In this document: piece by piece, positions 1 to 64,000 of the stretch
Layout of the letters: the number at the start of each line of letters is the position of its first letter
How positions within the stretch are numbered: the first letter of the stretch is position 1
From: a virus
Reading direction: 5' to 3' (one strand)
Length of the DNA stretch: 64,000 bases
IMG/VR virus record: IMGVR_UViG_3300045256_000567
The notes under the pieces: model-generated
Database searches by the model: none
What the model was told of the DNA's origin: nothing
The model's input: only the letters and a program-made list of their open reading frames with translations
Translations under genes and position numbers: made by a program

Positions 1-282
1 GTTCATTCTAAACAAATTGAATTGAACACTAAATCAGCGGCGCTTTCTATAGAAATAAGAGCTAATATACAAAATGAAACTGGAAAAAAAGTTACGAATA
101 GCGAGGTAGAAAGCATCATTTCTATAAACGAAGAAATAATGGGAATGAATAGAAAAATAGAGATTTATAAATCTTATTTACATTACTTAGAAGGTTTATA
201 TAAAGTAATGGAAATACTACATTATTCCGTAAAATTTAGGCTAGATCAACTAAACACAAATCTAAGAAAGAATAGTTTTTGA
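1..282 (+). CDS. 5'-truncated helical protein, possibly UvsY-like recombination mediator
   Basis: The frame is open from base 1, so the ORF-track start at 22 is not the real start. The pattern KVTNSEVESIISINEEI...KIEIYKSYLHYLEG loosely resembles the UvsY C-terminus. Confidence 0.35.
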   Translation, partial: VHSKQIELNTKSAALSIEIRANIQNETGKKVTNSEVESIISINEEIMGMNRKIEIYKSYLHYLEGLYKVMEILHYSVKFRLDQLNTNLRKNSF

Positions 283-285
283 AAT

Positions 286-1101
286 ATGCGCGGAGAAATA
301 ATAAATCTATCTTATGGTGGCTTTGTTCAATTGGTAGATTATATGGGATCAGATGAAACAATTGCAAATTCTGCAAGAGTTTCTTATGGCGGTAAAAAGA
401 AAAGATCAGATGAAGATTTAATAAAATATTTACTTAGAAATGAACATATGTCTCCATTCGAAATGGTAGAATTTATGTTCATTATTAAAGTACCAATTTT
501 TGTTGCTAGGCAAATGTTTAGACATAGAACGGCATCATTTAACGAAATTAGCGGAAGATATACTCAATATGAAGAAGAATTTTTTGTACCCAATGAATAT
601 AGAATAGATTCTCAAACTAACAAACAAGAGTCAGAATTAATAGAAAATGAAAACTATTTAGAAGAAGTGAAAGTATTGGTAGACGATATAAACAAAAAGT
701 CTTTTGAAGTATATAACAAACTTCTACACGAAAAAAAATTAACAAAAGAGTTGTCTAGAACAGTGCTTCCTTTAGGAACATTTACTAAGTATTATTATAA
801 ACAGGATTTAAGAAATCTTATGAATTTTTTGAGGTTACGATTAGATAATCATGCACAGAAAGAAATAAGAGAAGTCGCCAATGCAATAGAGTATTTTGTC
901 AAAAATATAACACCAATCACATACAGCGCTTTCAAGAGCTATATTATGGAGTCTATGAGGATAAGCAGAGAAGACCTACACTGCTTACCCAAAGAGGAGA
1001 GGATAAAAATATTAGAGGCTTTTAAAAACATGATACAATATCAAACTTCAAAAACTCGAAAAAAAGAGCTAGAAAGAATGCTTGAGGTATTGTTTGCATA
1101 G
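286..1101 (+). CDS. thyX: flavin-dependent thymidylate synthase
   Basis: ThyX motif RHRTASFNEISGRY, plus HMSPFE and HAQKEIR. Confidence 0.96.
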   Translation: MRGEIINLSYGGFVQLVDYMGSDETIANSARVSYGGKKKRSDEDLIKYLLRNEHMSPFEMVEFMFIIKVPIFVARQMFRHRTASFNEISGRYTQYEEEFFVPNEYRIDSQTNKQESELIENENYLEEVKVLVDDINKKSFEVYNKLLHEKKLTKELSRTVLPLGTFTKYYYKQDLRNLMNFLRLRLDNHAQKEIREVANAIEYFVKNITPITYSAFKSYIMESMRISREDLHCLPKEERIKILEAFKNMIQYQTSKTRKKELERMLEVLFA

Positions 1102-1112
1102 GGAGGGGAAAC

Positions 1113-1298
1113 GTGAAAATGTATATCGTGATGAAAATTTATAGTATAGAAGACGCTATTGATGCAGGGCCATTTAAGTTAAAATGGGCAGAAGATGAAG
1201 AAGAATGTAAAATTCTGTTTGCTTTTAAATCCAAAGAAAAAGCTCTAGAAATGGCCGGAGATCCTTCCCTTGTATTAGAAATTGAAACTATAGAATAA
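1113..1298 (+). CDS. hypothetical protein
   Basis: RBS GGGAGG before GTG; operonic spacing. Confidence 0.6.
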   Translation: MKMYIVMKIYSIEDAIDAGPFKLKWAEDEEECKILFAFKSKEKALEMAGDPSLVLEIETIE

Positions 1299-1300
1299 AA

Positions 1301-1849
1301 GTGATTATGGAAAAAATTTTTTACACAAAAACAATTGAAACAGCTAAAGACCTTAAGCTTGATTATTCTAATAATGCAGGAATTGATTTATATCCAGATG
1401 TTAATAGCTGTCTAAAAAATTCTTCTGATTTTTATGAAAATTTTTCCAATTATTACGATTTTTACAGTAGCGAAGAGGGGACTTTAAAAGTTCTAATTAA
1501 AAAAGAGCCATCTGTAGTTATTGTAGACACACCATACGTATTTGCATTTCCAAAAAGCGTACACGGGATTGTACACGGACGTAGTGGAAATTTCTTTAAA
1601 AGTGGAATAAATGTGTTTAATGGAGTTATTGATTCCTCTTATAGAGGAAGTATAAAAATTGGACTGATTTTTAATAAAAAAGGTATATACAACATAGACA
1701 ATGAAAAAGCGGTAGCACAACTTGTACTTGTTGGAGTTTTAGGGGGTGGATTTAGCCTTGAGTACGTAGATAAAGATCAGTTCTATAGTGAGTTTTTTAA
1801 TACAGAGAGAAAAGATAAAGGGTTTGGATCTTCAGGGTACATCTCGTAA
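1301..1849 (+). CDS. dut: trimeric dUTPase
   Basis: Motifs AGIDL, GRSG, GVIDSSYRG, AQLV and RKDKGFGSSG. Confidence 0.93.
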   Translation: MIMEKIFYTKTIETAKDLKLDYSNNAGIDLYPDVNSCLKNSSDFYENFSNYYDFYSSEEGTLKVLIKKEPSVVIVDTPYVFAFPKSVHGIVHGRSGNFFKSGINVFNGVIDSSYRGSIKIGLIFNKKGIYNIDNEKAVAQLVLVGVLGGGFSLEYVDKDQFYSEFFNTERKDKGFGSSGYIS

Positions 1850-1853
1850 AATG

Positions 1854-1882
1854 TTGTAAATTTTGAGGTTTTGTGGTACAAT
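1854..1882 (+). promoter_or_regulatory. sigma-A-type promoter
   Basis: TTGTAA-17 nt-TACAAT with extended TG; GGAGG RBS follows at 1891. Confidence 0.6.
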
Positions 1883-1904
1883 ATCATATAGGAGGAAGTC
1901 TGTC

Positions 1905-2507
1905 ATGATTACTGACAAAAACACGGCAATTTTAGTTGGTAAGTTGGGAAAGGTAAATCATAAAAACTTTGAAGTTGTTATTGACGATAAAAGGTTTGTA
2001 GTTGAGTTTACTAAAGAGTTTAATTCGGAGAAGTTTGCTAATTTAGATGGAAAAGATTTGTATGTACTAGTTGTAGGTATGCTTTCTAATGGTATGTCTA
2101 GAGATTTTGTGTATCCTACACACGTAATGTTCTCTAAGACTCCTCAAAAGGAAAGGAGAATTGTCTCTCTAACCGGAACAGTTTTTGGTGTATATGAATA
2201 CGATAAGCGATATCGTGTAATGTTGGATTCAAAAAATGTAAAAGTTACTAGAACCTTTCTTACCGTTTTCAAAAATCGCGGTTACGATTTAAACAAAGAT
2301 TTGGTAGGTAAGAAAATTATGGTTGATGGAATTTTAGATGTATATGAAGGTAAGTTTTCTGTTATAGCAGATTTCCTTTATACAGATCTAAAAGATGAGG
2401 AACTAGTCGCTCAATATAAAGAAGTAGATAATAACAGCGTAAATAGTGAAGAAAATAATAAATTTACAGAATCTGTACCAGACCATGAAGAGGACTTTGT
2501 TTTGTGA
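1905..2507 (+). CDS. putative single-stranded DNA-binding protein with two OB-fold-like repeats
   Basis: Start moved to ATG 1905 after GGAGG. Repeats NTAILVGKLG/RIVSLTGTVF and VLVVGML/IMVDGIL; acidic tail ending EEDFVL. Confidence 0.55.
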   Translation: MITDKNTAILVGKLGKVNHKNFEVVIDDKRFVVEFTKEFNSEKFANLDGKDLYVLVVGMLSNGMSRDFVYPTHVMFSKTPQKERRIVSLTGTVFGVYEYDKRYRVMLDSKNVKVTRTFLTVFKNRGYDLNKDLVGKKIMVDGILDVYEGKFSVIADFLYTDLKDEELVAQYKEVDNNSVNSEENNKFTESVPDHEEDFVL

Positions 2508-2515
2508 GGTGAATC

Positions 2516-2731
2516 ATGAAGTATAAACTAAACGATGTAAGCGCAAAGGAACTAGAAGACTTTACCGTAAATCTAGAAGAAGAGTATAGACTTTTGTTGA
2601 TGTCTCTACAAAAAATTTCCAATGGAAAGAAAGTTGGACTTAGTGCTACTAGAAAACATTCTCTAGAACTACAGAATCTATTGAAGAATTTGAGAAAAGC
2701 GTTGAGAAATTTTGAATTTGAGCAGGTTTAA
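2516..2731 (+). CDS. small basic helical protein, Hc1/histone-H1-like family resemblance
   Basis: RBS GAGGTG; motif GKKVGLSATRKHSLELQNLLKNLRK. Confidence 0.4.
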   Translation: MKYKLNDVSAKELEDFTVNLEEEYRLLLMSLQKISNGKKVGLSATRKHSLELQNLLKNLRKALRNFEFEQV

Positions 2732-2752
2732 TCATTTTTAATTTTTCTAATA

Positions 2753-2789
2753 AAAGCCTAGCAAAAACTTATGCTAGGCTTTGTTTTTT
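2753..2789 (+). terminator. intrinsic terminator
   Basis: AAAGCCTAGCA/TGCTAGGCTTT stem followed by a T tract. Confidence 0.8.
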
Positions 2790-2816
2790 CAAAATGGCGG
2801 TATTTGTATTTAAAAT

Positions 2817-2845
2817 TGTATGTCTTCTGCAAATTTTGCTATAAT
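2817..2845 (+). promoter_or_regulatory. CTGCAAA-TGCTATAAT promoter motif copy heading the portal operon
   Basis: TGTATGTCTTCTGCAAATTTTGCTATAAT; degenerate member of the repeated motif. Confidence 0.65.
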
Positions 2846-2867
2846 ATAATAGAAAATTTATCGTAAA

Positions 2868-3518
2868 ATGGATAATAGAATTGAAATAAATTTTGACAAT
2901 TATAACACTTCCGTTTATCAAAACGTAAAAAACGGAAAAAATAATATTTTAAAAATACTTTTTCCAATATTAGTAGCTATATATGTTGCTTACGTTTATA
3001 TTTATAAATTTTTAAAATCTAGAGTTCCATTTGTAAAAGATGAACATTATGCAGTATTAAAAAATGAAGCCTTTAATAATTATTTAGCTGATAAAAATAA
3101 TTATTTTTCAACTACAAGATATAAAGATGTTTCCAACTCATTTAACTTAAAAAATGAAATTCCAGAAACTATAAGTGAATATTATGAAAACTCTACTACG
3201 AAAGAAGGTATAATAAATTTTATATTTTACGAAGCTTTTCTTCCTTCATGTCTTAATATTTATTATGATCCAGATATCTGTACTAGCTTAAAATACAAAT
3301 ATAATGTGTTTTTGTTTTATTATGGAAATAATTATGACAATAATACTTTGGTGTTTTCAAATTTAAGCTTGCCTTATACTTTAGGTATAAGTGTAGATTC
3401 TCAAAATAATGAAATTATAAAAAGAGTTGTTTATTCAGATTACTTTGTTAAAAGTATAAATAATCTTTTTTCTTCTCATCTTGTATTCTATAAATTAGAG
3501 TTTTTAACTATAACTTAA
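2868..3518 (+). CDS. hypothetical protein upstream of portal
   Basis: 216-aa ORF, first gene of the portal operon. Confidence 0.7.
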   Translation: MDNRIEINFDNYNTSVYQNVKNGKNNILKILFPILVAIYVAYVYIYKFLKSRVPFVKDEHYAVLKNEAFNNYLADKNNYFSTTRYKDVSNSFNLKNEIPETISEYYENSTTKEGIINFIFYEAFLPSCLNIYYDPDICTSLKYKYNVFLFYYGNNYDNNTLVFSNLSLPYTLGISVDSQNNEIIKRVVYSDYFVKSINNLFSSHLVFYKLEFLTIT

Positions 3519-3527
3519 AGGAGCGCT

Positions 3528-6515
3528 ATGCTAGAAGATGTTATCAAATCAATAATTAATGTAACTCCAGATAAGCAAAAAAAACCTGTATTATATTTAA
3601 ATTCTAGAGTAAATCAAGCGTTATCTTTGGGAAGAGGAAAAGATTATCCAGGTTTTAAACCTTTACTTACCTATAGAGCGTTGGCCTGGAACTCTACAAT
3701 AGTATATTCAATTATTATTTTTAGAAGAAACCAGGTATTGAAAAAAGAAAAAATTGTAGTTCCATATAATAATCAAGAACCTACATTCAGATTTTCTATA
3801 CTTGAATATTCTCCTGAATCTCTTTTATATTTACCTTCTATAGATGAAGCTGATGCTATCGCAATATTAAAGCTTTATAGAAAATATAAAAATTCTGATA
3901 TAAAAGAACCGTTCACAATTCAAAACTTTAAAAATAAATTAAATGAATCGGAAAAAACAATATTAAATCACATAGAAGAAAAACATATAGAATATTATTT
4001 AAATAGAATAAGAGACACAAAAAAAATAATAAACTTTTTAAACAAACCAGACCCATATTTTTCAGAAGTTAATAATTGGGAACATTTGCTTTCAATGGTG
4101 CTTGATGATATATTGACAATAGATAGAGGAACAATTCTTAAAGTTAGAGATGATCGTGGAAAATTAATTTCTTTAGTACCAGTTGACGGTACAACAATAA
4201 AACCTGTTGTAAATGAAAATAATGGAGTAGTTGAAAACTATGTTCAAGAAGTTGATGGAGCCATTGTTAATGAATATATTGATAAAAAAGATATTATTTT
4301 ATTTAGACAAAATATAACTCCAGATGTTTATATGTATGGATATTCAATAGCACCAATAGAAATACTTTATAAAGCTATACTTTCTGATATTTTTATTGAT
4401 AAAGGAAACTTAGATTATTATAGAAAAGGTGGGTCTATACCAGAAGGTGTAATTACTATAGAACCACCTTCTGTAAAAGATGGAGATGTATATCCACAAT
4501 TAAGCAGAGAACAGCTTGAATCAATACAAAGACAACTTCAAGCTATAATGATGGGTGATTATACGCAAGTTCCAATTTTATCTGGAGGAAAATTTACTTG
4601 GATTGATTTTAAAGGAAAAAGGAGAGATATGCAATTCAAAGAACTTGCTGAATATGTGTCAAGAAAGATATGCGCTGTTTATCAAGTTTCACCTCAAGAT
4701 GTAGGAATAACTTCTGATGTAAATAGAGCTACAGCAGAAGTAATGGCTTCGATGACTAAAGCTAAAGGATTAGAGCCATTATTAGCAAATATATCAAGAG
4801 GATTTGATTCTGTTATAGATGAATTTAGACCGCAAAGAGATATTAAATTATGGTTTAAAGAAGATGACCTTGAAAAAGAAAAAGAATGGTGGTCAAGTGT
4901 TCAAGGAATGTTAAATTCTGGTTTTAGAACAATTAATGAACTTAGAATGGAAAAAGGTTTAGATCCAGTACCTTGGGGTGATGCTCCATTTTCTGGATTA
5001 CGTAATTGGGAGCCGCCTAAACCAGAAGAAAATAAAGAATCTCCTGGTAGCGGTATTCCTGGGGGAGCGCTTGGGGGTATGCCTGGAATGGATATGGGTG
5101 GTATGCAAGGTATTTTAGGAGGTGCACCTAATGCTTCTTCAGGTCCAGGTGGTGGTGCTGGAGCATCGGGAGGTTTAGGTGGTTTAGAAAGCCTTTTAAA
5201 TACTCCAGATGTAGGACAAGATCAAGGTGCACAAGGCTTAGATGCATTGAAACAGATGCTTCAAAAGTCTTTTGATGTTAAAGATACAGTTGAATTAATA
5301 AATGACAACAACTATCTTAATGACGAAGAGTTACTTAAGAGAGTTTTAAAAACAATAGGATCTGAATCTATAGTAGAATTCATATCTAACGACTTAGAAA
5401 ATGATTTAGAAGTCACACCAGAAGAACTTATTCAACACAATTTTAATAGTAAGATTTCTAATGGAAAATTAGTTATAGGGGAAGGTGGGTTGTTAGAAGT
5501 ACATCTTTTAGCAAATAGTAATTTTGATTTTGATTATAAAAAAATATTAGAATTAATGTCATTACATTACGATTGCTCTTCTTTACCAAAAATTTCTATA
5601 GAAAGTAATGAAATAGATAAATTCTCAAAAATAAATTTACATATATGCACTCCAATGCAAGGAAATATTGTAACGCTTTTAGATAAGCTAAATAGAGATT
5701 TTTATAAAAAACCAGATGTACTATATATACATTCAGACCAAAAAATTTTTGAAGAAATTTTACCAGTAAAAGAAAAAAATAATTTAATTTTGTATTCTCT
5801 ACTACCAGAAGACTATAAAGAAAATAATTTCAATAAACTTGTCGAGATATATGGGTATGATGAATATGCGTTCCTGTTTTCACCCAATAAATATATAGAT
5901 TTAATTAAAGAAGAAATGTTCTCAAATGAAGAGTTAAAAAATAGGCTTTCATGTGTTTACGGCCCACTATCTCTGTTTGCTATCGCTAAAGCAACAAATA
6001 AATATGGGGAAAATTTTATAATGCATTTATTAAATTCAAAAAATAAACAAGTGAGCACTATAACTAAGTATGTATTACTAGTAAATTCATATGATTTTGA
6101 AAAAGAATATAATGAAGAAGATATAAAACTAGATTTATTAGAAAATGAAAATAACTTTAATTTAAATAAACTATACGCTAATATATATATTGAAAATTTA
6201 GAAGAAGCTATAGAGTACTTAATTAATTATCTACACTCTATCAACGAAGATTCAGATTATGAATTTTCTAGATTTTTAAATATTATAAATTATGTTATTT
6301 TTGAGCAAGGCAATCAAGAGATTGCAACTAGTTTTATTAGTAAATTAATGAATGTTGATCAGACTGTAGATTCACTAGATTTTTTTGAATTGGTAGAAAA
6401 ATGTATTAATAATATAAAAAATCCTATAACAAAGTCATTGGTAAGAAAACACATGTTGGGAGAGAAATTAGAAAAAGAAGAGTATAAATTGATAGAAGAT
6501 TATGTTACAATCTAA
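3528..6515 (+). CDS. portal protein with long C-terminal extension
   Basis: Portal-like motifs LVPVDGTTI, YGYSIAPIE, DMQFKE..EYVSRKICAVYQVSP and TINELRMEKGLDPVPWGD in the first ~490 aa, then a Gly-rich linker and ~420 extra aa. Confidence 0.9.
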   Translation: MLEDVIKSIINVTPDKQKKPVLYLNSRVNQALSLGRGKDYPGFKPLLTYRALAWNSTIVYSIIIFRRNQVLKKEKIVVPYNNQEPTFRFSILEYSPESLLYLPSIDEADAIAILKLYRKYKNSDIKEPFTIQNFKNKLNESEKTILNHIEEKHIEYYLNRIRDTKKIINFLNKPDPYFSEVNNWEHLLSMVLDDILTIDRGTILKVRDDRGKLISLVPVDGTTIKPVVNENNGVVENYVQEVDGAIVNEYIDKKDIILFRQNITPDVYMYGYSIAPIEILYKAILSDIFIDKGNLDYYRKGGSIPEGVITIEPPSVKDGDVYPQLSREQLESIQRQLQAIMMGDYTQVPILSGGKFTWIDFKGKRRDMQFKELAEYVSRKICAVYQVSPQDVGITSDVNRATAEVMASMTKAKGLEPLLANISRGFDSVIDEFRPQRDIKLWFKEDDLEKEKEWWSSVQGMLNSGFRTINELRMEKGLDPVPWGDAPFSGLRNWEPPKPEENKESPGSGIPGGALGGMPGMDMGGMQGILGGAPNASSGPGGGAGASGGLGGLESLLNTPDVGQDQGAQGLDALKQMLQKSFDVKDTVELINDNNYLNDEELLKRVLKTIGSESIVEFISNDLENDLEVTPEELIQHNFNSKISNGKLVIGEGGLLEVHLLANSNFDFDYKKILELMSLHYDCSSLPKISIESNEIDKFSKINLHICTPMQGNIVTLLDKLNRDFYKKPDVLYIHSDQKIFEEILPVKEKNNLILYSLLPEDYKENNFNKLVEIYGYDEYAFLFSPNKYIDLIKEEMFSNEELKNRLSCVYGPLSLFAIAKATNKYGENFIMHLLNSKNKQVSTITKYVLLVNSYDFEKEYNEEDIKLDLLENENNFNLNKLYANIYIENLEEAIEYLINYLHSINEDSDYEFSRFLNIINYVIFEQGNQEIATSFISKLMNVDQTVDSLDFFELVEKCINNIKNPITKSLVRKHMLGEKLEKEEYKLIEDYVTI

Positions 6516-8493
6516 ATTAGATAAAACATACCCAAATATAAAAGACATTTTCACGTCAAGTGAAACTTGGCTGGAGTTTTTAGTTGATGAAATATACAAA
6601 ATATCTAAAAACTTAATAAATTTTTTTGGGGAAAAATCTGATAACTCTAATATTTTTATCAATTTTGTAAACCATGTAAAAAATGAAAAAGATTTAGACA
6701 AATTTTACCTTATAAAACAATTAAATTTATATAAAAGTAAACTAATAGAGCTAACAAATAGTTTATTAATAGAAAATAAAGAAAGGGATACAGAATATTT
6801 TTACTTAAGCGAACAATTTTCCAGGTTGATTTTTTCTTTAAAATCATTTGGTTTGCTGGAAAATTTAATAGAATTAATGAATTTATCTTATAACTCAAAG
6901 AAGAATGATATAAATTTATTTGTTACAAAACAATACGTATCAGATATATTGTCTTCTGAAGCGGCAAAAATTCAATATCTATTAGAAAATTCATTGTTTT
7001 TTATTTTTACAAATAGAAGAGAAAAGAAAAATTTGAAAATTTTGCTAGAAAGCCCATATTTTTATAAAACGCTGGCTTTATTGTATACAAAACAAGATTT
7101 AAAATTTGAGTCCTTAACAAAAATTTCAAAAATATACCAAGTTGATTTATCGAATGAAAAAGATTTGGTGAAAATTTTTTTAGATACATCTAATTGGTCT
7201 AAAAGTGATGCACTTAATTTAGTTAATTTAGGATATAAAAGTTTTCCAACATTTTTAAAATTTTCTATAGAAGAGTTTGGTGATGAGAAAAAAATAAATG
7301 AATATTTAGAGATTTTTTATTTTTTAAGAGTTCCAGTAGACGAAAATTTTGAAATACTAACTGTATTTATTGAAAAAGAGGATGATAAAAAAATTTTAGT
7401 AGATCAAGAAAATATATTAATGAAAGATTCTTTTTTATCAAATAAAGATTTTTCTTCCTTTTACCCAATATATGAATCAAGCGTATTGGTAGATTTATAT
7501 AAAAATAATATCTTTGAAAAAATAACTTATCTATCCCACAATGCTGTAAATAGGAAATTGTTTGCTGAATATAGTTCGTCTAAAGAATTTGGAGTAAAAA
7601 ATGATCTTGGTATTTATTATTATCCAATTAGAGTTCTTTCTGGACTAGAAATAAATTATGAGTTATATTTGCTGCGGCAGAAAGAAAAAATAAATAAATT
7701 TAATTTAATTTTAGATACTAATGAATCCAAAGAAGAAGTTATTTTTGCTGATACTTATAAAGATTTTATAAAAGAAGACTCTTTTTTTAAAATTTTTTCA
7801 AATTTTTCTGATTTTTCAATAAAGTTTCATAACTCATATGGTGACAAAAAACGACAAAAACAACTAATAAAAGATCTTTTATTTGTTAATAAATTTGATA
7901 ACTTTGATATAAATAAATTGTATTCATTATTTTTAAGAATATATACACAAAAAAATTCTTTATATACAGACGTTTCTTATTATAGGATGATCTTTTCTGA
8001 TCTTATTAAAATATTGTTTGAAAATAGTTTTTTTATGTATACAAACACTGAAAACTTTTTAGAAAAAACAAATTATTTTATTTTGCACCAAGAAAATTTA
8101 AAAGATTTTTATTGGACTCACTCAATAACTTTAGTAGAAAGAAAAAACAGGAATGTTTTACCAATAATGATAGGAATATCATATTCAGATAATTTTGATA
8201 CTTTTTCTTCATACCCATTTTTAAACTTTCTTGATTATTCAAAATTTATAACTTCAAACATAAATAGATTTCAAAAAGATAAAACTTATAATTTATACCT
8301 ACCAAAATTATATACAATACTACTATCAAATGATAAAATATCAATAATAAATTATAATAAAATTCAAGATTTTTACACAGAAAAAGAGTATGAAGTAAAA
8401 ACTAGTTATACTGATTTTAATGATCCTATGAAAGTTGAACATGTAAATATTTCTTATATGCCCGTGATTCCGGCGCTAAATATTGTAAAATAG
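6502..8493 (+). CDS. hypothetical protein
   Basis: 663-aa ORF overlapping the portal stop codon. Confidence 0.75.
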   Translation: MLQSKLDKTYPNIKDIFTSSETWLEFLVDEIYKISKNLINFFGEKSDNSNIFINFVNHVKNEKDLDKFYLIKQLNLYKSKLIELTNSLLIENKERDTEYFYLSEQFSRLIFSLKSFGLLENLIELMNLSYNSKKNDINLFVTKQYVSDILSSEAAKIQYLLENSLFFIFTNRREKKNLKILLESPYFYKTLALLYTKQDLKFESLTKISKIYQVDLSNEKDLVKIFLDTSNWSKSDALNLVNLGYKSFPTFLKFSIEEFGDEKKINEYLEIFYFLRVPVDENFEILTVFIEKEDDKKILVDQENILMKDSFLSNKDFSSFYPIYESSVLVDLYKNNIFEKITYLSHNAVNRKLFAEYSSSKEFGVKNDLGIYYYPIRVLSGLEINYELYLLRQKEKINKFNLILDTNESKEEVIFADTYKDFIKEDSFFKIFSNFSDFSIKFHNSYGDKKRQKQLIKDLLFVNKFDNFDINKLYSLFLRIYTQKNSLYTDVSYYRMIFSDLIKILFENSFFMYTNTENFLEKTNYFILHQENLKDFYWTHSITLVERKNRNVLPIMIGISYSDNFDTFSSYPFLNFLDYSKFITSNINRFQKDKTYNLYLPKLYTILLSNDKISIINYNKIQDFYTEKEYEVKTSYTDFNDPMKVEHVNISYMPVIPALNIVK

Positions 8494-8499
8494 ATATAT

Positions 8500-10275
8500 A
8501 TGCTATTTGATTTTATAAAAGAAACGCTTTCTTTGTATGATAACGAAGCAGAGTATTTTCCAGTAAGGGTTACTTATATAAATGATCCTTTAGATGCAGA
8601 CCCTGGAAAATCAGATTTTTATGCTACAGGACATAGAGTAGACACGCCTAGGCAAGAAACTATTACTATTTATGTTCCTAGTAAAAATTTTGTTTTAAAT
8701 GTTGGAGACTATATTTTAGTAAAACATTTAGGAAATGGATTTTCTGTTTATATATCTCACCTTTATACAAAACAACTAACGAAAATAAATGCGGGAAATA
8801 AAGAGGAAGCAATTTCTCATGAAGAACTTTCTTTAGCAAGACCGATACTACCTCAACTTACATATAGATATTCGGTTGGAGAAGTTTATAATAATTCTGT
8901 TGTTTATTTATCTGCAATAGATTCATATAGAGCAAAAGAACCTAATTTTAAATATAAATTTTTTGTTGAATTTCCTTCTTTAGTTTTATATAAAAGATTT
9001 TATGACGTTTTTGATTATGATAATAAATTTGCCGATATAGTAGATGATAAAAACGAAGACTTAGAATCCAGAAAGAAAATTTTTTATTTTTCTCATAATC
9101 CAAAAGAAAAAGATTTTTTAATAAACCTTAATAAAGATAATTTATTTCCTTTTAGGCCAGATCCAGTTTTTGATTCTTTACATTCTAAGTCGGCGACTAA
9201 TGAAAAAAAACTTTTACTAGAAGAAGAAAATAAATTTGATTTAACTGCTATAGATGAATACAAAACCGATAAATATCCATTATTAGATTTTAGGCAAAAA
9301 ATAGGTGATGATAAATTTTTATTTACTGCTTATGACGAAATTATAAATAAAGATACACCTTACGAATCACTAAAGTTAAAAGAAGATATTTTTGATATTT
9401 TTTATGCACAAGAGTTTTATGAAGTAAAAATAGGAAGAAATAAATTTGGATTATATAAAATATCAAAAGAAGATACCTTTGTAACACTAAAAAGCGCTTA
9501 TGACCAGCAGTTTTCCGCACTAAAACAAAAAGATCTCGGACAAGTAAGAATTAGAAACCTAGATGGATCGTCTATATTATTAGAAAGCAACTCATCTTAT
9601 AAGCGATCTTTTATAGGTACAAATCCTTCATTGATTTTTGAACAGTTTTATAAAGATCAATATCAACATATACTTTTATTAAATGCAGAGAAAAACAATT
9701 TTTACTCATTGCAAACCAGTGGGGGAAGTCTAAGTGATTACTCCTTCCTTCTTTTACTTAAAGGAAATAAAGATTCTTCCTTAAATAGAACAAATTTTGA
9801 TTATTTCTCCTTAAACTCTTCACAAACTATAGCATACGGAGCAAAACAAAATGGAAATATAGGGTATGCTTCGCTATCTGTTGGTTCTAACTCAATTTTT
9901 AAATTAAGATTAGAATCTACCCGTAAAATTGAACTTACTTTAGATGCCAATACAAATGAACTTATTTTTATGAATTCTTTGTCTGGTCAACCAAATACAA
10001 TGTATTTTAAAGATAAACAATTTATGCTTACCAACAATGATAGAGATATAGATATACACATTGACGGGATGGTGTATATTGATAAAAATTTAATAGTTAA
10101 TAGTAATACAAATTTAAATGATACTTTAACTGTTCAAGGAATATCTACTTTCAACGGTCCCGCTACTTTTAACAGTTTAGTAACAATGGGTTCTGGATTT
10201 TCTGCTAGCGGAGCAGCTACTGTTAATGGAAAACAATTAGCTTGTTTTTCTGGTTCTAATGTTGTGCCTTGTTAA
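8500..10275 (+). CDS. baseplate spike / distal tail protein (gpV/gp5-like)
   Basis: N-terminal OB-like VRVTYINDP...LNVGDYILV; C-terminal beta-helix-type repeats (LTVQGISTFNGPATFNS). Confidence 0.6.
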   Translation: MLFDFIKETLSLYDNEAEYFPVRVTYINDPLDADPGKSDFYATGHRVDTPRQETITIYVPSKNFVLNVGDYILVKHLGNGFSVYISHLYTKQLTKINAGNKEEAISHEELSLARPILPQLTYRYSVGEVYNNSVVYLSAIDSYRAKEPNFKYKFFVEFPSLVLYKRFYDVFDYDNKFADIVDDKNEDLESRKKIFYFSHNPKEKDFLINLNKDNLFPFRPDPVFDSLHSKSATNEKKLLLEEENKFDLTAIDEYKTDKYPLLDFRQKIGDDKFLFTAYDEIINKDTPYESLKLKEDIFDIFYAQEFYEVKIGRNKFGLYKISKEDTFVTLKSAYDQQFSALKQKDLGQVRIRNLDGSSILLESNSSYKRSFIGTNPSLIFEQFYKDQYQHILLLNAEKNNFYSLQTSGGSLSDYSFLLLLKGNKDSSLNRTNFDYFSLNSSQTIAYGAKQNGNIGYASLSVGSNSIFKLRLESTRKIELTLDANTNELIFMNSLSGQPNTMYFKDKQFMLTNNDRDIDIHIDGMVYIDKNLIVNSNTNLNDTLTVQGISTFNGPATFNSLVTMGSGFSASGAATVNGKQLACFSGSNVVPC

Positions 10276-10540
10276 AAAAGTTTTTCATATTTAGAACAGA
10301 AACTACCATATCAATTAAACCTGATATAAAATTAATTATATCCTTTTGTTTTTCTTCAGGTAAATTTGTAAAATTTAATACCTCATCTAAAAGATCTAAA
10401 GCTTTTTGCTTCTTTTCCAAAGAAGTCATAGTTTTATTTTTAGCAATCTCTTCTACTGTTTTCACTACATTTATTACGGTTGGTAGATACTTTGTTACAT
10501 ATGAAATTAAAGCGATTAGTGTTGGTATATAGTTTAGCAT
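10256..10540 (-). CDS. putative holin-like small membrane protein
   Basis: Hydrophobic N-terminus, EKKQKALD motif typical of small phage holins, AGGAG RBS. Confidence 0.45.
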   Translation of the reverse strand: MLNYIPTLIALISYVTKYLPTVINVVKTVEEIAKNKTMTSLEKKQKALDLLDEVLNFTNLPEEKQKDIINFISGLIDMVVSVLNMKNFFNKAQH

Positions 10541-10633
10541 AATTATTTCTCCTATTTATATTTTAATATAAATTTTTTAAAAATTTTTTGTAGGTATATT
10601 TTAATTTTGAAGGACTCCATGTTCAAAAGTTTA

Positions 10634-10662
10634 TTGACATCGTGAGGGGTTTGCGTTAAAAT
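10634..10662 (+). promoter_or_regulatory. sigma-A-type promoter, leaderless
   Basis: TTGACA-17 nt-TAAAAT, 7 nt before GTG 10670. Confidence 0.75.
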
Positions 10663-10669
10663 ATTTTTT

Positions 10670-12043
10670 GTGCTGCCTGAAAGTCAATCTACAAACCATA
10701 AGTCACAAATAAGTGCTAAAAAATATATAAATTGCTTTAGAATAAATTATTCTAATTTTGATAAAGAAAAGTTATATTTTCCTTTGCTTGAAAACAATTT
10801 TTTTCCAGAATCTGTAATTCTTCACAGCGAAGAAGAAGAAAATTCTGGAAGCATAATATTACCTACAAGAATTGCAGAAATGTCTGGTTTGACAAATTTA
10901 ATTACAGACAAAAAAGAAATATCTCCTAAATCTACACTATATTTTAATAATCCATTAAAAGAACTTTTTACTCCTACGGAATGGCAGAATAAAGCTATAG
11001 ATTATATAGTGTCTAAAAACGAAAGAAATGGAATTGTTAAAGCACCTACAGGGTCAGGAAAAACTATTTTCGCCTATTTTCTTTTAAATAGACTTAAAGT
11101 TCCTGCAATTATTGTTGTTGATAGAGATGTTCTAGTTGAACAATGGATTGATAGAGCTAAAGAAATATTTGAAAAAGTAAATATAGAAAAATTAAATTCA
11201 AAAAATATAGATCAACTAGAAAAAAATACCTCTGATTTTTTAGTAACAACTGTACAATTTCTTATTTCATTAATAAAAAAAGATTATCAAAAATATCTTA
11301 ATTTATTTGATAAATCAATTTATAATGCAATAATTTATGACGAGGCACATACAACTTCCGCTGCTAAGGCTTTTGCAAAAAGTGTATCACTGTTTCCTAA
11401 TTTTTATTATTTATTTGGACTTACCGCAACTCCAGAAATAAATAATTTTCCTATGCACAAATTTACTGTTGGTCCAGTGATTATAGACGCAGAGAGATTT
11501 GGTTATAGAAATGCTTTAAAAAATCTTCTACAAGTTAAAACCATAAAGAAAAATTATAACTTAAAATTTAGGACTTGGCCTGGAATACAGCAGTATGCTC
11601 TAGTTTCTAACTATCAAACAGTACTTGAAAAAAATGAAGATTTTAGAAGAGATTTAATTTCTCAAATTAAATTAAATTTAGATCAAAACAGAACAATATT
11701 AGTAGTGGTGTCTAGAATAGAGACAGTTAATTTTTTATCTAAAGTTTTTTCTTTTGCAAAAGTATTAACGTCAAAACAAAAATCTAGTATAGATAATACT
11801 ACCAAACTTATATTTGCGACCTATGGTACTGTTTCCAAAGGATTTGATTATAAAGCTTTAGATACTATCATATCAACATTGTTTGTTTACGGTAAGGTTT
11901 CTAGTATACAGCTTATAGGAAGAATTTTAAGACAAACGTCTAATAAAAAACTTCCTATGGCTATATTTATGTATGATGAGAAGATTGAAAAGATGTTAAA
12001 TATAAACCTTCAAAAAGAACTAGAAACAAAGCTAAAAAAGTGA
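10670..12043 (+). CDS. superfamily 2 DNA helicase (UvsW/XPB-like)
   Basis: APTGSGKT, DEAH, GLTATP, KGFD and QLIGRILR. Confidence 0.92.
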   Translation: MLPESQSTNHKSQISAKKYINCFRINYSNFDKEKLYFPLLENNFFPESVILHSEEEENSGSIILPTRIAEMSGLTNLITDKKEISPKSTLYFNNPLKELFTPTEWQNKAIDYIVSKNERNGIVKAPTGSGKTIFAYFLLNRLKVPAIIVVDRDVLVEQWIDRAKEIFEKVNIEKLNSKNIDQLEKNTSDFLVTTVQFLISLIKKDYQKYLNLFDKSIYNAIIYDEAHTTSAAKAFAKSVSLFPNFYYLFGLTATPEINNFPMHKFTVGPVIIDAERFGYRNALKNLLQVKTIKKNYNLKFRTWPGIQQYALVSNYQTVLEKNEDFRRDLISQIKLNLDQNRTILVVVSRIETVNFLSKVFSFAKVLTSKQKSSIDNTTKLIFATYGTVSKGFDYKALDTIISTLFVYGKVSSIQLIGRILRQTSNKKLPMAIFMYDEKIEKMLNINLQKELETKLKK

Positions 12044-12087
12044 TAAACCCTACGATTTATTATACTTAAATGTGCTATCTATTTTAT

Positions 12088-13560
12088 ATGGTAAGAACAC
12101 TAATAAGCTTTTTGGTGTTGGTTGGAGTATCGTTTGCGCAGAATTTTGCAAATTTTGATCCTCCACATTACATAAAAGAATTGGGATTAGAGAAGTGCGC
12201 CCCTACTAAAGATTTAATTGAATTAAGAAAATTAGAAAAATTTTATTTATCACAAACTAGGCAAATTTGGAACGAAACTTTTAGTACTTGGCCTAATGAT
12301 GTTGGCGAAGGAATGTGGAATAGCAGGATTTTATATGGAAAGCAATTTAAAATATATTTTAGAGACTATCAAAAAATAAATAACAAAATTTATTATAAAA
12401 CTGCACGAGGAGTAAAAGAGGTTTCAGAAAAAGATTTAGAAGATTTTTCGGATTTTATAGTTCAGTATTTAAAAGATGGAGTTGATAACCTTTATAAGGT
12501 TTATTCTAATTTCGTTCCAATTAAAGATTTTGAAAAATACAACAAAGAAATAAATGATTCACAATTAGGTACAGTAACTTTAAGAGATTTAATGTTTTTG
12601 CCATATATTCTTGACAAGTCTGATTTTGTACCAAATGAAATTTATATTACTCCAATGGAACCTTGGGGTATGGTATATCTATCTTTTTATAGAGGAGGAG
12701 TTTCTAGGGTTTTCTTAAACCCAGAGGCTATGTTTTATGATTGCCTATATGGAAAACCCACAGTAGTACAACATGAGTTGTCGCATAATCAAAATTCTCT
12801 GCAATGGTTGCCTTTAGGAAGTTACGTAGATTTCGAAATTATGGCTGAACTAGCTTCTGGAGTTTGGAACAGTGATTATTATTGGGAACTTTTACACCCT
12901 TATTTGCTTCCTTTAAATGATTTAATTCATGCGTTTTTTGGGTTTGATTATATGAATTCTGGAACAGTATTTGATTTTAAAGCAGAGCCAGCTGGTATTA
13001 GATGGACTAATGAAGCAAGAATTAAAGAATACCAGGAGCAGTGGGAAAAAATGAAAGAATATTTAACTGATTGGGTCAGAAAGTTCTTTACAGACTTTTA
13101 TGAAGACCCTCTTTTTGCTGTATCTACTAACATGAATTTATGTTGGGATAATGCATTTCTTTCTTTGAGCTTTTCAAGTCAGTTTGAGCTTGCGGGGTTA
13201 AGTGGTTTTGAGAATACACAAAAATGGTTGAGTGCAAACGAAAAACTAATTGAAGACACTTGGGAAAGAGCTAAACAGGACGTAGGTAATTCTATAGAGT
13301 CAGATAAAAAGCCCTCAGACAACTCCTTTCAATCGTTTAGAAATAGAAGAGATTTTTGTCCTCAACCATATACATTTACAGCTAATAAATCAAAAACATT
13401 ACAAGAATTAAACAAAGTTGTACAAGAAGATTATAAAACCTACGGCAAAGAAGTTGTTTTTAATAATATACTAAATGGAAAGTACGATGGTTTTTTGAAA
13501 AAAATAAAAGAAGAGGTTTTCAACGGACTAAAAGTTGATTCATATAAGGAGAGAAAGTAG
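12088..13560 (+). CDS. exported protein with HExxH motif (putative zinc metallopeptidase)
   Basis: Signal-peptide-like MVRTLISFLVLVGVSFA-Q; VVQHELSH followed by a downstream E (FEIMAE). Confidence 0.55.
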   Translation: MVRTLISFLVLVGVSFAQNFANFDPPHYIKELGLEKCAPTKDLIELRKLEKFYLSQTRQIWNETFSTWPNDVGEGMWNSRILYGKQFKIYFRDYQKINNKIYYKTARGVKEVSEKDLEDFSDFIVQYLKDGVDNLYKVYSNFVPIKDFEKYNKEINDSQLGTVTLRDLMFLPYILDKSDFVPNEIYITPMEPWGMVYLSFYRGGVSRVFLNPEAMFYDCLYGKPTVVQHELSHNQNSLQWLPLGSYVDFEIMAELASGVWNSDYYWELLHPYLLPLNDLIHAFFGFDYMNSGTVFDFKAEPAGIRWTNEARIKEYQEQWEKMKEYLTDWVRKFFTDFYEDPLFAVSTNMNLCWDNAFLSLSFSSQFELAGLSGFENTQKWLSANEKLIEDTWERAKQDVGNSIESDKKPSDNSFQSFRNRRDFCPQPYTFTANKSKTLQELNKVVQEDYKTYGKEVVFNNILNGKYDGFLKKIKEEVFNGLKVDSYKERK

Positions 13561-13562
13561 AA

Positions 13563-14897
13563 ATGTTAAAGAATATTTTTATAATCATTGGTTTGTTTTT
13601 GTTAACCAGTTGTGCCGTAACAATGCCCGGAGCTTTTTACTCTAATGCTCCATCTGATTGGACAGATGAACAAAAAATGGTAGCTTTTTACTATGCTTTA
13701 CAAAAATGGGGAACCAAAGAAACCGCAGATGGAAGAGTTATTAATAGAGAAGTACTTTCTGTTTATGATGTTTATGACACGATATTGAGACTAAATGAAG
13801 ATTTAAGTTTTGCATTAAAAGATAAGGGTTTTCTTAATTATGTAACATGGAAAGGGGCCTCCCCAGCGGTTCAAAGACTTAATGCTTCTCTGACGATACT
13901 TTCTAAATGTTTTACTGCCTATAAAATTCAATCTGATTTAATAAAAATATTTTCTATAGATAGAAAAACTACTACAGTAGAAAAAGAAGGGTATTCTACA
14001 AGATTGATTACTTTGTGCGACGGACTAAAAGATAAATTAAAATTAGATGAACCTTCTATAGAAAAAGCAAAAGAAGAAGGCCGCTTAATGCTTTCTAGAC
14101 TTTACAAAATTTCTTTAGCTACAGAATACGGAGAAAAAGAAATTGAAGTTAGAAATTACAAAGTACTTAATGATGTGTCCTTTGAAAGTGAAGAACAAAA
14201 ATTTAATTATTACTTTACTCCCAGTGATTATATAGAAATAGCATACGCCGAAGAACCAAATACTCCAATTGTTAGAGTGTATAAAACCAATAAAGAAACA
14301 AATCAAAGTTATGTAATTTCAAGTACAGATGAACCAGGAAGCTATGGGTTTGGGTTGCCTAGTAAATTAGAAAGTATTATAGTTGTTGACGGAATGGATT
14401 GGATCGCTGCAAACTTAAAAAACTTATTTAATACAAAAGTTGCGCAAATAGATGTATATAAAGATAAAAAGCCAATAGAAACACATATTGTAAGAGCTGG
14501 TGAAAAAATTCAAACATGGGAAGATGGAGAATTCACAGTTCCTTATGGTTATTCCTCTTCTAATTTCTTCGCCGATATAGAATCCGATAAAAACGCAACG
14601 GAACAAAGAAAAGATAATTTAACAGTAATGAAATTTTACAAAAAGATATATACGGACGTAAATGTACAAGAAATATTTGTACCAAAACCAGAATTTAAAG
14701 TTATTAAATCAGCCACATTGATTTCTGATAGGATACAGGTTGATTTGCCTTTAAAGCCATCAGTAACCGCAGATCCTGCTTATTTTGGAACTTTAACATA
14801 TGTAATATATAAAGAAGGTGCTGTTTCTTGGATGCTTTGGGATTCTAATGGAGACGGAAAGTTTGATAAAAGAAGAAAGGTAAATTGGGTTTGGTAG
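13563..14897 (+). CDS. putative lipoprotein
   Basis: Lipobox LLTSC after a hydrophobic leader; C-terminal DSNGDGKFD Ca-binding-like loop. Confidence 0.6.
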   Translation: MLKNIFIIIGLFLLTSCAVTMPGAFYSNAPSDWTDEQKMVAFYYALQKWGTKETADGRVINREVLSVYDVYDTILRLNEDLSFALKDKGFLNYVTWKGASPAVQRLNASLTILSKCFTAYKIQSDLIKIFSIDRKTTTVEKEGYSTRLITLCDGLKDKLKLDEPSIEKAKEEGRLMLSRLYKISLATEYGEKEIEVRNYKVLNDVSFESEEQKFNYYFTPSDYIEIAYAEEPNTPIVRVYKTNKETNQSYVISSTDEPGSYGFGLPSKLESIIVVDGMDWIAANLKNLFNTKVAQIDVYKDKKPIETHIVRAGEKIQTWEDGEFTVPYGYSSSNFFADIESDKNATEQRKDNLTVMKFYKKIYTDVNVQEIFVPKPEFKVIKSATLISDRIQVDLPLKPSVTADPAYFGTLTYVIYKEGAVSWMLWDSNGDGKFDKRRKVNWVW

Positions 14898-14901
14898 ATA
14901 C

Positions 14902-14948
14902 AAAAAAAGAAAAAGGAGAGATATTTTCTCTCCTTTTTTTGTTTTTTT
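14902..14948. terminator. bidirectional intrinsic terminator
   Basis: AAAAAGGAGAGA/TCTCTCCTTTTT hairpin with A and T tracts, between convergent genes. Confidence 0.8.
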
Positions 14949-14951
14949 CAA

Positions 14952-16127
14952 CTACTCAAATTCTACAAAAAACTTAGCTTTATTACCAAACTTTCTTTTC
15001 TGCTCTACTGATGTAGATTTTACAACAGCTTTTTTTCCTACTCTATCAGAGTATTTAAGGTTAAATTGACGGGCAAACTTTTGAGCTTCTTGTCTAATTT
15101 CAAAAATAGGCTCATTTTTAGAAACAGAATTATGAGCAGAAAGCATAGATTTTGTTAGTGCCATTGGGTTTTCCATATCTTCATGTTCCATAGATTCAGA
15201 AGTTGAAGTAGTTGCGGTTAAGGCTTTTTCTTCTTCAGGATTATTTTCTTCAGAAGTCATGGTTTCTGTTTCCATAGGTTCCATTCCCATATTTTCTTTT
15301 TCATTTTTATCATTATCTTGCATTTCGATGATAACAGCACCTTCTTCGACTGGTTCATTTTGAACCTTACCTTCTATTTTTTCTAAAAGACTTTTGTCCA
15401 TTTCTTCATCTTTATCAAGCATATCAACTATCGAATCCATTTCTTCTTTTGTTAAAGCTCCTAAGCTCATTTTAGCTTCCAGGTAACCATGAAGCATTGC
15501 TTTTTCATCTTTCATCAATTTCTTACCTTCACGAAGCTTTTCAAAAACTGAATTCATACCTTCAGAAGAATTTACAGATTTTTGTGTCATTATTGGGGTG
15601 TGTTTTATTTCTTCTTGAAGTTCGCCAGACTTGTAATCACAAGATTCTTTATTTGTAAGCTTACCATCCTTAACTGCTGAATAAGCACCTTCTGTATGCG
15701 CAACATTTTCTTTATTTTGTTCAGAAGTTTGGTTTTCTTTTGTTTCTTTTATTATTTTCTCTATAGAAAGTATTACGTTTCCATCTGTAGATACATCTAC
15801 AGCAGATTTACTAATTGCCACATAATTATATTCAGTATTTTGAAGCTTTGGGAAAAGAGATTTTAAAGTAGTGTGATCCCTCATTTGTTTTGGAACTCTA
15901 ACTATAACAAAATCATTTACGTTTCCGAATTCTAAAGTTAGATATGTTTTTAGTGCTTCTTTTGTACGAGAAAAATATAGCATACTTTTTAACCCCCGTT
16001 TATGAGCTTCTTTCACTGTTACTCCGTTTCTATTATAATACATTCCAGAGCAAATTGCTTTTGCTTTTTTTTCTGAAACTCCTTTTTTTAAGTAAGACTC
16101 TTTACAATGTTCATATTCCTTTGGCAT
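14952..16127 (-). CDS. acidic, Met-rich putative internal head/scaffold-like protein
   Basis: Low-complexity E/M-rich protein with repeated KS motifs; TAAAAT 7 nt before the ATG. Confidence 0.5.
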   Translation of the reverse strand: MPKEYEHCKESYLKKGVSEKKAKAICSGMYYNRNGVTVKEAHKRGLKSMLYFSRTKEALKTYLTLEFGNVNDFVIVRVPKQMRDHTTLKSLFPKLQNTEYNYVAISKSAVDVSTDGNVILSIEKIIKETKENQTSEQNKENVAHTEGAYSAVKDGKLTNKESCDYKSGELQEEIKHTPIMTQKSVNSSEGMNSVFEKLREGKKLMKDEKAMLHGYLEAKMSLGALTKEEMDSIVDMLDKDEEMDKSLLEKIEGKVQNEPVEEGAVIIEMQDNDKNEKENMGMEPMETETMTSEENNPEEEKALTATTSTSESMEHEDMENPMALTKSMLSAHNSVSKNEPIFEIRQEAQKFARQFNLKYSDRVGKKAVVKSTSVEQKRKFGNKAKFFVEFE

Positions 16128-16164
16128 ATTTAATATTTTAAATTAAATTAATGAAGATTTTAAT

Positions 16165-17652
16165 TTAATTCCAAGTTCCAGCGTTGTTCCCTAAATATAT
16201 TTCCATTAAATATTTATCAAAAAACTCTTTTTTAGCTTGCTTTCTTTGTGTTCCAGCGGGATAAACAGAGAAATCATTTCCTAAAACCGTAATAATGTTA
16301 TCATTATTTATTATATTTTCTACATTTTTTGGTTTTCCATATTCTCCTAAAACAGCATAGTTCTCATCCCAAACTCTAGCGATAATTTTATCTTCTATAT
16401 TTGAGTACATGTAAAAAGCTGGTAAATATATTTGTAAAGAATTATATGGTAATGGTAGATTTTGTGGAACATATTTTATTTCCCAATAATCTGCATCCCA
16501 TACTTCTCTAGTTTCAGGTACATGTTGAACCCATTTATATTTAAATACCCTTCCTGTAAATCTAGCGTTAGTTAAATTATTTTCAAATTCTGTTAGATAA
16601 TTTTGAAAAAGAGTAAACGCATCATTTGGAATTCCACTAGATTCACTAAAGCCAATTGGATAGAAAATATTTATTATTGGAGCGAAGTCAATCATTTTTA
16701 CAACATTTCCGGTAAACTCTAATTTTATATCACCAGAAACCACTTCAAAAGCTACTGCTTCTTGCAAAGAAGCAACATAAATATCAGATGCGTTTATATT
16801 TATTGTAGTAAATGTGATGCTATCTTTGTATATTTTTACAGTTGCGGTGTTTGTTGAAGATAAATTGGTAATATTATATCCTAATATTGTAAAAGGAAAT
16901 CCTAATTTATCTCCCGATGAAAGATTAAAAGAAAGTAAACTAATCTTCCTATTAAATTCACTTATCTGTGCCCATCCACCTACATATTCATCATTTAGCG
17001 GTCTATCTAAAGATTCCCAAAAATTTTTAATCCTTGCTTGTATTTCAGATATTTGACCTCCTGGAAGTGGTTTTAATACATCATTTTCATCTGAAGTAGG
17101 AAATATAGATGTTATAAAACTAGAAATTAGTGTATTGAATAAATCTGTTGAAAAATTACCATCAGTTGACGCTAATTTAGTTCCATTAAACCAGTAATCA
17201 ACTTCCAATAAAGACTCTGAATTATAGGGTCTGTTTACTGCAAGTGAATCCCCATATGCATACGTTTCGGTAAAAAATCCATCTGTGTTTAATGGATTGT
17301 ATAATACATAGTTATTATTTATATCTTGTATATAAAGGTTTGGAAATCTAGGAGCTAATAAATCATCGGAAGCAAAAGTAAATGTTTCAAATATAACATC
17401 ATATGTACCAGTACCAACATACTCAAATCTTATATAATTTGTGGATACAGAAAATTCTCCATAAGAAGAAGGATTAACAATTACCCAAGAATCTACAGTA
17501 CTTTCACTAAAATATACCTTTACTGGAACAGTACCTTTATTCATTACTCCAATGAAAAAAGATATATAATTTAATCTTAAAATATCAGATTTAGTAGTAA
17601 ATTCAAAAGTATGCAACTCCTCCACATAGTTTGGTAAATTTGAAGAATTCAT
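16165..17652 (-). CDS. putative virion structural protein
   Basis: 495 aa, beta-rich, strong GGAGG RBS, in an operon with the two upstream genes. Confidence 0.55.
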   Translation of the reverse strand: MNSSNLPNYVEELHTFEFTTKSDILRLNYISFFIGVMNKGTVPVKVYFSESTVDSWVIVNPSSYGEFSVSTNYIRFEYVGTGTYDVIFETFTFASDDLLAPRFPNLYIQDINNNYVLYNPLNTDGFFTETYAYGDSLAVNRPYNSESLLEVDYWFNGTKLASTDGNFSTDLFNTLISSFITSIFPTSDENDVLKPLPGGQISEIQARIKNFWESLDRPLNDEYVGGWAQISEFNRKISLLSFNLSSGDKLGFPFTILGYNITNLSSTNTATVKIYKDSITFTTININASDIYVASLQEAVAFEVVSGDIKLEFTGNVVKMIDFAPIINIFYPIGFSESSGIPNDAFTLFQNYLTEFENNLTNARFTGRVFKYKWVQHVPETREVWDADYWEIKYVPQNLPLPYNSLQIYLPAFYMYSNIEDKIIARVWDENYAVLGEYGKPKNVENIINNDNIITVLGNDFSVYPAGTQRKQAKKEFFDKYLMEIYLGNNAGTWN

Positions 17653-17704
17653 TATTTATTAACCTCCTTTAAATATTGTATATTTTTCTTCGGAAAAATA
17701 CACT

Positions 17705-18103
17705 TCAAATAAAAACATCTTCTCCTAATATTTTTACGCCATTTGGAGAAATAGAGCAATCTGAAATTTTATTTGGGTCTGGATATATAAGAATATTCTT
17801 AAGATAAATTATATCGTCCATATCAGATGTTATTTTTGCGGCGAAATAATATTTTTTAAGATTGAAGAATAAAACAAAAACATAAAAGTTTGGTTTTGGT
17901 GTTAATACATCATTTGCTATTAATTGAACTTCTGCGTTACCATAATTGTTTGTATGAACGGTCTGTACTGTAGTAGGCAAATAAATTCTTCTATTATCTT
18001 GCACAAAATATACATTTTGTGGGTATGGATATACTTCTACCCTAGCATTTTCAATAGGTCTTGGAAATAGACTAGATGTTTCTATTTTTACAATTTTTAA
18101 CAT
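17705..18103 (-). CDS. hypothetical protein, Ig/transthyretin-like fold possible
   Basis: PIENARVEV...TNNYGNAEVQL pattern. Confidence 0.5.
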   Translation of the reverse strand: MLKIVKIETSSLFPRPIENARVEVYPYPQNVYFVQDNRRIYLPTTVQTVHTNNYGNAEVQLIANDVLTPKPNFYVFVLFFNLKKYYFAAKITSDMDDIIYLKNILIYPDPNKISDCSISPNGVKILGEDVFI

Positions 18104-18744
18104 AGCCTATCTGTACTAGAGAATATTAATTCTGCTGCGTTTGTATTTGCAGGTATGTTAGAAACTTTTACTAATTTACTAAAATTTAATTCGGGAACAG
18201 AAGCTATATAATCGTAGGATCTATTTAAGTTTATTTCAAAATATCCACTAGAGTCGGTTATTGTTGAAGTAGTCATAGAACTATATGGAGAATTATCTGT
18301 ATAAGTAAGAGTATTTGCTACAGTAAAAGATAAAACTTTATCACTTAGCGGATTTCCTAAAGCATCATAAATATTTCCATAAATTTTTACTAACGAAGGA
18401 TTGACGAAATAATTTCCATAATGAATAAATTTGCTATCTTCTGAAATACCATCAGATATTTTTATATCTAATATAGATGGTTTTGGTAAAACAGACGAGG
18501 GAATTTCTACTATATAATAAAATTTTCCAACTTCAAAATCATTTAAAAATACACTATGTTGATATGTTGTGGAGTTTGGTGAAGAAGATGTACTCCATTT
18601 GTTTTGTATCAAATTAAAGTACACATATAAATTGTTTGTATAAATAAAAATAGTTAAAGTCAAATCATTAGTATTGTTTTTTCTAGCTAGAAAAGTTAAT
18701 TTTTCTCCAAATTTAAAATATTCTTTTATATATAGGTTGACCAT
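18097..18744 (-). CDS. hypothetical virion protein with carboxypeptidase-regulatory-like domain
   Basis: IYGNIYDALGNPL...TDSSGYFEINL. Confidence 0.55.
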   Translation of the reverse strand: MVNLYIKEYFKFGEKLTFLARKNNTNDLTLTIFIYTNNLYVYFNLIQNKWSTSSSPNSTTYQHSVFLNDFEVGKFYYIVEIPSSVLPKPSILDIKISDGISEDSKFIHYGNYFVNPSLVKIYGNIYDALGNPLSDKVLSFTVANTLTYTDNSPYSSMTTSTITDSSGYFEINLNRSYDYIASVPELNFSKLVKVSNIPANTNAAELIFSSTDRLC

Positions 18745-18751
18745 TTAATTT

Positions 18752-18778
18752 ATTATAGCACGTTTGCAGAAAACCTAC
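18752..18778 (-). promoter_or_regulatory. promoter motif copy, leaderless; overlaps the predicted TnpB guide
   Basis: GTAGGTTTTCTGCAAACGTGCTATAAT, 7 nt before ATG 18744. Confidence 0.75.
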
Positions 18779-18924
18779 GAGTGACGACTCCCAATTCTAA
18801 AGAATTGGGCTTCTCGCAAGAAGCGAAGGCTCCGTCCGAGCCTTAGCCAAGATATTTTGTGCCGCTGCAATATCCCGATGAAGGGTTGTATTGCATTTGG
18901 CGCAGGTATAGGTACGTATCCAAA
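18761..18924 (-). ncRNA. TnpB omega/reRNA (scaffold overlapping tnpB 3' end, plus guide at 18780-18761)
   Basis: Hairpin GGCTC-GGACG-GAGCC whose loop can pair with the terminal CGTC (pseudoknot), hairpin TCGC/GCGA, right-end hairpin CCCAATTCT/AGAATTGGG, end at TCAC. The 5' boundary is uncertain. Confidence 0.75.
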
Positions 18925-20080
18925 GTGGGTGTTTTTCTCTGTTACCACAAACAGGACAATCTTGGCTTGTGTATTTTGGGTCTACTTTTATTACTTGCCT
19001 ACCAGCTTCCTCCGCTTTGTAGGCAAGTATTGCTAGGAACTGTGCCCAACCTGCATCTAGGATACCTTTAGCTGTTCTAGTTTGAGCAAGTTGTTTTATA
19101 TCTAGGTCTTCGTGTACTATGGTTCCATATTTATTCACCAAGTCCTTTGCTACCTTGTGATGAAAATCCTTTCTTTGGTTTGCTATTTTTCGATGTACCT
19201 TGGCAACTAGTTTCTTAGCCTTGGTTCTTCTGTTGCTACCAGGTTTTCTTTTTGAAACTATTTGTTGTGCTTTGGCAAGCCTATCTTCAGACTTCTTGAA
19301 ATACCTAGGAGCAGGAACCATTTCACTGTCAGAGGTGGTTAGGAAGTTTGGGTTAGTACCAAGGTCTATTCCAACTGCATCTTGGTTTACAGGAAGTTTT
19401 TTTGGTTCTGTGATACAGGTGAAAATGACATACCATTCATCATTCTCCCTTTTTATAGAAGCTGTCTTTATTTGACCTTCAAGCGGTCTGTGAAACTTGC
19501 ATTTGATAGAACCAATCTTATGAACCAAAACTCTGTTTTTACCTTCTTGAATCTTGATTCCTGTTTTGCTTACTTGAGTAAAGGTGAAGCTGTCATACCT
19601 ATTTTCACCCTTGAATCTTGGGAAACCAGGTGTTTCACCTTTCTTTATACGCCTAAAAAAGCCTTGGTAGGCTTTATCTAACCTTTGTAGCACATCCTGA
19701 AGAACTTGACTATGTATATTCTTGTATTCTGGAAACTCTTCCTTTAGTTTAGGAAGTTGACTATTTTGCTCGTAACGGCTAATGGTCTTTTTGGAACTTT
19801 TGTACACGTCACGTCTTTTTTCCAAAGCAGTATTGTACAATTGACGACACAGAAACAAGGTTTTCTCTAAATCCTTGATCTGAGGCTTGGTTGGATACAG
19901 TCGGTACTTGAAAGACTTGATCATTGCTGACCTTTATTATACCATATTCAGGAATGTCACACTATTCAATCGCTTGTACATTATACCAAAAATTTATTAC
20001 CATTGTATTATGTGAGGGAGTCCATGTATCCCCGCTTTGAAAAGCGGGGAATTATAGCTCCCCCACACCCCCTCAATTTT
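18781..20080 (-). mobile_element. IS200/IS605-family (IS1341-type, tnpB only) element
   Basis: Right end GAAG-hairpin-GTCGTCAC at 18781, tnpB, and left-end-like hairpin TCCCCGCTTT/AAAGCGGGGA at 20029-20050. The left boundary lies between 20072 and 20080. No tnpA in the window. Confidence 0.8.
18797..19924 (-). CDS. tnpB: RNA-guided endonuclease TnpB
   Basis: KSFKYRLYPT N-terminus, GFPRFK, RuvC-I GIDLG, RuvC-II HEDL, Zn finger CPVC/CAKC, RuvC-III HRDIAAAQNI. Visibly more GC-rich than its neighbours. Confidence 0.96.
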   Translation of the reverse strand: MIKSFKYRLYPTKPQIKDLEKTLFLCRQLYNTALEKRRDVYKSSKKTISRYEQNSQLPKLKEEFPEYKNIHSQVLQDVLQRLDKAYQGFFRRIKKGETPGFPRFKGENRYDSFTFTQVSKTGIKIQEGKNRVLVHKIGSIKCKFHRPLEGQIKTASIKRENDEWYVIFTCITEPKKLPVNQDAVGIDLGTNPNFLTTSDSEMVPAPRYFKKSEDRLAKAQQIVSKRKPGSNRRTKAKKLVAKVHRKIANQRKDFHHKVAKDLVNKYGTIVHEDLDIKQLAQTRTAKGILDAGWAQFLAILAYKAEEAGRQVIKVDPKYTSQDCPVCGNREKHPLWIRTYTCAKCNTTLHRDIAAAQNILAKARTEPSLLARSPIL

Positions 20081-20098
20081 TTAAAGGTGTAGGGTTAC

Positions 20099-20131
20099 AA
20101 TTCCCAGTTCTTTAGAACTGGGAATCGTCAC
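20099..20131 (+). repeat. divergent copy of the IS605-type right end
   Basis: TTCCCAGTTCTTTAGAACTGGGAATCGTCAC versus GCCCAATTCTTTAGAATTGGGAGTCGTCAC, with a compensatory A-T to G-C stem change. Confidence 0.8.
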
Positions 20132-23100
20132 GGGTTTGGATGCAAAACAAGCACATAAATTTCATTGCTTATTGAATAGGGAAGGTTTAGCATTCTATAA
20201 CTTTGCGATGGCGTGTCAATTATAAGTTGATAAGGAATATATAAATTTTGTATAGAAGTATCTAAAATTCTTAGATTATAACAATAAGAGGTAGAAGTTA
20301 GAAAAACAGGGCGTATAAATTCATATGTACTTGAATCCAAAGGATCGTTTCTAGTATCAAAACCAGAGGATTTATTAATAATTAAGTTTGCGTCGCCATC
20401 TGCATTTAAAGCTATTATGTAATAAGTTTTTCCAGATTCAAATTTATATCCATGCGGGAAAAGTTTTTTATCACTAATAAATAGTGAATTATCGCTATTT
20501 ATATTATAGTTATTAATATCTAAAAGCAATTCATTAATTACGGCATTTTTATTACTTATTAAGTAATTAGTAACATTTAGACTAAAACTTGAAAATTTAT
20601 TTATATAATATTGATCATTAGAAATGACTTCTTCATTGTAAAGAAAATTCTCTATACATATATCTAAATGTTGAGATAAAAAAGAAAAGTAGCAAGGCAA
20701 ATAATAATTAAAATCAAAACTACTGTTTAACAAGTTTTTAAACGAAAAATTGTATGTATATATGAACGTTGCCGGAATTAAATCCTGTAAATCTTGGTTT
20801 TCAGGGTTGATAACATCAATATTAAAAACATATGGTCTAAAAACATGTACGGTACTTCTTGGAGATTTATCGGGGCTAGAAGAAAATTCGGCTAGAGATA
20901 CCCGTCCATTAAAATAGTTTAATATTTGACTAGTTGAGAGGTAATCGTTATTATTTAATTTAATATTTAAATTTAAATTTTTATCTTTAAAAACAATTGG
21001 TAAATACTCAACAAAAATAAAATCAAATACGGGGTAGGATAAAGAGGCATCATTTGTTGCCTGTGTTTTTGAAAAACTTTCACCTTTGAATTTTATTCTT
21101 ACAGAAAGCGGATCGTAAACATATGTGTCCTCGCTTAAGTATGTAGTGTATCCTCCTACGTCAATAAATGAAAAATATTCACTGTTTAATATATAAGGTT
21201 TAATATTGTTATTAACGTAATTAGACAATGGTAAATCTAAAGGAGGTATAAAATCAACTATATTATTATTTATTGATATAATATCAGTTTTTGAAGTAAA
21301 CTCATTATCAGAATTAATATTTGATGGTCCAAAATATGAGAATAATGAAAAAAATCTTGTAGGTGAATATTTGTTGCCATAATTAAATATATCAGAAAGA
21401 AATTGTAAAAACTCATTTAAGGCATTTGAGTTATTTTTTAAGGACACCAATGGAACGTGTGTAAAAACATTACGTACTATTGACAAATCCTGGTGAGATG
21501 GTAGCTGAGTTAAAAACATCATATCTTCAGATTGCCATGATGAGGAAGATACATCAACGCCTGGGTACGTTTGTGTTAAATAATTTAATGTTAAAGAATT
21601 TAAACTAGATATGAAATCATTAAAATTATTAAAATCTGGAATATCCAAAGTAAACTCTCTGGGAGTTTGATCATACGCGGGAACATACGAATATAAAATA
21701 AATCTGTTTGGGTTGTTTTTGTCGTTATTATTCTTATACAATACCACAACCGGTTTGTTGTTACTTGATAGACTTGTCAGATCAGAAAAATAAAAATTGT
21801 TTAAAACCCAAGCCTTTAAATTGCTGTAGGTATTTTTATTAAAATAATATTTTTTATCATTTTGAGCAAACTCATCCTCAACGAAAAGCTTTAGTGCTTT
21901 ATATACAAACAATCTCCCAAAATTTATAGATGGAAGACTTATAGAACCGGAATAAGATCCTAAGCTACTAGAATATGTACCTAAAGAAAGTATACTATTT
22001 ATAGTACTTGTAGAAAAATTACTTATTACATTATATATTGCGGGATAAAAATTATCTAAAAAATTTTTTGCAGTTAGGAAAATTCCCGAGTCTATTTGTG
22101 GATTTAAAAATTCAAATATACCCAATTTATTTAATGGATTTTGGTTATTTATTGTATTAAAAGAATATGTAAAATTTCCCGAAAAAGATAAATAATCTTT
22201 ATCAAAATGAAAGCAAACCTTTACTGGAACATTAGAAGTTTTTACATCAATTGTGCAATAAGTATCATTATTATTAGAAAATACAGCGCCATTATCAGTA
22301 TAAAAATCCTTAAATCCATTTTGTCCGCCTGTATTAAACCCAAAATTATTTACTTCTGGGGAGTATCCGAAAAATTTATTAGTTCCTATTGGTACAGATT
22401 CCATATTTTCAGCCGCAGTAATATTCTTAGAAAAGTTTAATGATGTTAGCGGACCTTCTGGATTTATTTTGTAAAATATTTCTTTCCCCGGAATTAATGA
22501 TAAAAAATAAAAATCATTTAAGTTATTACTATATTTACTATTCTCGTAATAAAAATTACTTATAGAAAAATTATTAATAGTAGTTTCATAAATATTATCT
22601 GAATTTGCTTTATAATTGCCGTCGTAGGTAAAAGGTAAGTATAAACTATATATGTAATATTTTGGATATATATTTTGTCCTATGCTTGGAGATACAAAAT
22701 TATAAGTTGGATCAATAGAATCATTTCCATATACAACAACAAAAATATCTATAGTAAGTATTCCTGCAAAAGAAAAACCCACATTAAACAAGTTTGTATT
22801 GTAAGTACTATCAAAAGAGCTTTCTGCCACGCCTATGGATTTATTTATATCTTGAATATTATAATTAATAGAAAAGCCGTTGTAGTAATTGTCTACAGGA
22901 TGATTATCCGGCAATTTGTCAAGTATTAAATTAACTAAACTTAAATCTACACCGGTATTACTGGGATCAATAAAAATGTACTTATTATTAATTTCATCAA
23001 AAATGGCAAATTTAGGAAGAACTTTTTCTTTAGTTAAATTGTTTAATAAAAAAGAAGAAACAACTTGCTTTAAAGTACTTTTTGTAGTTATATCAACAAA

Positions 23101-23253
23101 ACCCTTTCTTTTCCATGTCGGGGATTTTATATAATAAACATCTGGATAGGTATGTATTTTTATTGCTTCCCTATCAGGAAAAACAAAAGAAGAATTACCT
23201 ATGATATCTGGTGATGTGTATTCATTAATATCTGAACAACCTAAAGTTCTCAT
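20128..23253 (-). CDS. large Asn/Tyr/Phe-rich putative virion protein (1041 aa)
   Basis: Start moved to ATG 23253, 7 nt after TATAAT; the ORF-track extension runs through a palindrome. Confidence 0.65.
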   Translation of the reverse strand: MRTLGCSDINEYTSPDIIGNSSFVFPDREAIKIHTYPDVYYIKSPTWKRKGFVDITTKSTLKQVVSSFLLNNLTKEKVLPKFAIFDEINNKYIFIDPSNTGVDLSLVNLILDKLPDNHPVDNYYNGFSINYNIQDINKSIGVAESSFDSTYNTNLFNVGFSFAGILTIDIFVVVYGNDSIDPTYNFVSPSIGQNIYPKYYIYSLYLPFTYDGNYKANSDNIYETTINNFSISNFYYENSKYSNNLNDFYFLSLIPGKEIFYKINPEGPLTSLNFSKNITAAENMESVPIGTNKFFGYSPEVNNFGFNTGGQNGFKDFYTDNGAVFSNNNDTYCTIDVKTSNVPVKVCFHFDKDYLSFSGNFTYSFNTINNQNPLNKLGIFEFLNPQIDSGIFLTAKNFLDNFYPAIYNVISNFSTSTINSILSLGTYSSSLGSYSGSISLPSINFGRLFVYKALKLFVEDEFAQNDKKYYFNKNTYSNLKAWVLNNFYFSDLTSLSSNNKPVVVLYKNNNDKNNPNRFILYSYVPAYDQTPREFTLDIPDFNNFNDFISSLNSLTLNYLTQTYPGVDVSSSSWQSEDMMFLTQLPSHQDLSIVRNVFTHVPLVSLKNNSNALNEFLQFLSDIFNYGNKYSPTRFFSLFSYFGPSNINSDNEFTSKTDIISINNNIVDFIPPLDLPLSNYVNNNIKPYILNSEYFSFIDVGGYTTYLSEDTYVYDPLSVRIKFKGESFSKTQATNDASLSYPVFDFIFVEYLPIVFKDKNLNLNIKLNNNDYLSTSQILNYFNGRVSLAEFSSSPDKSPRSTVHVFRPYVFNIDVINPENQDLQDLIPATFIYTYNFSFKNLLNSSFDFNYYLPCYFSFLSQHLDICIENFLYNEEVISNDQYYINKFSSFSLNVTNYLISNKNAVINELLLDINNYNINSDNSLFISDKKLFPHGYKFESGKTYYIIALNADGDANLIINKSSGFDTRNDPLDSSTYEFIRPVFLTSTSYCYNLRILDTSIQNLYIPYQLIIDTPSQSYRMLNLPYSISNEIYVLVLHPNP

Positions 23254-23260
23254 AAAAGAA

Positions 23261-23353
23261 ATTATAGCAAAGTTTGCAGAAAACTTACAAAATATGTTTG
23301 CATTCATCCTACGCTTAAAAGCGTAGGCTTTCTGCAAACATATTTTGTAAAAT
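23261..23353. promoter_or_regulatory. palindromic IS605-type left end(s) forming a divergent promoter region
   Basis: 18-bp perfect inverted repeat 23285-23302/23333-23350 around the hairpin CCTACGCTT/AAGCGTAGG. On the minus strand, TTAC-15 nt-AAAG-hairpin. -10 boxes TATAAT (23266-23261) and TAAAAT (23348-23353). Confidence 0.75.
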
Positions 23354-23359
23354 ATTTCT

Positions 23360-24067
23360 ATGGAAAAGAAAATTAAATTAGAACTTAAAAAGAAACTTAT
23401 AGATCTAGTATCTCAATTTGAAGTTTCACGAGATTGGGGTAGGGTTGCTGGAAATTTTGATGGACAAATTTTGTCTTACGGTCCTTTACAGTGGAATATT
23501 GGACAAAGCACTCTTTTTTACGTTTTAAAAAGGATTCCTCAAGAAGTTTTGGAAAAATATCTTGGTTCTGATTTTGTTAAAAGTTTGTCCTCAAATTCTT
23601 CATTGAGGTATTTTGTTTTACACAATATCTTAGGCAAAAATGGAAATGTTCTTCCTGGTTGGTCTAAAAAATTTTCTGATCTAGCTAAAGAGCCTTCTGT
23701 TATATCCGCATTTGTAGTTTCTGCGGAGCCTTACTTTATAAAATCTAACGATTGTTTAAATGAACTTGGTTTTACTACAGAAAGAGGAGCAGCTTTATGT
23801 TTTGACATAACTGTACAAAATGGTGGTCTAAGAAAAGATCATAAAATTTTATATACTAGGTATATAAGCACTAAAAATCCGCAAAATGAGTGGGAAAAAT
23901 ATAAAATACTAGCAAATGTAATTGCTGAATTAGCTAACCCACAGTGGAAAAATGATGTATTAAATAGAAAACTTACCATTGCACTTGGTAAGGGTTCTGT
24001 GCATGGAGTAAATATAGATTTAGAAAAAGATTTTGATATTTCTTATAATCGAACCTGGTACATGTGA
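23360..24067 (+). CDS. lysozyme-fold peptidoglycan hydrolase (putative endolysin)
   Basis: FEVS...GNFDGQILSYGPLQWNIGQ and ALCFDITVQNGG, typical of lysozyme/chitosanase-fold muramidases. Confidence 0.7.
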   Translation: MEKKIKLELKKKLIDLVSQFEVSRDWGRVAGNFDGQILSYGPLQWNIGQSTLFYVLKRIPQEVLEKYLGSDFVKSLSSNSSLRYFVLHNILGKNGNVLPGWSKKFSDLAKEPSVISAFVVSAEPYFIKSNDCLNELGFTTERGAALCFDITVQNGGLRKDHKILYTRYISTKNPQNEWEKYKILANVIAELANPQWKNDVLNRKLTIALGKGSVHGVNIDLEKDFDISYNRTWYM

Positions 24068-24078
24068 CGACACCGCAC

Positions 24079-24312
24079 GTGACGACTCCCAATTCTAAAG
24101 AATTGGGCTTCTCGTAATTAACGAAGGCTCCGTCCAAGCCATTATCGGTATTTTCTTATTTTCCCGATGATTACCTTGAATCTTATAATTCAAGTACCTA
24201 CCAGCATTTTCAGCTTTGTAGGATTTGGTGTGCTTCTTTTGCACAAGTTTATTATAGCACAGTTTGCAGAAAGCCTACTCCTAAAATCACAGGCTTTCTG
24301 CAAACTTGTATT
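24079..24312 (-). mobile_element. non-autonomous IS605 derivative (MITE-like) carrying a stand-alone omega-RNA scaffold
   Basis: Left end TTAC|15 nt|AAAG-hairpin, tnpB remnants (24197-24222 matches 18998-19023 at 22/26), and a right end identical to that of tnpB over the last ~35 nt. Confidence 0.8.
24251..24278 (-). promoter_or_regulatory. promoter motif copy pointing into the omega-RNA-like sequence
   Basis: GTAGGCTTTCTGCAAACTGTGCTATAAT with no credible CDS downstream. Confidence 0.7.
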
Positions 24313-24334
24313 GTAAGAACATATAGTGTATACT
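24306..24334 (+). promoter_or_regulatory. sigma-A-type promoter, leaderless
   Basis: TTGTAT-17 nt-TATACT, 7 nt before ATG 24342. Confidence 0.6.
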
Positions 24335-24341
24335 AAACACA

Positions 24342-24914
24342 ATGGGCTTCTCACTATTTTTAGACGTTGCCTTAAGAAATACAGGTCTCGCATTAATTGA
24401 GGATTTGAACATCATAAATTTAGATATTATTAAATATAAAAACAGTTTTGACGGAATAGATTTTGTATCTATAGACGGGCACAGAAAGTTTTTAGTTAAA
24501 AACTTTAAAGAATTAAAGGAAAATTATAAAATAAAAAAACTAGATAGAATTTTTTTAGAAGCAGATGTTTTTGGATTTAGGAAGGGGGGGTTTAAAATAA
24601 AAGAACTAATGACTATAGTAAGAATTAATTATGCATTTTCATTACAGCAAGTTTTTAATTTAAATGCTAAGTATATAAAATTTATACCAGCACATATTTG
24701 GAAAAAAGAACTTTTCGGGTCTTCCAATATAAAAAAGCCTTTATATAAAGACTTTGTTATTAGTAAAGTTGAAGAAATAACATGCAGCACATTAAATAAA
24801 AAAATTTCTCACGATATAGTTGATTCTTTAGGAATCTTTTTATATGATTACAAAATGTCTTGCGGGAATTGTAATGATAATCTCGTTTTTTCTCCTCCTG
24901 ATGGACAATACTGA
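24342..24914 (+). CDS. RuvC-like Holliday junction resolvase
   Basis: LFLDVALRNTG, IFLEAD, PAHIWKK and HDIVDSLGI acidic-residue pattern. Confidence 0.75.
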   Translation: MGFSLFLDVALRNTGLALIEDLNIINLDIIKYKNSFDGIDFVSIDGHRKFLVKNFKELKENYKIKKLDRIFLEADVFGFRKGGFKIKELMTIVRINYAFSLQQVFNLNAKYIKFIPAHIWKKELFGSSNIKKPLYKDFVISKVEEITCSTLNKKISHDIVDSLGIFLYDYKMSCGNCNDNLVFSPPDGQY

Positions 24915-25001
24915 TACATATGTAGGTTAAAAACCACTTAAAAACTTTCCTCAATTAACCATCTAAAAAATGTGCTAACATAGAAAATCCAAGGAGAATA
25001 T

Positions 25002-27398
25002 ATGGATATATTAGATCGTTATTTATTAGTTGACGAAGGTAAATACAACTATGAGGAAATTGATAACTTTTTGATTGATATTTTTAACAAATTTTCAAAC
25101 AACAGATCAAAGTTTATAAGTAGCTTTGAAGAAGCATTAAATTATGGAGAACCAGAAAATTATCTTGATAAAGAAACTATTGATAACGCATTTAATGCTT
25201 TAAATAAAAGCGGATTAATTGATCAAATTAAAAACTCTCTAAAAAGTTTTTACAAAACAGAAGATTTAATAGAAGATTTCTTTTTACAAAATATTTCATA
25301 TGAGGTTTATTCTCAAAAATATCAATTAAAGTACAAAGACATTGACAACGAAATGTATCCCGTTGATAAAACTCCATTTCATACTATAGCTAGGGTAGCC
25401 CTAGCAGTATCTTTGGTTAGTACTAGGTACAGTACTAAAATTGATTACAAGACATTTAGAAATTTGTTTGTTAACTTTTTTTACATGCTCGCTATGGGAT
25501 ATAGCGCTGGTGGTGGAAGGATTATGGCAAATGCTGGTTCTTCAGTTTATAAAACTGCTACTTCTCTCATTAATTGTACTGTTATGAGTCAAATCCCTGA
25601 TTCTATGGAAGGAATTATGGATGTTTTAAAAGATGCCGCGCTTTCTTTGAAAAGCGGAGCTGGCGTTGGTTATGATTTTTCAACTATTAGACCTAAAGGT
25701 TCATTTGTGCAAGGTGCAGGTGCAGATACCTCGGGCGTTACATCTTTTGTAGAAATTTATGACAAGATGTGCTCTACTATTATGTCTGCTGGAGGCAGAC
25801 GAGGAGCACAAATGGCTGTTATTGATATACAGCATCCTGAATCTATAGAATTTTTTCAAGCAAAAAGAAAAGATGGAACTTTACGTTACTTTAACATTTC
25901 CTTGGCTCTAACGGATAAATTTATTAATGCAGTGAAAAATGATTTAGATTTTGAGCAATGGTTTTGGGAGTTTGATTCTTTTATTCCAAAAGATGAGTTG
26001 ATAAGAGATATGACGTTTAAGAATGAAAAAGTGGCAATTGTAAAAAAAGAAAGAACACCATTTGATTATTCTGATTTTAATTATTTTGTTTTTGAAGATT
26101 CTCATATGCTAATGAAATATGAAAAAGTGACTGAAGGGTTTGTAAAAGTTTATAAAAAGAAAGTATACAATAACACAAAGGCATCAGAACTATATGATGT
26201 AATAATGAATTCTACATATGATTATGCAGAACCCGGAATCATCTTTATAGATAGAATTAACGAAAACAACATTTTAAATGAAAAAGAATATATAAGAACA
26301 ACCAATCCATGCGGTGAGCAGCCTTTACCACCATATGGTTCGTGTAATCTTGGATCTATTTTTGTTCACCGATTCGTAAAATCTCCTTTTTCCAAAGAAG
26401 AACATAATAATAATTTTGATTTTGAAAACCTGGAAAAAACAGCATTTTTAATGAACATTTTCCTTGATTTTGTCAATGATATTACTAATTTGCCCTTGGT
26501 AGATTTAAAAAGAAACGCATACGTAAAGCGTAGACATGGACTTGGAATTTCTGGAATTGCAGATTTGTTTATTATGAGCGGATTAATTTATGGAGAAAAA
26601 GAATCTATTGATTTTACTGAAAATATTATGAAAACAATACAAAAAAGCTCGCTTATTGCAAATATATATATGTCCAACCTTATTTCTCCTGCACAGATTG
26701 ATATTAGCGTAAAAGATTGGTTTAGAGTTTTTCCACATTTAAAAAACCACGTTAATGAAATATCTTCCATATTTTCTGAGGATAAAGATAGTATAGAAAA
26801 TCTTCCTCTAAGATTTTCTCACGGAACTTCTATTGCCCCTACCGGAACTATGTCATTAACTTGGGGAAACAATGTAGCTAATGGTATCGAACCAGTATTT
26901 TCTATATCGTATCTAAGAAACATAAGAGTACCAGGAAAGAAAACTAAGGTTCAGGAAGAAGTATTTGATTTTGCAGCAATTCTTTATAAAAATATGTTTG
27001 GTAATTTTAAGAAAGAAGATTATTTTGTAACAACAGATGAGATTACAGTACAACAACACGTTAATGTGCAAGCTGCGGCACAAAAATATGTAGATTCTGC
27101 TATTTCAAAAACCTGCAATATTCCAACTGATTATCCTTTTGAAGATTTTAAAAAGGCTTACCTATCAGCACATGAAATGAGGTTAAAAGGATTTACAACA
27201 TTTAGATTTAATCCAAAGTTTTCTGTAGGAGTTCTTGTTAAAGAAAAAGATTTAGAAAATATGTCTATTGAGTTTGAGTTAGATAATGGAGAAAAAATTG
27301 TAGTAAAAGGTTCTGAAAAGGTGTTTTATGATGGGGAAGAGCATGTAGCTGCAAACCTTTATGAAGCAATAAAAGAAAACATCTATGGAAAAATGTGA
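25002..27398 (+). CDS. nrdJ: class II (B12-dependent) ribonucleotide reductase, large part
   Basis: LINCTV, GRRGAQM, EPGIIF, TNPCGEQPLPPYGSCNLGS, SIAPTGT and DSAISKT. Confidence 0.9.
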   Translation: MDILDRYLLVDEGKYNYEEIDNFLIDIFNKFSNNRSKFISSFEEALNYGEPENYLDKETIDNAFNALNKSGLIDQIKNSLKSFYKTEDLIEDFFLQNISYEVYSQKYQLKYKDIDNEMYPVDKTPFHTIARVALAVSLVSTRYSTKIDYKTFRNLFVNFFYMLAMGYSAGGGRIMANAGSSVYKTATSLINCTVMSQIPDSMEGIMDVLKDAALSLKSGAGVGYDFSTIRPKGSFVQGAGADTSGVTSFVEIYDKMCSTIMSAGGRRGAQMAVIDIQHPESIEFFQAKRKDGTLRYFNISLALTDKFINAVKNDLDFEQWFWEFDSFIPKDELIRDMTFKNEKVAIVKKERTPFDYSDFNYFVFEDSHMLMKYEKVTEGFVKVYKKKVYNNTKASELYDVIMNSTYDYAEPGIIFIDRINENNILNEKEYIRTTNPCGEQPLPPYGSCNLGSIFVHRFVKSPFSKEEHNNNFDFENLEKTAFLMNIFLDFVNDITNLPLVDLKRNAYVKRRHGLGISGIADLFIMSGLIYGEKESIDFTENIMKTIQKSSLIANIYMSNLISPAQIDISVKDWFRVFPHLKNHVNEISSIFSEDKDSIENLPLRFSHGTSIAPTGTMSLTWGNNVANGIEPVFSISYLRNIRVPGKKTKVQEEVFDFAAILYKNMFGNFKKEDYFVTTDEITVQQHVNVQAAAQKYVDSAISKTCNIPTDYPFEDFKKAYLSAHEMRLKGFTTFRFNPKFSVGVLVKEKDLENMSIEFELDNGEKIVVKGSEKVFYDGEEHVAANLYEAIKENIYGKM

Positions 27399-27401
27399 AA
27401 G

Positions 27402-28067
27402 GTGTATATGGTTGATATATCAAGTAAAATTTTAAATGTAAAGCTCTTAGAGAGCAGCAAAACAAATGAAAAAATCGAAAATCTTTCAACAACAGACAAT
27501 ACATCCTGCAATGAAACTCAAAAAGATACTTTAACAAGAGAAGACATAGTAAAAGGATTCACAATTAGAATTAAATACAATGAAGCTTCATATTATTTTG
27601 TTCTGAATTTTAATTCAAATAAAGAACTAGTAGAACTTTTTGTAAATTCTTCTACAACTTCTCCAGAAATTAATGCATTTATTCAAACGGTGGCAAGATT
27701 GGTTTCAAACTTATTAAAGTATAAGGTTCCAATAGATAAGATAATTAAGCACCTTGATGGAGTTGATTCCGGTCAAGTTTACATATGTCGTTTTCCTGGT
27801 AAGGATAAAGGTAAATTTATAAAAAGTATCCCTGATCTAATATCTAAAGTTCTTACTTATTATTCCGATTACGATTTTGTTCAATCTCTTATTTCAAATA
27901 ATAACTTTGAATCAGAACAAAATAATAATTCAGATATAAAAGAAGAGAAAAAAGAAATTAATAAAAAGAAAAATTCTTTTACTTGCCCATCTTGTGGTGA
28001 AAATAATGTTAAGATAGAGGAGGGCTGTCTTACTTGTTTGGATTGCGGGTGGAGTAAGTGTAGTTAA
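27402..28067 (+). CDS. NrdJb-like subunit (TSCPD domain plus Zn ribbon)
   Basis: ARLVSNLL, KSIPD and C-terminal CPSCG...EGCLTCLDCGWSKC. Confidence 0.8.
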   Translation: MYMVDISSKILNVKLLESSKTNEKIENLSTTDNTSCNETQKDTLTREDIVKGFTIRIKYNEASYYFVLNFNSNKELVELFVNSSTTSPEINAFIQTVARLVSNLLKYKVPIDKIIKHLDGVDSGQVYICRFPGKDKGKFIKSIPDLISKVLTYYSDYDFVQSLISNNNFESEQNNNSDIKEEKKEINKKKNSFTCPSCGENNVKIEEGCLTCLDCGWSKCS

Positions 28068-28105
28068 AAATTTAAATTTATGATATAGTATTAGTGAGGA
28101 GGTTT

Positions 28106-28567
28106 ATGCGCGAGTTTGAAGTAATTGATAATTGGACTAAAGAAGTAGAAGAACAGTATAATAGATTACACAAAAGGTATATTGAATTGGAAAAAAATAT
28201 AGAAGAGTTGAGTGCAGAGGAAAAGAAACTTGAAGATAAATGGAGGCATTTAAATCAAAACATTAGATTTTGTGAAATTTTAGAAAAATCACTAGATTTA
28301 GACAGATCTTTTGATAATAACCACACTTACTATAATGTTGAAAATAACAATAGAAGAGACGCGATTAAATTTTTAAAGAACGAACTTCAAAGCAAATCTC
28401 AAATAAAATATAACGAACTAAAAGCAGTTGAAGAAAAACTAGAATATTTAAAAAAAGAATATGAAGTCGTTAAAGCAAAAATGAGTAGTTATAGTAGTTT
28501 GCTTAATTACTTAAATCCAGTAAACAACACATTAAATAAAATAATGCTTAATCAAGAGGATTTTTAG
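28106..28567 (+). CDS. coiled-coil hypothetical protein
   Basis: GAGGAGG RBS before ATG 28106; heptad-like sequence. Confidence 0.7.
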   Translation: MREFEVIDNWTKEVEEQYNRLHKRYIELEKNIEELSAEEKKLEDKWRHLNQNIRFCEILEKSLDLDRSFDNNHTYYNVENNNRRDAIKFLKNELQSKSQIKYNELKAVEEKLEYLKKEYEVVKAKMSSYSSLLNYLNPVNNTLNKIMLNQEDF

Positions 28568-28605
28568 GCGCTAAGCAAATAAAAAAATTAATCTAGGAGA
28601 ACGAA

Positions 28606-28806
28606 ATGGACATAAATAAGCTAAACGAAGAAAGAGAACAGCTTTTAAACGAGCTAGCTAGAGTTGAAAAAATGCTAAAAGACCTAGAAACTAGAAAAAA
28701 GCTAGTAAGCGAAAGATTAATTTATCTAGAAGGTGCATTAGATGCAATAAGAACTATACAAATTCAACAACAATCCGCACCAAACGAAGAAATTGTTAAT
28801 ATTTAA
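28606..28806 (+). CDS. small coiled-coil protein
   Basis: AGGAG RBS; heptad pattern. Confidence 0.7.
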   Translation: MDINKLNEEREQLLNELARVEKMLKDLETRKKLVSERLIYLEGALDAIRTIQIQQQSAPNEEIVNI

Positions 28807-28817
28807 AGGAGACAAAA

Positions 28818-29261
28818 ATGCTTTTAGATCAAAATGGAAACCCAATTATTACCGAATCGGAAAAAAAGAACATGTACGTCCCATCTTTTTTAGGTGTGTA
28901 TACTGCTGTTTATGAAAATAAACAAGTCGTAACGGAAAATCAACAACCAGCTTTTATTCTAATGTTTATTGTTCCTACAAAAAAATTTGAACTATATTCT
29001 CAAAATACAGAAGTTTTAGTAAATATAATCAGGAGTCAATTAGTAAATTACTATGTTTCAGATTTTCTAAAAAAAGATTTAAAAAATATTTCTCAAGAAG
29101 AACTTGAAAAACTAGCTTTGGATTTTATGTCAAATTACAAAGTAGAAATTTCTCCACAAGGAATTCCAATGGATTACGTAACTGTAGATAACATTGATGA
29201 AAAAGAAATTCTTAAGGAACTAGAAGCAATCAAAACTGAAGAAAAAGATAACCAAAATTAA
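28818..29261 (+). CDS. hypothetical protein
   Basis: AAGGAG RBS; operonic. Confidence 0.7.
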   Translation: MLLDQNGNPIITESEKKNMYVPSFLGVYTAVYENKQVVTENQQPAFILMFIVPTKKFELYSQNTEVLVNIIRSQLVNYYVSDFLKKDLKNISQEELEKLALDFMSNYKVEISPQGIPMDYVTVDNIDEKEILKELEAIKTEEKDNQN

Positions 29262-29276
29262 AAATAAGGAAAAAAT

Positions 29277-29618
29277 ATGCTAAAAGAAGTTTTTTCTTCA
29301 GTACAATTAATAAATTCTGTTTTAATAAGAATATCAAAAAGTGAGGAAAGATACACCCAAAGTGGCTTATTTATTCCAGTGGACGATAAACCTACAAATT
29401 ATGGACTTCTTTTAAAAAAATCGTCTTTTGTAACAAAGGAGTTTGAGAATTTTAATGAAGTACTAAATTCAATGGACGAAGGATGCACAGTTTTTTTTAA
29501 CGCAAAAGCTACATATAATGTGATTGAATTAGATGTAGGTATAAATGATAACAATTCAAAGTATTTAATAGTTCCGCTAGATCAGATACAGGCGTTTTCG
29601 GTCACACCGAAAGGCTGA
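29277..29618 (+). CDS. GroES-like co-chaperonin
   Basis: NSVLIRISKSEERYTQSGLFIP (mobile loop), EGCTVFF and YLIVPLDQIQA. Confidence 0.65.
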   Translation: MLKEVFSSVQLINSVLIRISKSEERYTQSGLFIPVDDKPTNYGLLLKKSSFVTKEFENFNEVLNSMDEGCTVFFNAKATYNVIELDVGINDNNSKYLIVPLDQIQAFSVTPKG

Positions 29619-29632
29619 AAATAGGAGGTGTT

Positions 29633-29842
29633 GTGGACATAGTAGTTAAAACTAAGGAATCATGTTCGTGTAAATTTGTTGATACATTTCGGGTTATTAA
29701 TAATGAAGGGGTTTTTAAACTATATGTTAATGGAGTATTAATTGGGGATGGTATAGAAAAAATAAAAAATTTTTTCGAGAATATAAAAGAAAACTTAGAT
29801 TTAGAGGATTACAATAAAGTAATTAAATTTTTGGAGTTCTGA
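29633..29842 (+). CDS. hypothetical protein
   Basis: GGAGGT RBS before GTG. Confidence 0.6.
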   Translation: MDIVVKTKESCSCKFVDTFRVINNEGVFKLYVNGVLIGDGIEKIKNFFENIKENLDLEDYNKVIKFLEF

Positions 29843-29844
29843 AA

Positions 29845-30324
29845 ATGTTATTGTCTCCACTAGAAGTACTAATCCTTGTTTCTTCTATAAGTTTCTTTAT
29901 TGTATATGTATATATAGTATATATAAAACATGCCTTTAAAATATTTAGCTCGCATTTTTCTGAATTAAATCATTGTTTTATATGTTTGGGGTTTTGGATC
30001 TCTTTATTTTATTTTGTTTTTTTGAATTATAGAATAGATTATTCAATTGATATATTGAGTAATTTTTTTGCATTTCTTTTTATTATATTAGGTTCTTTGT
30101 ATTCTTATAAAGAAAGCTCTTTGTTTAATTTTGTAAAAGAAAGAAAAATTTTTCCTTTTAATTTAGGTAAATTTGGTTTATTTTTGTCATTATCTTTTCC
30201 TATTTGGATGATTTTAATTTTAATGTTAATAATTAAAACTCCACTTTATATTATTTCTTATTCCGTAGCATCTTCATTTTTTATACTTATATACAAAAAA
30301 ACTTTGGAGGCTCTTGATGGTTAA
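29845..30324 (+). CDS. multi-pass membrane protein (DUF1360-like CxxC-GxW)
   Basis: Several hydrophobic segments; LNHCFICLGFW. Confidence 0.55.
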   Translation: MLLSPLEVLILVSSISFFIVYVYIVYIKHAFKIFSSHFSELNHCFICLGFWISLFYFVFLNYRIDYSIDILSNFFAFLFIILGSLYSYKESSLFNFVKERKIFPFNLGKFGLFLSLSFPIWMILILMLIIKTPLYIISYSVASSFFILIYKKTLEALDG

Positions 30325-30622
30325 TGTAAAAACTGATGAAATAATAAAAACCATAGTACCTTCGCTAAATAAATCAAATACAAATAAAATATTTTTTAAA
30401 AAGTCTTTAACTAGCTTTAATAAATTAAAGAAAATATTAGCAAAAGAGTTAAATTTAGAAGGAGATTATAATTTTTCTTCTATAGGATTTCCTATAAATG
30501 AACTTATTTCAATTCTGTATAATAAGGAAGAGTGGGGAAAAAATGAAGTTAAATTGTTAGATACACAATTTTCAGATTATGTTGTAAAATATCTATTGAA
30601 AAGGGTAGCAGAACTTTTTTAG
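30314..30622 (+). CDS. hypothetical protein
   Basis: Operonic ORF with GGAGG RBS; ATG 30317 is the likely start. Confidence 0.6.
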   Translation: MMVNVKTDEIIKTIVPSLNKSNTNKIFFKKSLTSFNKLKKILAKELNLEGDYNFSSIGFPINELISILYNKEEWGKNEVKLLDTQFSDYVVKYLLKRVAELF

Positions 30623-30630
30623 GTGCAAAA

Positions 30631-30969
30631 ATGGAAACTAAAAAAGAAAATATAAAAGAAGTAAAATTAGTATTGTTTTTATCTAGATCATGCGCTCATT
30701 GTAAAAAACTTATTTCTGAAAATGCAGAATTTATTTTTGATTCAGGAATTGAACAAATATTTTCAGAAGAAGAAAATTTTAAAAATAAATATAAAAAAAT
30801 TCATGACTTTTTTTTAAAAACAAATCCAGAGCTTGCTAAGTATGAATATATAACTCCTGTATTGGGTATTTTTGATAAAAATGATAATGTTGTTCAAGTT
30901 ATACCAGGATATAATTTAGTAAAAGAACAGTTTGATTCCATAAAAAACAAGGTGAAGGTTAGTGAATAA
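30631..30969 (+). CDS. thioredoxin/glutaredoxin-like protein
   Basis: LVLFLSRSCAHCKKL and cis-Pro-like ITPV; same cluster as the RNR. Confidence 0.7.
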   Translation: METKKENIKEVKLVLFLSRSCAHCKKLISENAEFIFDSGIEQIFSEEENFKNKYKKIHDFFLKTNPELAKYEYITPVLGIFDKNDNVVQVIPGYNLVKEQFDSIKNKVKVSE

Positions 30970-31411
30970 ATTATTAGAACTTTATTATAAAAATAATTCT
31001 CAAAAAGATCAAAGTTTAATAATTGATCTTACTAAGTTATCGCGCATAAGCAATGTATCAGAGTATTTTACAATACAAACATATGTAGATGATTATTTAA
31101 TTTCAACTATAACCAATAACGCAGTTTTATCATCTTTAAATTCTTTTGTTTATACAATTGAAAACAAAATTCCCAGCAATTCAGAACTGATTTTAGAGAT
31201 AAACACAATATCAAATGAATATATAGTACATATGTTTGACTTTGGTAATTTCAATATTGTAGAATTTTCAAAAAATTATGAAATCAATATAAAAAATATG
31301 TTAAACTTAGATAAGTTTGTAGTAAATTATATTAGACCGCAAAGTTTAGTTGTAAATGTCTCTGATTTAATTTTAATAAATTATTTATCAAAATCATTAG
31401 ACATACAATAG
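30962..31411 (+). CDS. hypothetical protein
   Basis: Operonic ORF. Confidence 0.6.
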   Translation: MNKLLELYYKNNSQKDQSLIIDLTKLSRISNVSEYFTIQTYVDDYLISTITNNAVLSSLNSFVYTIENKIPSNSELILEINTISNEYIVHMFDFGNFNIVEFSKNYEINIKNMLNLDKFVVNYIRPQSLVVNVSDLILINYLSKSLDIQ

Positions 31412-31417
31412 GTATAT

Positions 31418-32824
31418 ATGCCATATTACTTTACAATAGCGCAAAAAACGGGATCTTCTAACAGATTTTTATGTGTTTCAGATACACCTATAACGGGAAA
31501 TAATTTACCATCTACAGCTACATGCGTTAAATTGCAATCTCAAGGTACAGATGAGGGGTATTGTCCGCCTTCCGGTACCGATTTGCCTAAGAAAAACTAT
31601 ATTACATACGATGCAAGCAATAATTCAATTACCTTATATAAAGCTAATGCTGGGCAAAATTGCTCTGTAAATTATAGTCCTGTTACTATACAGTTAGGTA
31701 AACAGTCTAATTATTTGTATTTTAGAGCTATGATTTTGTACTCATTTTCAATGAAAAATTATAGTGTGGCTCCTTGGGATACATCTACAGCTCCTTCTTC
31801 TGATAGAGCAAAATTAAGCCCGTTTTCTATAGAAGCTTGGTATTTTCAATTTGACTCTTTAGAAGACGCAATTAATTGGAATAATCCTAAAAATTATTAT
31901 TTAACTCCTTTAGCTCCAAATGCAGTAACATCTATTTATTCAAATGGTAGTGAAACACTAGCAAGAGGAGTTGGTTGGGCTAGAGAGCCCTGGTATATTA
32001 ATGTAAGTTCTTACAAAAATACTGGATATACTCCATATGTTAAGGATTTTCAAGATGGCGGCTCAACTGCTTTTCACTCAATTGACGCAAATAACGTTAC
32101 AATGATTAACACCCCAGGAAGTTTGGATGGTATATATACATATGAAGGCGATTTATATAATAATTTATATAATGCATCGGTGACTAATAGGTATTTCTAT
32201 ATACCTCTTTGGCCCCTAATTAATAAAGACGCATCTGTTCCGTCTGATCTTAGAAATGCTATAGATAACTTTAATAAGTTATACATAGCATCTATAGAGC
32301 AAGTATATCCAGACAGAGGAGTAAGTCTAGGGGCACCTTCTTTAGGTGGCGGTGGATATTGGGTTTATTTTTATAACCCTCTTCCAAGTCTTGCTAAATT
32401 AACTAATGTTGGAAATTTCTCATCAGGTGGGGTTTCTGATTATGAAATAAACTATCAATTTAACACCGCATATTTAAGCCCTGGAGGAGACGGAGCATTA
32501 TATAAAATAGATACAGACTGTAATATAATTGTAGGAAGTGATAAAAAATCTAGACTTTTATATCCGACAAACGGATTTGCTGTGCCATATTCTACTTCAA
32601 AATACACAGAAACAAGCTCAAATAGAATTGAACTACATCTAAGACCATTACTTAGATTTGATATAGGCGGTGGTACAGTTAGAGATGTTTCATTATATAC
32701 TGGAATAAGCGTAGTATATGCAATACAATACGGTACATCAAATAATGATGTAATACAAGTACCACCAATATATAATGCTTGCCCACCGAATAACTTTATG
32801 TTTAATGTTTTTAGAAATGTTTAA
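31418..32824 (+). CDS. putative virion / receptor-binding protein
   Basis: 468 aa, S/T/G/N/Y-rich beta-type composition. Confidence 0.5.
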   Translation: MPYYFTIAQKTGSSNRFLCVSDTPITGNNLPSTATCVKLQSQGTDEGYCPPSGTDLPKKNYITYDASNNSITLYKANAGQNCSVNYSPVTIQLGKQSNYLYFRAMILYSFSMKNYSVAPWDTSTAPSSDRAKLSPFSIEAWYFQFDSLEDAINWNNPKNYYLTPLAPNAVTSIYSNGSETLARGVGWAREPWYINVSSYKNTGYTPYVKDFQDGGSTAFHSIDANNVTMINTPGSLDGIYTYEGDLYNNLYNASVTNRYFYIPLWPLINKDASVPSDLRNAIDNFNKLYIASIEQVYPDRGVSLGAPSLGGGGYWVYFYNPLPSLAKLTNVGNFSSGGVSDYEINYQFNTAYLSPGGDGALYKIDTDCNIIVGSDKKSRLLYPTNGFAVPYSTSKYTETSSNRIELHLRPLLRFDIGGGTVRDVSLYTGISVVYAIQYGTSNNDVIQVPPIYNACPPNNFMFNVFRNV

Positions 32825-32866
32825 AAATAGTTACTCAAAAAATTTTTGTAAAATACTTTACACACC

Positions 32867-33646
32867 ATGTCAGTTTGTTATATAACACAACAAGAAATTT
32901 ATAACTCATCTATTTTTAACGATAGATTAGACGTTCTACTAGCAGAATCTTCATTAACTTTAGAACAAGATTTAAATTTTATAAGAAGCGTTATTCTAGA
33001 TGTTTTTGGACAAGATAAACAAGACCCAAATGTTAAATGGTATAAAGTTCCTTTTTACAATTTAACATTTATTTATAATAGCTATCTTCAATTAAAATCA
33101 GATTTTGAAGTTGAACATTACTCGACAGATAATGATCCCGCGAATCATGGAAAACATAAAAATGTTACTGCAACAGGAAATTTAGATGTTTATGGTACTG
33201 GTATTGTTAGACAAAACTTTACTGTTTTAACTAGCCTTTCCGTAGGAACAGATGCTACTATAACTAATAATATAAATGCAGGTGGTAATGGAAATATAGG
33301 GTTGGATTTATCGGTTGGTAGAGATTTAAATGTAGGTAGAAATTCTTCGTTACAAGGAACATTAACTGTTTCTGGAGTAACAAATTTAAATAACAATACA
33401 AATGTAACCGGTACTTTATCAGTTAATGGACCAATAAATGGAAGTTCTACATTAACTATAACTGGAAATATAAATGGAAACAGCAATTTAAATATATCAG
33501 GAGACTCAACAATAAATGGAAATTTATCAGTTTTAGGTACGTCAAATTTAAATAATTTAAATGTAAGTAATACAGCAAACTTTAATGGAAATGTTGTAAT
33601 GCAAACAAATCCATATATAATATTTAATCAAATATCTAGCTTCTAG
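32867..33646 (+). CDS. tail fibre/spike-like protein with beta-helix repeats
   Basis: Repeats such as GTLTVSG, GTLSVNG and GNLSVLG. Confidence 0.6.
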   Translation: MSVCYITQQEIYNSSIFNDRLDVLLAESSLTLEQDLNFIRSVILDVFGQDKQDPNVKWYKVPFYNLTFIYNSYLQLKSDFEVEHYSTDNDPANHGKHKNVTATGNLDVYGTGIVRQNFTVLTSLSVGTDATITNNINAGGNGNIGLDLSVGRDLNVGRNSSLQGTLTVSGVTNLNNNTNVTGTLSVNGPINGSSTLTITGNINGNSNLNISGDSTINGNLSVLGTSNLNNLNVSNTANFNGNVVMQTNPYIIFNQISSF

Positions 33647-33650
33647 AATT

Positions 33651-34220
33651 ATGTTAGAAATCAAAAATAAAAAAATATTAGAATATATAAAAGAAAAATT
33701 ATCTATAAATATTGATAAGTTTTCTAGAACTTTCTCATATGAAGACAGATGGTTATATAGTGATGGTATCATCCTACCACATTTAAGACAAGATGATAAT
33801 AATTTCTACTCGTTTGTTGATGAAAAAATTATAACTACTGATAAAGATTTAAAAAACGGAAAAATTTATTTTATTGGGGAACCAGAAGGTGTTTTTAAAA
33901 ATTCAAAACAAGAATTATTTCTTCTTAGACTTGCAAAAGAATTTTGTTATGTAAACTACGCCATAGTATTAAAAAATAAAGAATTTTATGGAGTTTTCAT
34001 AGCAGACGATGAATGCTATATAGCTAATCAAATTGTGAGATTTTTTTATGAGGATTATAAACTCACTAAAAATGCCCTAAAAATACTAAAAGATGATATA
34101 CATAATTTAGATTTATTCAAACAAAAACTAATCCATATCATTAAGTTATCAATAGATGACATGAACGAAGATCTTACTGAAAAAATCTATAGTTTATTAA
34201 AAAATATAGCTAATGCCTAG
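33651..34220 (+). CDS. hypothetical protein
   Basis: Operonic ORF. Confidence 0.6.
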   Translation: MLEIKNKKILEYIKEKLSINIDKFSRTFSYEDRWLYSDGIILPHLRQDDNNFYSFVDEKIITTDKDLKNGKIYFIGEPEGVFKNSKQELFLLRLAKEFCYVNYAIVLKNKEFYGVFIADDECYIANQIVRFFYEDYKLTKNALKILKDDIHNLDLFKQKLIHIIKLSIDDMNEDLTEKIYSLLKNIANA

Positions 34221-34704
34221 ATGGAATTCTTTACAAATAGTTAACACATATATACAGAGAGACAATGTACTTTCTGTATTCGATCCATATAAGGGACAAC
34301 TAAACTTTAAAAATCAGCAACAAACTTTACCCAATGATATCAGACTAAATTATGATGGAGATATAGATTTTAATGATAGTGATTTAATTTTTGTATATAA
34401 CTTAGAAGCTTTTGTGCAAAGATTATATTTTTATTTAATAACCCCTAGAGGAACATTACCAGGATTTCCAAATTTTGGTACAAATATTGAATTTTTTATT
34501 GGAAAAATGAATAATCAAATAGATTTAAATGCTCTAGTTAGACTGATGAATAGTAATTTGGAAGAATTTGAAGACATTGAATACGTAAATGATATAACAG
34601 CTTCTTTAATAAGAGAAAATCAATCTTATTACATAAAAATTAATTTGGATATTAAGCCTAGAAATTTTGAATATAAACTAATACTTGATATGCAGGTTTT
34701 TTAA
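34213..34704 (+). CDS. baseplate wedge subunit, gp25-like
   Basis: DGDIDF...QRLYFYLITPRGTLPGFPNFGTNI. Confidence 0.75.
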   Translation: MPRWNSLQIVNTYIQRDNVLSVFDPYKGQLNFKNQQQTLPNDIRLNYDGDIDFNDSDLIFVYNLEAFVQRLYFYLITPRGTLPGFPNFGTNIEFFIGKMNNQIDLNALVRLMNSNLEEFEDIEYVNDITASLIRENQSYYIKINLDIKPRNFEYKLILDMQVF

Positions 34705-35078
34705 TTTCTTTTGCAAGTATCTAAAGTTTCTGAAAGAAAAAAGTTTTCTGTTTTTGTTTTTGTTTCTACGGCAAGCCAAAAAATTTCATCTGATATTTTT
34801 TCTTTTTTGACAAATTTAAAAATTGCCCCCCCATCATACCAAGAAAAAGTATCACCTTCGTTTAAGCACTCAAAACCCTCATAAGGAAATTCAATAAACT
34901 TTCTATTATTTTCTATATCAAATTCTTTCATTTTATTTATAATAAATCTTCTTAGAGTAGAATAAGGTAAATTAAATTGTTGAGATAATTCAAAATAATT
35001 TGTGCTTTTATTTTGAACGTACAATTCAAATGCCTTTTCTAGTAAGATAATTTTATCTTTTGAAATTTTTCTCGGCAT
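34701..35078 (-). CDS. HTH-containing protein
   Basis: Likely start MPRK at 35078; YFELSQQFNLPYSTLRRF. Confidence 0.55.
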   Translation of the reverse strand: MPRKISKDKIILLEKAFELYVQNKSTNYFELSQQFNLPYSTLRRFIINKMKEFDIENNRKFIEFPYEGFECLNEGDTFSWYDGGAIFKFVKKEKISDEIFWLAVETKTKTENFFLSETLDTCKRN

Positions 35079-35658
35079 AAGATTCGAATTCTTTTGGGTT
35101 AAGTGTTTGTATATCATCATCAAGTTTTAAGAATTTAGTTTTATCTCCATAATTATTAATTATGAAGAATATTTTGTTAATTAATCTGTTTTTTTCCTTT
35201 TCTCTATTTAATGTTGCTTCTATTTCTTTGTTTTTTATTGGAAATGATTCTTGTGATTTATTTTCCCCATTGTTAAATTCATACTTTTCGCATAAAGAAT
35301 TTTTTTCTATATAATCGTTGAATTCTGTAAAATATAAAGTTTTTACTTTATCAGGTAAACTGTCAAATGTTTTAGTATTCTTACAGTGAGTATAAAAATA
35401 TGATTTATTTTGCAAAAAGTTTGTTTCATTGTTTTTTGTTGAATCAATATTTTCATTTTTTATATTATTGTTGACTTTATTTTCTTGATTAGAATTATTG
35501 TCTTTAACAGAATCGTTTTTAGGTTGTTCTTCAGCTTTGCTGTTTATTATAGCGCCATCACTTTTATGTTGAACATTTAAGTCTTTAAATATTGAAAAAA
35601 GCTTTAGTAAAGAAAATATTAATGCAACAATTTGTCCTATAATATTAATTATTAACAT
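35053..35658 (-). CDS. membrane-anchored hypothetical protein
   Basis: Hydrophobic N-terminus followed by an Asn/Lys-rich linker. Confidence 0.6.
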   Translation of the reverse strand: MLIINIIGQIVALIFSLLKLFSIFKDLNVQHKSDGAIINSKAEEQPKNDSVKDNNSNQENKVNNNIKNENIDSTKNNETNFLQNKSYFYTHCKNTKTFDSLPDKVKTLYFTEFNDYIEKNSLCEKYEFNNGENKSQESFPIKNKEIEATLNREKEKNRLINKIFFIINNYGDKTKFLKLDDDIQTLNPKEFESYAEKNFKR

Positions 35659-35688
35659 ATATATTTAATTATATCAAAAAATTTTGTT

Positions 35689-35710
35689 TTTTTGCAAACT
35701 GTTCTATAAT
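35689..35710 (+). promoter_or_regulatory. degenerate promoter motif copy upstream of the terminase cluster
   Basis: TTTTTGCAAACTGTTCTATAAT, 6 nt before in-frame GTG 35717. Confidence 0.5.
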
Positions 35711-35716
35711 AAAGTA

Positions 35717-35986
35717 GTGGAAAAACCAATAAAAGTTTTTTATATAGATAGTATAATAAGCAACAAAAAAAGAATAAAATATGTTGCTTTAGAAGGTCTT
35801 TGTGCTGATATAGAAAATGAATATGTAATAAAGTGCAGGGATGATATAGAAAGCATAATGAATTATAAAGATCATGTAATATCAAGCCCATTTACTCCAG
35901 ATAAAACAATTTTAGAGTTTTTAAAAAAATTAAAAATTTTGAGAGAAGGGTTTGATGATAAAGAAATAATTGAAAAATTTATTTAA
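35717..35986 (+). CDS. hypothetical protein
   Basis: Start moved to GTG 35717 (leaderless geometry). Confidence 0.55.
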   Translation: MEKPIKVFYIDSIISNKKRIKYVALEGLCADIENEYVIKCRDDIESIMNYKDHVISSPFTPDKTILEFLKKLKILREGFDDKEIIEKFI

Positions 35987-36014
35987 AAAATTGTTTTTAT
36001 GTTAAAATTATAAT

Positions 36015-36800
36015 GTGGACAAAATTAATCTAGCTGAATTTAAATCTTTAGATAAAGAAAATCTAAAAGAATCTATATTAGAGTTTTCATCTTTAGAAGA
36101 AACACAAAAAAGGCATAGATCTCTTTCACAAAAAGATATAATTACTCTTGTTTTAGAAGATTATACAATAAATAACTTAAGCATATCAGAAATATCAAAA
36201 AGACACTCTGTTTCTACTAGTATAATACATAAGCTGTTAACAGATTTTTATCTTTGGTATTTTGATGATGACAAATTACAAGAACTTATATTCGTAGAAC
36301 CTAGTTCTCATTTAGGAGTTTTATATTCTTTTTTTAATTCTGTGTCTCTTCTTTCCAAAGAAATCGCCTTTAACGCAGCATTTTCTAAAAAATTAAGAGA
36401 AGAAATTGCTAAGTCTCTAACAGAAAATGGTTTAGATAAAACTATAGATAATAAAAAATTAATGTATGCTTGGAGAGATAGTATAAGAAGAAATGAAATT
36501 TTGCTAAAATTGGCTGTAGAACAAACAAATGCATATTTATCTTTAATGGAGAAGGTTCTTGATAAGCAAAGAGAAGTAGCTTTTGTAAAAGCTATTTACG
36601 AAATTATGACAGATCTAGATCCTTCTGTTGCTGTAAAATTGTATGAAAAGCTAAATCAAGATGAATATGCAAGAGCATTATTAGAATCAACATCTTTAGA
36701 TGATTTTGTAAATTTTGTTGTTCAGGTAGCTAAAAGAAAAAATAAAATTCTTGAAGACAGAAAGGAGATCATAGATATAGATGTCAAAGAAACAGAATAA
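36015..36800 (+). CDS. putative terminase small subunit
   Basis: N-terminal HTH (LSISEISKRHSVSTSIIHKLL), helical body, overlaps the terL start. Confidence 0.55.
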   Translation: MDKINLAEFKSLDKENLKESILEFSSLEETQKRHRSLSQKDIITLVLEDYTINNLSISEISKRHSVSTSIIHKLLTDFYLWYFDDDKLQELIFVEPSSHLGVLYSFFNSVSLLSKEIAFNAAFSKKLREEIAKSLTENGLDKTIDNKKLMYAWRDSIRRNEILLKLAVEQTNAYLSLMEKVLDKQREVAFVKAIYEIMTDLDPSVAVKLYEKLNQDEYARALLESTSLDDFVNFVVQVAKRKNKILEDRKEIIDIDVKETE

Positions 36801-38643
36801 TAATTTAGACTTGGTAAACGATCTAAAGTCTATTTTAGAAAGAAAAACTTATGAAGCAGTAGATAATTCTGTATTACCGGGGTCCTCATTATATGAGGTA
36901 GAGCCTGTAGATATTTTAACTTTTGTTGAAAGTAAAGATTATTTAGGAATAAATCTTTATGGTCTTTCAAATCCGCAAAGAAAAGTATTAGAAATAGCCG
37001 ATAATTTTGAAAATTTAATAAATTATATAATACTTTGGGTAGGAAAGGGTGGCGGAAAAGATTTTATTACAAGAGTAATTTTTATGAGGCTTGTTTATAA
37101 ATTGCTTTGTATGAGAAATCCTCACAAATTCTTTGGTATACCTAGTTCCGAAATAATAACATTTCTTAATGTTGCTGCTTCTGCTGACCAAGCAACATCT
37201 GTATTTTTTGATCCTCTAAAAAATTATATAAGAAGTGCAGGATCTAAAGCATTTTTACAATTTGGATTTGACCCCTCTAAGGATATAAAAGATAGGTATA
37301 TAGTATTTCCAAAAAATATTCATCTTGTTTCTGGTCACAGTGAATCTGATTCTCTAGAAGGTAAAAATATTTTAGTTGGTGTAGTAGACGAAATTGATGC
37401 AGATACTTTTAGAAATCCCGATAAGATGTGGACTATGCTTCGCTCGTCATCTCGATCAAGATTTAATGGTAAAGAAAAAATTTTTGCTATTTCTTATATG
37501 CGTTATTCTGGTTCTAATGGAATGATAAAAAAGCTTCATAATGATTATGAAAAAGATAAAAATGCCTTTGTTGCAAAATACCCGACTTGGGAATTCAATC
37601 CAAGAAATGATATTACAAAAGATACCTTTAGAACTGAATTTGAAAGAAATCCAGTAGAAGCGGAAACAATTTATGCCTGTAATCCTCCTGAACAAGCTAT
37701 TGATGCTTGGTTTAAAGATGTAGATAGGTTAAAAAAAGCTCTAAAGTCTCAAGAATTTCATCCTCTTGATTTTTCTCTACCTTCTGATGATTTTTATAAA
37801 AACCCTAAAAGCGAGTCAATTACATACAAAAACGGAGAATATATAACATTAAATCCATATGATCTTCCATTTAAACAAAATTTTGTCGGCAAAGAAGGAG
37901 TTGATTATGTTTTAGTAGCAGACCCAGGTTTAGGAAGAGTATCTACAGAAGGGGATGCTTACGCAATTGCTTTAGGTCACCGTGAATACTATTATTCAAG
38001 AGAAGGAAAACTTATAAATAGACCAGTAATAGATTTCGTTTTTAGATTTACTGGATATATGTTTAGCGAAGAAGAAATTCAAATATCAGCAGTACATAAT
38101 TTAATAGAAAAACTAACAGATAAACTAAATTTTAAAATAAAGTATTTTTTCTTTGATATTTACAATTCTGCGTCCACCGCCCAATGGTTGCAAAGGAAAT
38201 ATACTGACTCAAAGGTTATATATAACAAATATGTTACTTATGAAAACTACTCTTTATTAAGAGAAAGAATTTTTGGGGAAGCAGCGTCAGTTTCTGGAGA
38301 TAAATTAGATAATGGAGGAATTAGTTTATACTATCACCCAATACTTTATTGGGAAATGATAAATTTAATAGAAGATAGAGAAAAGAAAAAGGTTGACCAC
38401 AAACCTGATACATCAAAAGATATGGCCGATACAGTTGCAATATTGACAAATTTGCTAGTAAATTTGCCTTTGAACACAATTTCAATAGTAGGAGCACCAA
38501 GAGGATTAATTAACGATATATCTAACCCAAATAATATATCTTTAACTAAATTTTTGTCTTCAGAATTAAATCAAATTGTAAAAGAGGAGGAATCCAAGTT
38601 TGCAAAAAAACTATTTGGAACAACATCAGTGACTGAGAATTAA
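36781..38643 (+). CDS. terL: terminase large subunit
   Basis: Walker A GKGGGKD, Walker B VGVVDE, nuclease acidic motifs LVADPG and SKDMAD. Confidence 0.9.
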   Translation: MSKKQNNNLDLVNDLKSILERKTYEAVDNSVLPGSSLYEVEPVDILTFVESKDYLGINLYGLSNPQRKVLEIADNFENLINYIILWVGKGGGKDFITRVIFMRLVYKLLCMRNPHKFFGIPSSEIITFLNVAASADQATSVFFDPLKNYIRSAGSKAFLQFGFDPSKDIKDRYIVFPKNIHLVSGHSESDSLEGKNILVGVVDEIDADTFRNPDKMWTMLRSSSRSRFNGKEKIFAISYMRYSGSNGMIKKLHNDYEKDKNAFVAKYPTWEFNPRNDITKDTFRTEFERNPVEAETIYACNPPEQAIDAWFKDVDRLKKALKSQEFHPLDFSLPSDDFYKNPKSESITYKNGEYITLNPYDLPFKQNFVGKEGVDYVLVADPGLGRVSTEGDAYAIALGHREYYYSREGKLINRPVIDFVFRFTGYMFSEEEIQISAVHNLIEKLTDKLNFKIKYFFFDIYNSASTAQWLQRKYTDSKVIYNKYVTYENYSLLRERIFGEAASVSGDKLDNGGISLYYHPILYWEMINLIEDREKKKVDHKPDTSKDMADTVAILTNLLVNLPLNTISIVGAPRGLINDISNPNNISLTKFLSSELNQIVKEEESKFAKKLFGTTSVTEN

Positions 38644-38937
38644 TTTTTCTCGCAAAAACTTTTCTAAAATATCAGAATAAAAAGTTTCCTTTCCATTTGT
38701 CGTTACTATAGTAATCTTATTTTTATTATTTAATTCTTCATTTATTTTGTCTTTTATTTTTTCAAAAGCCGCCTCTAATAACTGTAAAAAATCATTTTCT
38801 AACGGTTCTTTTTTATATAAATTTCTTAAATGTGACCCAAGAGTATTTTTGTTATTTAAAAGACCGCCAAAAGAAGATAAATTAAAGTTAATGCTAGACT
38901 TGTTAGTCTCACTATTTATAGTTATTTCATTTTCCAT
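38626..38937 (-). CDS. hypothetical protein
   Basis: ORF at the end of the sheath/tube operon. Confidence 0.6.
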   Translation of the reverse strand: MENEITINSETNKSSINFNLSSFGGLLNNKNTLGSHLRNLYKKEPLENDFLQLLEAAFEKIKDKINEELNNKNKITIVTTNGKETFYSDILEKFLREKLILSH

Positions 38938-38970
38938 ATTTTTATCGAGGTTTTAGAAAACCAAAACAAA

Positions 38971-39741
38971 CTACTTTCTATTAACGTAAGTATAACCAAA
39001 GCTAGGACCAGTCTCAAAGTACTCGCTAATAGATTGGAACCACCCTGTTCTAGGTAATGGTTTTGCTACAGCAGTAATATCCTCCATAATTATAGCATTA
39101 TCAGCAGAGAATGCAACATTGAAGTCTCTTATCATAGCAACATACAATCCAGTATTTCTGCTAATTTGATCTATAATTTTATCCTTTAGCGCGACAATAA
39201 ACAAAAATGGGGGTACAAAAGTTTCATTATATTCAAATTCTCTGGAAGAAATAAAACTAGTAACAGTAGAGTCATTTAAAAAATCCGTAGGAATTTCTAC
39301 AGGTCCGCCTAAAGATCTTAGTGAATATCTTCTTACCCCACTAACACTTCCGCTTTCATAAAAATATGTTTTAGGGTTATATGCAACTAATGCGTTAAGG
39401 CTGAAGGTACCACTTTTAAAAGATTGTAACAATATAGTTGCTCTATCCATTGAAATAGTACCTTCATAGAATCCAGGAACAAAAATAGGTGCAGGATTTC
39501 CTATAACAGTTGTACTTCTTGATCCAAAAGACTCGCTAATTCTTAAATTTGTAGCAAGTCCGATTTTTTCTACTTCAGCTTTATAATTTCTTCCTTCTGG
39601 ATCTGAAAAATCTATCTTTTGATTATTTAAAAAATCAGGGGTATCAGTTCCATATTCTCCTTTTGTATTAGTGTTATTCTGTGTTTTAACTCCAATTATA
39701 TATAACTCTGCAAATTGTGATGTTTTAATAGGAACTGCCAT
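38971..39741 (-). CDS. tail tube-like protein 2
   Basis: Downstream of sheath; IGLATNLRISESFG...IG...YEGTISMDR; GGAGG RBS. Confidence 0.6.
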   Translation of the reverse strand: MAVPIKTSQFAELYIIGVKTQNNTNTKGEYGTDTPDFLNNQKIDFSDPEGRNYKAEVEKIGLATNLRISESFGSRSTTVIGNPAPIFVPGFYEGTISMDRATILLQSFKSGTFSLNALVAYNPKTYFYESGSVSGVRRYSLRSLGGPVEIPTDFLNDSTVTSFISSREFEYNETFVPPFLFIVALKDKIIDQISRNTGLYVAMIRDFNVAFSADNAIIMEDITAVAKPLPRTGWFQSISEYFETGPSFGYTYVNRK

Positions 39742-39752
39742 ATATCCTCCTG

Positions 39753-40409
39753 TTAAGGTTTAACTATCTCTTTCAGGGTTTCTGCTAATACTTTTAGTAG
39801 CCCTCGTATGTTTACAAGCTTACCGGTTCCTCTTACATCAGTCATTATCATAGTGTCTGTTCCGCTTATTCTGATTGAATACTCTGCTGGCATAAATGCA
39901 AACAAACTTCTTTGTATTAGTCTTGTTGCAGCATTACGTGGGTCAGGAGGAAATTCTACAGAAGTTATATATAAAAATGTATAAAATGGATAATCTAAAA
40001 CCATTCTAGCTTTTGGTATGTTATTAAAAAAGCTTTCTACAGTATTTTGAATTTTTGGAACATACCAATAATCAGGTAATGTAGTGAAATCCCTTACAGA
40101 TAGAGTATCTAATGTCATTCTTGACATTGATATAGTTGCAGAATAATTATTTGGCACCACGATAGGGTTAGTTGGTTCGCCAATCCCCCATATTGGTCTG
40201 GATTCATAACTTTCACTTACTGAAACATCATTTGCAAGTCCAACCGTTTTGAACAGTTTAAAATTATCCGATAGTGCTCCATAGATAAGTTCAGGATTAC
40301 TTAGAATATTAACTATATTATTTAAAGCGTCCTCTATGGAGCTATTTTCTAATAAAGTATTAAAACTTAATGTTTTAATGCTAGCGTATGGACTAAATCT
40401 TGGTGTCAT
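39753..40409 (-). CDS. tail tube-like protein 1
   Basis: Directly after sheath; VGLANDVSVSESYE...IG...YSATISMSR. Confidence 0.65.
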   Translation of the reverse strand: MTPRFSPYASIKTLSFNTLLENSSIEDALNNIVNILSNPELIYGALSDNFKLFKTVGLANDVSVSESYESRPIWGIGEPTNPIVVPNNYSATISMSRMTLDTLSVRDFTTLPDYWYVPKIQNTVESFFNNIPKARMVLDYPFYTFLYITSVEFPPDPRNAATRLIQRSLFAFMPAEYSIRISGTDTMIMTDVRGTGKLVNIRGLLKVLAETLKEIVKP

Positions 40410-40426
40410 GTTTCCTCCATATTATT

Positions 40427-42382
40427 TTACGCTAGATCAAAGGAAACCTTCATAGTAGCAAGAATAAATTTAATTTCGGTTACAGGCTGATAGAAGAATT
40501 CTACATAATATACTGTTAAATCATCATTATGAGTTACGGTAACATCTCTAAATGCAGATATTTGCTGACCAGTAAGCCCAGATAGTAAGGTTTCTACATA
40601 TCCTTTTATTTCGTTAGCAGTTCTTTGTCCATAGCTTTCTCTACCAATAAATTGTTCTTGTACATTCTTATAAACATATACATTCAAGAAGTCGTCAATT
40701 CTACGTAACACCATTTCTTGGAAACCTTGTGTAACAGGACCAAGCCAAGAAGTTGGGTTATGATGAATTCTATAAACTGTTGCACCAAATGAATTCTTAA
40801 CTTTTTCTACAAATAAAATTCTATTAGATATTAGAGTATCTTTTTGAGAAAAGTTCCAATTATATAATGGATCTGCTCCAAGTCCACCAACTGGAAGGAA
40901 AGTTATACTTTCTTGTGGCTCTCTGTTGCAATGTAGGCCCGCAATGTAAGAAGCAAAAAACTCTCCTCCAAGGAGTTCGGTTGTTCCTGAATCATTTAAC
41001 ACAGATGAGTAAAATGGAAATATAATAACTTGCGCTCTATCGGTTCCACCAAATAATGAAGAAGCAGTGTTAAGCACTCCTTTATCATTTAGATATTCGT
41101 CAGTATTAACGCTTTCATTTGGAGATGGCGCGGGGAATCCAAAAATTCCGATTCTTGGCTTTCTTTTATTTACTTGGGACATTGTAGTTATATGAGCCAA
41201 GATGTAAGAAGAAATATTTTTAAAGAAGCTAATTCTAGTATTTATATTATCTTCTTTCTTAAATCTATACGCAGGTACAACAAAGTTAATTTCTTCTTCT
41301 TCTAAAGCACTGAGTCCGGTTAACCAGGAAGAAATAGAATTAGCTGTCGTTGTATAATATCCAGTACCATCGTCCCCATTAGATCCTCCACTTAGCGAGA
41401 AAACTCTAGTTGTTAAAATATAACTGTTAAAAGGTTGTGTCAGAGTTCTTATTGTGTATTGGGATTTTATAAATAGATTAGTTGTACTTAGATCTGTAAA
41501 GGTTTTATAATTTGTTCCATCAAAGAAAGTAGCAACAGTATTATCAAATAGTAATGGGTTAGAAAGTAAATCGGAAACAGTTCCAAATACAGTGGATACT
41601 AATCTGGATTTTTGATATCCAAAAAGACCTCCGTATACTAATTCATAAATCATTAGTCCTAGGGGTATTTGTACAGGAACATCTGGATCGTTATAGTTAG
41701 TACGTGTACTAAATATTTGTACATAATCAGTTGGTAAAAGTTGATCTTTTAGTAGATTTATTAAAGTAGTTTGCCAACTGCTTCCAGTAGCTAACGCTGC
41801 ACTAACAATAGCCTTATCTACAAAGAAAAGAGTTTGGTTTCTCTTTACTAAAACGGTTGGGTAATTGAATGTTAAAGGAAATGAATAAACTTCTTTAGTA
41901 AGCGAAAAATCCGGATGTTTTTGATATATTGTAACAATAAGCGTATCGTCGTTTGGACTGCTTGTAAAATTAGTATCTAGTTCAAAAGAAATATAAATTT
42001 GATTAGATTTGTTAGATTTTTCGTAAGATGTAAACAATAATTTATTTGTGTTTGTTGTATCCGTAGCATCTACTTGTACTGGAATTTGTATATATGATTC
42101 AGCGGCACCTAGTCCTATTCTTATAGCAGCTACTTCACCAGCACCACCTATAAAGGCTGCTTTAATATGATCTAGAAGTGGGCCTCCTTTTAGTATAGAA
42201 GCAGCTTCTTGATAAGAAGTAAATTTGTAAACTTTATTAAGTTCTCCACCTTCCGCTAATCCCAATAAAGCAGTGATTCCTGTTCCAACTCCATTTATAG
42301 TTCTAACCGCACTTAGGTCTGTTTTTACATAAGTACCTAGTTGTTTAATTAATTTTCCATCAAAGTATACTGTTACCGCCAT
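40427..42382 (-). CDS. contractile tail sheath protein
   Basis: LLGLAEGG, LSGGSNG and C-terminal YVEFFYQPVTEIKFI. Confidence 0.9.
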   Translation of the reverse strand: MAVTVYFDGKLIKQLGTYVKTDLSAVRTINGVGTGITALLGLAEGGELNKVYKFTSYQEAASILKGGPLLDHIKAAFIGGAGEVAAIRIGLGAAESYIQIPVQVDATDTTNTNKLLFTSYEKSNKSNQIYISFELDTNFTSSPNDDTLIVTIYQKHPDFSLTKEVYSFPLTFNYPTVLVKRNQTLFFVDKAIVSAALATGSSWQTTLINLLKDQLLPTDYVQIFSTRTNYNDPDVPVQIPLGLMIYELVYGGLFGYQKSRLVSTVFGTVSDLLSNPLLFDNTVATFFDGTNYKTFTDLSTTNLFIKSQYTIRTLTQPFNSYILTTRVFSLSGGSNGDDGTGYYTTTANSISSWLTGLSALEEEEINFVVPAYRFKKEDNINTRISFFKNISSYILAHITTMSQVNKRKPRIGIFGFPAPSPNESVNTDEYLNDKGVLNTASSLFGGTDRAQVIIFPFYSSVLNDSGTTELLGGEFFASYIAGLHCNREPQESITFLPVGGLGADPLYNWNFSQKDTLISNRILFVEKVKNSFGATVYRIHHNPTSWLGPVTQGFQEMVLRRIDDFLNVYVYKNVQEQFIGRESYGQRTANEIKGYVETLLSGLTGQQISAFRDVTVTHNDDLTVYYVEFFYQPVTEIKFILATMKVSFDLA

Positions 42383-42450
42383 GTTATTACCTCCTTCTAA
42401 TATTTTAGAATGTTTGTTTGGTTTTTTTGAGCACCTAGATGTTCGATTTT

Positions 42451-43095
42451 TTAAATTTCTACATCAATTTGCAACATATATTCAGTAGTTATCACATCTT
42501 GTATTAATGGTATATTTGATCCTTCTGCTGGTTTTGTAGCAAATATTAACCTTTTTCCTACAACTTTAATATCTCTATAAAATAAAGCATGATTAATTAT
42601 TAATTTTTCATCTTGGTTGTCATTATAAGAATCTATATAAAAATCTGTTAAGCCCCTTTTTAAAAAATATTGCGTTTCTTGCGCCAAAAATAAAACTCTT
42701 ACTAATAAATCCCCTAAAATATCTCTATCTATAGGATCGAAAGACCATGTTAATACAGATATATTGAAATTTTCTAAATACCCGTATTTATCGCCCCTTA
42801 ATACGTTACCCAAATATTTTTGTAAGCTCTGATTATTTAATAAAACATTAACTCCTCTTTTATATTTAAACATTAAATTTGCATTATCACTATTTTGTCT
42901 AAATGCGGAGAAAAAGTTTTCAGTTGGGAAAGAAGTAGAAATGATTATAGAATCATTTAATTTTATATTCGAAAAAATATTTTTTAAATATTCAACTATT
43001 ATAAGTTTTGGATTTGCATAAGTAAAAACTTTCAAATCAGAATCTTTGTTTTCTCCAATAAATTTAAGATCGTTTAAAGAATAAGATTCAGCCAT
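42451..43095 (-). CDS. putative tail completion/terminator protein
   Basis: Position between neck and sheath genes. Confidence 0.45.
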   Translation of the reverse strand: MAESYSLNDLKFIGENKDSDLKVFTYANPKLIIVEYLKNIFSNIKLNDSIIISTSFPTENFFSAFRQNSDNANLMFKYKRGVNVLLNNQSLQKYLGNVLRGDKYGYLENFNISVLTWSFDPIDRDILGDLLVRVLFLAQETQYFLKRGLTDFYIDSYNDNQDEKLIINHALFYRDIKVVGKRLIFATKPAEGSNIPLIQDVITTEYMLQIDVEI

Positions 43096-43097
43096 CC

Positions 43098-43763
43098 CTA
43101 GCCCCCGTTAACTTCTATTAGAATATTTTCTAATATTTTTTCAATATCTTCGTTTGAAGATGAGTTAATTTTATATTCTTTATTTATAGTAGATGTCACT
43201 TCAGTGTATTGTTTATCGTTAAGATTAATATCTTTATTTCCTTCCGCGACTCTGGTGGCTAAGTAGTGTGTAGATACTTTAAATGTTTTATAAAGCATTC
43301 CTGCTAACCAAATATCTTTTGGTTCGTTATCAACAAACACTATAGTAAATACTGTATTATTAGATGAAAAAATTTCAAATTTATCTCTAACTAGAAAGAT
43401 ACGATCTCCATTTTTGTATGTAAGCATTTTTACTGGAACTTCAGAAGGAACAACCATTCTAAATGTATCATACAATATGACACCTTCCCTCTGTTTTCTT
43501 GGCTCATCAGGATTATCAATTATAATTGCTCTTATTTCTTTAGGTTCATTATAAGTCACACCACTCCCTCCGCATATTGGACAGTTTATGGATGGGGTTA
43601 AGGTTCTTTCGTCTATACAAGGATTACCGTTAGGGAATTTATAATTACATACATTTGCAGAGTAATAATTTATTCTATAGCCACCCATAAAAAAGGCTTT
43701 TTCTATAATATTTTTAGAAATTTTATATAATCTTTCTGAAGGGAATTCTTTAAATTTAAACAT
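43098..43763 (-). CDS. putative neck/head-closure protein with Cys cluster
   Basis: C..C..CPICGGSG motif; follows the capsid gene. Confidence 0.5.
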   Translation of the reverse strand: MFKFKEFPSERLYKISKNIIEKAFFMGGYRINYYSANVCNYKFPNGNPCIDERTLTPSINCPICGGSGVTYNEPKEIRAIIIDNPDEPRKQREGVILYDTFRMVVPSEVPVKMLTYKNGDRIFLVRDKFEIFSSNNTVFTIVFVDNEPKDIWLAGMLYKTFKVSTHYLATRVAEGNKDINLNDKQYTEVTSTINKEYKINSSSNEDIEKILENILIEVNGG

Positions 43764-43781
43764 TCTAAATATATATTAACT

Positions 43782-43820
43782 AAAAAAATAGAATAATCCG
43801 CCTATACGGGCGGATTATTC
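43782..43820 (-). terminator. intrinsic terminator after capsid gene
   Basis: GAATAATCCGCC/GGCGGATTATTC stem followed by a T tract on the minus strand. Confidence 0.85.
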
Positions 43821-43835
43821 ATTTGAATAACTAAT

Positions 43836-45251
43836 TTATACTATAGGTGATTGTCCTACGTTAACAATAATGAAGTTAAATTCTGGTGCTCTGGAGAATA
43901 CAGAAGCAACCTTCCATACTACATAGTCATGAGTTAGGGCAGGTGGTAGTCTATATAGCTCCATACCAATCCAGCTAGCCATTGTAGTTACATTGTAATC
44001 AAGTCCTAATACTGAACCAGTACCAGGAATCTTTTGCCATCTGTAAACTCCAGTAGGAGTAGTTACAGTTTCGTGACCATCATCAATCCAAGTAAAGTCA
44101 CCGTTAGTAGTAGATACCTTTACTCTCTTGTAAAACTTGTATTCGCTAGAATTTGGGTCTTGTCTATATACATCAAGCCACTTTACATTAGTTAGTCCGT
44201 GGAAGTCAAACTTTACAGCTTTGTTTGCGTCTGAAGTTGTAAAGCTTGCTGTAGCGTACTTTGCCGCACTCTCACCATAGAAGTTAGCGGCCTTAAATGC
44301 ATATCCATACGCAGTAGCGACGCTAGCGCTTCCTAGTCCTGTTGGGTAAGCGCTTGCTTGAAGTGATGGAGATGCGACGTCTATAGTCCAAGAAGAAGGT
44401 GGCGAAGCAAAGTCACCCACTTCAGCACCGAAGCGAGCGGGGTTAAACTTATGGAAATCACCAAGGAATTGAGAAGGATATAGAGTGTGTTCTCCACGAA
44501 TACCAATGTATGATTGAGCATCAGCACCAAGAAGACCGGCGCGTCTATCAGAAGTATTCATTACTCTTGCAATTTGATAGAAAGAAGCTTGTAGGTTTAG
44601 CTTGTCAATATAAGAAATAAATACTGCGGTTGGATTAGCGAATGCTTGAGTAGATACAACTTTAGATTCTGCTTCCCAAAGTAGGTCAATAGTTAGAGGA
44701 GCACCTTTAGCGTCAAGAACGTTTTGTGGAGCACCTCTCTTAATAATATTTACAAGTCCGTCTTGTTGTAGGTTGTTTGGAGACCCAGGAACATCGTCAC
44801 CAAGAGTGCTATCGCCATAGAAAGCTAAATATTCAAATTCGTTTGCTACAGCGATCATCTTTTCACGTTTAGCAAGTTCGTCAATTTGCATTACACCGTT
44901 TTGAGTGGTACGGGTAGCCAACTCAGTTACAGTAATACGGTGCCCAACAAGCATTGGCCTGATTCTTCTTCTTGCTACTTGTACCTCTACAGTTCTAGGT
45001 AGACCCCCCTCTCTAAAGGCAGCGAAACCAATTTTATCATGACGTGCAGTTACAACGTTGTATTCGTGCTCATAAGCACGAGCTTTTACAGAATTTTTAG
45101 AAAGCATGTCAGTAAGAGGAGTGTCTAGTACGTTTAGTTGAGTAAGCTCACCTTCTAAGTCCTCTCTTTCTAAACTTTCTGCTACTTGACCAGCGGCGTT
45201 TAGCGCCTTTAATGTTGCTTCATCTAAATGTTTTAAATGTTCATATGGCAT
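43836..45251 (-). CDS. major capsid protein
   Basis: SLEREDLE, FREGGLP, EYLAFYGD and QQDGL; strong RBS; own terminator; follows the protease gene. Confidence 0.88.
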   Translation of the reverse strand: MPYEHLKHLDEATLKALNAAGQVAESLEREDLEGELTQLNVLDTPLTDMLSKNSVKARAYEHEYNVVTARHDKIGFAAFREGGLPRTVEVQVARRRIRPMLVGHRITVTELATRTTQNGVMQIDELAKREKMIAVANEFEYLAFYGDSTLGDDVPGSPNNLQQDGLVNIIKRGAPQNVLDAKGAPLTIDLLWEAESKVVSTQAFANPTAVFISYIDKLNLQASFYQIARVMNTSDRRAGLLGADAQSYIGIRGEHTLYPSQFLGDFHKFNPARFGAEVGDFASPPSSWTIDVASPSLQASAYPTGLGSASVATAYGYAFKAANFYGESAAKYATASFTTSDANKAVKFDFHGLTNVKWLDVYRQDPNSSEYKFYKRVKVSTTNGDFTWIDDGHETVTTPTGVYRWQKIPGTGSVLGLDYNVTTMASWIGMELYRLPPALTHDYVVWKVASVFSRAPEFNFIIVNVGQSPIV

Positions 45252-45310
45252 ATTTCTTTATACCTCCCTTAATAAATAATAACGCATGTATTTGAATATT
45301 TTTCACAAAA

Positions 45311-46876
45311 CTACTCCGAAATCTTTTTCTTAGATTTATAGTTCCTATAAATTAACTCAAATTCATTTTGATCTAAGTCGTATGCTGATTTTACGTACTC
45401 TACAAGCTCCTTTTTCTTTTCGCTAATTTGATATGGACTTCCTTTAAAATCAAGGAATTCTTGCATTCTTCTCTCTAGATCATTTACTTTAGACTTATTT
45501 GAAATAATAGATTTCACTTTTTGTTCAAAATTTTGGTCCATTAACCCTATTTCGGGATGAGAAGAATTTACTCCTACCTTAAATGATTTTGTAGTAGGAA
45601 TATTTTTTACTTCTTCTTGTAAAGATCCTAGACTTTTTGTTACGTTAGAAACTTCCTTAGAAACAAATTCTTTTACTTCATTTAATAAAGCAGATTTTAG
45701 TGATTCAAATTTTTCATCAAGACTATTTGTATTATTATAATTTTTTGCTGATTCCAGTTGATATTCAATAAGATCAACAGCACTCTTTAATGTTTTTTCT
45801 ATAGAAAAAAGATGAGATTCTATTTTTTCCATCCTGTTTAATACAGATTTTAATTCTTCGGTACCTACAGAAGGTGTTTCTTCAATTTCTTCTGTTTCTT
45901 GTTTTTCTGGTCCTCTATTTAATACATCATTTAACTTTTCTTCAATAAAATCTAGTTTGTCCAGAATATAATTAAACATTACTTTTTCTTCTTCAGATTT
46001 TTCTAAGTCTTCTTCAACTTCAGTTTCTTCTTTATTTTCCATTTCATCTTCTGGTTTTTGATCCATATTTTCTAGTTCTCTATTTTCATTGTTTTCTTCT
46101 TCTGGAGATTCGTCAGATAGATCTAAACTTAATTTATCTTTTTCATCGAGGTTTTCTTCTTTATTTTTTAGTCTGTCCTTTAATTTTTCTTCCATGTTTT
46201 TATCCTCCAACGCTTTTTCTATAGTATTATATAAACTTTTTAAGATTTTTACATAAGTATTTATATTTATTGGTTGACCAGTAACAGACACCTCATAAAG
46301 TCTCATTTTTGGTGGTACATTTACATATGAATTACCAATTACTTTTGTAGTAGGTTTCCCCATAGGAATTGCCCCTATAGACAAACCTATTTTATTAAAA
46401 AATCTATTATCATCGTTTGTTAAATGCTTATAAACTTTTTGAGCCAATTCATGATTTTTATCTAAAAGTATCCAAACGTAAAGTTTATTTTCATGAATTT
46501 CTGCGGCTATAGGTTTACCTATTGGAACGTCTATATCAAGGTGCTTGTTTTTATCGCCAGCATGTTTGTATCCATGCTCATAAAAAATTTTTCCATTTTC
46601 TACAAACTCTCTTAAAGAATCTCCAAAAGCATATTGCATATCAAGTATTGAATCATTTACTAAATCAACATCAGGGGTAGAAGCTGTACCAAAAAGAATC
46701 CAATCTCCAGGAATTACACTAATTTTATCGTTTTTTACAAAAATGTCTCCTTTTATTGGTTTTATTTCTGGAGTAACATTGTTATATGAATTTTCTGTAA
46801 CGTTATTTTCAGAAGGAAATGATTGTAAAGCTTTAAATGAAGCGTATAAAGGTATATGAACTATGTTATTTTTCAT
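45311..46876 (-). CDS. prohead protease fused to scaffold-like coiled-coil region
   Basis: GTASTPDVDLVND, FYEHG, PIGKP, GLSIG and LYEVSVTGQPIN, then an acidic helical C-terminal half. Confidence 0.85.
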   Translation of the reverse strand: MKNNIVHIPLYASFKALQSFPSENNVTENSYNNVTPEIKPIKGDIFVKNDKISVIPGDWILFGTASTPDVDLVNDSILDMQYAFGDSLREFVENGKIFYEHGYKHAGDKNKHLDIDVPIGKPIAAEIHENKLYVWILLDKNHELAQKVYKHLTNDDNRFFNKIGLSIGAIPMGKPTTKVIGNSYVNVPPKMRLYEVSVTGQPININTYVKILKSLYNTIEKALEDKNMEEKLKDRLKNKEENLDEKDKLSLDLSDESPEEENNENRELENMDQKPEDEMENKEETEVEEDLEKSEEEKVMFNYILDKLDFIEEKLNDVLNRGPEKQETEEIEETPSVGTEELKSVLNRMEKIESHLFSIEKTLKSAVDLIEYQLESAKNYNNTNSLDEKFESLKSALLNEVKEFVSKEVSNVTKSLGSLQEEVKNIPTTKSFKVGVNSSHPEIGLMDQNFEQKVKSIISNKSKVNDLERRMQEFLDFKGSPYQISEKKKELVEYVKSAYDLDQNEFELIYRNYKSKKKISE

Positions 46877-46887
46877 ATTATATATAA

Positions 46888-46915
46888 ATTATAACACACG
46901 TTTGCAGAAAACCTA
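46888..46915 (-). promoter_or_regulatory. promoter motif copy heading the protease-capsid operon
   Basis: TAGGTTTTCTGCAAACGTGTGTTATAAT. Confidence 0.75.
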
Positions 46916-46935
46916 TGTATTTTAAAAAGAAATTT

Positions 46936-47292
46936 TTAGTCTTCTTTTAAATCCTTAAAAAAGTTCGGAAGATTATTAAACAAATCAATTAAGGGATTAT
47001 TTTTGTCTAAAAATCCTTCTAATGATAAATTACCATTAAAAGAAGATAAAGATGTAATACCAAAAGAAATTCTTGTACTTAAGGTTTCATCAAAACCATA
47101 AGTTACAACAGTAACTGTTTTAGAACAATCTCTTATGACACTAAACTGTCTATTGATAACTGACATTATTGCAATATTCCCAAGAGGAGAATCACTATTT
47201 AATAAAGTAGTTATTCCATATAAAGGAACTGTTGGATAATAATTGTTAAAAAATGATACATTTATAGCTGGCATTTTAGGCGTATGGTGCAA
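46936..47292 (-). CDS. hypothetical protein
   Basis: Operonic ORF; the start may be the second ATG (MPAIN). Confidence 0.55.
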   Translation of the reverse strand: MHHTPKMPAINVSFFNNYYPTVPLYGITTLLNSDSPLGNIAIMSVINRQFSVIRDCSKTVTVVTYGFDETLSTRISFGITSLSSFNGNLSLEGFLDKNNPLIDLFNNLPNFFKDLKED

Positions 47293-48196
47293 ATGTGAAA
47301 TTTAGAAGTACTCTTTTTGTTGGAGCGTCCTCACTTATATATCTAAATAATAAAAATGGATAATACGTTTGGTTTCTAAATGGTGGGACATTGTTATATT
47401 GTGGTTTTAAATTGACAGGGCCATTATTTTCACTTACCGAAGTTATGCTTGTTTGACCATAATTGATTAAATTTTGTACAGCCAAAACAAAATTTCCAGT
47501 AGTGGGGTCTATATTATCCATAAAATCATTTGTATTATTTGATTGAAGAACAGAAAATCTATATTTAATAATTTGATTAAAAAATCCCAACTGATTTGAA
47601 TATGTTGGATTATTTGTAAGAAACATAGTATTGTAGGAGTTAGAGGTACCAGCTATAGCATTTAAATATGCTGGTTTAGATGGATCATTAATTACGGTTT
47701 GGTGTATTATAGGTGCTGCAATAAAAATTCCATAATCTGGTGTACACCTTGAAGTATCAACAGAAAAAATTGGATTTGAAAGTATAAAATTGTTTTCGTT
47801 ATCTACGTTTGGATCTATTACTGTTGTATTAACAAAATACAATACTATAAAATCTATGTAATATCTTTTTCCATTAATTATATAAGGCCCATATCCATTA
47901 CATGATATGTTATCTGGAGAGGTTAAGCATGCAGAACTTCCTACATATAGATTCGAATTATTAAATTGCTTTATAAATTCCAAAAATTTTATCTTATATG
48001 ATGTTGTATCTTTATAGCCTATTAATTGAACATTTACTTTTTTTGAAGGATCTGGAAGTCCAATACTATTTAATTCATTTACATACGCCCATTCATAATT
48101 TGGATTTAATTGAGATGTTGTATTTATTATTATAGACCCCATTGGATCTATTACCGTATTTTGTCCATAAAATAGTGAAAATGTTTTGTCTGGCAT
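47276..48196 (-). CDS. putative virion protein
   Basis: 306 aa, Asn-rich, behind a motif promoter. Confidence 0.55.
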   Translation of the reverse strand: MPDKTFSLFYGQNTVIDPMGSIIINTTSQLNPNYEWAYVNELNSIGLPDPSKKVNVQLIGYKDTTSYKIKFLEFIKQFNNSNLYVGSSACLTSPDNISCNGYGPYIINGKRYYIDFIVLYFVNTTVIDPNVDNENNFILSNPIFSVDTSRCTPDYGIFIAAPIIHQTVINDPSKPAYLNAIAGTSNSYNTMFLTNNPTYSNQLGFFNQIIKYRFSVLQSNNTNDFMDNIDPTTGNFVLAVQNLINYGQTSITSVSENNGPVNLKPQYNNVPPFRNQTYYPFLLFRYISEDAPTKRVLLNFTFAPYA

Positions 48197-48207
48197 ATTC
48201 TAAAACA

Positions 48208-48235
48208 ATTATAGCACAGTTTGCAGAAAGCCTAC
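48208..48235 (-). promoter_or_regulatory. promoter motif copy (outward-facing from the MITE left end)
   Basis: GTAGGCTTTCTGCAAACTGTGCTATAAT, identical to 24251-24278. Confidence 0.75.
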
Positions 48236-48409
48236 ACCTTTATGTGTAGGATGAATGCAAACAAATTTGGATACGTACCTATACCTGCACCAAATGCAAC
48301 ACAACCCTTCATCGGGATATTGCAGCAGCACAAAATATCTTGGCTAAGGCTCTGACAAAGTCTTCGCTTCTTGCGAGAAGCCCAATTCTTTAGAATTGGG
48401 AGTCGTCAC
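48213..48409 (+). mobile_element. non-autonomous IS605 derivative: left end fused to tnpB 3' end/omega-RNA and right end
   Basis: TTAT|AGCACAGTTTGCAG-AAAG-CCTACAC/GTGTAGG hairpin, then 48266-48409 matching 18924-18781 with 7 differences in 144 nt. Confidence 0.85.
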
Positions 48410-48410
48410 A

Positions 48411-50459
48411 TCACATGGCGCTTAAAGAAAATTTAATATTAAAATTATTTTGAGTCTCTTTATTATTTAACAAAATAAGAAGTATGTATGTAAGATATGC
48501 ATTTGTATTTAAATTTCTTATAGCTAAGCTTATAGTTGTAGAATTTGTTGAAAAGAAGTATAAATTTTCAATTTTACTTGATAAAAGTTTCATGTAGGTG
48601 TGTATATAATTTAAATAATTTGTTTTAGTAGATAAATTTGGATAAATAATAATATTCCCATATTGATTTTGTACTGCTCTAAAAATTCTAGAATCTATCT
48701 CTAAAGTCGAATTATTACTAAGGTTTGCAGTTATATATGGATATGGAAATGCGGCGACTACATTAGAACCATTTAATAAAATTTTGTTATTTATATTAGT
48801 CGGTGCAGATGAAGTAGTAAATTGTACTATATATTTTCCCTTTAAATAATCTATTACCATTGATTGATTAGTCAAACCAAATTGATTAAAAAGTGAACTT
48901 AAGTTAATGTTAAAAAGGGTATTAGTTGCAAAACTGTTCCAAAAACCGTTAATAAAAATCTTATTAAACAAAGCGTTGATATCTGTAGAAGAATTTACTA
49001 AGGATAAGGTATTTGCATTGAAATTATAAAAAACTTCGGATATATATCTTGCTAAATTTGAAAAATATGCATATAATAAAGGTGTTATAGATGTAATGTT
49101 ATTAATAGATATAAACATATCTTTACCAGATAGAGAATAAAAGATTGTAGATATAGTAAGGGTCAATATGAAATCTAATTCGTAAGAATCATCAAGATTA
49201 TTAAAGTTATTTATTTTTTCGGTCGCATCAACATAATAAGTAATATGAGAATCTAACCAATTCTCTAAAGAAGTTAGTGATGTGGGTATTGTAGATATAT
49301 ACCCTTTATTTTGTAGTTTATATACAAACTGTACAAAAAATTTAGAAATTAAATAAAAAGAAACGAAATATTTATTTTTTTCATCTTCAGAAATATTTGC
49401 GCCATAAAAAACTCCGTTTGCTAGATCTATATTTTGTTTAATTACGTTGTTAGAAAAGCCATTTGAAAGAAGACTATAAAGTAAATTTGATATTTTTTCA
49501 ACATTATTATATGCAGTTGTAGCATAATATCCAAGATTAATTAAATATGGCTTTGTAATTTCATATATGACAAAATACAAAAGATTTTTAAAATATTCTT
49601 TTGAATTTATTACTCCAAGTACTGAATTTGTCTGTAAATTTAATGTATTAAATATTATATTTGTAGAAAAGAACGGAAAAGTACCAGAAGATACTGTAGA
49701 AATTAGACAATTAGAAAGTATATTTTTTTCATAGTTTAAAACAAATGAGTTTAAAGATCCGTTTGCTTCTTTTTCTAATCCATTCGCGACTAACTGAAGA
49801 AGGAGAAGATTTTTTATATCCCAATTATTATTTTGTAATGAACCTGGATTAATTAAGAATAAAACATCCCCAAGTGCATAAGACTCATAAAACTTCGACA
49901 AATAAAAATTATAATCGCTTTCTAAAATAGAGACAAAAGATTTAGAAGAATCGTATAAAATTTTTTCTATTCTGTAAAATTTATTTCTTGAAAAATTCTC
50001 TGAAGATTCTACTTCTTGATAATAAACAGAAAAATTTATATTAGCTTCTTCTTGTGGCTTTATTGAATACGGAACCAAAAGAAATTTATTTTGTAATTCA
50101 TCGCTATTGCTAAAATTTATTATTAAATCTATATCATCAGAAAAAATAACTCCAATATATGAATCTCCAGAAATAGCATTATTATCAGAGGAGAACACTA
50201 CGGATGAGCTATTGTTTACGGTTGCATTTATATAAACAGGCTTATTATCTGATGGGAATATAGAAGGAGACATGCTAACTTTAAAGACTAAAGTTTTTGG
50301 GTATCCGGGAGAATTAATTGGCAAATTATTTTTTATGTTAATAGTAAAGTTGAGATTTGAAGTATCTTCGTCTAATGGAACAAAATATTGATAATATTCA
50401 GTATCAAAATCAAGTTCTTCGGTTACCCCATTTTCTGTTATTAATTTAAGTCTAAACAT
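48411..50459 (-). CDS. putative baseplate/tail-associated protein
   Basis: 682 aa in the operon led by the baseplate J-like gene. Confidence 0.55.
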   Translation of the reverse strand: MFRLKLITENGVTEELDFDTEYYQYFVPLDEDTSNLNFTINIKNNLPINSPGYPKTLVFKVSMSPSIFPSDNKPVYINATVNNSSSVVFSSDNNAISGDSYIGVIFSDDIDLIINFSNSDELQNKFLLVPYSIKPQEEANINFSVYYQEVESSENFSRNKFYRIEKILYDSSKSFVSILESDYNFYLSKFYESYALGDVLFLINPGSLQNNNWDIKNLLLLQLVANGLEKEANGSLNSFVLNYEKNILSNCLISTVSSGTFPFFSTNIIFNTLNLQTNSVLGVINSKEYFKNLLYFVIYEITKPYLINLGYYATTAYNNVEKISNLLYSLLSNGFSNNVIKQNIDLANGVFYGANISEDEKNKYFVSFYLISKFFVQFVYKLQNKGYISTIPTSLTSLENWLDSHITYYVDATEKINNFNNLDDSYELDFILTLTISTIFYSLSGKDMFISINNITSITPLLYAYFSNLARYISEVFYNFNANTLSLVNSSTDINALFNKIFINGFWNSFATNTLFNINLSSLFNQFGLTNQSMVIDYLKGKYIVQFTTSSAPTNINNKILLNGSNVVAAFPYPYITANLSNNSTLEIDSRIFRAVQNQYGNIIIYPNLSTKTNYLNYIHTYMKLLSSKIENLYFFSTNSTTISLAIRNLNTNAYLTYILLILLNNKETQNNFNIKFSLSAM

Positions 50460-52737
50460 ATATTTTGCTAAAAAGTAGGGATTGGGTGTCTATATTAGAT
50501 ACTGAAAATAAAATTGGATTGAAATTACCTGTAAAGTTCGCAATAGATAGAGTATTAGATAAATTATTATCTATTTTTATTAAGATATCTAAAGCATTTG
50601 TGGTCGTATTTTGAGAAAAATTAAGTAAAACAAAATGTAAAGAACTGGAGGAAAGAGTAAATGTAACAGAATTTGCTGGAGTAGATGCATCTGTGACTGT
50701 AAACGTTCCAGAAGAAAAAGATATATTAACAAGAGATGTGTAAGTAGGTAATAAATTTAATTTTCCATCAATAGAAATATTTGCATTAAAACTTTTTTCA
50801 CTAAAAATAAACGATAAAAAGTTAGAAAATTCAAAAACATTACCAGCGGAAGAGTTTGATGGTACTTCATATAATCCATACCCAACATCATTAGTAGAAT
50901 GAAGAGAAGGTTCTAAAGAAGTTAATACGTTGTTAATTGTGTCTTTATTGTATAGAGAAATTTTTGGGTATCTGTTTATAAAATCTTTTTTAGGTCCATT
51001 TATCGCATTTAAGGTCCAGGGTGATACTGTGGCGTTTAGGAAAAACTCAAAAGTTTCAACAGGTGAATCTACAATAAAATCTACAAAAAAATTATTTTTT
51101 GCTTTTAGGTAAGCAATAGATGCATTATTGGGAGAATTATACACATAAGGACTACTAGACGTATTCAATGTTAAATCTAAAAAAGACAGATCACTATATA
51201 GATTTGGTGTTACCGGTAGTAGATTACACAAAATATTTGTATTTGGTGGAGTACAGAATGGAGTAAGTTCATATAAATCATCAATAAACTTTATATCGTA
51301 ATAGTTTTTAAAGTCAATATTAGTTGAAGATACAGTCTTTTTCCACGCATAACGAGATGACGTTATAAGAATACTTTTATTAATTATGTCTTGAGGAAGT
51401 AAACCAAATAAACTTTCTAAGTTATAACTAAAGATAAATGTAGTTTCTTTCAATAAACCAAATATATAAATTAAATAATCCTTAATATCTTTAAAATTAA
51501 CAACAGTAGTACCATCAACTTTTAAATATGAAGATTCTATTTGGAATCCTAAATTACAAAAGGTTTCTAATTTTTCATTTAATAAATTATTGTACAACGC
51601 ATTCATTAAATTAGATAGAGAGAATGAAGAAGTATCTATATATTTGTTAAATACAATTAGAATAACCGGCTTTGGAAGATTTTTTCTAGTTGAATTTAAA
51701 TAAGAATTTTTAACAGTTTTTAAAAACGATTTTATATTTGTTATATTATTCAGGAAATTTTGAAAATCAATTGGGACTATAAAGTAATCATATCCTTTAT
51801 CTTTTATACTTTGAACTGTATATATGAAGTTTGTTATATTTTGTGTAGAATTATTGATAAATAAATTAATGAATGCTTGGCTTATTATAAATGCGGCATT
51901 ATTATCAGTTTTAGAGGAAAACAGATGTATTGGAATATTGTCTTCTATTGCGCTTAATCTAGAATTTATATCACTTAAAGTAGTAGATAGATTAGGTGGA
52001 ATATTATTTATTTGAGATGTTAGTAAAGAAATGCTACTATTTATTGGATTAAGTGCGTTATTTAAATCATTTTGAGTTATATACCCACCGTTGGCAATTC
52101 CAGTAATCGCATTTTCTAAATTATATAACCTTTGCAATATGGGAAGTCTGCTAGGATTGTTAGGATCATCAGGAGAAAAACTGCTTCCAAATATTTCAAA
52201 ATAAGATGGCGATATTTTATTTATGTTTAAATTATTTACATTGTTAATTAACCCGTTTAATTGAGATAACAAGTTATTTATATTTGTTTGTATGGTAGTA
52301 ATTGTATTTGTAGATGAAATAGCAGAATCTATATCAGAAGATGTATATGATATACCAGACCAAAGAACTTTATTAGTTGGGTCAATGAAAGACGAAAAAC
52401 TAAAAAGCTTAACCCAAGCTGCGTTTGTGTTTAATATTGCTGGGTATGTATTTGGGTTAGTTACTACGCTATAATCAATGGAGTTTGCATTTACTAATCC
52501 AGATGGTAAAGAAATTAGATTCTTCCAGTTTGTTATATCAATTTTGAATTGAGACAGACCTTGAAGGTTTTCTAGAGATGTAGTATTTATATATGAAGAA
52601 GTTCCTAAAATTCTTTTTATTACAGTTCTAATTATATTTATATCATCAGAAATAGTTTGAGAAGGAAACGGTAAAGTTAAGTTGTCATTTACCGGTACTT
52701 GATATACTTCAATTGGTTCTAAGTGTCCGATTGGCAT
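50452..52737 (-). CDS. putative tail fibre-like protein
   Basis: N-terminal coiled-coil heptads (INNLLSQLNGLINNV), beta-rich C-terminus. Confidence 0.55.
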   Translation of the reverse strand: MPIGHLEPIEVYQVPVNDNLTLPFPSQTISDDINIIRTVIKRILGTSSYINTTSLENLQGLSQFKIDITNWKNLISLPSGLVNANSIDYSVVTNPNTYPAILNTNAAWVKLFSFSSFIDPTNKVLWSGISYTSSDIDSAISSTNTITTIQTNINNLLSQLNGLINNVNNLNINKISPSYFEIFGSSFSPDDPNNPSRLPILQRLYNLENAITGIANGGYITQNDLNNALNPINSSISLLTSQINNIPPNLSTTLSDINSRLSAIEDNIPIHLFSSKTDNNAAFIISQAFINLFINNSTQNITNFIYTVQSIKDKGYDYFIVPIDFQNFLNNITNIKSFLKTVKNSYLNSTRKNLPKPVILIVFNKYIDTSSFSLSNLMNALYNNLLNEKLETFCNLGFQIESSYLKVDGTTVVNFKDIKDYLIYIFGLLKETTFIFSYNLESLFGLLPQDIINKSILITSSRYAWKKTVSSTNIDFKNYYDIKFIDDLYELTPFCTPPNTNILCNLLPVTPNLYSDLSFLDLTLNTSSSPYVYNSPNNASIAYLKAKNNFFVDFIVDSPVETFEFFLNATVSPWTLNAINGPKKDFINRYPKISLYNKDTINNVLTSLEPSLHSTNDVGYGLYEVPSNSSAGNVFEFSNFLSFIFSEKSFNANISIDGKLNLLPTYTSLVNISFSSGTFTVTDASTPANSVTFTLSSSSLHFVLLNFSQNTTTNALDILIKIDNNLSNTLSIANFTGNFNPILFSVSNIDTQSLLFSKIYV

Positions 52738-52755
52738 ATGCTACCTAAAAAAATT

Positions 52756-54675
52756 TTAATATACTTCAAAGAATATAGTAATATAATCTATATTAACAAA
52801 AATATTTGTTGTTGCACCAACAAACCTTAATATAAAATATGGACTTGGACCAGAGTTAATATTATAATTATAAGAAAGCAAAGAATTGTTGTTAAACAAA
52901 TTATTAAATCCAAAACTAAACATTTGTTGTGTAGATGTTGATGCTGGAGAAGAAATTAACGAAGTACTTGAAAAATTTACACCATCAAGCCATTCTAGAT
53001 CTAATGTAAATGGTGTATCAGAAATGTTGCTACCAGTTGTTATATATACACGAAGTTTCATGGATATTGATTTAATAGAAGTAATTCTTCCATTTTCGGT
53101 GATTATAGGAAGAATAGGAATTACTATATAATTATTTGTACTTCCACTTTGTAAAAGTGTTTTGTATATTGATACAGTTCTCCATTTAGGCGGTGGATTT
53201 ATAGCTTGTGCAATATTAATCATGTTTTGATATGGAGTAAGAGCATTCGAAGAGGGGGAGAAGTTAATGGTATTTTGATTAACAACATTTATTTGACCAA
53301 GTAATACATAATCTCCAGTAACCGATTGAGTATTAGGAACAATAAGTAAATGTGGCCTTATATTAAGAATAGATGCCTGTGATGTAACTTTAGATAATGA
53401 ATTGTAAAAAGTTTGACCAAGTTCAGGAGAATCTATGTTTTTTACATATAAGTTATATATTTGAGAAGAAGTTGGATTTGGTATTTTTAATGTACCGCCA
53501 AATTTTCCAGCAAATGTAATATTATTTGGCATATCTAAATTTACACTTATTGGTAATGGTGTAGTTAATACATAATCAAAAGCATAAACAGAAGAATCCG
53601 GTCCAGGCAAAAATCCAGAATTAATATTTATTGTTCCATCTAAACTTATTTGTAAAACATCTACGGCCAATAAAGAACTTAGATTTGATAAATTTTTTAG
53701 TGTTCCGCTTGTTTTATCTAGTGTGAGAACGTTTATATAGCTTAAAGTTTCTGAACTCAAATTTTCAAAAGGTAAAGAGAACTGAGAAATAGTTACATTA
53801 TTAGAAGAAAACTGTTTATTAGAAAGTTTTTCCAAAAAGTAGAAAGAAACTTTATCCCCATCATTTATTAACAAGCTTGATAAATATAAATATATTTTAT
53901 TTGGAGAATCATCGCTTACTTTGTATAATATTTGAGTATTATAAACAGGTACATCCTTTGGAATATGATAATAAGAAGTGTTTACATTATTGTTTACAGT
54001 TGATTCAATTTCAAGAACAAGATCTTTGTTTGTAACAGAGCAGTTCATCAATGGAAACTCTATGTAACAATTAGATGGGTCGTTATTTACGCAGAAATTA
54101 CTTTTAAAATCACTCCACAATATCTTAGTTACTATATCTTTATTAAATTTTCCGTTTATGTCCTTTGGCAATGGACTTATTTTTCCTTGTCTTATCTTAT
54201 TAAAAGATACGTCTGTATAATTTAAATTTTGATTAATATTATAATCAGATTTAATTTGTGGGTGACCATTTACGTATACAAATGAAAATAAACCACTAGA
54301 ATAAGAAACTACATTTTCTGATGATAATATGGAATTTGGAACTTGTATCGGATTTGAAACAGAACCATTTAAAGGTACGTTGTCGTCGTATATAATGCTA
54401 TAGGTTAAACATTCATTATAATCATGCTTCGTAATTCCCTCTTTATCTAAGTATATAAATTTTTTATTATTACCCAAAGAAACATCAAGGAAATAATCAT
54501 TTCCTATAACATTTATATTAAAATTAAATATATTTGTTATTGGATCGTCACCAAAATATCCCTCTCCAAATACTCTTCTTATAGAATCCAATAAATCATC
54601 TGTATTTATGTTTGCTAAATTTAAAACATCAGATGCCCTTAAAAATTTTAGTTCTGTAGGATTAAACTTTTTCAT
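52756..54675 (-). CDS. putative baseplate/tail-associated protein
   Basis: 639 aa, beta-rich, translationally coupled to the baseplate J-like gene. Confidence 0.55.
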   Translation of the reverse strand: MKKFNPTELKFLRASDVLNLANINTDDLLDSIRRVFGEGYFGDDPITNIFNFNINVIGNDYFLDVSLGNNKKFIYLDKEGITKHDYNECLTYSIIYDDNVPLNGSVSNPIQVPNSILSSENVVSYSSGLFSFVYVNGHPQIKSDYNINQNLNYTDVSFNKIRQGKISPLPKDINGKFNKDIVTKILWSDFKSNFCVNNDPSNCYIEFPLMNCSVTNKDLVLEIESTVNNNVNTSYYHIPKDVPVYNTQILYKVSDDSPNKIYLYLSSLLINDGDKVSFYFLEKLSNKQFSSNNVTISQFSLPFENLSSETLSYINVLTLDKTSGTLKNLSNLSSLLAVDVLQISLDGTININSGFLPGPDSSVYAFDYVLTTPLPISVNLDMPNNITFAGKFGGTLKIPNPTSSQIYNLYVKNIDSPELGQTFYNSLSKVTSQASILNIRPHLLIVPNTQSVTGDYVLLGQINVVNQNTINFSPSSNALTPYQNMINIAQAINPPPKWRTVSIYKTLLQSGSTNNYIVIPILPIITENGRITSIKSISMKLRVYITTGSNISDTPFTLDLEWLDGVNFSSTSLISSPASTSTQQMFSFGFNNLFNNNSLLSYNYNINSGPSPYFILRFVGATTNIFVNIDYITIFFEVY

Positions 54676-56735
54676 TTCCTCCGCACCCCAATGTTGTACT
54701 TAGAGTAGAAATCTTTATTTATTATATTAGAATAAGAAATTCTGCAAACTTCTTTTTCTTTAGAAAAAGAATCCAGATCTTTGTACTGTATATATTGCAC
54801 ATCATTTAGTAAAGTATATAATAACTTTATTTCGTAAGAATTGCTTGAGCAGAATCCTGTTGTATCGTTTATTAAATTCTCACATAATTCGATATCATTG
54901 TCTGATGGTATAGGAAGAGTAAGGAATTTTATTTTTAAATAATTTGCTTCTACTGGATCAATACTTTCTACTGCTCTTAAACTCAAGCCTATTTTTGTAA
55001 AAGTGTTTAAATAATTTGATGCATTATTAAATGCTACTGAAGAAACCTCCTTAAAACATAGGTCTAAAGGCTTATTTTTACAATTAGTTTTAATTTCATT
55101 AATAAAATTAGTGTAATAATACCTATTTACACTATCTCCTAAAATATCCCCGTAAATATTGTTCAATATTTTTTCAACTATAGTTTTTTCCTGATAACGT
55201 GGTGCTTGTAAAAATAAATTACCGCCCGTTAAAGAAAATTTAGATAGGTAAGATATGTAGTTGTTGTAAGAATTAAAACCATTTTTAGAATATACGTATA
55301 ATGCCAATTTTCCTTGGTTAACAATATCTAAATATTCTGAATATGTAAAATATTGGGAGGGGTCAGAACACTTAGTAGGAATTTCGCTCAAACTGTTTGG
55401 AACAACATCATTATAGTAAGTCATGCATATAAAATTTTTATAAGTATTTTTATATAATTCAAATAATTCTGGGGTAAGGGAAAATCCCAAATATATATTA
55501 TTTACATTAAATTCATTGCTTAATATTTGCCAAATTTTTGAATAACTAATTTCTTCTCCAAGATCAAGTTTATTTAAATTATCTCCTAAGTATTGTTTTA
55601 GTCTGTTAATATCATTGTTAGATGATATGCTATCTGTTTCAAGAATTACATTAAATAAGTTGTTTTTCGCTAATCTTATGTTAATTATTGTTCCTGCCGG
55701 TTTAACGTCTTCAAGTTGCGACAAAAGCAAAGGTAAAAAGTTAGATATTGAACTAGAAGAAGTTATATATAAATCCAGTATTCCAGGATTATTTGTAGTG
55801 TATAATTGCGCTGAACTATTAGGAAGAAGTGTATATATTTTTGTTTGTATTGCTTGCAGAGTGCCTTTTGTTAAAGATCCTAAAAAGCTCCAATACCTTT
55901 GCCTATATGATTCATCGCTTTCCTCATCTATGCCTCCATTAATTTCAGAGCTATAGGCTAAAGTAAGCATCCCTCCTTCTACTTTTGCTATGGAATCAAT
56001 ATCTACAACAAGCTCGTTTGTAGGTAAGGAAGTATTTAATACATAATCAAAATTATTTTCTACTAAAAATTTAAAGTTTCCAGCATTTACAAAAGTATTA
56101 ACAACTCCACTACTAATATTTTTATTGCTTCCAGTATCAATAGAAATTAAAGGAAATACTAAATATTTGATATAAGAATTTGGATTTTGCTGTAATATAG
56201 ATATTGTATAGTTAGCTATCAATTCTGCTATTTTTTGATTTCCAGTGTCTGGATTTACTTCAAAAAATGATTCATCTGTTGCTTGTAAAAGTTTTATTGG
56301 AGGAAGTAATGCATAATCAAATATTCCATTAGTTGTAGATACTTTTATTGTAGAAGCTAAAGGTGGAGTATAAAGAACTCCAGAGTTCACGTCAAGTCTA
56401 CTAAATACTAACTTTGATAAAGAACTTGAAGTTATAGAATCAGATATATTAAAGCTTACAGGCATTAGGGTTACATATCCTAATGCTCTTGTTCCTTTTA
56501 TTCTTTCAATTTTAGATAATCCATAAATTAATTGATCTAAGTAAGATCCTGTAGCAGTATGCACATAACTATTATTTTTTATTTCATCTATAGATGAATA
56601 TACCTCTTCTAAAGCAGTTGAAACACTATAAAACATTGATTTTATAACGCTTCCATTTCTTAGAGCGTTAATTTTATTTTGTATAGTTAAAAATAAACTC
56701 TCTATAGAAGAAAGTATTTCAAATCTATCTGGCAC
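54672..56735 (-). CDS. baseplate J-like wedge protein
   Basis: TATGSYLD, GGIDEESDESYRQR, KGTLQAI and DVKPAGT. Confidence 0.85.
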   Translation of the reverse strand: MPDRFEILSSIESLFLTIQNKINALRNGSVIKSMFYSVSTALEEVYSSIDEIKNNSYVHTATGSYLDQLIYGLSKIERIKGTRALGYVTLMPVSFNISDSITSSSLSKLVFSRLDVNSGVLYTPPLASTIKVSTTNGIFDYALLPPIKLLQATDESFFEVNPDTGNQKIAELIANYTISILQQNPNSYIKYLVFPLISIDTGSNKNISSGVVNTFVNAGNFKFLVENNFDYVLNTSLPTNELVVDIDSIAKVEGGMLTLAYSSEINGGIDEESDESYRQRYWSFLGSLTKGTLQAIQTKIYTLLPNSSAQLYTTNNPGILDLYITSSSSISNFLPLLLSQLEDVKPAGTIINIRLAKNNLFNVILETDSISSNNDINRLKQYLGDNLNKLDLGEEISYSKIWQILSNEFNVNNIYLGFSLTPELFELYKNTYKNFICMTYYNDVVPNSLSEIPTKCSDPSQYFTYSEYLDIVNQGKLALYVYSKNGFNSYNNYISYLSKFSLTGGNLFLQAPRYQEKTIVEKILNNIYGDILGDSVNRYYYTNFINEIKTNCKNKPLDLCFKEVSSVAFNNASNYLNTFTKIGLSLRAVESIDPVEANYLKIKFLTLPIPSDNDIELCENLINDTTGFCSSNSYEIKLLYTLLNDVQYIQYKDLDSFSKEKEVCRISYSNIINKDFYSKYNIGVRRK

Positions 56736-56741
56736 AAATAG

Positions 56742-56768
56742 ATTATAGCATAGCTTGCAGAAAACCTA
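56742..56768 (-). promoter_or_regulatory. promoter motif copy heading the baseplate operon, leaderless
   Basis: TAGGTTTTCTGCAAGCTATGCTATAAT, 6 nt before GTG 56735. Its TAG is also the stop codon of the upstream gene. Confidence 0.75.
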
Positions 56769-57266
56769 ACTTTTGCAAATATTATAGGATCTATCTCCAG
56801 AGTCAAAAGAATTTACAGTTAAAGAATTAGAAAAAGTTCTACTTAAAGCATAAGCCTCTATTTCGTCAAATAAAAAATTAACTTTTATCACATACGGAAA
56901 ATTACTTAAATATTTTACAAAATTATCTATCGTATAACTTTTTATATAAAAATTTACTTCGTTATCTGTAATATTTTTTAAACTATATATAATTTTATTT
57001 TGATCAAAATTTAAAAAATATAATTTGTTTACTATTTCATTTTTTGCTGATAAAACATCTACAGATAAATTTTTAAATTTTAAAAATAAATACTCATTAC
57101 TAGAGTAATATTGATATGCAGAAGAGAAAAATGATATTTCAGTATTACCAGAATTCACGCTATATGAAGTAAATATTAAAAAATTTGAATAAGAAGTAGG
57201 AAGTTGTATATTCTGGTCTACAGAAAAATTTACAACTCTTCCTTGTGAGCTAGATATTGTAAACAT
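56766..57266 (-). CDS. hypothetical protein
   Basis: Operonic ORF. Confidence 0.6.
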   Translation of the reverse strand: MFTISSSQGRVVNFSVDQNIQLPTSYSNFLIFTSYSVNSGNTEISFFSSAYQYYSSNEYLFLKFKNLSVDVLSAKNEIVNKLYFLNFDQNKIIYSLKNITDNEVNFYIKSYTIDNFVKYLSNFPYVIKVNFLFDEIEAYALSRTFSNSLTVNSFDSGDRSYNICKS

Positions 57267-57271
57267 AAAAA

Positions 57272-57640
57272 TTATTTGTCATTTTTCTTTGTGACTTTTT
57301 TTGATTTTTTGGAGTCAGAATTGTTGTTATCTTTGCTATCTTCAGGAGAAGGTTCTATATTTTCAGATTTTACGTTTTCAGTATCTGTTTCTTGGTTATT
57401 ACTAGTATCACTTTGATTTGTGGTGTCTATTTTTTGAGTTTGTTCTTCTTCATTTATTACTTCGTATTGAGTAATAAATTTCATGCTTTTTAAGTTTTCT
57501 AAGAAATTAACTAAATCTTGTTCGGTTGCTGGGTCTGCTTCCAAATAAAGATCTTCATTTTCTTTGTAGACTTTGTATACCAGTCCTTTATAAAACATTC
57601 TTAGTTGAACGTAAGGATTTAACTTTACTTTCTTTCTCAT
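57272..57640 (-). CDS. hypothetical protein with disordered charged tail
   Basis: GAGGG RBS. Confidence 0.6.
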   Translation of the reverse strand: MRKKVKLNPYVQLRMFYKGLVYKVYKENEDLYLEADPATEQDLVNFLENLKSMKFITQYEVINEEEQTQKIDTTNQSDTSNNQETDTENVKSENIEPSPEDSKDNNNSDSKKSKKVTKKNDK

Positions 57641-57662
57641 ATTTTCCCTCTTTTGTATTATA

Positions 57663-57842
57663 CTACATTTTCGATTTTTTTCTGTACTTTTTGTACTCTT
57701 CGTTCCAATCTTTTACACTGTACTCACTGTTTTCTGTTTTCTTTTGTAAGTAAAAACTTATTAAGTTCTGCACTTCCTTTAAATCTTTTTTATTTTGTAA
57801 AATTTCTAATTTTCTTGAATACCAACTTTTTAAAGATTCCAT
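57663..57842 (-). CDS. 59-aa hypothetical protein missed by the ORF track
   Basis: MESLKSWYSRKLEILQNKK...KKSKM*; AGGTG RBS; fills the gap in a minus-strand operon. Confidence 0.65.
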   Translation of the reverse strand: MESLKSWYSRKLEILQNKKDLKEVQNLISFYLQKKTENSEYSVKDWNEEYKKYRKKSKM

Positions 57843-57849
57843 ATCACAC

Positions 57850-59754
57850 CTAAAGAAGAGTATACAACTCTATTGAATAATTTGATGAATTTATAGCAGT
57901 TGAAGAAAACTGTACGGTATGGGTAGTAGAAGGAACTAGAGAAGTCACATAAGATATTATACTACTACCGATTTTTAATATTGCAAGTATTTTCACAGGT
58001 TCAGAAAATTCAATTGTTGAAATTAAAAGGTTTCCGGCAAGTCTAGTGTCATGTTGTATTAAAGATATAGCGTTTGATTCTTTAATTGCTTCTGTTTTGT
58101 AACTAGAAATTAATGAAAGATTGTAAAGTGTTATAGTAGAACGCAAAGATGGAAGTATTAATTTGTAACTTGTTGGTACATAAGTCAAGGAATCTAAAAC
58201 TGTACCATCAACCCCAAGGGTTAAATATTTTTGTAAGTCTTCTCCAAGAAAGAAAGATATAAAAATATTTTTATAAATATCATTTGTATATATGCGGATA
58301 TAATTTGGAGACAAACTATATATTGGATTATATGAATTAGATGTTACGTCTCCATTTATTGATACAGAACTTAGTGAATAGTAGTTAGAAATAAGAAAAT
58401 TATTAGCTTGTGATATTAAGCTATTTATCTGTGTTAAATACGAAGCATCAAAATTATTTTTATAAATATTTAGATAGGTTTTTATTAATGCAGCTTGTAA
58501 AGGATCAGAAATGTTAGAATATTTTGTATTTACGTCCCACCCTACTGCATTTTCATCAAAAAATACTCTTTCTATTTCTTTAATCCAAGGATTTATATTT
58601 TCATTTGAAATATCTAGAATATTTATGAAAAATAAGTTAGTGCCCAAGGAATATATAGAAGGAAGAGTAAAAGTATTTTGATTGTAAATAATAGAATCAG
58701 GAAGCAAAGAAGCATTAGTATTTGGTATAGGAAGTTTTGGATAAAAAACACCAGAAGAAAGAGAAAAAGTTTTTAAAAAAATTAATATATCACTATAAAT
58801 GTTATAAGAAATAGTTAATAAATAAGGAATTTTTGTTGCTGTATATATAGATAATAATATATCTAGTATACTTACTTCTGCGCTTATTGGCTCATATTGT
58901 AAATTATTTTCATTATAATAGTATTCTTTATAAAGTAATTTATTTGCTGCTTTAGGCAATGAATTATATGTAGAAAATTCAGTAAAAGTAGATTCATTTA
59001 AAGAAGAAAGTATATTTGTTGAAAATAAATAAGATAAAATAGAATATCCAGATAAATAATATTTGTTTGTATTTGGTAAAAATCTATATTGCGAAGGGAA
59101 TTTAAAGTCGGTTAAAATTTGCAACTTATTACTTCCTATGCCTCTCCCAAGATAGAATAAAGTAATGTTGTTAGAAACAATAGATGATATAGATTTATAG
59201 ATAGATGTTTGCCTATAATTAGGATTACTAAAATATAAACCGCTAAAAATTTCTCTAAATAAGTAAGTTTCTCCTACCACCTGGTTCAATGGATTATAAT
59301 AAGTAGCTGTATATCTTTGATCTAGTGGTATATATCCAAGTTTTAAATCTTCAGTAGAATAAATAAATTTACTGTTTGCAGTTAATGCTATATACGAAAC
59401 GGTTTGGTTTACAGATTGGTAAGACAATTCTAATCCATCTAAATTAGAGGGCAAAAAAGTTTCATATAATAATTGATCATTAGAATTATAAATTCTAATT
59501 GAATAATTATTGGAAACTTGAATAGAGTTTGGATTTTTTATTTTTATTACAAATGTTTGGTTTAAATTATTTGTATCATTTAAATTGCCGGAAAGTAATT
59601 CAAAATAAATTCCGTCAGACAACACGCTAGTGCACAATGAGTTGTTTATAGAATAGTTTTTATTTAAATAAAACTTATTATTTTTATTTGTTAAAATAAA
59701 GCACTCATCAGATCCATATGAGCTAAAGAAATTTATAGCTTTAACCAAAGACAT
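57850..59754 (-). CDS. putative virion protein
   Basis: 634 aa, N/S/Y-rich; TATAAT 6 nt before the ATG. Confidence 0.55.
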   Translation of the reverse strand: MSLVKAINFFSSYGSDECFILTNKNNKFYLNKNYSINNSLCTSVLSDGIYFELLSGNLNDTNNLNQTFVIKIKNPNSIQVSNNYSIRIYNSNDQLLYETFLPSNLDGLELSYQSVNQTVSYIALTANSKFIYSTEDLKLGYIPLDQRYTATYYNPLNQVVGETYLFREIFSGLYFSNPNYRQTSIYKSISSIVSNNITLFYLGRGIGSNKLQILTDFKFPSQYRFLPNTNKYYLSGYSILSYLFSTNILSSLNESTFTEFSTYNSLPKAANKLLYKEYYYNENNLQYEPISAEVSILDILLSIYTATKIPYLLTISYNIYSDILIFLKTFSLSSGVFYPKLPIPNTNASLLPDSIIYNQNTFTLPSIYSLGTNLFFINILDISNENINPWIKEIERVFFDENAVGWDVNTKYSNISDPLQAALIKTYLNIYKNNFDASYLTQINSLISQANNFLISNYYSLSSVSINGDVTSNSYNPIYSLSPNYIRIYTNDIYKNIFISFFLGEDLQKYLTLGVDGTVLDSLTYVPTSYKLILPSLRSTITLYNLSLISSYKTEAIKESNAISLIQHDTRLAGNLLISTIEFSEPVKILAILKIGSSIISYVTSLVPSTTHTVQFSSTAINSSNYSIELYTLL

Positions 59755-59768
59755 AATTGTATTATATA

Positions 59769-60254
59769 ATGAAGAAGAGAAATATGGTAGACTTAATAGG
59801 AGTTTTATTATTAATTTACAATTTATTTACATTTGGTCAGCCAAATGATATTAAATATTCTTTTTCTATATCTTTAGATATTCAATATCAAACAGATATA
59901 TCAGCTAGCTTAGGATTAAAGGTTGATCCCGTTCTTATTTACGAAATAAATGATAAAAATAAACCATATTGCGGAATGTTTTTTTATAATGCAATTGTTT
60001 TAAATGATGCTTCCATGGGTAAATGTGAAGATACTCTATCTCATGAATTAAACCATTGGAAACAAAGGCAAGCAGTAGGGCCTTTTATGTTTTTAGGAAA
60101 TTATTTGCCTTGCAACAATAATCTTCCTCACGATATAGATGGAATTTGGTGTGCACATCCAAATTTCACTGATAGAAACATGCTACTTCCAAAAGGTTTA
60201 AATTACCCACTTTTTGAAATAAAGATACCACTTTTTTGGGATACATCTAAATAG
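59769..60254 (+). CDS. small exported/membrane protein with HExxH motif
   Basis: Hydrophobic N-terminus; TLSHELNHW. Start is 59769 or 59784. Confidence 0.5.
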   Translation: MKKRNMVDLIGVLLLIYNLFTFGQPNDIKYSFSISLDIQYQTDISASLGLKVDPVLIYEINDKNKPYCGMFFYNAIVLNDASMGKCEDTLSHELNHWKQRQAVGPFMFLGNYLPCNNNLPHDIDGIWCAHPNFTDRNMLLPKGLNYPLFEIKIPLFWDTSK

Positions 60255-60259
60255 ATATT

Positions 60260-63200
60260 ATGGGAACATTCTACTCCAAAGACGGTCCAATACAAACTGA
60301 AAAAGACTACGATGTCGTGAAAAGGGTTCCAGAAGGGCAGGTAGTCTATAACTCTAAATTTCCTAACCTTGTTTTTTATCAAAACCAAGTACTTCCAATG
60401 AGAAATGGAGTAATTGTAAACTACCAAGATTCTGATTGGGTAATGGAAAATTATCAAAATTATTTAAGCAAATATAGTCAAAAGCAGCCTACTACACCAA
60501 TTAAACAAACCGAAGCTCCTTTATCAGAAGAAAATACTAGTAAAAAACTAATAGACCTTATTAGAGAAATAAATGCAATGCAGGACTTAGAAGATGTTAT
60601 ATCTCTAAATAATGAATTTTCTGATGCAGATTTAAAAAAATTAGAAGAAAAATATGGTATATATACTTCTTCTAAAGGAGAACTACTGATAAAAGAAAAC
60701 GCAAGTTTTGAACAAATTAAAAGCTTAGTCACCCTTTTACTTAGATATGAAGCTTATTTATTTACAGGAAACAAGGATATTTTTAAAAAAGATTCAGAAT
60801 TAGGACATTCTGATATATCCTTATTGGCGAAAAAAGAACTTAAAAAACTATTACATATTCCTATTCCTATTATTTATGAAAAATCAGGAAATACAAATGA
60901 AGCTATTAGTTATGCTATTAGCTCTATATATGATAAAAATATGGAATTTGATGAACTTGATATTGAATTAGCATCTATTATTTCAGAAAAAGGAAAAGAA
61001 TATTATAAATCTAAAAATAAACCATATTTTTCTATAAACCTAGAAAAAAATCAGCTTTCTATTGAAGCTGCTTCAAATTTAATGAAGTTTATACCATTTT
61101 ACTTTAAAGATTATTTAGGATTTGAAGGGGAAGATGATTTTATTGAAATAGAACAAATGATTAGTGCTATCCCTTCAGCAATATTTGGAAAAGACTTAAT
61201 TGATTTTTTATATAGCAAAAAACCAGAAATATCAAGATTACTTAAAAACTTTTTCTCCGACCAGAGTACAGGATTAATATATTCAACATGGGAATCTCTA
61301 AGAAAGTATGAATTTAGTAAATATGATAAAACTACTTTTTTGCTTAGTCTTTATGATTCTATGTTAGAGCAAATTGATAGAGAAATAAGAAAACTGTCTT
61401 TTATAAGTACAAATGCAGATGGAAAAAGCGATGCAATGTTTAATGCAGTTAAAGGAATTTTATCAGCATATTTATCAAACTCTGTTATGTATATAATGAA
61501 AAATCAAGATCTTCTTGATGACTTGAGATCAGTTAGACCAGACGAAGGATATAGCATTTTATCAGATAAGTTGATAGAATTTGAAAAAAATAACAATTTC
61601 CTATTCTTATCACGAGCACTCTCGCCTAGAAATCAAAGTACATTAGAAGCTAAAATTCTATTAGGATTTTTTTCAAATGAAAATTTAGATAACCAAAAAA
61701 TTAAAGATTTTCTACAAAAAGATATAAAAGATATAAAAGCTAAAAAAGATATAAAAAACTATGATCTATATTTACAAGATATAGAAAAAATATTTACCGA
61801 TATATTAAATCCAAGCTACAGGTTAAGAGATGAAATACAACAAAGAATAGAAGATTCTTTTGGAAAGGCGCACCCATATGTTAAAAATAAAGAAATTATT
61901 AGCGTACTTCCTTTTATTTTTTCAAATTTAAATAATCCTGTAATTTCTTCTGGCATAGACAAAGATTTTTTGAAGGGAGTTATGAACATTATAACTGAGG
62001 AAATAAGTAAGACACTACAAAATCCTTCTTTTAGTGATGACCTTAAAGAATATTTTGAATCTTTATTAGAAGAGACTTCAAACTATTTTAAAGATGAAGA
62101 TATAAAAAGCATGTCAAAGTTTCTGGTAAGTATATTACTTTCTACTAACGAAACAAATACTCCGGAAAATACAGAAAAAGTTAACGAATTGTTTAAAAAA
62201 ATGATGCAAAAACTTAAAAATTCAACATCAACTACAGAATTTGTCGAAAATTCTGAATTCATTTCTGAAACAGTAAAAATGTTTGAAGATTTATTTCATC
62301 CTCAATACAACGCTTACATAGGTTTTATTGAAATGAAACAAAGCTTGAATATATTGCATCTAAAAAAAGAGTTATATCAAGAATTGGTTGATTTAGAAGA
62401 ATCAAACTATACCTTGGCTTCAGCATTACAAGAATCACTGCTACAAAGAAAAGATAGTTTAATCTATCCTACAGGATATGAAAATTTCCAAAGCGATCAA
62501 GATAAAAATATAGCCGCAAAAAAAGAAAGAAAAGAATTTATAGATAATGCTAAACTTCGTTCAGTAGAAGTACTGAAGGAGGCAATAGATAAATTAAAAA
62601 ATAAAGATTTTACTACAACAGAAAGGTACGTTGGTGAGGAATTAGAAAAAAGAAAAAAAGAGCTGATAGGACAACTGTCTTATATTGCAAATTTTATAAA
62701 TTCAGAATATAAAACAGAACCTTTATATAAACTTAATGAAGCATTTTATAATGCACTCGATATTATAAAAAGTATGTATCAATTTTCATCTGATAAAAAA
62801 ACTAGAGATACTTTAATAAGCATTGGTGCTGAAGTTTTTTATTCCAAGTTTTCTATTTCGGATATATTGATGGAAAATAAAAACAATACAAACTTTACTA
62901 TATCTGTTTCAAGTGGTTCTCCAAGCACACATATTTCTGGGCATATATTTCTTATGAAATTAGTAAAAGATTTAGATAGATACAAAGAAATAGCAGTTAG
63001 TTTTACGAGTAAATATTCAGCGATACCATTACTGACCATATCTAAATATAATCAAAAAAGGACTCCTATAATTAATATTTCCAGAGATTCAGAAAACAAA
63101 CTATATATAGATTTTGCGCACTCCATATTTTATCCTTATTATGGAACGTCAAGCTCTAGCGATCAATTTGCAGTTAGTGAATCGGTAATAAAACCAAATA

Positions 63201-64000
63201 TTATTTCTTCTCAAAATATTCCTAGTAACTTATCGAATAGAATTTCTTCAACAAATTTTTATGATAATATACCAAGACCGCTACTTTCATCAACAAAAAC
63301 ACAGGAAATTTCTTTAGATTCTTTAAAAGAACTTTTGTTTTCAGGCCCAAAAACATTAGAAAGAATGTCATACGCAGAATCAATGGTTTGTAATTTTCCT
63401 CTACTTGTTTCTAATGAGAAATTTATGGGGCCAATAAGACCGGTTATTGATAATATATATAATTTTAAAGATTTAAGAGATAAAGGAACAAGAGCAAGGC
63501 CAATCGTTGTTATTAAAAGATCTTTATCTAAGTATGCTAGGGAATCTATAAAAAAATTAAAACTTTCCACATCTCCTTTAGAATTAGAAGAACATAAAAG
63601 AAGTTTAAACGAATACTTAGGAGCGAGCACACTCGATAATTTTAATGTAAATTCTTTTGATCATTTAATTGATGATGAGAGGGGAATGTTTAGAGAAACG
63701 TTCGGAGAAATAACAGGTTCCGAATACAAAAGAAATAAAGAAAGTTCGTTTACCAGTAACTATACAATACAGGTAACAACAAAATCTAAAGAAGGAATTT
63801 CAAAAAATTTTACTATTGTTCCTTCTTATATAAGTATCAATTCTTTCAAAAGAATTTCTTCTAAATTTTTGAATAATCTATTAAATCAATATATAGAGAA
63901 AAAAACAAAATCTCTGCAACAAAACCTAAATGAGGAAGAAAGAAAATTAATAGAAGTAGATGCAAAGGAAATTGAAGGAAAGATAAATGATTTTACAGTT
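60260..64000 (+). CDS. very large helical protein, 3'-truncated (>1240 aa)
   Basis: ATG 60260 (MGTFYSKDGPIQ...). The frame was open wherever I checked it, up to the last base; it is absent from the ORF track because it has no stop codon in the window. Confidence 0.8.
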   Translation, partial: MGTFYSKDGPIQTEKDYDVVKRVPEGQVVYNSKFPNLVFYQNQVLPMRNGVIVNYQDSDWVMENYQNYLSKYSQKQPTTPIKQTEAPLSEENTSKKLIDLIREINAMQDLEDVISLNNEFSDADLKKLEEKYGIYTSSKGELLIKENASFEQIKSLVTLLLRYEAYLFTGNKDIFKKDSELGHSDISLLAKKELKKLLHIPIPIIYEKSGNTNEAISYAISSIYDKNMEFDELDIELASIISEKGKEYYKSKNKPYFSINLEKNQLSIEAASNLMKFIPFYFKDYLGFEGEDDFIEIEQMISAIPSAIFGKDLIDFLYSKKPEISRLLKNFFSDQSTGLIYSTWESLRKYEFSKYDKTTFLLSLYDSMLEQIDREIRKLSFISTNADGKSDAMFNAVKGILSAYLSNSVMYIMKNQDLLDDLRSVRPDEGYSILSDKLIEFEKNNNFLFLSRALSPRNQSTLEAKILLGFFSNENLDNQKIKDFLQKDIKDIKAKKDIKNYDLYLQDIEKIFTDILNPSYRLRDEIQQRIEDSFGKAHPYVKNKEIISVLPFIFSNLNNPVISSGIDKDFLKGVMNIITEEISKTLQNPSFSDDLKEYFESLLEETSNYFKDEDIKSMSKFLVSILLSTNETNTPENTEKVNELFKKMMQKLKNSTSTTEFVENSEFISETVKMFEDLFHPQYNAYIGFIEMKQSLNILHLKKELYQELVDLEESNYTLASALQESLLQRKDSLIYPTGYENFQSDQDKNIAAKKERKEFIDNAKLRSVEVLKEAIDKLKNKDFTTTERYVGEELEKRKKELIGQLSYIANFINSEYKTEPLYKLNEAFYNALDIIKSMYQFSSDKKTRDTLISIGAEVFYSKFSISDILMENKNNTNFTISVSSGSPSTHISGHIFLMKLVKDLDRYKEIAVSFTSKYSAIPLLTISKYNQKRTPIINISRDSENKLYIDFAHSIFYPYYGTSSSSDQFAVSESVIKPNIISSQNIPSNLSNRISSTNFYDNIPRPLLSSTKTQEISLDSLKELLFSGPKTLERMSYAESMVCNFPLLVSNEKFMGPIRPVIDNIYNFKDLRDKGTRARPIVVIKRSLSKYARESIKKLKLSTSPLELEEHKRSLNEYLGASTLDNFNVNSFDHLIDDERGMFRETFGEITGSEYKRNKESSFTSNYTIQVTTKSKEGISKNFTIVPSYISINSFKRISSKFLNNLLNQYIEKKTKSLQQNLNEEERKLIEVDAKEIEGKINDFTV

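Follow-up and report, generated by a model that had tools for sequence, protein, structure and literature searches.

Why should one short sequence stand directly upstream of the −10-like hexamer of one phage operon after another? The question is raised by 64,000 nucleotides of viral DNA (the window), which derive from a hot-spring myophage of the phiYS40/TMA type, kin of the Thermus phage phiYS40 (portal protein, 50% amino acid identity), with a lytic-type genome that is 94% coding. An earlier note on this DNA had read the repeats as transposon left ends turned by selection into late promoters. The reading preferred here, to which we give a probability of roughly 60%, is related but distinct: a transposon end inserts at −10 boxes that already exist, and rebuilds them.

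The repeat itself is real. Its 16-mer, TAGGYTTTCTGCAAAC, has 11 matches at ≤3 mismatches, where shuffled sequence gives 1.5 on average and 5 at most, and in 10 of the 11 a −10-like hexamer follows 4-8 nt downstream; the pattern CTGCAAAC-N1-4-TGYTATAAT has five exact matches against none expected. These counts cover the window; one further copy, 2.3 kb to its left, stands before a cluster of genes with a RecA-like member. The eleventh match (38598, minus strand) lies within coding sequence, has no −10, and is probably due to chance. Six copies precede virion or morphogenesis operons. The label "late" suits only about 6 of the 11; it does not suit the copies at a non-coding cassette, at a gene adjoining the ribonucleotide reductase gene, or at the RecA-like cluster.

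Table 1. Left-end copies, their −10 hexamers and the transposon elements of the window.
Feature	Position	Strand	Remarks
Degenerate stub, TTTGC-TATAAT	2819..2845	+	3 mismatches in 16-mer; first gene of portal operon downstream
−10 of 2819 copy, TATAAT	2840-2845	+	22 nt to ATG 2868
18762 copy, promoter-side head of mini-element E4	18752..18780	-	TATAAT 18752-18757, 7 nt before ATG 18744
E1, tnpB element	18781..20080	-	tnpB 18797-19924; inserted in hairpin loop of E4
E4 remainder	20081..20131	+	3′ half of CCTAC hairpin, RE-like hairpin (CCCAGTTC..GAACTGGG), TCAC
Truncated left-end stub, TTTGC-TATAAT	23261..23288	-	Motif 23272
−10 of 23272 copy, TATAAT	23261-23266	-	7 nt before ATG 23253 (1041-aa gene)
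Complete left end	23289..23353	+ (top strand minus)	Motif 23324
Outward side of 23324 copy, TAAAAT	23348-23353	+	6 nt before ATG 23360
E3, non-coding cassette	24079..24256	-	Homologous to tnpB 3′ end and right end
Back-to-back pair of left-end heads	24257..24317	.	Truncated
Head supplying −10 of E3	24257-24277	-	Motif 24262; TATAAT 24251-24256
Head facing gene 24342	24290-24317	+ (top strand minus)	Target TTAC
Degenerate stub, TTGTTTTTTTGCAAAC-TGTTC-TATAAT	35684..35710	+	Divergent promoter region
−10 of 35684 copy, TATAAT	35705-35710	+	6 nt before GTG 35717
Stub, perfect 16-mer, GTGTGT-TATAAT, hairpin absent	46888..46915	-	Motif 46900; 11 nt before ATG 46876, prohead protease / major capsid operon
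48219 copy, outward junction of E2, TGTGC-TATAAT	from 48208	-	11 nt before ATG 48196
E2, mini-element	48208..48409	+	Complete CCTAC-type left end 48213-48265, after target ATTAT
Stub, 1 mismatch, TATGC-TATAAT	56742..56768	-	Motif 56753; 6 nt before GTG 56735, baseplate operon

Geometry, right-end partners and linkage to tnpB bear out the proposal that the motif makes up the 5′ portion of a left end of IS200/IS605 type, which faces outward. On the opposite strand, the target (ATTAT or TTAC) is followed by a linker that ends in an AAAA or AAAG guide, and then by a CCTAC hairpin, whose foot lies 17-19 nt from the TTAT or TTAC. The complete left end near 23.3 kb, for example, reads on the minus strand TTAC / AAAATAT-GTTTGCAG-AAAG-CCTACGC..GCGTAGG-ATGAA-TGCAAAC. 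The repeat stops exactly at ATTAT; the flanks beyond are unrelated. The matching right end, GAAG-hairpin-9 nt-TCAC, is found paired with the intact left ends. With the guide/target register taken from IS608 structures, the expected pairing holds in seven of nine copies; the pairs include AAAA-TTAT (n = 4) and AAAG-TTAC (n = 2), with GAAG-TCAC at the right end, and two copies set an AAAG guide against a TTAT target, giving a T:G pair. In IS608, TTAC lies 19 nt from the hairpin foot and GL is AAAG (PMC3201880). IS608/ISDra2-type elements and their tnpB-less derivatives (PATEs, mini-elements) share with the phage elements a subterminal hairpin whose foot has, on its 5′ side, a target tetranucleotide at 17-19 nt and a guide of 4 nt able to pair with that target; also a right end cleaved about 9 nt beyond its hairpin on the 3′ side, TnpB as cargo, and the lack of a visible target duplication. 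They differ in that the phage element targets (A)TTAT, which is complementary to the −10 hexamer; that the phage end starts with AGCA, whereby the outward junction with ATTAT reads TGnTATAAT, as the earlier note had seen; that there is an extra outer stem, GTTTGCA/TGCAAAC; and that the phage element, with no TnpA in cis in the window, sits in a lytic-type phage genome.

The window holds one tnpB element, E1, and several mini-elements that lack tnpB. The E1 protein has the Pfam domains OrfB_IS605, TNB and HTH, and its RuvC D/E/D motifs align with ISDra2-type TnpB structures, the triad being intact. Its left end is of Thermaceae type (GGGGGTGTGGGGGAGC-TATAAT-hairpin), its right end is GAAG-hairpin-AGTCG-TCAC, and both are common to elements of Meiothermus, Calidithermus and Thermus. 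E4, which E1 interrupts, begins on the plus strand with ATTAT / AGCAC-GTTTGCAG-AAAA-CCTACGA and has an RE-like hairpin and TCAC, with a non-matching guide; its last bases, GTGA on the minus strand, give gene 20128-23253 its TGA stop. Removal of 18757-20131 in silico leaves CCA-TAA, with an unchanged C-terminus, and turns the −10 into CATAAT. In E2, the 144 nt from 48266 to 48409, ending in TCAC, match the 3′ end of E1, together with its right end, at 95% identity. E3, a candidate omegaRNA gene, begins with the TATAAT at 24251-24256 and ends with TCAC at 24079-24082; no Rfam family matched in the window.

The CCTAC left end is also present on tnpB copies from the same metagenome, where contigs run from it through 32 nt to the tnpB start (joints 19925/19928 to 23295); these 32 nt contain GGTATAAT, or in its place TGGTATAAT in one of the three listed variants. 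The contigs come from four runs of one sample, in which assemblies break at the elements and extra element variants are seen, and none bridges an empty site. No bacterial genome searched contained a CCTAC-type left end, and the full left-end pattern had no match in a collection of genome contigs. Among 50 window ORFs scanned (40 + 10) none matched Y1_Tnp, and Thermaceae elements with E1-type ends do carry a Y1 TnpA; we infer mobilisation in trans by a host TnpA. The CCTAC hairpin differs from the right-end hairpin and from the bacterial left-end hairpin, so that recognition by the same TnpA can only be presumed.

The hairpin that the earlier note placed on the opposite strand is there in some copies only. 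As single-stranded DNA, 48208-48270 folds with z = −4.0, and 23284-23351, which contains the copy near 23350, with −25.4 kcal/mol and z = −11.2; at 18752 the hairpin is split by the tnpB element. The stubs at 46888 and 56742 gave no single-stranded fold and, having no foldable palindrome, cannot be active ends. A sharp edge at TAGG is common to the stubs, with CCTA as their shared truncation point; in the 56742 stub the TAG within TAGG serves gene 56766-57266 as its stop codon. What had been taken for a single symmetric end at 24251/24316 proves to be two truncated heads lying back to back.

What is said here of the promoter classes of phiYS40 follows a reading of its sequence. All eight TTAT-type copies in the phage have a perfect TATAAT, and seven have TGn. 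No −35 was seen at 16-18 nt, in a two-hexamer scan of 18-25 kb and by eye at the other copies. That scan, of the sigma-70 two-hexamer kind, flagged only 23290-23261; it showed no enrichment, and it carries no information on promoters that lack a −35. A −10 adjacent to the ORF is an experimentally supported design in Deinococcus-Thermus, and the copies resemble the leaderless or near-leaderless promoters of phiYS40 and of that group: the −10 stands 6-11 nt before the start codon, the −35 is absent, and TG lies upstream (PMC12340547). Late promoters of Thermus phage P23-45 likewise have an extended −10 (PMC3351154). The orthologous phiYS40 promoters, unlike the phage copies, lack the 16-mer.

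Among 84 intergenic TTAT sites outside IS sequence, only eight belong to an ATTATA box that has a start codon 3-14 nt away, and six of those eight bear a left end. The divergent genes 23253 and 23360 share a 106-nt spacer that is almost wholly left-end sequence, and their predicted promoters must therefore be junctions. Judged from the sequence, pieces of left end would make up the upstream half of about ten promoters, with transcription presumably beginning at the junctions. Not every copy has this form: at 2819 and 24290 the start codon is 22-24 nt away; the 24290 copy offers only a poor TGTAAG, and a native TATACT, which the element did not contribute, stands 7 nt before ATG 24342. The 24262 copy faces the non-coding tnpB-3′-end/RE cassette and no protein gene.

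Comparison with orthologous intergenic regions, a check that the earlier note had proposed, decides that the motif is not ancestral: relatives free of the IS do not have it. The closest relatives, at 76-92% amino acid identity, have neither TAGGYTTTCTGCAAAC nor tnpB (both are absent from the 55-kb and 15-kb closest relatives and from a 157-kb phiYS40-like genome); phiYS40 too lacks tnpB, and a looser 11-mer scan, together with its orthologous promoters, revealed no 16-mer there. Instead, all six comparable sites have a plain TATAAT or TAAAAT by the start codon, at equal distance from the same start codons. The 2819 site corresponds to a plain TATAAT in relative G001, and the 35684 site to a plain TGTAAAAT in G002. 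(In comparison with G002, the 35.7-kb copy sits in the interior of an inverted 1.3-kb module, and not at either of the module's borders.) At the 46888 site the relative L009 shows no more than a TAAAAT, 6 nt ahead of the ATG. At the E2 site L009 reads TAG-CTTG-TATAAT, against TGA-T-[E2]-ATAAT in the window: an empty site without duplication, its boundary approximate because L009 is only about 77% identical. Thus the ancestral feature is the −10 box, to which the motif was added by lineage-specific insertion. The extended −10 at the junction stands; the idea that insertion created new promoters does not, since relatives already carry a −10 at the same places and insertion re-creates it. Megablast of 18-25 kb against a phage collection gave no match, and scans for the motif plus −10 gave only single chance matches in viral contigs and in metagenome contigs, none of the latter with the TAGG prefix.

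These results suggest how the arrangement may have arisen. An IS200/IS605-family (IS608-like) element would have entered the phage lineage, with one type of left end whose insertion point lies 3′ of (A)TTAT, a sequence complementary to TATAAT. Like phiYS40 and the Deinococcus-Thermus hosts, the phage would use promoters that lack a −35 and have the −10 6-16 nt before the start codon. With 5′-AGCA at the tip of the element, the junction on the gene strand would read ...CTGCAAAC-N-TGC-T / ATAAT, so that the element regenerates the first T of the hexamer and puts TG at −15/−14, giving an extended −10. The downstream operon would retain a working promoter, and for this reason only such insertions would survive in a 94%-coding genome; we infer that survivorship causes the association with −10 boxes. 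Several copies would later have lost the hairpin and interior, leaving immobile stubs of 26-30 nt as the upstream half of the promoter. The account is built on the IS-end anatomy, the right-end partners, the tnpB copies with the left end, and the motif-free plain −10 boxes of relatives, all of them observed.

Selection on the distal motif offers a different reason for the stubs. The 16-mer may now be a promoter element in its own right (a factor-binding site, or UP-like) that defines late promoters and for which the stubs are kept, a view that we find doubtful although it has some appeal: the 16-mer is much better conserved than the adjoining 4-6 nt linker, which varies in sequence and length; the stubs end at one common boundary; and the virion and morphogenesis operons are well represented downstream. 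However, GTTTGCA is required in intact ends to build their outer stem, and its conservation is thereby explained with no promoter role; relatives have the same operons without the motif; and some copies stand before genes that are not late, or before a non-coding cassette. In the 16-mer, stubs have 9/112 mismatches against 0/48 for intact ends (p = 0.06), and their −10 hexamers have 0/36, a pattern that fits constraint on the −10 and TG, not on the distal motif; the excess in stubs suggests relaxed constraint once an end is immobile, in statistics (p = 0.06 and 0.11) that are weak and biased by the way the copies were found. The earlier claim that hairpins were lost through selection for promoter function is thus not borne out. 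We think it improbable, on the other hand, that the copies are inert scars, tolerated debris beside operons that are read through or served by other promoters, with TATAAT a mere transposon target. Several copies do lie between co-directional genes, where read-through is possible, but between the divergent genes at 23.3 kb, and between those at 35.7 kb, there is no other DNA in which a promoter could lie, the relatives' −10 keeps its distance from the same start codons, and every TTAT-type copy retains a perfect TATAAT.

Spread of a promoter/stem-loop cassette by recombination rather than by TnpA, with any likeness to an IS end secondary, is equally hard to credit. The unit seen here, a hairpin plus promoter, is repeated in intergenic regions of a large myophage, as PeSLs are (PMC2839356, PMC4122927). 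PeSL-type cassettes flank variable ORFs and mediate their exchange, and the inverted 1.3-kb module might be read in the same way; against this stand the IS608-type geometry with its guide/target pairing, the physical linkage of the end to right ends and tnpB, and the sharp stop of the repeat at ATTAT, with unrelated flanks beyond. The phage copies do resemble T4-type PeSLs, and REP/REPINs, as short intergenic repeats in which a hairpin is joined to a regulatory signal, but PeSLs lack transposon-end geometry. REPs are domesticated IS200/IS605-type hairpins that need a RAYT gene, and they are not known to act as promoters; for RAYT (TnpA_REP), the window contains no Y1_Tnp-like ORF. Very improbable indeed is that the motif is a native phage promoter element, mimicked or captured by the transposon: only its co-location with promoters speaks for this, yet all relatives examined, the closest included, lack it, and it occurs only in the lineage with tnpB. 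No more credible is that the 16-mer persists because it is read by RNA, a TnpB-guide complex binding or cutting left-end-type promoters. Because E1 sits inside a left-end hairpin, its would-be guide beyond the right end (TCG-TAGGTTTTCTGCAAAC...) is the promoter motif, and such a complex would couple maintenance of the transposon to control of virion operons; the evidence leans against it, the RuvC triad being intact and the stubs mismatching that guide at the three TAM-proximal positions, and also at the TAM position.

Insertion at, and repair of, existing −10 boxes would depart from the familiar pattern of IS-derived promoters. Known IS hybrid promoters usually donate a −35 or a whole promoter, activating a silent gene. 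The phage case is like these outward and hybrid promoters in that transposon-end DNA forms part of a neighbouring gene's promoter, but the end supplies a single base of the −10, together with the TG that makes it an extended −10, and replaces the upstream half of a promoter already present. (Outward promoters occur in many IS families; PMC9208149 cites 40 ISs in which they are complete and 28 with outward −35 parts.) The interpretation given in the earlier note is partly supported.

If this reading is right, the transposon end targets the promoter −10 box itself, and its tip repairs the box that it splits; the insertion specificity, ATTAT, is predicted to be reprogrammable. It would explain how a single-strand transposon could colonise a phage genome so densely coding without killing the phage. 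For the portal, capsid and baseplate operons it would mean promoters that are part transposon in origin, a clean natural case of mobile DNA rewiring promoters.

The repeated motif is real, as the earlier note held: TAGGYTTTCTGCAAAC has 11 matches in the window at three or fewer mismatches (1.5 expected), and the composite CTGCAAAC-N1-4-TGYTATAAT has five exact matches (none expected). In 10 copies a −10-like hexamer follows 4-8 nt after the motif; its end lies 6-11 nt before a start codon in seven copies and 22-24 nt before one in two. The match at 38598, intragenic and without a −10, is probably chance. The copy at 24251-24277 (minus) points at a non-coding cassette, and a full left end outside the window, 2.3 kb to its left, precedes a cluster of genes, one of them RecA-like; for these two, the earlier label of late promoters does not hold. 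(Between junction and cluster, the outside copy has a leader of 25 nt containing TAGGAG, which resembles a Shine-Dalgarno sequence; this copy is neither at a late operon nor leaderless.)

On the strand opposite the promoter, the copies consist, in order, of (A)TTAT or TTAC; a 13-15-nt linker with GTTTGCAG; AAAA or AAAG; and CCTAC. In complete copies CCTAC opens a 7-bp hairpin enclosed by a longer stem, GTTTGCA/TGCAAAC, and both fold strongly as single-stranded DNA. The hairpin foot lies 17-19 nt from the target, compared with 19 nt from TTAC in IS608, where the AAAG tetranucleotide 5' of the foot serves as cleavage guide (PMC3201880). Two mini-elements carry such an end. E2 is a CCTAC-type left end plus 144 nt, 95% identical to the tnpB element 3' end and right end; E4 is a CCTAC-type left end followed by a right-end-like hairpin and TCAC, interrupted within its hairpin loop by the tnpB element, E1. 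Moreover, metagenome contigs join a CCTAC left end to the tnpB start through 32 nt with GGTATAAT (in one of three listed variants, TGGTATAAT instead), so full elements with this left end exist. From these sequences we conclude, with the earlier note, that a genuine left end of IS200/IS605 type is present and that the motif forms its 5' portion. Two non-coding cassettes, one of which begins exactly at TATAAT, share homology with the final 60-144 nt of tnpB and with the right end. Both are candidates for free-standing omegaRNA genes; neither matched an Rfam family.

Coordinates of elements, sites and related sequences
Feature	Position	Strand	Remarks
TnpB ORF	18797-19924	minus	Pfam OrfB_IS605, TNB and HTH domains
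E1, tnpB element	18781-20080	minus	
E4	18752-18780 + 20081-20131		
E2	48208-48409		
Non-coding cassettes	24079-24256; 48266-48409		
Complete CCTAC-type left end	L021:1-100		~2.3 kb left of window start; TGTTC-TATAAT junction
Comparable sites	portal operon, 23360, 24342, 35717, protease, 47276		orthologues in relatives
Inverted divergent module	34701-35986 (34701-35123, 35053-35658 / 35717-35986)		L009:9879-11158 in closest relative
Near-consensus hexamer pair	20192-20219	minus	TTGACA-16-TAGAAT, 11/12 positions
Y1 TnpA-carrying elements (Calidithermus, Meiothermus)	L126:663-1208; L128:723-1199		left- and right-end signatures as in phage tnpB element

The window (GC ~28%, coding fraction 94%) is found in hot-spring and microbial-mat metagenomes. 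Its portal, major head protein, prohead protease, baseplate and tail-fibre genes match PHROGs with phiYS40-like members, and the portal shares 50% identity with its counterparts in Thermus phages phiYS40, TMA and YS40_Isch. The closest relatives are IMG/VR contigs G001 (55 kb) and G002 (15 kb), at 76-92% protein identity. The 16-mer was not found in either contig, in a 157-kb phiYS40-like genome or in two other related fragments, and tnpB was not found in phiYS40 or in most of these same relatives; phiYS40 was checked for the motif by a looser 11-mer scan and through its orthologous promoters. At all six comparable sites the motif is missing from the relative, whose start codon is preceded at 6-16 nt by a plain TATAAT or TAAAAT; the orthologous phiYS40 promoters share this design. 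The E2 site is empty in a relative, L009 (TAG-CTTG-TATAAT, against TGA-T-[E2]-ATAAT in the window). The −10 boxes are therefore ancestral, and the motif came with the transposon, which hit the boxes and re-formed them. The earlier proposal that insertion creates an extended −10 thus stands for the TGn junction and falls for the promoter as a new one, and the comparison with phiYS40-like phages raised there speaks against an ancestral motif. (One divergent module has the opposite orientation in the closest relative, and in the window its internal divergent promoter region holds a degenerate left-end copy.)

Within TATAAT, TTAT occurs only on the complementary strand (ATTATA), so insertion 3' of ATTAT forces an element to face away from the gene downstream. 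TTAT-type ends start AGCA (or AACA, AGAA), and the gene-strand junction therefore reads TGC-T/ATAAT: the element contributes both the TG at −15/−14 and the hexamer's initial T, as in seven of eight TTAT-type copies. Element ends also supply stop codons of upstream genes: right-end GTGAC provides the TGA of gene 20128-23253 (20128-20131), and TAGG of a stub, a truncated left end, the TAG of gene 56766-57266 (56765-56768). Removing E4 in silico leaves CCA-TAA, with the upstream gene's C-terminus unchanged and the TAA overlapping a −10 of CATAAT; this insertion is seamless on both sides.

Why, then, these sites? Of the 1854 TTAT sites in the window, 84 are intergenic and fall outside the elements. 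Only 8 of these 84 lie in ATTATA boxes at a distance of 3-14 nt from a start codon, and a left end is present at 6 of the 8. Random choice among intergenic TTAT sites ((8/84)^6 < 1e-6) cannot explain this. Because each insertion makes an outward extended −10, which would do no harm only at a site that had such a promoter before, the observed copies would be survivors; a preference for a longer target, ATTAT[A], may contribute as well. The earlier note had suggested that the promoter half was kept by selection. Stubs mismatch the 16-mer at 9/112 positions versus 0/48 in intact ends (p = 0.06; small numbers, biased by the way copies were found), and their −10 hexamers are all perfect. This is consistent with constraint acting on the −10 and TG while the remainder slowly decays, and GTTTGCA is conserved in intact ends because the outer stem needs it; selection on the distal 16-mer, as domestication would require, is not supported. 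Stubs end at a common truncation point, CCTA. Two nested insertions in left-end hairpins (E1 inside E4; a full end abutting a stub at CTTAC 23288) suggest that the hairpin may be a hot spot for secondary events.

The divergent genes 20128-23253 (minus) and 23360-24067 (plus) are separated by 106 nt, nearly all of it left-end DNA, so the predicted promoters of both genes must be the two junctions in this spacer. Relatives retain the −10 at equal distance from the same start codons, and experiments in Deinococcus-Thermus support a promoter design in which the −10 lies next to the ORF (PMC12340547). Such indirect evidence suggests that left-end junctions act as putative promoters.

Parallels exist. 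REPs are domesticated hairpins of IS200/IS605 type. T4-type phages have repeated promoter/stem-loop cassettes (PMC2839356, PMC4122927). Outward or hybrid promoters from IS ends, well documented (PMC9208149), likewise place IS-end DNA in a promoter. In the literature searched, no report was found of an IS200/IS605 end that targets the −10 complement and rebuilds an extended −10, nor of one in a phage.

The RuvC D/E/D motifs of the window TnpB align with ISDra2-type TnpB structures, and the protein shares 61-68% identity with TnpBs from Thermus, Meiothermus and Calidithermus. Since E1 lies within the loop of a left-end hairpin, its TCAC is immediately followed on the 3' side (18781-18800, minus) by the promoter motif, TCG-TAGGTTTTCTGCAAAC, which would be the predicted omegaRNA guide. 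Stubs differ from it at the three TAM-proximal positions and at the TAM position, so self-cutting by TnpB there looks unlikely. A near-consensus TTGACA-16-TAGAAT within the 3' end of gene 20128-23253 is directed toward E4 and E1. In the source metagenome, region 18828-20155 has ~7x the phage-backbone depth, with many variants, and a derivative lacking tnpB also occurs (joint 18899 to 20023). The element family is present in multiple copies, whether within the phage, within co-resident genomes or within both.

Elements of the same three genera share E1's left-end signature (GGGGGTGTGGGGGAGC-TATAAT-hairpin) and right end (GAAG-hairpin-AGTCG-TCAC), and some carry a Y1 TnpA between left end and tnpB. 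Y1_Tnp had no match among 50 window ORFs scanned against Pfam. The Calidithermus and Meiothermus elements are a likely source of transposase acting in trans, and they point to a Thermaceae host.

What the first reader, a model, noticed from the sequence alone, without database searches (positions are those of the whole stretch)
18752..19924. Phage TnpB whose predicted guide RNA is the conserved promoter motif of the virion-gene operons
Seen: the sequence just beyond the TCAC right end, TCGTAGGTTTTCTGCAAACGTG, matches the motif upstream of several operons. These are the protease-capsid operon (19-nt identity TAGGTTTTCTGCAAACGTG at 46897-46915), the baseplate operon (56742-56768), genes 48196 and 23253, the portal operon (2817-2845), the stand-alone omega-RNA (24251-24278) and both arms of the 23.3 and 24.3 kb palindromes. 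All three RuvC acidic residues of TnpB are present. Established: TnpB uses the sequence flanking the right end as its guide and needs a 5' TAM; nuclease-dead TnpB relatives (TldR) act as RNA-guided transcription regulators. Inference: one guide addresses a multi-copy regulatory element. Possible roles are (a) RNA-guided binding or tuning of late promoters without cutting, since every other copy mismatches guide position 1 and most also position 2, (b) homing into empty motif copies in co-infecting relatives, or (c) cutting multi-copy IS left ends in the host chromosome. A chance insertion next to a promoter remains possible.
Basis: partly seen in the sequence, partly recalled or inferred. Interest (0 to 1): 0.92.

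Follow-up and report, generated by a model that had tools for sequence, protein, structure and literature searches.

The report
Phage TnpB nested in promoter hairpin
An intact TnpB "jumping gene" in a Thermus phage landed inside one copy of a repeated hairpin that also forms the phage's promoters, so its guide RNA resembles those promoters as a by-product of where it landed, not because it regulates them.

Summary
The 20 nt after the TnpB element's right end (TCGTAGGTTTTCTGCAAACG, 18780->18761, minus strand) match a motif found about ten times in the window. One copy shares 19 nt exactly at 46897-46915.

The window is a distant relative of Thermus phage phiYS40. The tnpB element spans 18781-20079. 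It belongs to a Thermaceae IS200/IS605 family, and every member ends ...GAGTCGTCAC before an unrelated flank.

The motif is one arm of an imperfect hairpin. That hairpin is both the left end of sibling tnpB and guide-RNA-only elements in this phage lineage and the upstream half of leaderless-type promoters. This tnpB copy sits in the loop of one such hairpin, after TTTAA, so its guide equals one hairpin arm by construction.

- No other copy combines a TAM in register with an intact seed.
- TnpB keeps all three RuvC residues and its zinc finger, and is under purifying selection (dN/dS 0.22).
- Relatives and paralogues carry unrelated guides.
- The host genomes searched lack the motif.

The most likely role is ordinary selfish homing or retention at its own site. 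Earlier notes of this scan on the same genome had already flagged the nesting and the left-end/promoter identity.

The parts
18797..19924 (-). tnpB ('copy 3' of this phage genome), 375 aa, predicted active RNA-guided nuclease
   Evidence: Pfam OrfB_IS605, Cas12f1-like_TNB and HTH. Aligns to ISDra2 TnpB (8EXA/8H1J) at E 4e-57 with the RuvC D/E/D residues and CxxC..CxxC present. dN/dS is 0.22 against the L128 paralogue. Identical to database protein P0123.
18781..18930 (-). omegaRNA scaffold overlapping the tnpB 3' end, ending at the right end ...GGGAGTCGTCAC
   Evidence: A covariance model built from 15 family members scores 107.8 bits on 18781-18880. 9 of 28 pairs show compensatory changes. 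The 144-nt copy at 48266-48409 marks the likely 5' extent.
18761..18780 (-). Predicted guide (right-end flank) TCGTAGGTTTTCTGCAAACG. It is also arm A of the hairpin and the -35-to-spacer part of the gene-18744 promoter.
   Evidence: Family homology stops exactly at GTCGTCAC. Motif matches are listed.
18752..18757 (-). TATAAT -10 box, 7 nt before ATG 18744. On the + strand it contains TTAT (18753-18756), the apparent target/TAM of the host mini-element.
19925..20079 (-). Native left end of the tnpB element (GGGGGTGTGGGGGAGCTATAAT...), with the subterminal hairpin CCCCGCTTTTCAAAGCGGGG at 20029-20049 and TGgTATAAT boxes before tnpB
   Evidence: Aligns with the left ends of T72, TSP4, IMG/VR and Thermaceae copies. 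The left-end hairpin hits the right-end-hairpin part of the model.
20080..20085 (-). TTTAA(A) directly 5' of the left end: inferred TAM/target, lying in the loop of the interrupted hairpin (junction ambiguous by 1-2 nt)
   Evidence: Family left ends are preceded by TT(T)AGA, TTTACA or TTTAT. TTTAT is present in the phiYS40 empty site for the T72 insertion.
18757..18780 (+). Left part of a 76-nt tnpB-less mini-element (left-end head AGCACGTTTGCAGAAAACCTACGA) that hosts the tnpB insertion
   Evidence: With 18781-20079 removed, the sequence aligns with the left-end hairpins of the 48-kb mini-element, L128 and L127.
20080..20131 (+). Right part of the same mini-element: loop TTTAAA, second arm GGTGTAGG, and right-end hairpin ...CCCAGTTCTTTAGAACTGGGAATCGTCAC. 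Its TCA supplies the TGA stop of gene 20128-23253.
   Evidence: (24.9 bits). The ORF end is shown.
48213..48409 (+). tnpB-less mini-element: left-end hairpin (48213-48265) plus a 144-nt omegaRNA 95% identical to the tnpB-linked one. Guide is ATCACATGGCGC...
   Evidence: 96.6 bits. Removing it gives TGATATAAT before gene 48196.
24079..24245 (-). Stand-alone omegaRNA gene transcribed from a motif promoter (24246-24281). Guide is GTGCGGTGTCGTCACATGTA (24078->24059).
   Evidence: 78.9 bits. Stem 1 is kept despite a 9-nt deletion that destroys coding.
23261..23350 (.). Nested hairpin copies forming divergent promoters for genes 23253 (-) and 23360 (+)
24251..24305 (.). Perfect 15-bp inverted repeat of the motif. 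It forms divergent promoters for the 24-kb omegaRNA (-) and gene 24342 (+).
46888..46918 (-). Solo arm-A motif plus TATAAT before the head-protease/capsid operon. Closest match to the guide (2 mismatches, at positions 1 and 3; preceded by AAAAT).
56742..56771 (-). Solo arm-A motif plus TATAAT before the baseplate gene
2816..2850 (+). Degenerate arm-A motif plus TATAAT before gene 2868 and the portal gene

Best explanation
**What it is.** A non-autonomous IS200/IS605 (IS1341-type, tnpB-only) element spans 18781-20079 on the minus strand. It belongs to a family resident in Thermus, Meiothermus and Calidithermus and in their phages.

**Where it landed.** It inserted 3' of TTTAA(A) in the loop of a 76-nt hairpin mini-element. 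That mini-element lies between a large virion gene and gene 18744.

**What the hairpin is.** The hairpin family reads TTAT|AGCAYAGTTTGCAGAAAGCCTAC-loop-GTAGG.... It is multi-copy in this phage. It serves as the left end of sibling tnpB and omegaRNA-only elements. Read outward with the TTAT target, it also forms a TGCTATAAT extended -10 promoter 6-12 nt before start codons.

**Why the guide matches.** A TnpB guide is whatever DNA follows the right end. Here that DNA is the hairpin arm next to the loop, so the guide resembles every other copy.

**What it does (inferred).** The active TnpB-omegaRNA cuts the insertion-free allele of this one site (TTTAA plus TCGTAGG...), for example in co-infecting phages or after excision. 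Repair from an occupied copy then restores the element. This is ordinary selfish homing and retention.

**Shown versus inferred.** Shown: the anatomy, the boundaries, the family, the RNA structure and selection on the protein. Inferred: TAM identity, cleavage, and homing in phage co-infection.
For: 1. **Right end.** It is fixed by about 17 relatives that all end GAGTCGTCA(C/T) and have unrelated flanks.
2. **Left end.** Its homology starts after TT(T)AGA, TTTAT or TTTAA. phiYS40 provides the empty site for the T72 copy.
3. **Nesting.** Removing 18781-20079 reconstitutes a hairpin plus right-end stub that aligns with the 48-kb mini-element and with the left ends of L128 and L127. Removing the whole 18757-20131 keeps the upstream protein end (...HPNP stop) and leaves cATAAT 7 nt before ATG 18744.
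4. **Full-length sibling.** L128 shows tnpB (91% identical) with this hairpin as its left boundary and a guide that does not resemble the motif.
5. **Selection.** The RuvC triad and zinc finger are intact and dN/dS is 0.22.
6. **RNA.** The omegaRNA structure has covariation support, and three full copies are found in the window.
7. **Targeting.** No second site in the window has TAM plus seed.
8. **Literature.** The guide lies outside the transposon end and stand-alone omegaRNAs work in trans (PMC10691335).
Against: - No insertion-free allele of this locus was found in any collection, so the exact left junction and the TAM (TTTAA or TTAAA) rest on analogy.
- No tnpA is present in the window, so the original insertion needed a host transposase.
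- The hairpin is unlike the right-end hairpin and was not found in host genomes. Whether it began as a transposon end or as a phage promoter is unresolved.
- Hairpin loops resembling the TAM hint at site preference, so the placement may not be neutral.
- No expression or cleavage data exist.
Confidence: 0.72

Rival explanations
1. RNA-guided promoter regulation. The TnpB-omegaRNA binds the motif copies upstream of virion operons without cutting, because of seed mismatches, and tunes late transcription like a TldR.
For: - The guide overlaps the -35-to-spacer region of 8-10 promoters.
- TnpB relatives can act as RNA-guided repressors (PMC10705468).
- Shortened guide pairing can switch TnpB from cutting to binding (abstract of PMC13507860).
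Against: - The RuvC DED triad and zinc finger are intact, with no C-terminal truncation.
- The element keeps both transposon ends.
- No copy has a matched TAM-proximal 6-nt seed. The copies read aCaTAG, gCGTAG, TtGTAa, TCacAG, gaGTAG and gtGTAG.
- Only one copy (24280-) has a TTTAG-type TAM in register.
- Paralogues and relatives have unrelated guides.
- The motif also drives non-virion genes.
Confidence: 0.04
2. Inter-element targeting. The guide of this copy is directed against the left-end hairpins of the sibling elements. TnpB would cut or nick other hairpin copies, or the same hairpins in competing phages, acting as copy-number control, element-versus-element conflict or a weapon between phages.
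For: - The guide equals a left-end arm of a multi-copy element family.
- The loops of other hairpins carry TAM-like TTTAT, TTTTAA or TTTAG.
- This copy differs from its paralogues mostly in residues 35-122. That stretch includes positions aligned to ISDra2 residues that I recall as TAM-contacting (recollection, not tested).
Against: - On the strand where arm A follows the loop, the TAM position reads TAAAG or TAAAA in most copies.
- Every copy has 2-5 mismatches, including in the seed.
- Cutting its own genome at about 8 promoters would be lethal.
- No related phage with perfectly matching hairpins was found.
Confidence: 0.08
3. Neutral relic. The insertion is a dead end, the TnpB-omegaRNA is not expressed or not active, and the guide has no function at all.
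For: - No tnpA is present.
- Many degraded element pieces lie nearby.
- 618 phage records carry TnpB relatives, so such insertions are common.
Against: - The ORF is intact with all catalytic residues.
- dN/dS is 0.22 against a 91%-identical copy.
- The same junction occurs in two independent read sets.
- The omegaRNA structure is preserved even in tnpB-less copies.
- The left end carries its own TGgTATAAT boxes.
Confidence: 0.12

Closest known systems
ISDra2 TnpB-omegaRNA (Deinococcus radiodurans; PDB 8EXA, 8BF8, 8H1J) and the IS200/IS605 homing/retention model
   Same: - Same domain order, RuvC triad and zinc finger (E 4e-57).
- The omegaRNA overlaps the tnpB 3' end and the guide lies just outside the right end.
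- There are subterminal hairpins at both ends.
- Host relatives carry a Y1 tnpA.
   Different: - About 35% identity only.
- The TAM appears to be TTTAA or TTAGA rather than TTGAT.
- tnpB-only, in a lytic-type phage with 28% GC.
- Nested in another element's hairpin.
tnpB elements of Thermus phages T72, TSP4 and phiLo, and of Thermus/Meiothermus/Calidithermus chromosomes
   Same: - 61-68% protein identity.
- Identical right end ...GAGTCGTCAC.
- Homologous left end GGGGGYGTGGGGGAGCTATAAT plus hairpin.
- Same omegaRNA fold.
- phiLo also has a tnpB-less left-end plus omegaRNA miniature.
   Different: - Their guides are ordinary coding or intergenic flanks, unrelated to any promoter motif.
- None of them sits in a multi-copy hairpin.
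Stand-alone omegaRNAs and PATE-like mini IS200/IS605 elements (Altae-Tran et al., PMC10691335)
   Same: The window holds two tnpB-less omegaRNA units (24079-24245 and 48213-48409) beside an intact TnpB. This is the known arrangement in which guides can act in trans.
   Different: - One unit is driven by the phage's own repeated promoter hairpin, not by a transposon left end.
- The left 'end' of the minis is a hairpin not seen in host IS copies.
TldR (TnpB-like nuclease-dead repressors, some prophage-encoded; PMC10705468)
   Same: A phage-borne TnpB-family protein whose guide is complementary to promoter DNA.
   Different: - TldRs have lost RuvC residues and often the C-terminal domain.
- They sit outside transposon ends.
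- They target a site with TAM plus seed.
- None of this holds here.
Cas12r-CRISPR of Thermus Lalka phages (bioRxiv 10.64898/2026.04.20.719267)
   Same: A TnpB-derived nuclease encoded by a Thermus phage, where phage transcripts are leaderless and promoters are conserved.
   Different: - Cas12r is 564 aa and uses a CRISPR array with spacers against other mobile elements.
- Here there is no array, and the guides are fixed flanks.

Membership tests
TnpB (OMEGA RNA-guided nuclease of IS200/IS605) | HTH, OrfB_IS605 (RuvC) and zinc-ribbon TNB domains | tested here: met
   All three Pfam families score above their cut-offs.
TnpB (OMEGA RNA-guided nuclease of IS200/IS605) | RuvC D-E-D catalytic triad | tested here: met
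   D187, E272 and D351 align with ISDra2 D191, E278 and D361. They are invariant among the 6 paralogues.
TnpB (OMEGA RNA-guided nuclease of IS200/IS605) | Structured omegaRNA overlapping the gene's 3' end, ending at the right end, with the guide outside | tested here: met
   The family alignment shows 9 covarying pairs. The model scores 107.8 bits. Homology ends at GTCGTCAC in all members.
TnpB (OMEGA RNA-guided nuclease of IS200/IS605) | TAM 5' of the left end that matches the TAM required next to the target | tested here: inconclusive
   TTTAA(A) precedes the left end. Relatives show TT(T)AGA or TTTAT. No empty allele and no biochemical TAM are available.
TnpB (OMEGA RNA-guided nuclease of IS200/IS605) | RNA-guided dsDNA cleavage | not testable with these tools
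   Needs a cleavage or interference assay.
IS200/IS605 insertion sequence (IS1341-type, non-autonomous) | Subterminal hairpins at the left and right ends, no terminal inverted repeats, no tnpA | tested here: met
   The left-end hairpin (20029-20049) resembles the right-end hairpin. The apparent inverted repeat at 20103-20131 belongs to a separate mini-element. No tnpA is found in the window.
TldR (nuclease-dead RNA-guided repressor) | Loss of two or more RuvC DED residues and/or a truncated C-terminal ZnF/RuvC domain | tested here: not met
   The triad and both CxxC pairs are present and the protein is full length at 375 aa. The definition is from PMC10705468.
TldR (nuclease-dead RNA-guided repressor) | Non-transposon context with a guide matching a promoter that has TAM plus seed | tested here: not met
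   Both transposon ends are present. No motif copy has an in-register TAM with a matched 6-nt seed.
Type V CRISPR-Cas (e.g. Cas12r of Lalka phages) | Adjacent CRISPR array of repeats and spacers | tested here: not met
   A self-comparison of 18700-20200 against the window shows no repeat array next to tnpB. Rfam finds nothing.
Sigma-70-type extended -10 promoter (leaderless type, as in Thermus phages) | TGnTATAAT 6-12 nt before the start codon, conserved across operons | tested here: met
   7-9 copies of ...GCAAAC-N3-5-TGYTATAAT lie before start codons. Transcription starts were not measured. Leaderless transcripts in Thermus phages are reported.

The most novel reading that the evidence does not exclude
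This phage lineage may have turned an IS200/IS605 element into a toolkit: several TnpB paralogues with different TAM preferences, guide-RNA-only genes, and hairpin ends that serve as promoters. In that reading, this copy's guide against the shared hairpin is used, not accidental. For example, it could cut sibling hairpins in competing or co-infecting phages whose loop carries TTTAA. The repeated promoter element would then become a gene-drive landing pad, or a weapon between phages.
Probability: 0.08. Interest if true: 0.8.

Novelty: new member of a known kind. Interest (0 to 1): 0.35.

Why it matters
The case shows how a striking match between a guide and a promoter can arise with no regulatory function. 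The TnpB guide simply copies its flank, and the flank here is a repeated element. That matters for anyone mining genomes for natural RNA-guided transcription factors.

The surrounding picture is of moderate interest for how transposon parts get reused:
- The phage's promoters coincide with the left ends of its own tnpB and guide-RNA mini-elements.
- The right ends supply stop codons to converging genes.
- An intact, selected TnpB sits beside guide-only genes.

This picture was already noted elsewhere in this scan, and each component is of a known kind.

Tried and rejected
- **Terminal inverted repeats.** I first read 20103-20131 as one. I rejected this because the family's left ends start about 50 nt further in and lack that hairpin.
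- **Ancestral phiYS40-group late promoter.** I rejected this reading of the motif. phiYS40 has no CTGCAAA-N4-8-TATAAT, and its TTTCTGCAAAC-like hits lie in coding sequence. Orthologous upstream regions have TTGACA/-10 or plain -10 boxes.
- **Search for an insertion-free allele or closer relatives.** All of these found nothing:
  - IMG/VR and JGI metagenome scans with the 215-aa neighbour;
  - exact look-ups of TnpB, P0001, P0124 and the neighbour.
- **Logan contigs of the same phage.** They break at the repeats and show the same junction.
- **Whole genome.** None is held for this window.
- **Rfam.** No family matches.
- **Host copies of the hairpin.** The 17-mer is found only at chance level, and no hit elsewhere is followed by a -10 box.
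- **Generic sigma-70 scan.** It is uninformative in this AT-rich DNA: 33 found against 37.5 expected.
- **The phiYS40 transcription paper (PMC1885378).** It is not held, so I could not check its promoter consensus.
Full report
**Observation.** The ORF at 18797-19924 (minus strand) encodes a 375-aa protein with the three TnpB Pfam domains. It aligns over its whole length to ISDra2 TnpB. The RuvC Asp/Glu/Asp residues and both CxxC pairs are in place.

On the minus strand the gene is followed by ...GCCCAATTCTTTAGAATTGGGAGTCGTCAC and then TCGTAGGTTTTCTGCAAACGTGCTATAAT-aaattaa-ATG of gene 18744.

The 19-mer TAGGTTTTCTGCAAACGTG recurs exactly at 46897-46915. It has 6 hits at 3 or fewer mismatches against 0.03 expected. 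The downstream genes are head protease and capsid, baseplate, and the portal operon. The observation therefore stands, with small corrections given in the observation check.

**Source of the window.**
- It has 28% GC.
- Its proteins are 35-65% identical to those of Thermus phage phiYS40/TMA, with conserved gene order.
- No whole genome is held.
- Two Logan contigs are 100% identical to parts of the window and break at the repeats.
- The TnpB is in the protein database as P0123, on a 153-kb JGI contig, with paralogues 90-96% identical.

**The tnpB element and its ends.** The nearest TnpBs outside this phage lineage (61-68% identity) are in Thermus phages TSP4, phiLo and T72. Others are in IMG/VR contigs and in Thermus, Meiothermus and Calidithermus chromosomes, where some sit next to a Y1 tnpA.

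All of these end with GAGTCGTCA(C/T) followed by unrelated sequence. This fixes the right end at 18781 and the guide as TCGTAGG....

The last 100-130 nt form a conserved omegaRNA. 9 of its 28 predicted pairs show compensatory changes.

On the left, family homology begins at GAAAAGAGGGGGYGTGGGGGAGCTATAAT plus a hairpin like the right-end hairpin. It is preceded by TT(T)AGA, TTTACA or TTTAT. For T72, phiYS40 is the uninterrupted site, and the TTTAT belongs to the target.

In the window the same left end starts at about 20079, after CACC-TTTAA(A). The element is therefore 18781-20079, not 18752-19924. The inverted copy of the right-end hairpin at 20103-20131 is not part of it.

**What the motif is.** Each copy reads (G)TAGGYTTTCTGCAAAC-N3-5-TGYTATAAT and lies 6-12 nt before a start codon. 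That is an extended -10 promoter of the leaderless kind reported for Thermus phages.

It is also one arm of an imperfect hairpin. On the opposite strand this hairpin reads TTAT|AGCAYAGTTTGCAGAAAGCCTAC-loop-GTAGGATGAATGCAAAC. The hairpin is the left boundary of several elements:

- **48213-48409.** A 197-nt mini-element whose 144-nt omegaRNA is 95% identical to the tnpB-linked one.
- **L128.** A full-length sibling element in a related phage, with tnpB 91% identical and the guide CTTAGATATG....
- **The next tnpB copy of this phage.** It lies just left of the window, upstream of the ERF-RecA-ThyX operon (L127).

phiYS40 lacks the motif at the orthologous promoters. The 17-mer is absent from host genomes beyond chance.

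Cutting the elements out from TTAT| to GTCAC| has two effects:
- It leaves good -10 boxes: TGATATAAT before gene 48196 and cATAAT before gene 18744.
- It keeps the end of the converging gene, because both the right end (GTGA on the other strand) and the target (ATAA) carry a stop codon at the same offset.

I could not decide whether the hairpin began as a transposon end or as a phage promoter later fused to tnpB.
- Against a classical TnpA-recognised end: it is unlike the right-end hairpin, and the host genomes searched show nothing like it.
- Against a class-specific late promoter: it occurs before recombination genes and a guide-RNA gene.

**Why the guide matches.** Removing 18781-20079 leaves, on the + strand, TTAT|AGCACGTTTGCAGAAAACCTACGA-TTTAAA-GGTGTAGG...CCCAGTTCTTTAGAACTGGGAATCGTCAC|GGGTTTGG. 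This is a 76-nt mini-element of the same family.

The tnpB element therefore sits in the loop of that hairpin. Its right end abuts arm A, so its guide is arm A. The resemblance to all other copies follows from that alone. Earlier first-reader notes of this scan on the same genome had proposed this nesting and the identity of the motif with left ends. I re-derived both from the sequences.

**Tests of the proposed roles.**

(a) Regulation.
- The protein does not meet the TldR definition.
- At its own locus the target follows GTCAC, not a TAM.
- Among the other copies, none has a matched TAM-proximal hexamer.
- Only 24280(-) has TTTAG in register, and it mismatches guide positions 1, 2, 8 and 20.

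(b) Homing. This is supported only as the standard function at its own site.

(c) Host targets. The genome collections show no such targets.

The element is probably functional, for these reasons:
- dN/dS is 0.22 against L128. A more divergent block at residues 35-122 points to mosaicism.
- The omegaRNA fold is retained even in copies that have lost the coding frame.

**Residual interest.** The hairpin loops (TTTAT, TTTTAA, TTTA, TTTTAG) look like the family's TAM, so hairpins may be preferred landing sites. The phage also carries guide-only genes that could use this TnpB in trans. Both points are of known kinds, and other reports of this scan have already covered them.

**Verdict.** It has an ordinary mechanism with an unusual setting, and the regulatory reading is unlikely.

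Noticed in passing
window 24079-24281 (-): A stand-alone omegaRNA gene is driven by a motif promoter. Its guide, GTGCGGTGTCGTCACATGTA, contains a second GTCGTCAC (an older right-end stub). That stub's TCA gives the TGA stop of gene 23360-24067. Stem 1 of the RNA is kept despite a 9-nt deletion that abolishes coding.
   Followed up: partly
window 20128-20130, 24065-24067; L128:3641-3643; L011 (T72) end of the YS40_016 homologue: In four cases the gene converging on a right end takes its TGA stop from the right-end terminus (GTGACGAC on the other strand). The target TTAT read backwards (ATAA) gives a TAA at the same offset. Insertion at a stop codon overlapping a -10 box therefore changes neither the protein nor the promoter box.
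   Followed up: partly
L002 (phiLo) 160-349, minus strand: Thermus phage phiLo carries a tnpB-less miniature of the same IS family. It has the native left end with a TGTGGTATAAT box fused to the omegaRNA 3' module, ending GAGTCGTCAC|ATAGCCC.
   Followed up: no
window 18797-19924 versus L128:2501-3628: The two tnpB copies are mosaic. Codons 35-122 have dS 0.53 against 0.17 elsewhere, and most amino-acid differences cluster there. This copy has R50 where the paralogues have Y, at the column of ISDra2 Y52. This may reflect different TAM preference (TTTAA versus TTAT).
   Followed up: partly
window 23261-23350 and 24251-24305: Two divergent-promoter palindromes are built from nested or duplicated hairpin copies. 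They bracket gene 23360-24067 (phrog_30036, unknown function; 58% identical to YS40_055).
   Followed up: no
window 18781-20079: tnpB has 40% GC in a 28% GC phage, while host relatives are GC-rich. The gene has drifted far toward phage composition, which suggests long residence in the phage lineage.
   Followed up: no

Follow-up and report, generated by a model that had tools for sequence, protein, structure and literature searches.

The DNA analysed here is a stretch of 64,000 nt, which we call the window, from an AT-rich phage related to the Thermus phages phiYS40 and TMA; over the ribonucleotide reductase region the DNA identity is about 68%. A JGI contig of 153,046 bp carries the window's proteins as well as five tnpB paralogues and two small ORF proteins that will matter below. 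To judge by this shared protein content, the host of the element described here is a 153-kb phiYS40-like Thermus phage. On one side of the element lies a convergent gene of 235 aa, whose protein is 59% identical to that of phiYS40 and 76% identical to one on an IMG/VR contig. On the other side lies a 190-aa gene that has its own TATACT 7 nt before the ATG (24326-24344, plus strand). This TATACT is outside the element, so the insertion falls between the end of one gene and the leaderless promoter of the next and disturbs neither of them. Coordinates of the features are collected in Table 1.

The window's tnpB gene encodes a protein whose RuvC D/E/D motifs (GIDLG, HEDL, HRD) are intact and which has a zinc finger, so it is one possible partner nuclease for the RNA discussed here. 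The nearest relatives of this protein come from Thermus, Meiothermus and Calidithermus and are about 65% identical to it. The first-pass annotation of this DNA, made from the letters alone, spoke of the single TnpB. There is one in the window, yet the genome holds at least five paralogues at about 90% identity: clustered at 90%, the window's TnpB falls into a group of six, and the 153-kb contig accounts for five of these. The Calidithermus and Meiothermus relatives have a Y1 tnpA gene beside tnpB. We found no Y1 transposase in the window or in about 27 kb of further phage loci. To move, the element would thus depend on an enzyme of the host, possibly a Y1 enzyme.

Table 1. Features of the mini-element and of the related tnpB and scaffold sequences in the window
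Feature	Coordinates	Strand	Basis or remark
TTAC at the left end, presumed insertion target and TnpB TAM	24313..24316	-	TTAC/TTAC/TTAT/TTAC before the four copies, where similarity between the copies starts
Left end with subterminal hairpin, perfect 15-bp arms (24291-24305 and 24262-24276)	24262..24312	-	Alignment with three sister copies; inverted repeat
Extended -10 promoter TG-C-TATAAT, predicted	24251..24259	-	TG-G-TATAAT here in the sister copies
5' half of the predicted RNA, three hairpins	24170..24244	-	Fold, alignment of the peptide remnant, differences between copies
Omega-RNA scaffold, ending at the right-end boundary GTCGTCAC	24079..24169	-	Covariance model R1; 3' 62 nt as in the L135 tnpB scaffold
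Would-be 20-nt guide, the right flank	24059..24078	-	Second GTCGTCAC at 24064-24071; phage gene sequence resumes at about 24062
Candidate terminator, hairpin and T run about 90 nt past the right end	23972..23992	-	Consensus scan; antisense within the convergent 235-aa gene
tnpB, 375 aa	18797..19924	-	Pfam OrfB_IS605, Cas12f1-like_TNB, HTH_OrfB_IS605
tnpB-linked scaffold	18781..18880	-	R1 score 99.4 bits
Second gene-less derivative	48212..48409	+	Left-end hairpin by TTAT (from 48208), joined to the final 144 nt of tnpB plus the right end
Scaffold copy	48310..48409		R1 score 82.4 bits, two non-standard pairs

A mini-element with its own predicted promoter

The flagged stretch is a full copy of a protein-less, non-autonomous mini-element of the IS200/IS605 group. 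It resembles the PATEs, is about 240 nt long and lies on the minus strand at about 24079-24312. The first-pass annotation had seen a stand-alone omega-RNA gene at 24057-24260. The core of this is correct, but the element reaches further, with its left-end hairpin and TTAC at 24262-24316.

Exact-sequence look-ups gave no record for a 49-aa ORF in the stretch or for two TnpB paralogues. A protein search with this ORF led to two "hypothetical proteins" of 62 aa, both encoded on the 153,046-bp contig. At the loci of these proteins lie three more copies of the mini-element (L132:2463-2705, L134:2755-3001 and L134:9970-10205), which makes at least four, all in different gene neighbourhoods and with four different flanks. 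They share a common plan: TTAC or TTAT, a left-end hairpin of the GTTTGCAG...CCTAC type, TG-n-TATAAT, about 75 nt of hairpins, the omega-RNA scaffold and the right end, whose hairpin is present in four of the four copies. Because the plan is common to all of them, the hairpin at 24262-24305 upstream of the promoter is the element's own left end. We can thus exclude the idea that the stretch is an internally deleted relic without a left end that became fused to a phage promoter by chance. The flagged copy does differ from its sisters in this region. Its right hairpin arm has been "symmetrised" into a perfect mirror of the left arm, unlike theirs, and the spacer between this hairpin and the -10 is shorter than in the sister copies.

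The promoter motif that the first pass saw pointing into about 165 nt is there, on the minus strand, and the start of transcription is predicted near 24244. It is identical in 21 of 21 positions to the motif before the gene starting at 48196. This 21-nt motif occurs six times in the window against an expectation of zero. In four of the other copies the -10 is followed at 6-7 nt by a start codon, the arrangement of a leaderless gene. Genes with this geometry start at 23253, 35717 and 56735, and a shortened copy of the motif precedes the gene at 18744. A -10 placed next to the start of an ORF, giving leaderless mRNA, is a common mode of expression in Deinococcus-Thermus (PMC12340547).

The repeats of the promoter motif lie at 2825-2845, 18752-18772, 23261-23281, 24251-24271, 35690-35710, 48208-48228 and 56742-56762 of the window. 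Read on the opposite strand the motif is TTAT followed by the first 20 or so nt of the mini-element's left end, so these promoters look like outward-facing left-end heads that rebuild TG-n-TATAAT. With up to three mismatches allowed, the motif is absent from phiYS40, phiLo, T72 and TSP4, and from the contig that carries the 76%-identical 235-aa protein.

The would-be guide of the window's tnpB element, that is, the flank past its right end, is the promoter motif of the gene starting at 18744 (18741-18780, minus strand), and its left flank (20079-20131) holds the other half of a CCTAC...GTAGG hairpin. The two flanks carry both halves, so the loop of a promoter hairpin is where the tnpB element lies. 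Just upstream, at 20103-20131 on the plus strand, a solo right-end hairpin stands in inverted orientation, and its GTGA provides the stop codon for a 1069-aa ORF. In the second gene-less derivative of the window (48212..48409) the GGCTC/GAGCC hairpin and the GACG loop are mutated, with four G-to-A/T changes, and this scaffold may be dead despite its 82 bits. A copy at L134:14380-14581 has the same four changes, but a Thermaceae-type left end.

L135:1-260 and L134:16080-16213 are one phage locus in two samples, with a full tnpB element in the first and a 26-nt right-end remnant in the second, so the elements are polymorphic between strains. For the mini-element itself, a search for evidence of mobility found no empty site or element-less sister genome, and the flanking proteins had no variants at 90% identity or above.

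Scaffold structure and its conservation

Covariance model R1 was made from 28 right-end scaffolds of tnpB elements, all from outside the window: Thermaceae genomes, hot-spring metagenomes and the Thermus phages T72, phiLo and TSP4. The consensus structure of the family consists of three hairpins and closing pairs. Compensatory changes occur in 10 of its 24 pairs, and a proposed GACG/CGTC pseudoknot is invariant. Against R1 the flagged stretch scores 63.3 bits (E 2e-17), and the match covers model positions 1-124. It lacks 9 nt of the first stem-loop and contains three non-standard pairs. In tnpB this first stem-loop is the part that encodes the HRD...NIL motif; here a different stem-loop occupies its place, and the stem in the flagged copy has an internal mismatch that is absent in the L134 copies. 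The scaffold terminates where the family does, at the invariant GTCGTCAC at 24079, and the flank that follows differs in all four copies. This model match supports reading the flagged stretch as a unit that lacks TnpB but has an intact omega-RNA scaffold, with a predicted promoter of its own.

Rfam gave no family at the gathering score for the window and seven related loci, and what a permissive scan returned was sub-threshold noise. Exact-pattern scans of viral and metagenome contigs for the AT-rich right end had no match. A looser pattern for the right-end family found 38 loci, none of them from this phage.

The 62-nt TnpB scaffold of the first-pass annotation is confirmed by direct comparison, since 24079-24140 and the 3' end of tnpB (18781-18842) share 92% identity. 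The five differences do preserve the structure, as had been claimed: they are one compensatory pair, one change from C-G to U-G and two loop changes. The compensatory changes are real but they are not special to the flagged copy. At the P0130 locus (L135), which has a full-length tnpB paralogue, the scaffold is identical to that of the flagged copy in 62 of 62 nt, so the changes must have been inherited from, or exchanged with, a full-length paralogue. The C-termini of the TnpB paralogues differ exactly at the positions where the scaffolds vary. TnpBs of type P0007/P0130 end like the remnant in the flagged copy, and another type carries the variant of the L134 copies.

The 5' half of the predicted RNA is not simply a piece of tnpB. 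Its CCTAC/GTAGG hairpin is inherited from the tnpB coding sequence, and the other hairpins of this half are absent from tnpB. The differences between copies in this region are within loops or improve pairs. The predicted transcript of 167 nt folds into seven hairpins with a z-score of -4.7, and none of 200 shuffled sequences folds as well.

Over the 173 nt from the -10 to the right end, the L132 copy and the flagged one do not differ. The L134 copies, too, are identical to each other, and 10 positions separate these two from the flagged and L132 pair. These 10 differences break none of the 47 predicted pairs. They comprise two compensatory double changes and one replacement of U-G by C-G; the remainder lie outside pairs, and one of these lengthens a stem in the L134 variant. 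When 10 changes are placed at random, no pair is broken in 0.3% (uniform) to 1.4% (transition-biased) of trials. It is important to realize that there are only two core sequence variants, hence this test of covariation between the copies has few events to work with. Read as protein, the same differences are 8 nonsynonymous against 1 synonymous. The absence of broken pairs together with the 8:1 ratio argues for selection on the structure of the nucleic acid and not on a peptide. These substitutions, we believe, show that what is conserved between the copies is an RNA or single-stranded DNA structure and not the ORF. The hairpins could serve recognition by a transposase on single-stranded DNA instead of acting as RNA.

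Two judgements of the first pass have to be adjusted on this basis. It saw no credible CDS. The substitution ratio does mark the stretch as non-coding, but an in-frame ORF of 49 codons (24244-24095) exists. As a fallback it offered a decayed MITE. MITE is closer to the truth, but "decayed" does not fit, since the element is a well-preserved member of a multi-copy family.

The right flank as a would-be guide

The 20-nt guide proposed in the first pass reads as it was given, including the second GTCGTCAC. This 8-mer has four occurrences in the 64 kb, namely three right ends and the copy in the flank. In a relative (L001) the 235-aa gene ends without the flank stretch. Between the right end and the point where phage gene sequence resumes there are 16 nt, in which 11 of 13 bases match the right-end terminus of the family, and the stop codon of the 235-aa gene is within them. 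Given this match and the rarity of GTCGTCAC, the flank is best read as the relic of an earlier right end, and the GC-richness of the flank probably stems from it as well. We rejected a different origin for the GC-rich flank, from the 3' half of an older right-end hairpin whose arms would be CCGCAC/GTGCGG, as no such right end occurs in 68 Thermaceae genomes. The flanks of the three sister copies are ordinary AT-rich phage sequence.

A search for targets of the guide gave nothing to build on. Its first 16 nt have no exact match in the 68 Thermaceae genomes. With one mismatch there are three matches in these genomes, where we estimate about four by chance, and none is beside a TTA-type motif. 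Neither the window nor the IMG/VR viral contigs gave any other match. The claim that this is a second guide aimed at host or competitor DNA is therefore not supported: it is derived from the flank, has no targets beyond chance in the sequences searched, and the corresponding flanks of the sister copies are AT-rich.

Possible roles and known relatives

We think it probable that this is a selfish PATE-like mini-element whose RNA borrows TnpB in trans for homing and retention, with a guide that the phage did not choose. The internal promoter, the intact scaffold and the conserved structure together make trans use by a resident TnpB plausible. In PATEs one often finds omega-RNAs that depend on a TnpB acting in trans (PMC10055086), and compatible effectors use standalone omega-RNAs in trans (PMC10691335). 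Under this scenario the host RNA polymerase would start at the internal promoter and transcribe about 165 nt followed by the flank, and a resident TnpB would bind the mini-element's scaffold in trans. With the flank as guide, the complex would cleave element-less phage genomes at TTAC plus the flank. The targets would be a co-infecting sister phage or a copy that had lost the element, and recombinational repair from the occupied copy would then restore or spread it. A selfish cycle of homing and retention has already been described for TnpB elements.

It is also possible, though we consider it unlikely, that the element is a real mini-element copy, transcribed or a silent passenger, whose RNA is not used by TnpB. 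It would persist because it is recent, perhaps with a useful or harmless promoter or hairpins, as a mobile promoter or terminator. The 173-nt identity to another copy fits this, suggesting a recent arrival that is possibly unselected at the flagged site. So do the three sister copies, which all face downstream genes and could act as their promoters, the rearranged left end of the flagged copy and a guide without a known target. However, the flagged copy faces a convergent gene and so provides no useful promoter here. The differences between variants spare all predicted pairs, including those of the scaffold, and two compensatory pairs are among them. The covariance-model match is full-length and as good as the matches of TnpB-less units in other genomes.

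The reading of the first-pass annotation, in which the stretch is a domesticated extra guide that lets the phage TnpB attack host or competitor DNA in trans, now looks improbable to us. An own promoter and an intact scaffold are what such a guide would have, its GC-richness is like that of Thermus DNA, and standalone omega-RNAs can act in trans (PMC10691335). Against this stand the target searches in the 68 Thermaceae genomes, in which there was no exact match and the one-mismatch matches were at chance level and without a TTA-type motif. The GC-rich part is the relic of an IS right end, a matching hairpin is absent from the right ends of the host, and the guides of the sister copies are arbitrary AT-rich flanks. 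The genome has many TnpBs and not one. For a TldR-like or defence-like role we looked for a TAM-flanked target and a conserved guide; no match beyond chance turned up in the Thermaceae genomes, the window or viral contigs, and the guides differ between copies.

One could extend the idea to all copies at once. They would then form a dispersed, promoter-driven guide library for the five TnpB paralogues, cutting element-less sister phages or other IS copies. We doubt this strongly. If true, the mini-elements would be weapons in phage-phage competition, beyond selfish passengers, and the flagged guide, built on the relic of a right end, would be aimed at IS-marked sites.

That the RNA is an antisense regulator of the convergent 235-aa gene, pairing with its 3' end, is very improbable. 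The transcript would cover 24067-23972, antisense to that gene, and a terminator-like site lies at 23992-23972, but none of the three other copies faces a gene in convergent orientation, so any such effect would be a side effect of the flagged insertion site. Finally, a small leaderless gene for a protein of 49 aa (62 aa in the sister copies, where it is annotated), a remnant of the TnpB C-terminus, can hardly be credited: the ORF is uninterrupted and shares the frame of tnpB, its GTG follows the -10 by 6 nt as in the real leaderless genes at 56735 and 35717, and JGI annotates a hypothetical protein, but there are 7 amino-acid changes in 62 residues with the nonsynonymous excess given above, the start codon varies between copies, and there is no Pfam match and no relative besides the mini-element copies.

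We return then to a selfish mini-element that would borrow TnpB. It belongs to a kind that has already been described and reveals no new kind of system. What it offers is a favourable place to study this kind. Its parent nucleases are available, as are four copies that fall into two variants, whose differences show selection on structure and not on the ORF. Trans use of the omega-RNA and homing between co-infecting phages are directly testable in Thermus, and the element offers a compact, presumably thermostable pair of TnpB and guide.

The closest known system is that of the PATEs of Geobacillus stearothermophilus (Meers et al. 2023, PMC10055086). They likewise have no protein gene, have hairpin ends and a right-end omega-RNA that would have to borrow TnpB, and occur in several copies alongside full-length tnpB elements in one genome. 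The differences are these. PATEs are found in a bacterial chromosome, whereas the flagged element is in a lytic-type 153-kb Thermus phage. It has its own consensus extended -10 promoter, and its 5' half has been rebuilt and is no plain deletion of tnpB. Its left end, with a GTTTGCAG-type hairpin and a TTAC/TTAT target, is unlike the left end of the window's resident tnpB element. Its mobility and its use of TnpB in trans are putative. The standalone omega-RNAs of the OMEGA systems (Altae-Tran et al. 2021, as cited in PMC10691335) are likewise loci without an effector or transposase beside loci that contain effectors. As described there, their function in trans is experimental, whereas for the flagged element we have the sequence, the conservation of structure and a cognate nuclease. 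The tnpB-only elements of the ISDra2 type (IS1341-like) also share the scaffold that overlaps the 3' end of tnpB and the right end, the guide in the flank and a TTA-type target at the left end. The flagged element has no tnpB inside and its first stem-loop has been replaced.

TnpB-less units with TG-n-TATAAT and the same scaffold are also found elsewhere, at 72 bits against R1 in phiLo and at 60-72 bits on Thermaceae-like metagenome contigs. GC-rich TnpB-less elements of about 200-230 nt on metagenome contigs (L011, L012, L015, L025 and L027) have a conserved, structured 5' half that is not derived from tnpB, placed before the same right-end scaffold. No Rfam family covers these GC-rich elements. 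The phiLo mini-element (MH673673, L004:1372-1600), annotated as hypothetical protein phiLo_140, is in another Thermus phage with tnpB genes and is likewise about 235 nt long, with an internal TG-n-TATAAT and the right-end scaffold. Unlike the flagged element, it has a Thermaceae-type left end and a different, GC-rich 5' half. To this growing list of TnpB-less guide-RNA mini-elements the flagged element adds a clean case from a thermophilic phage.
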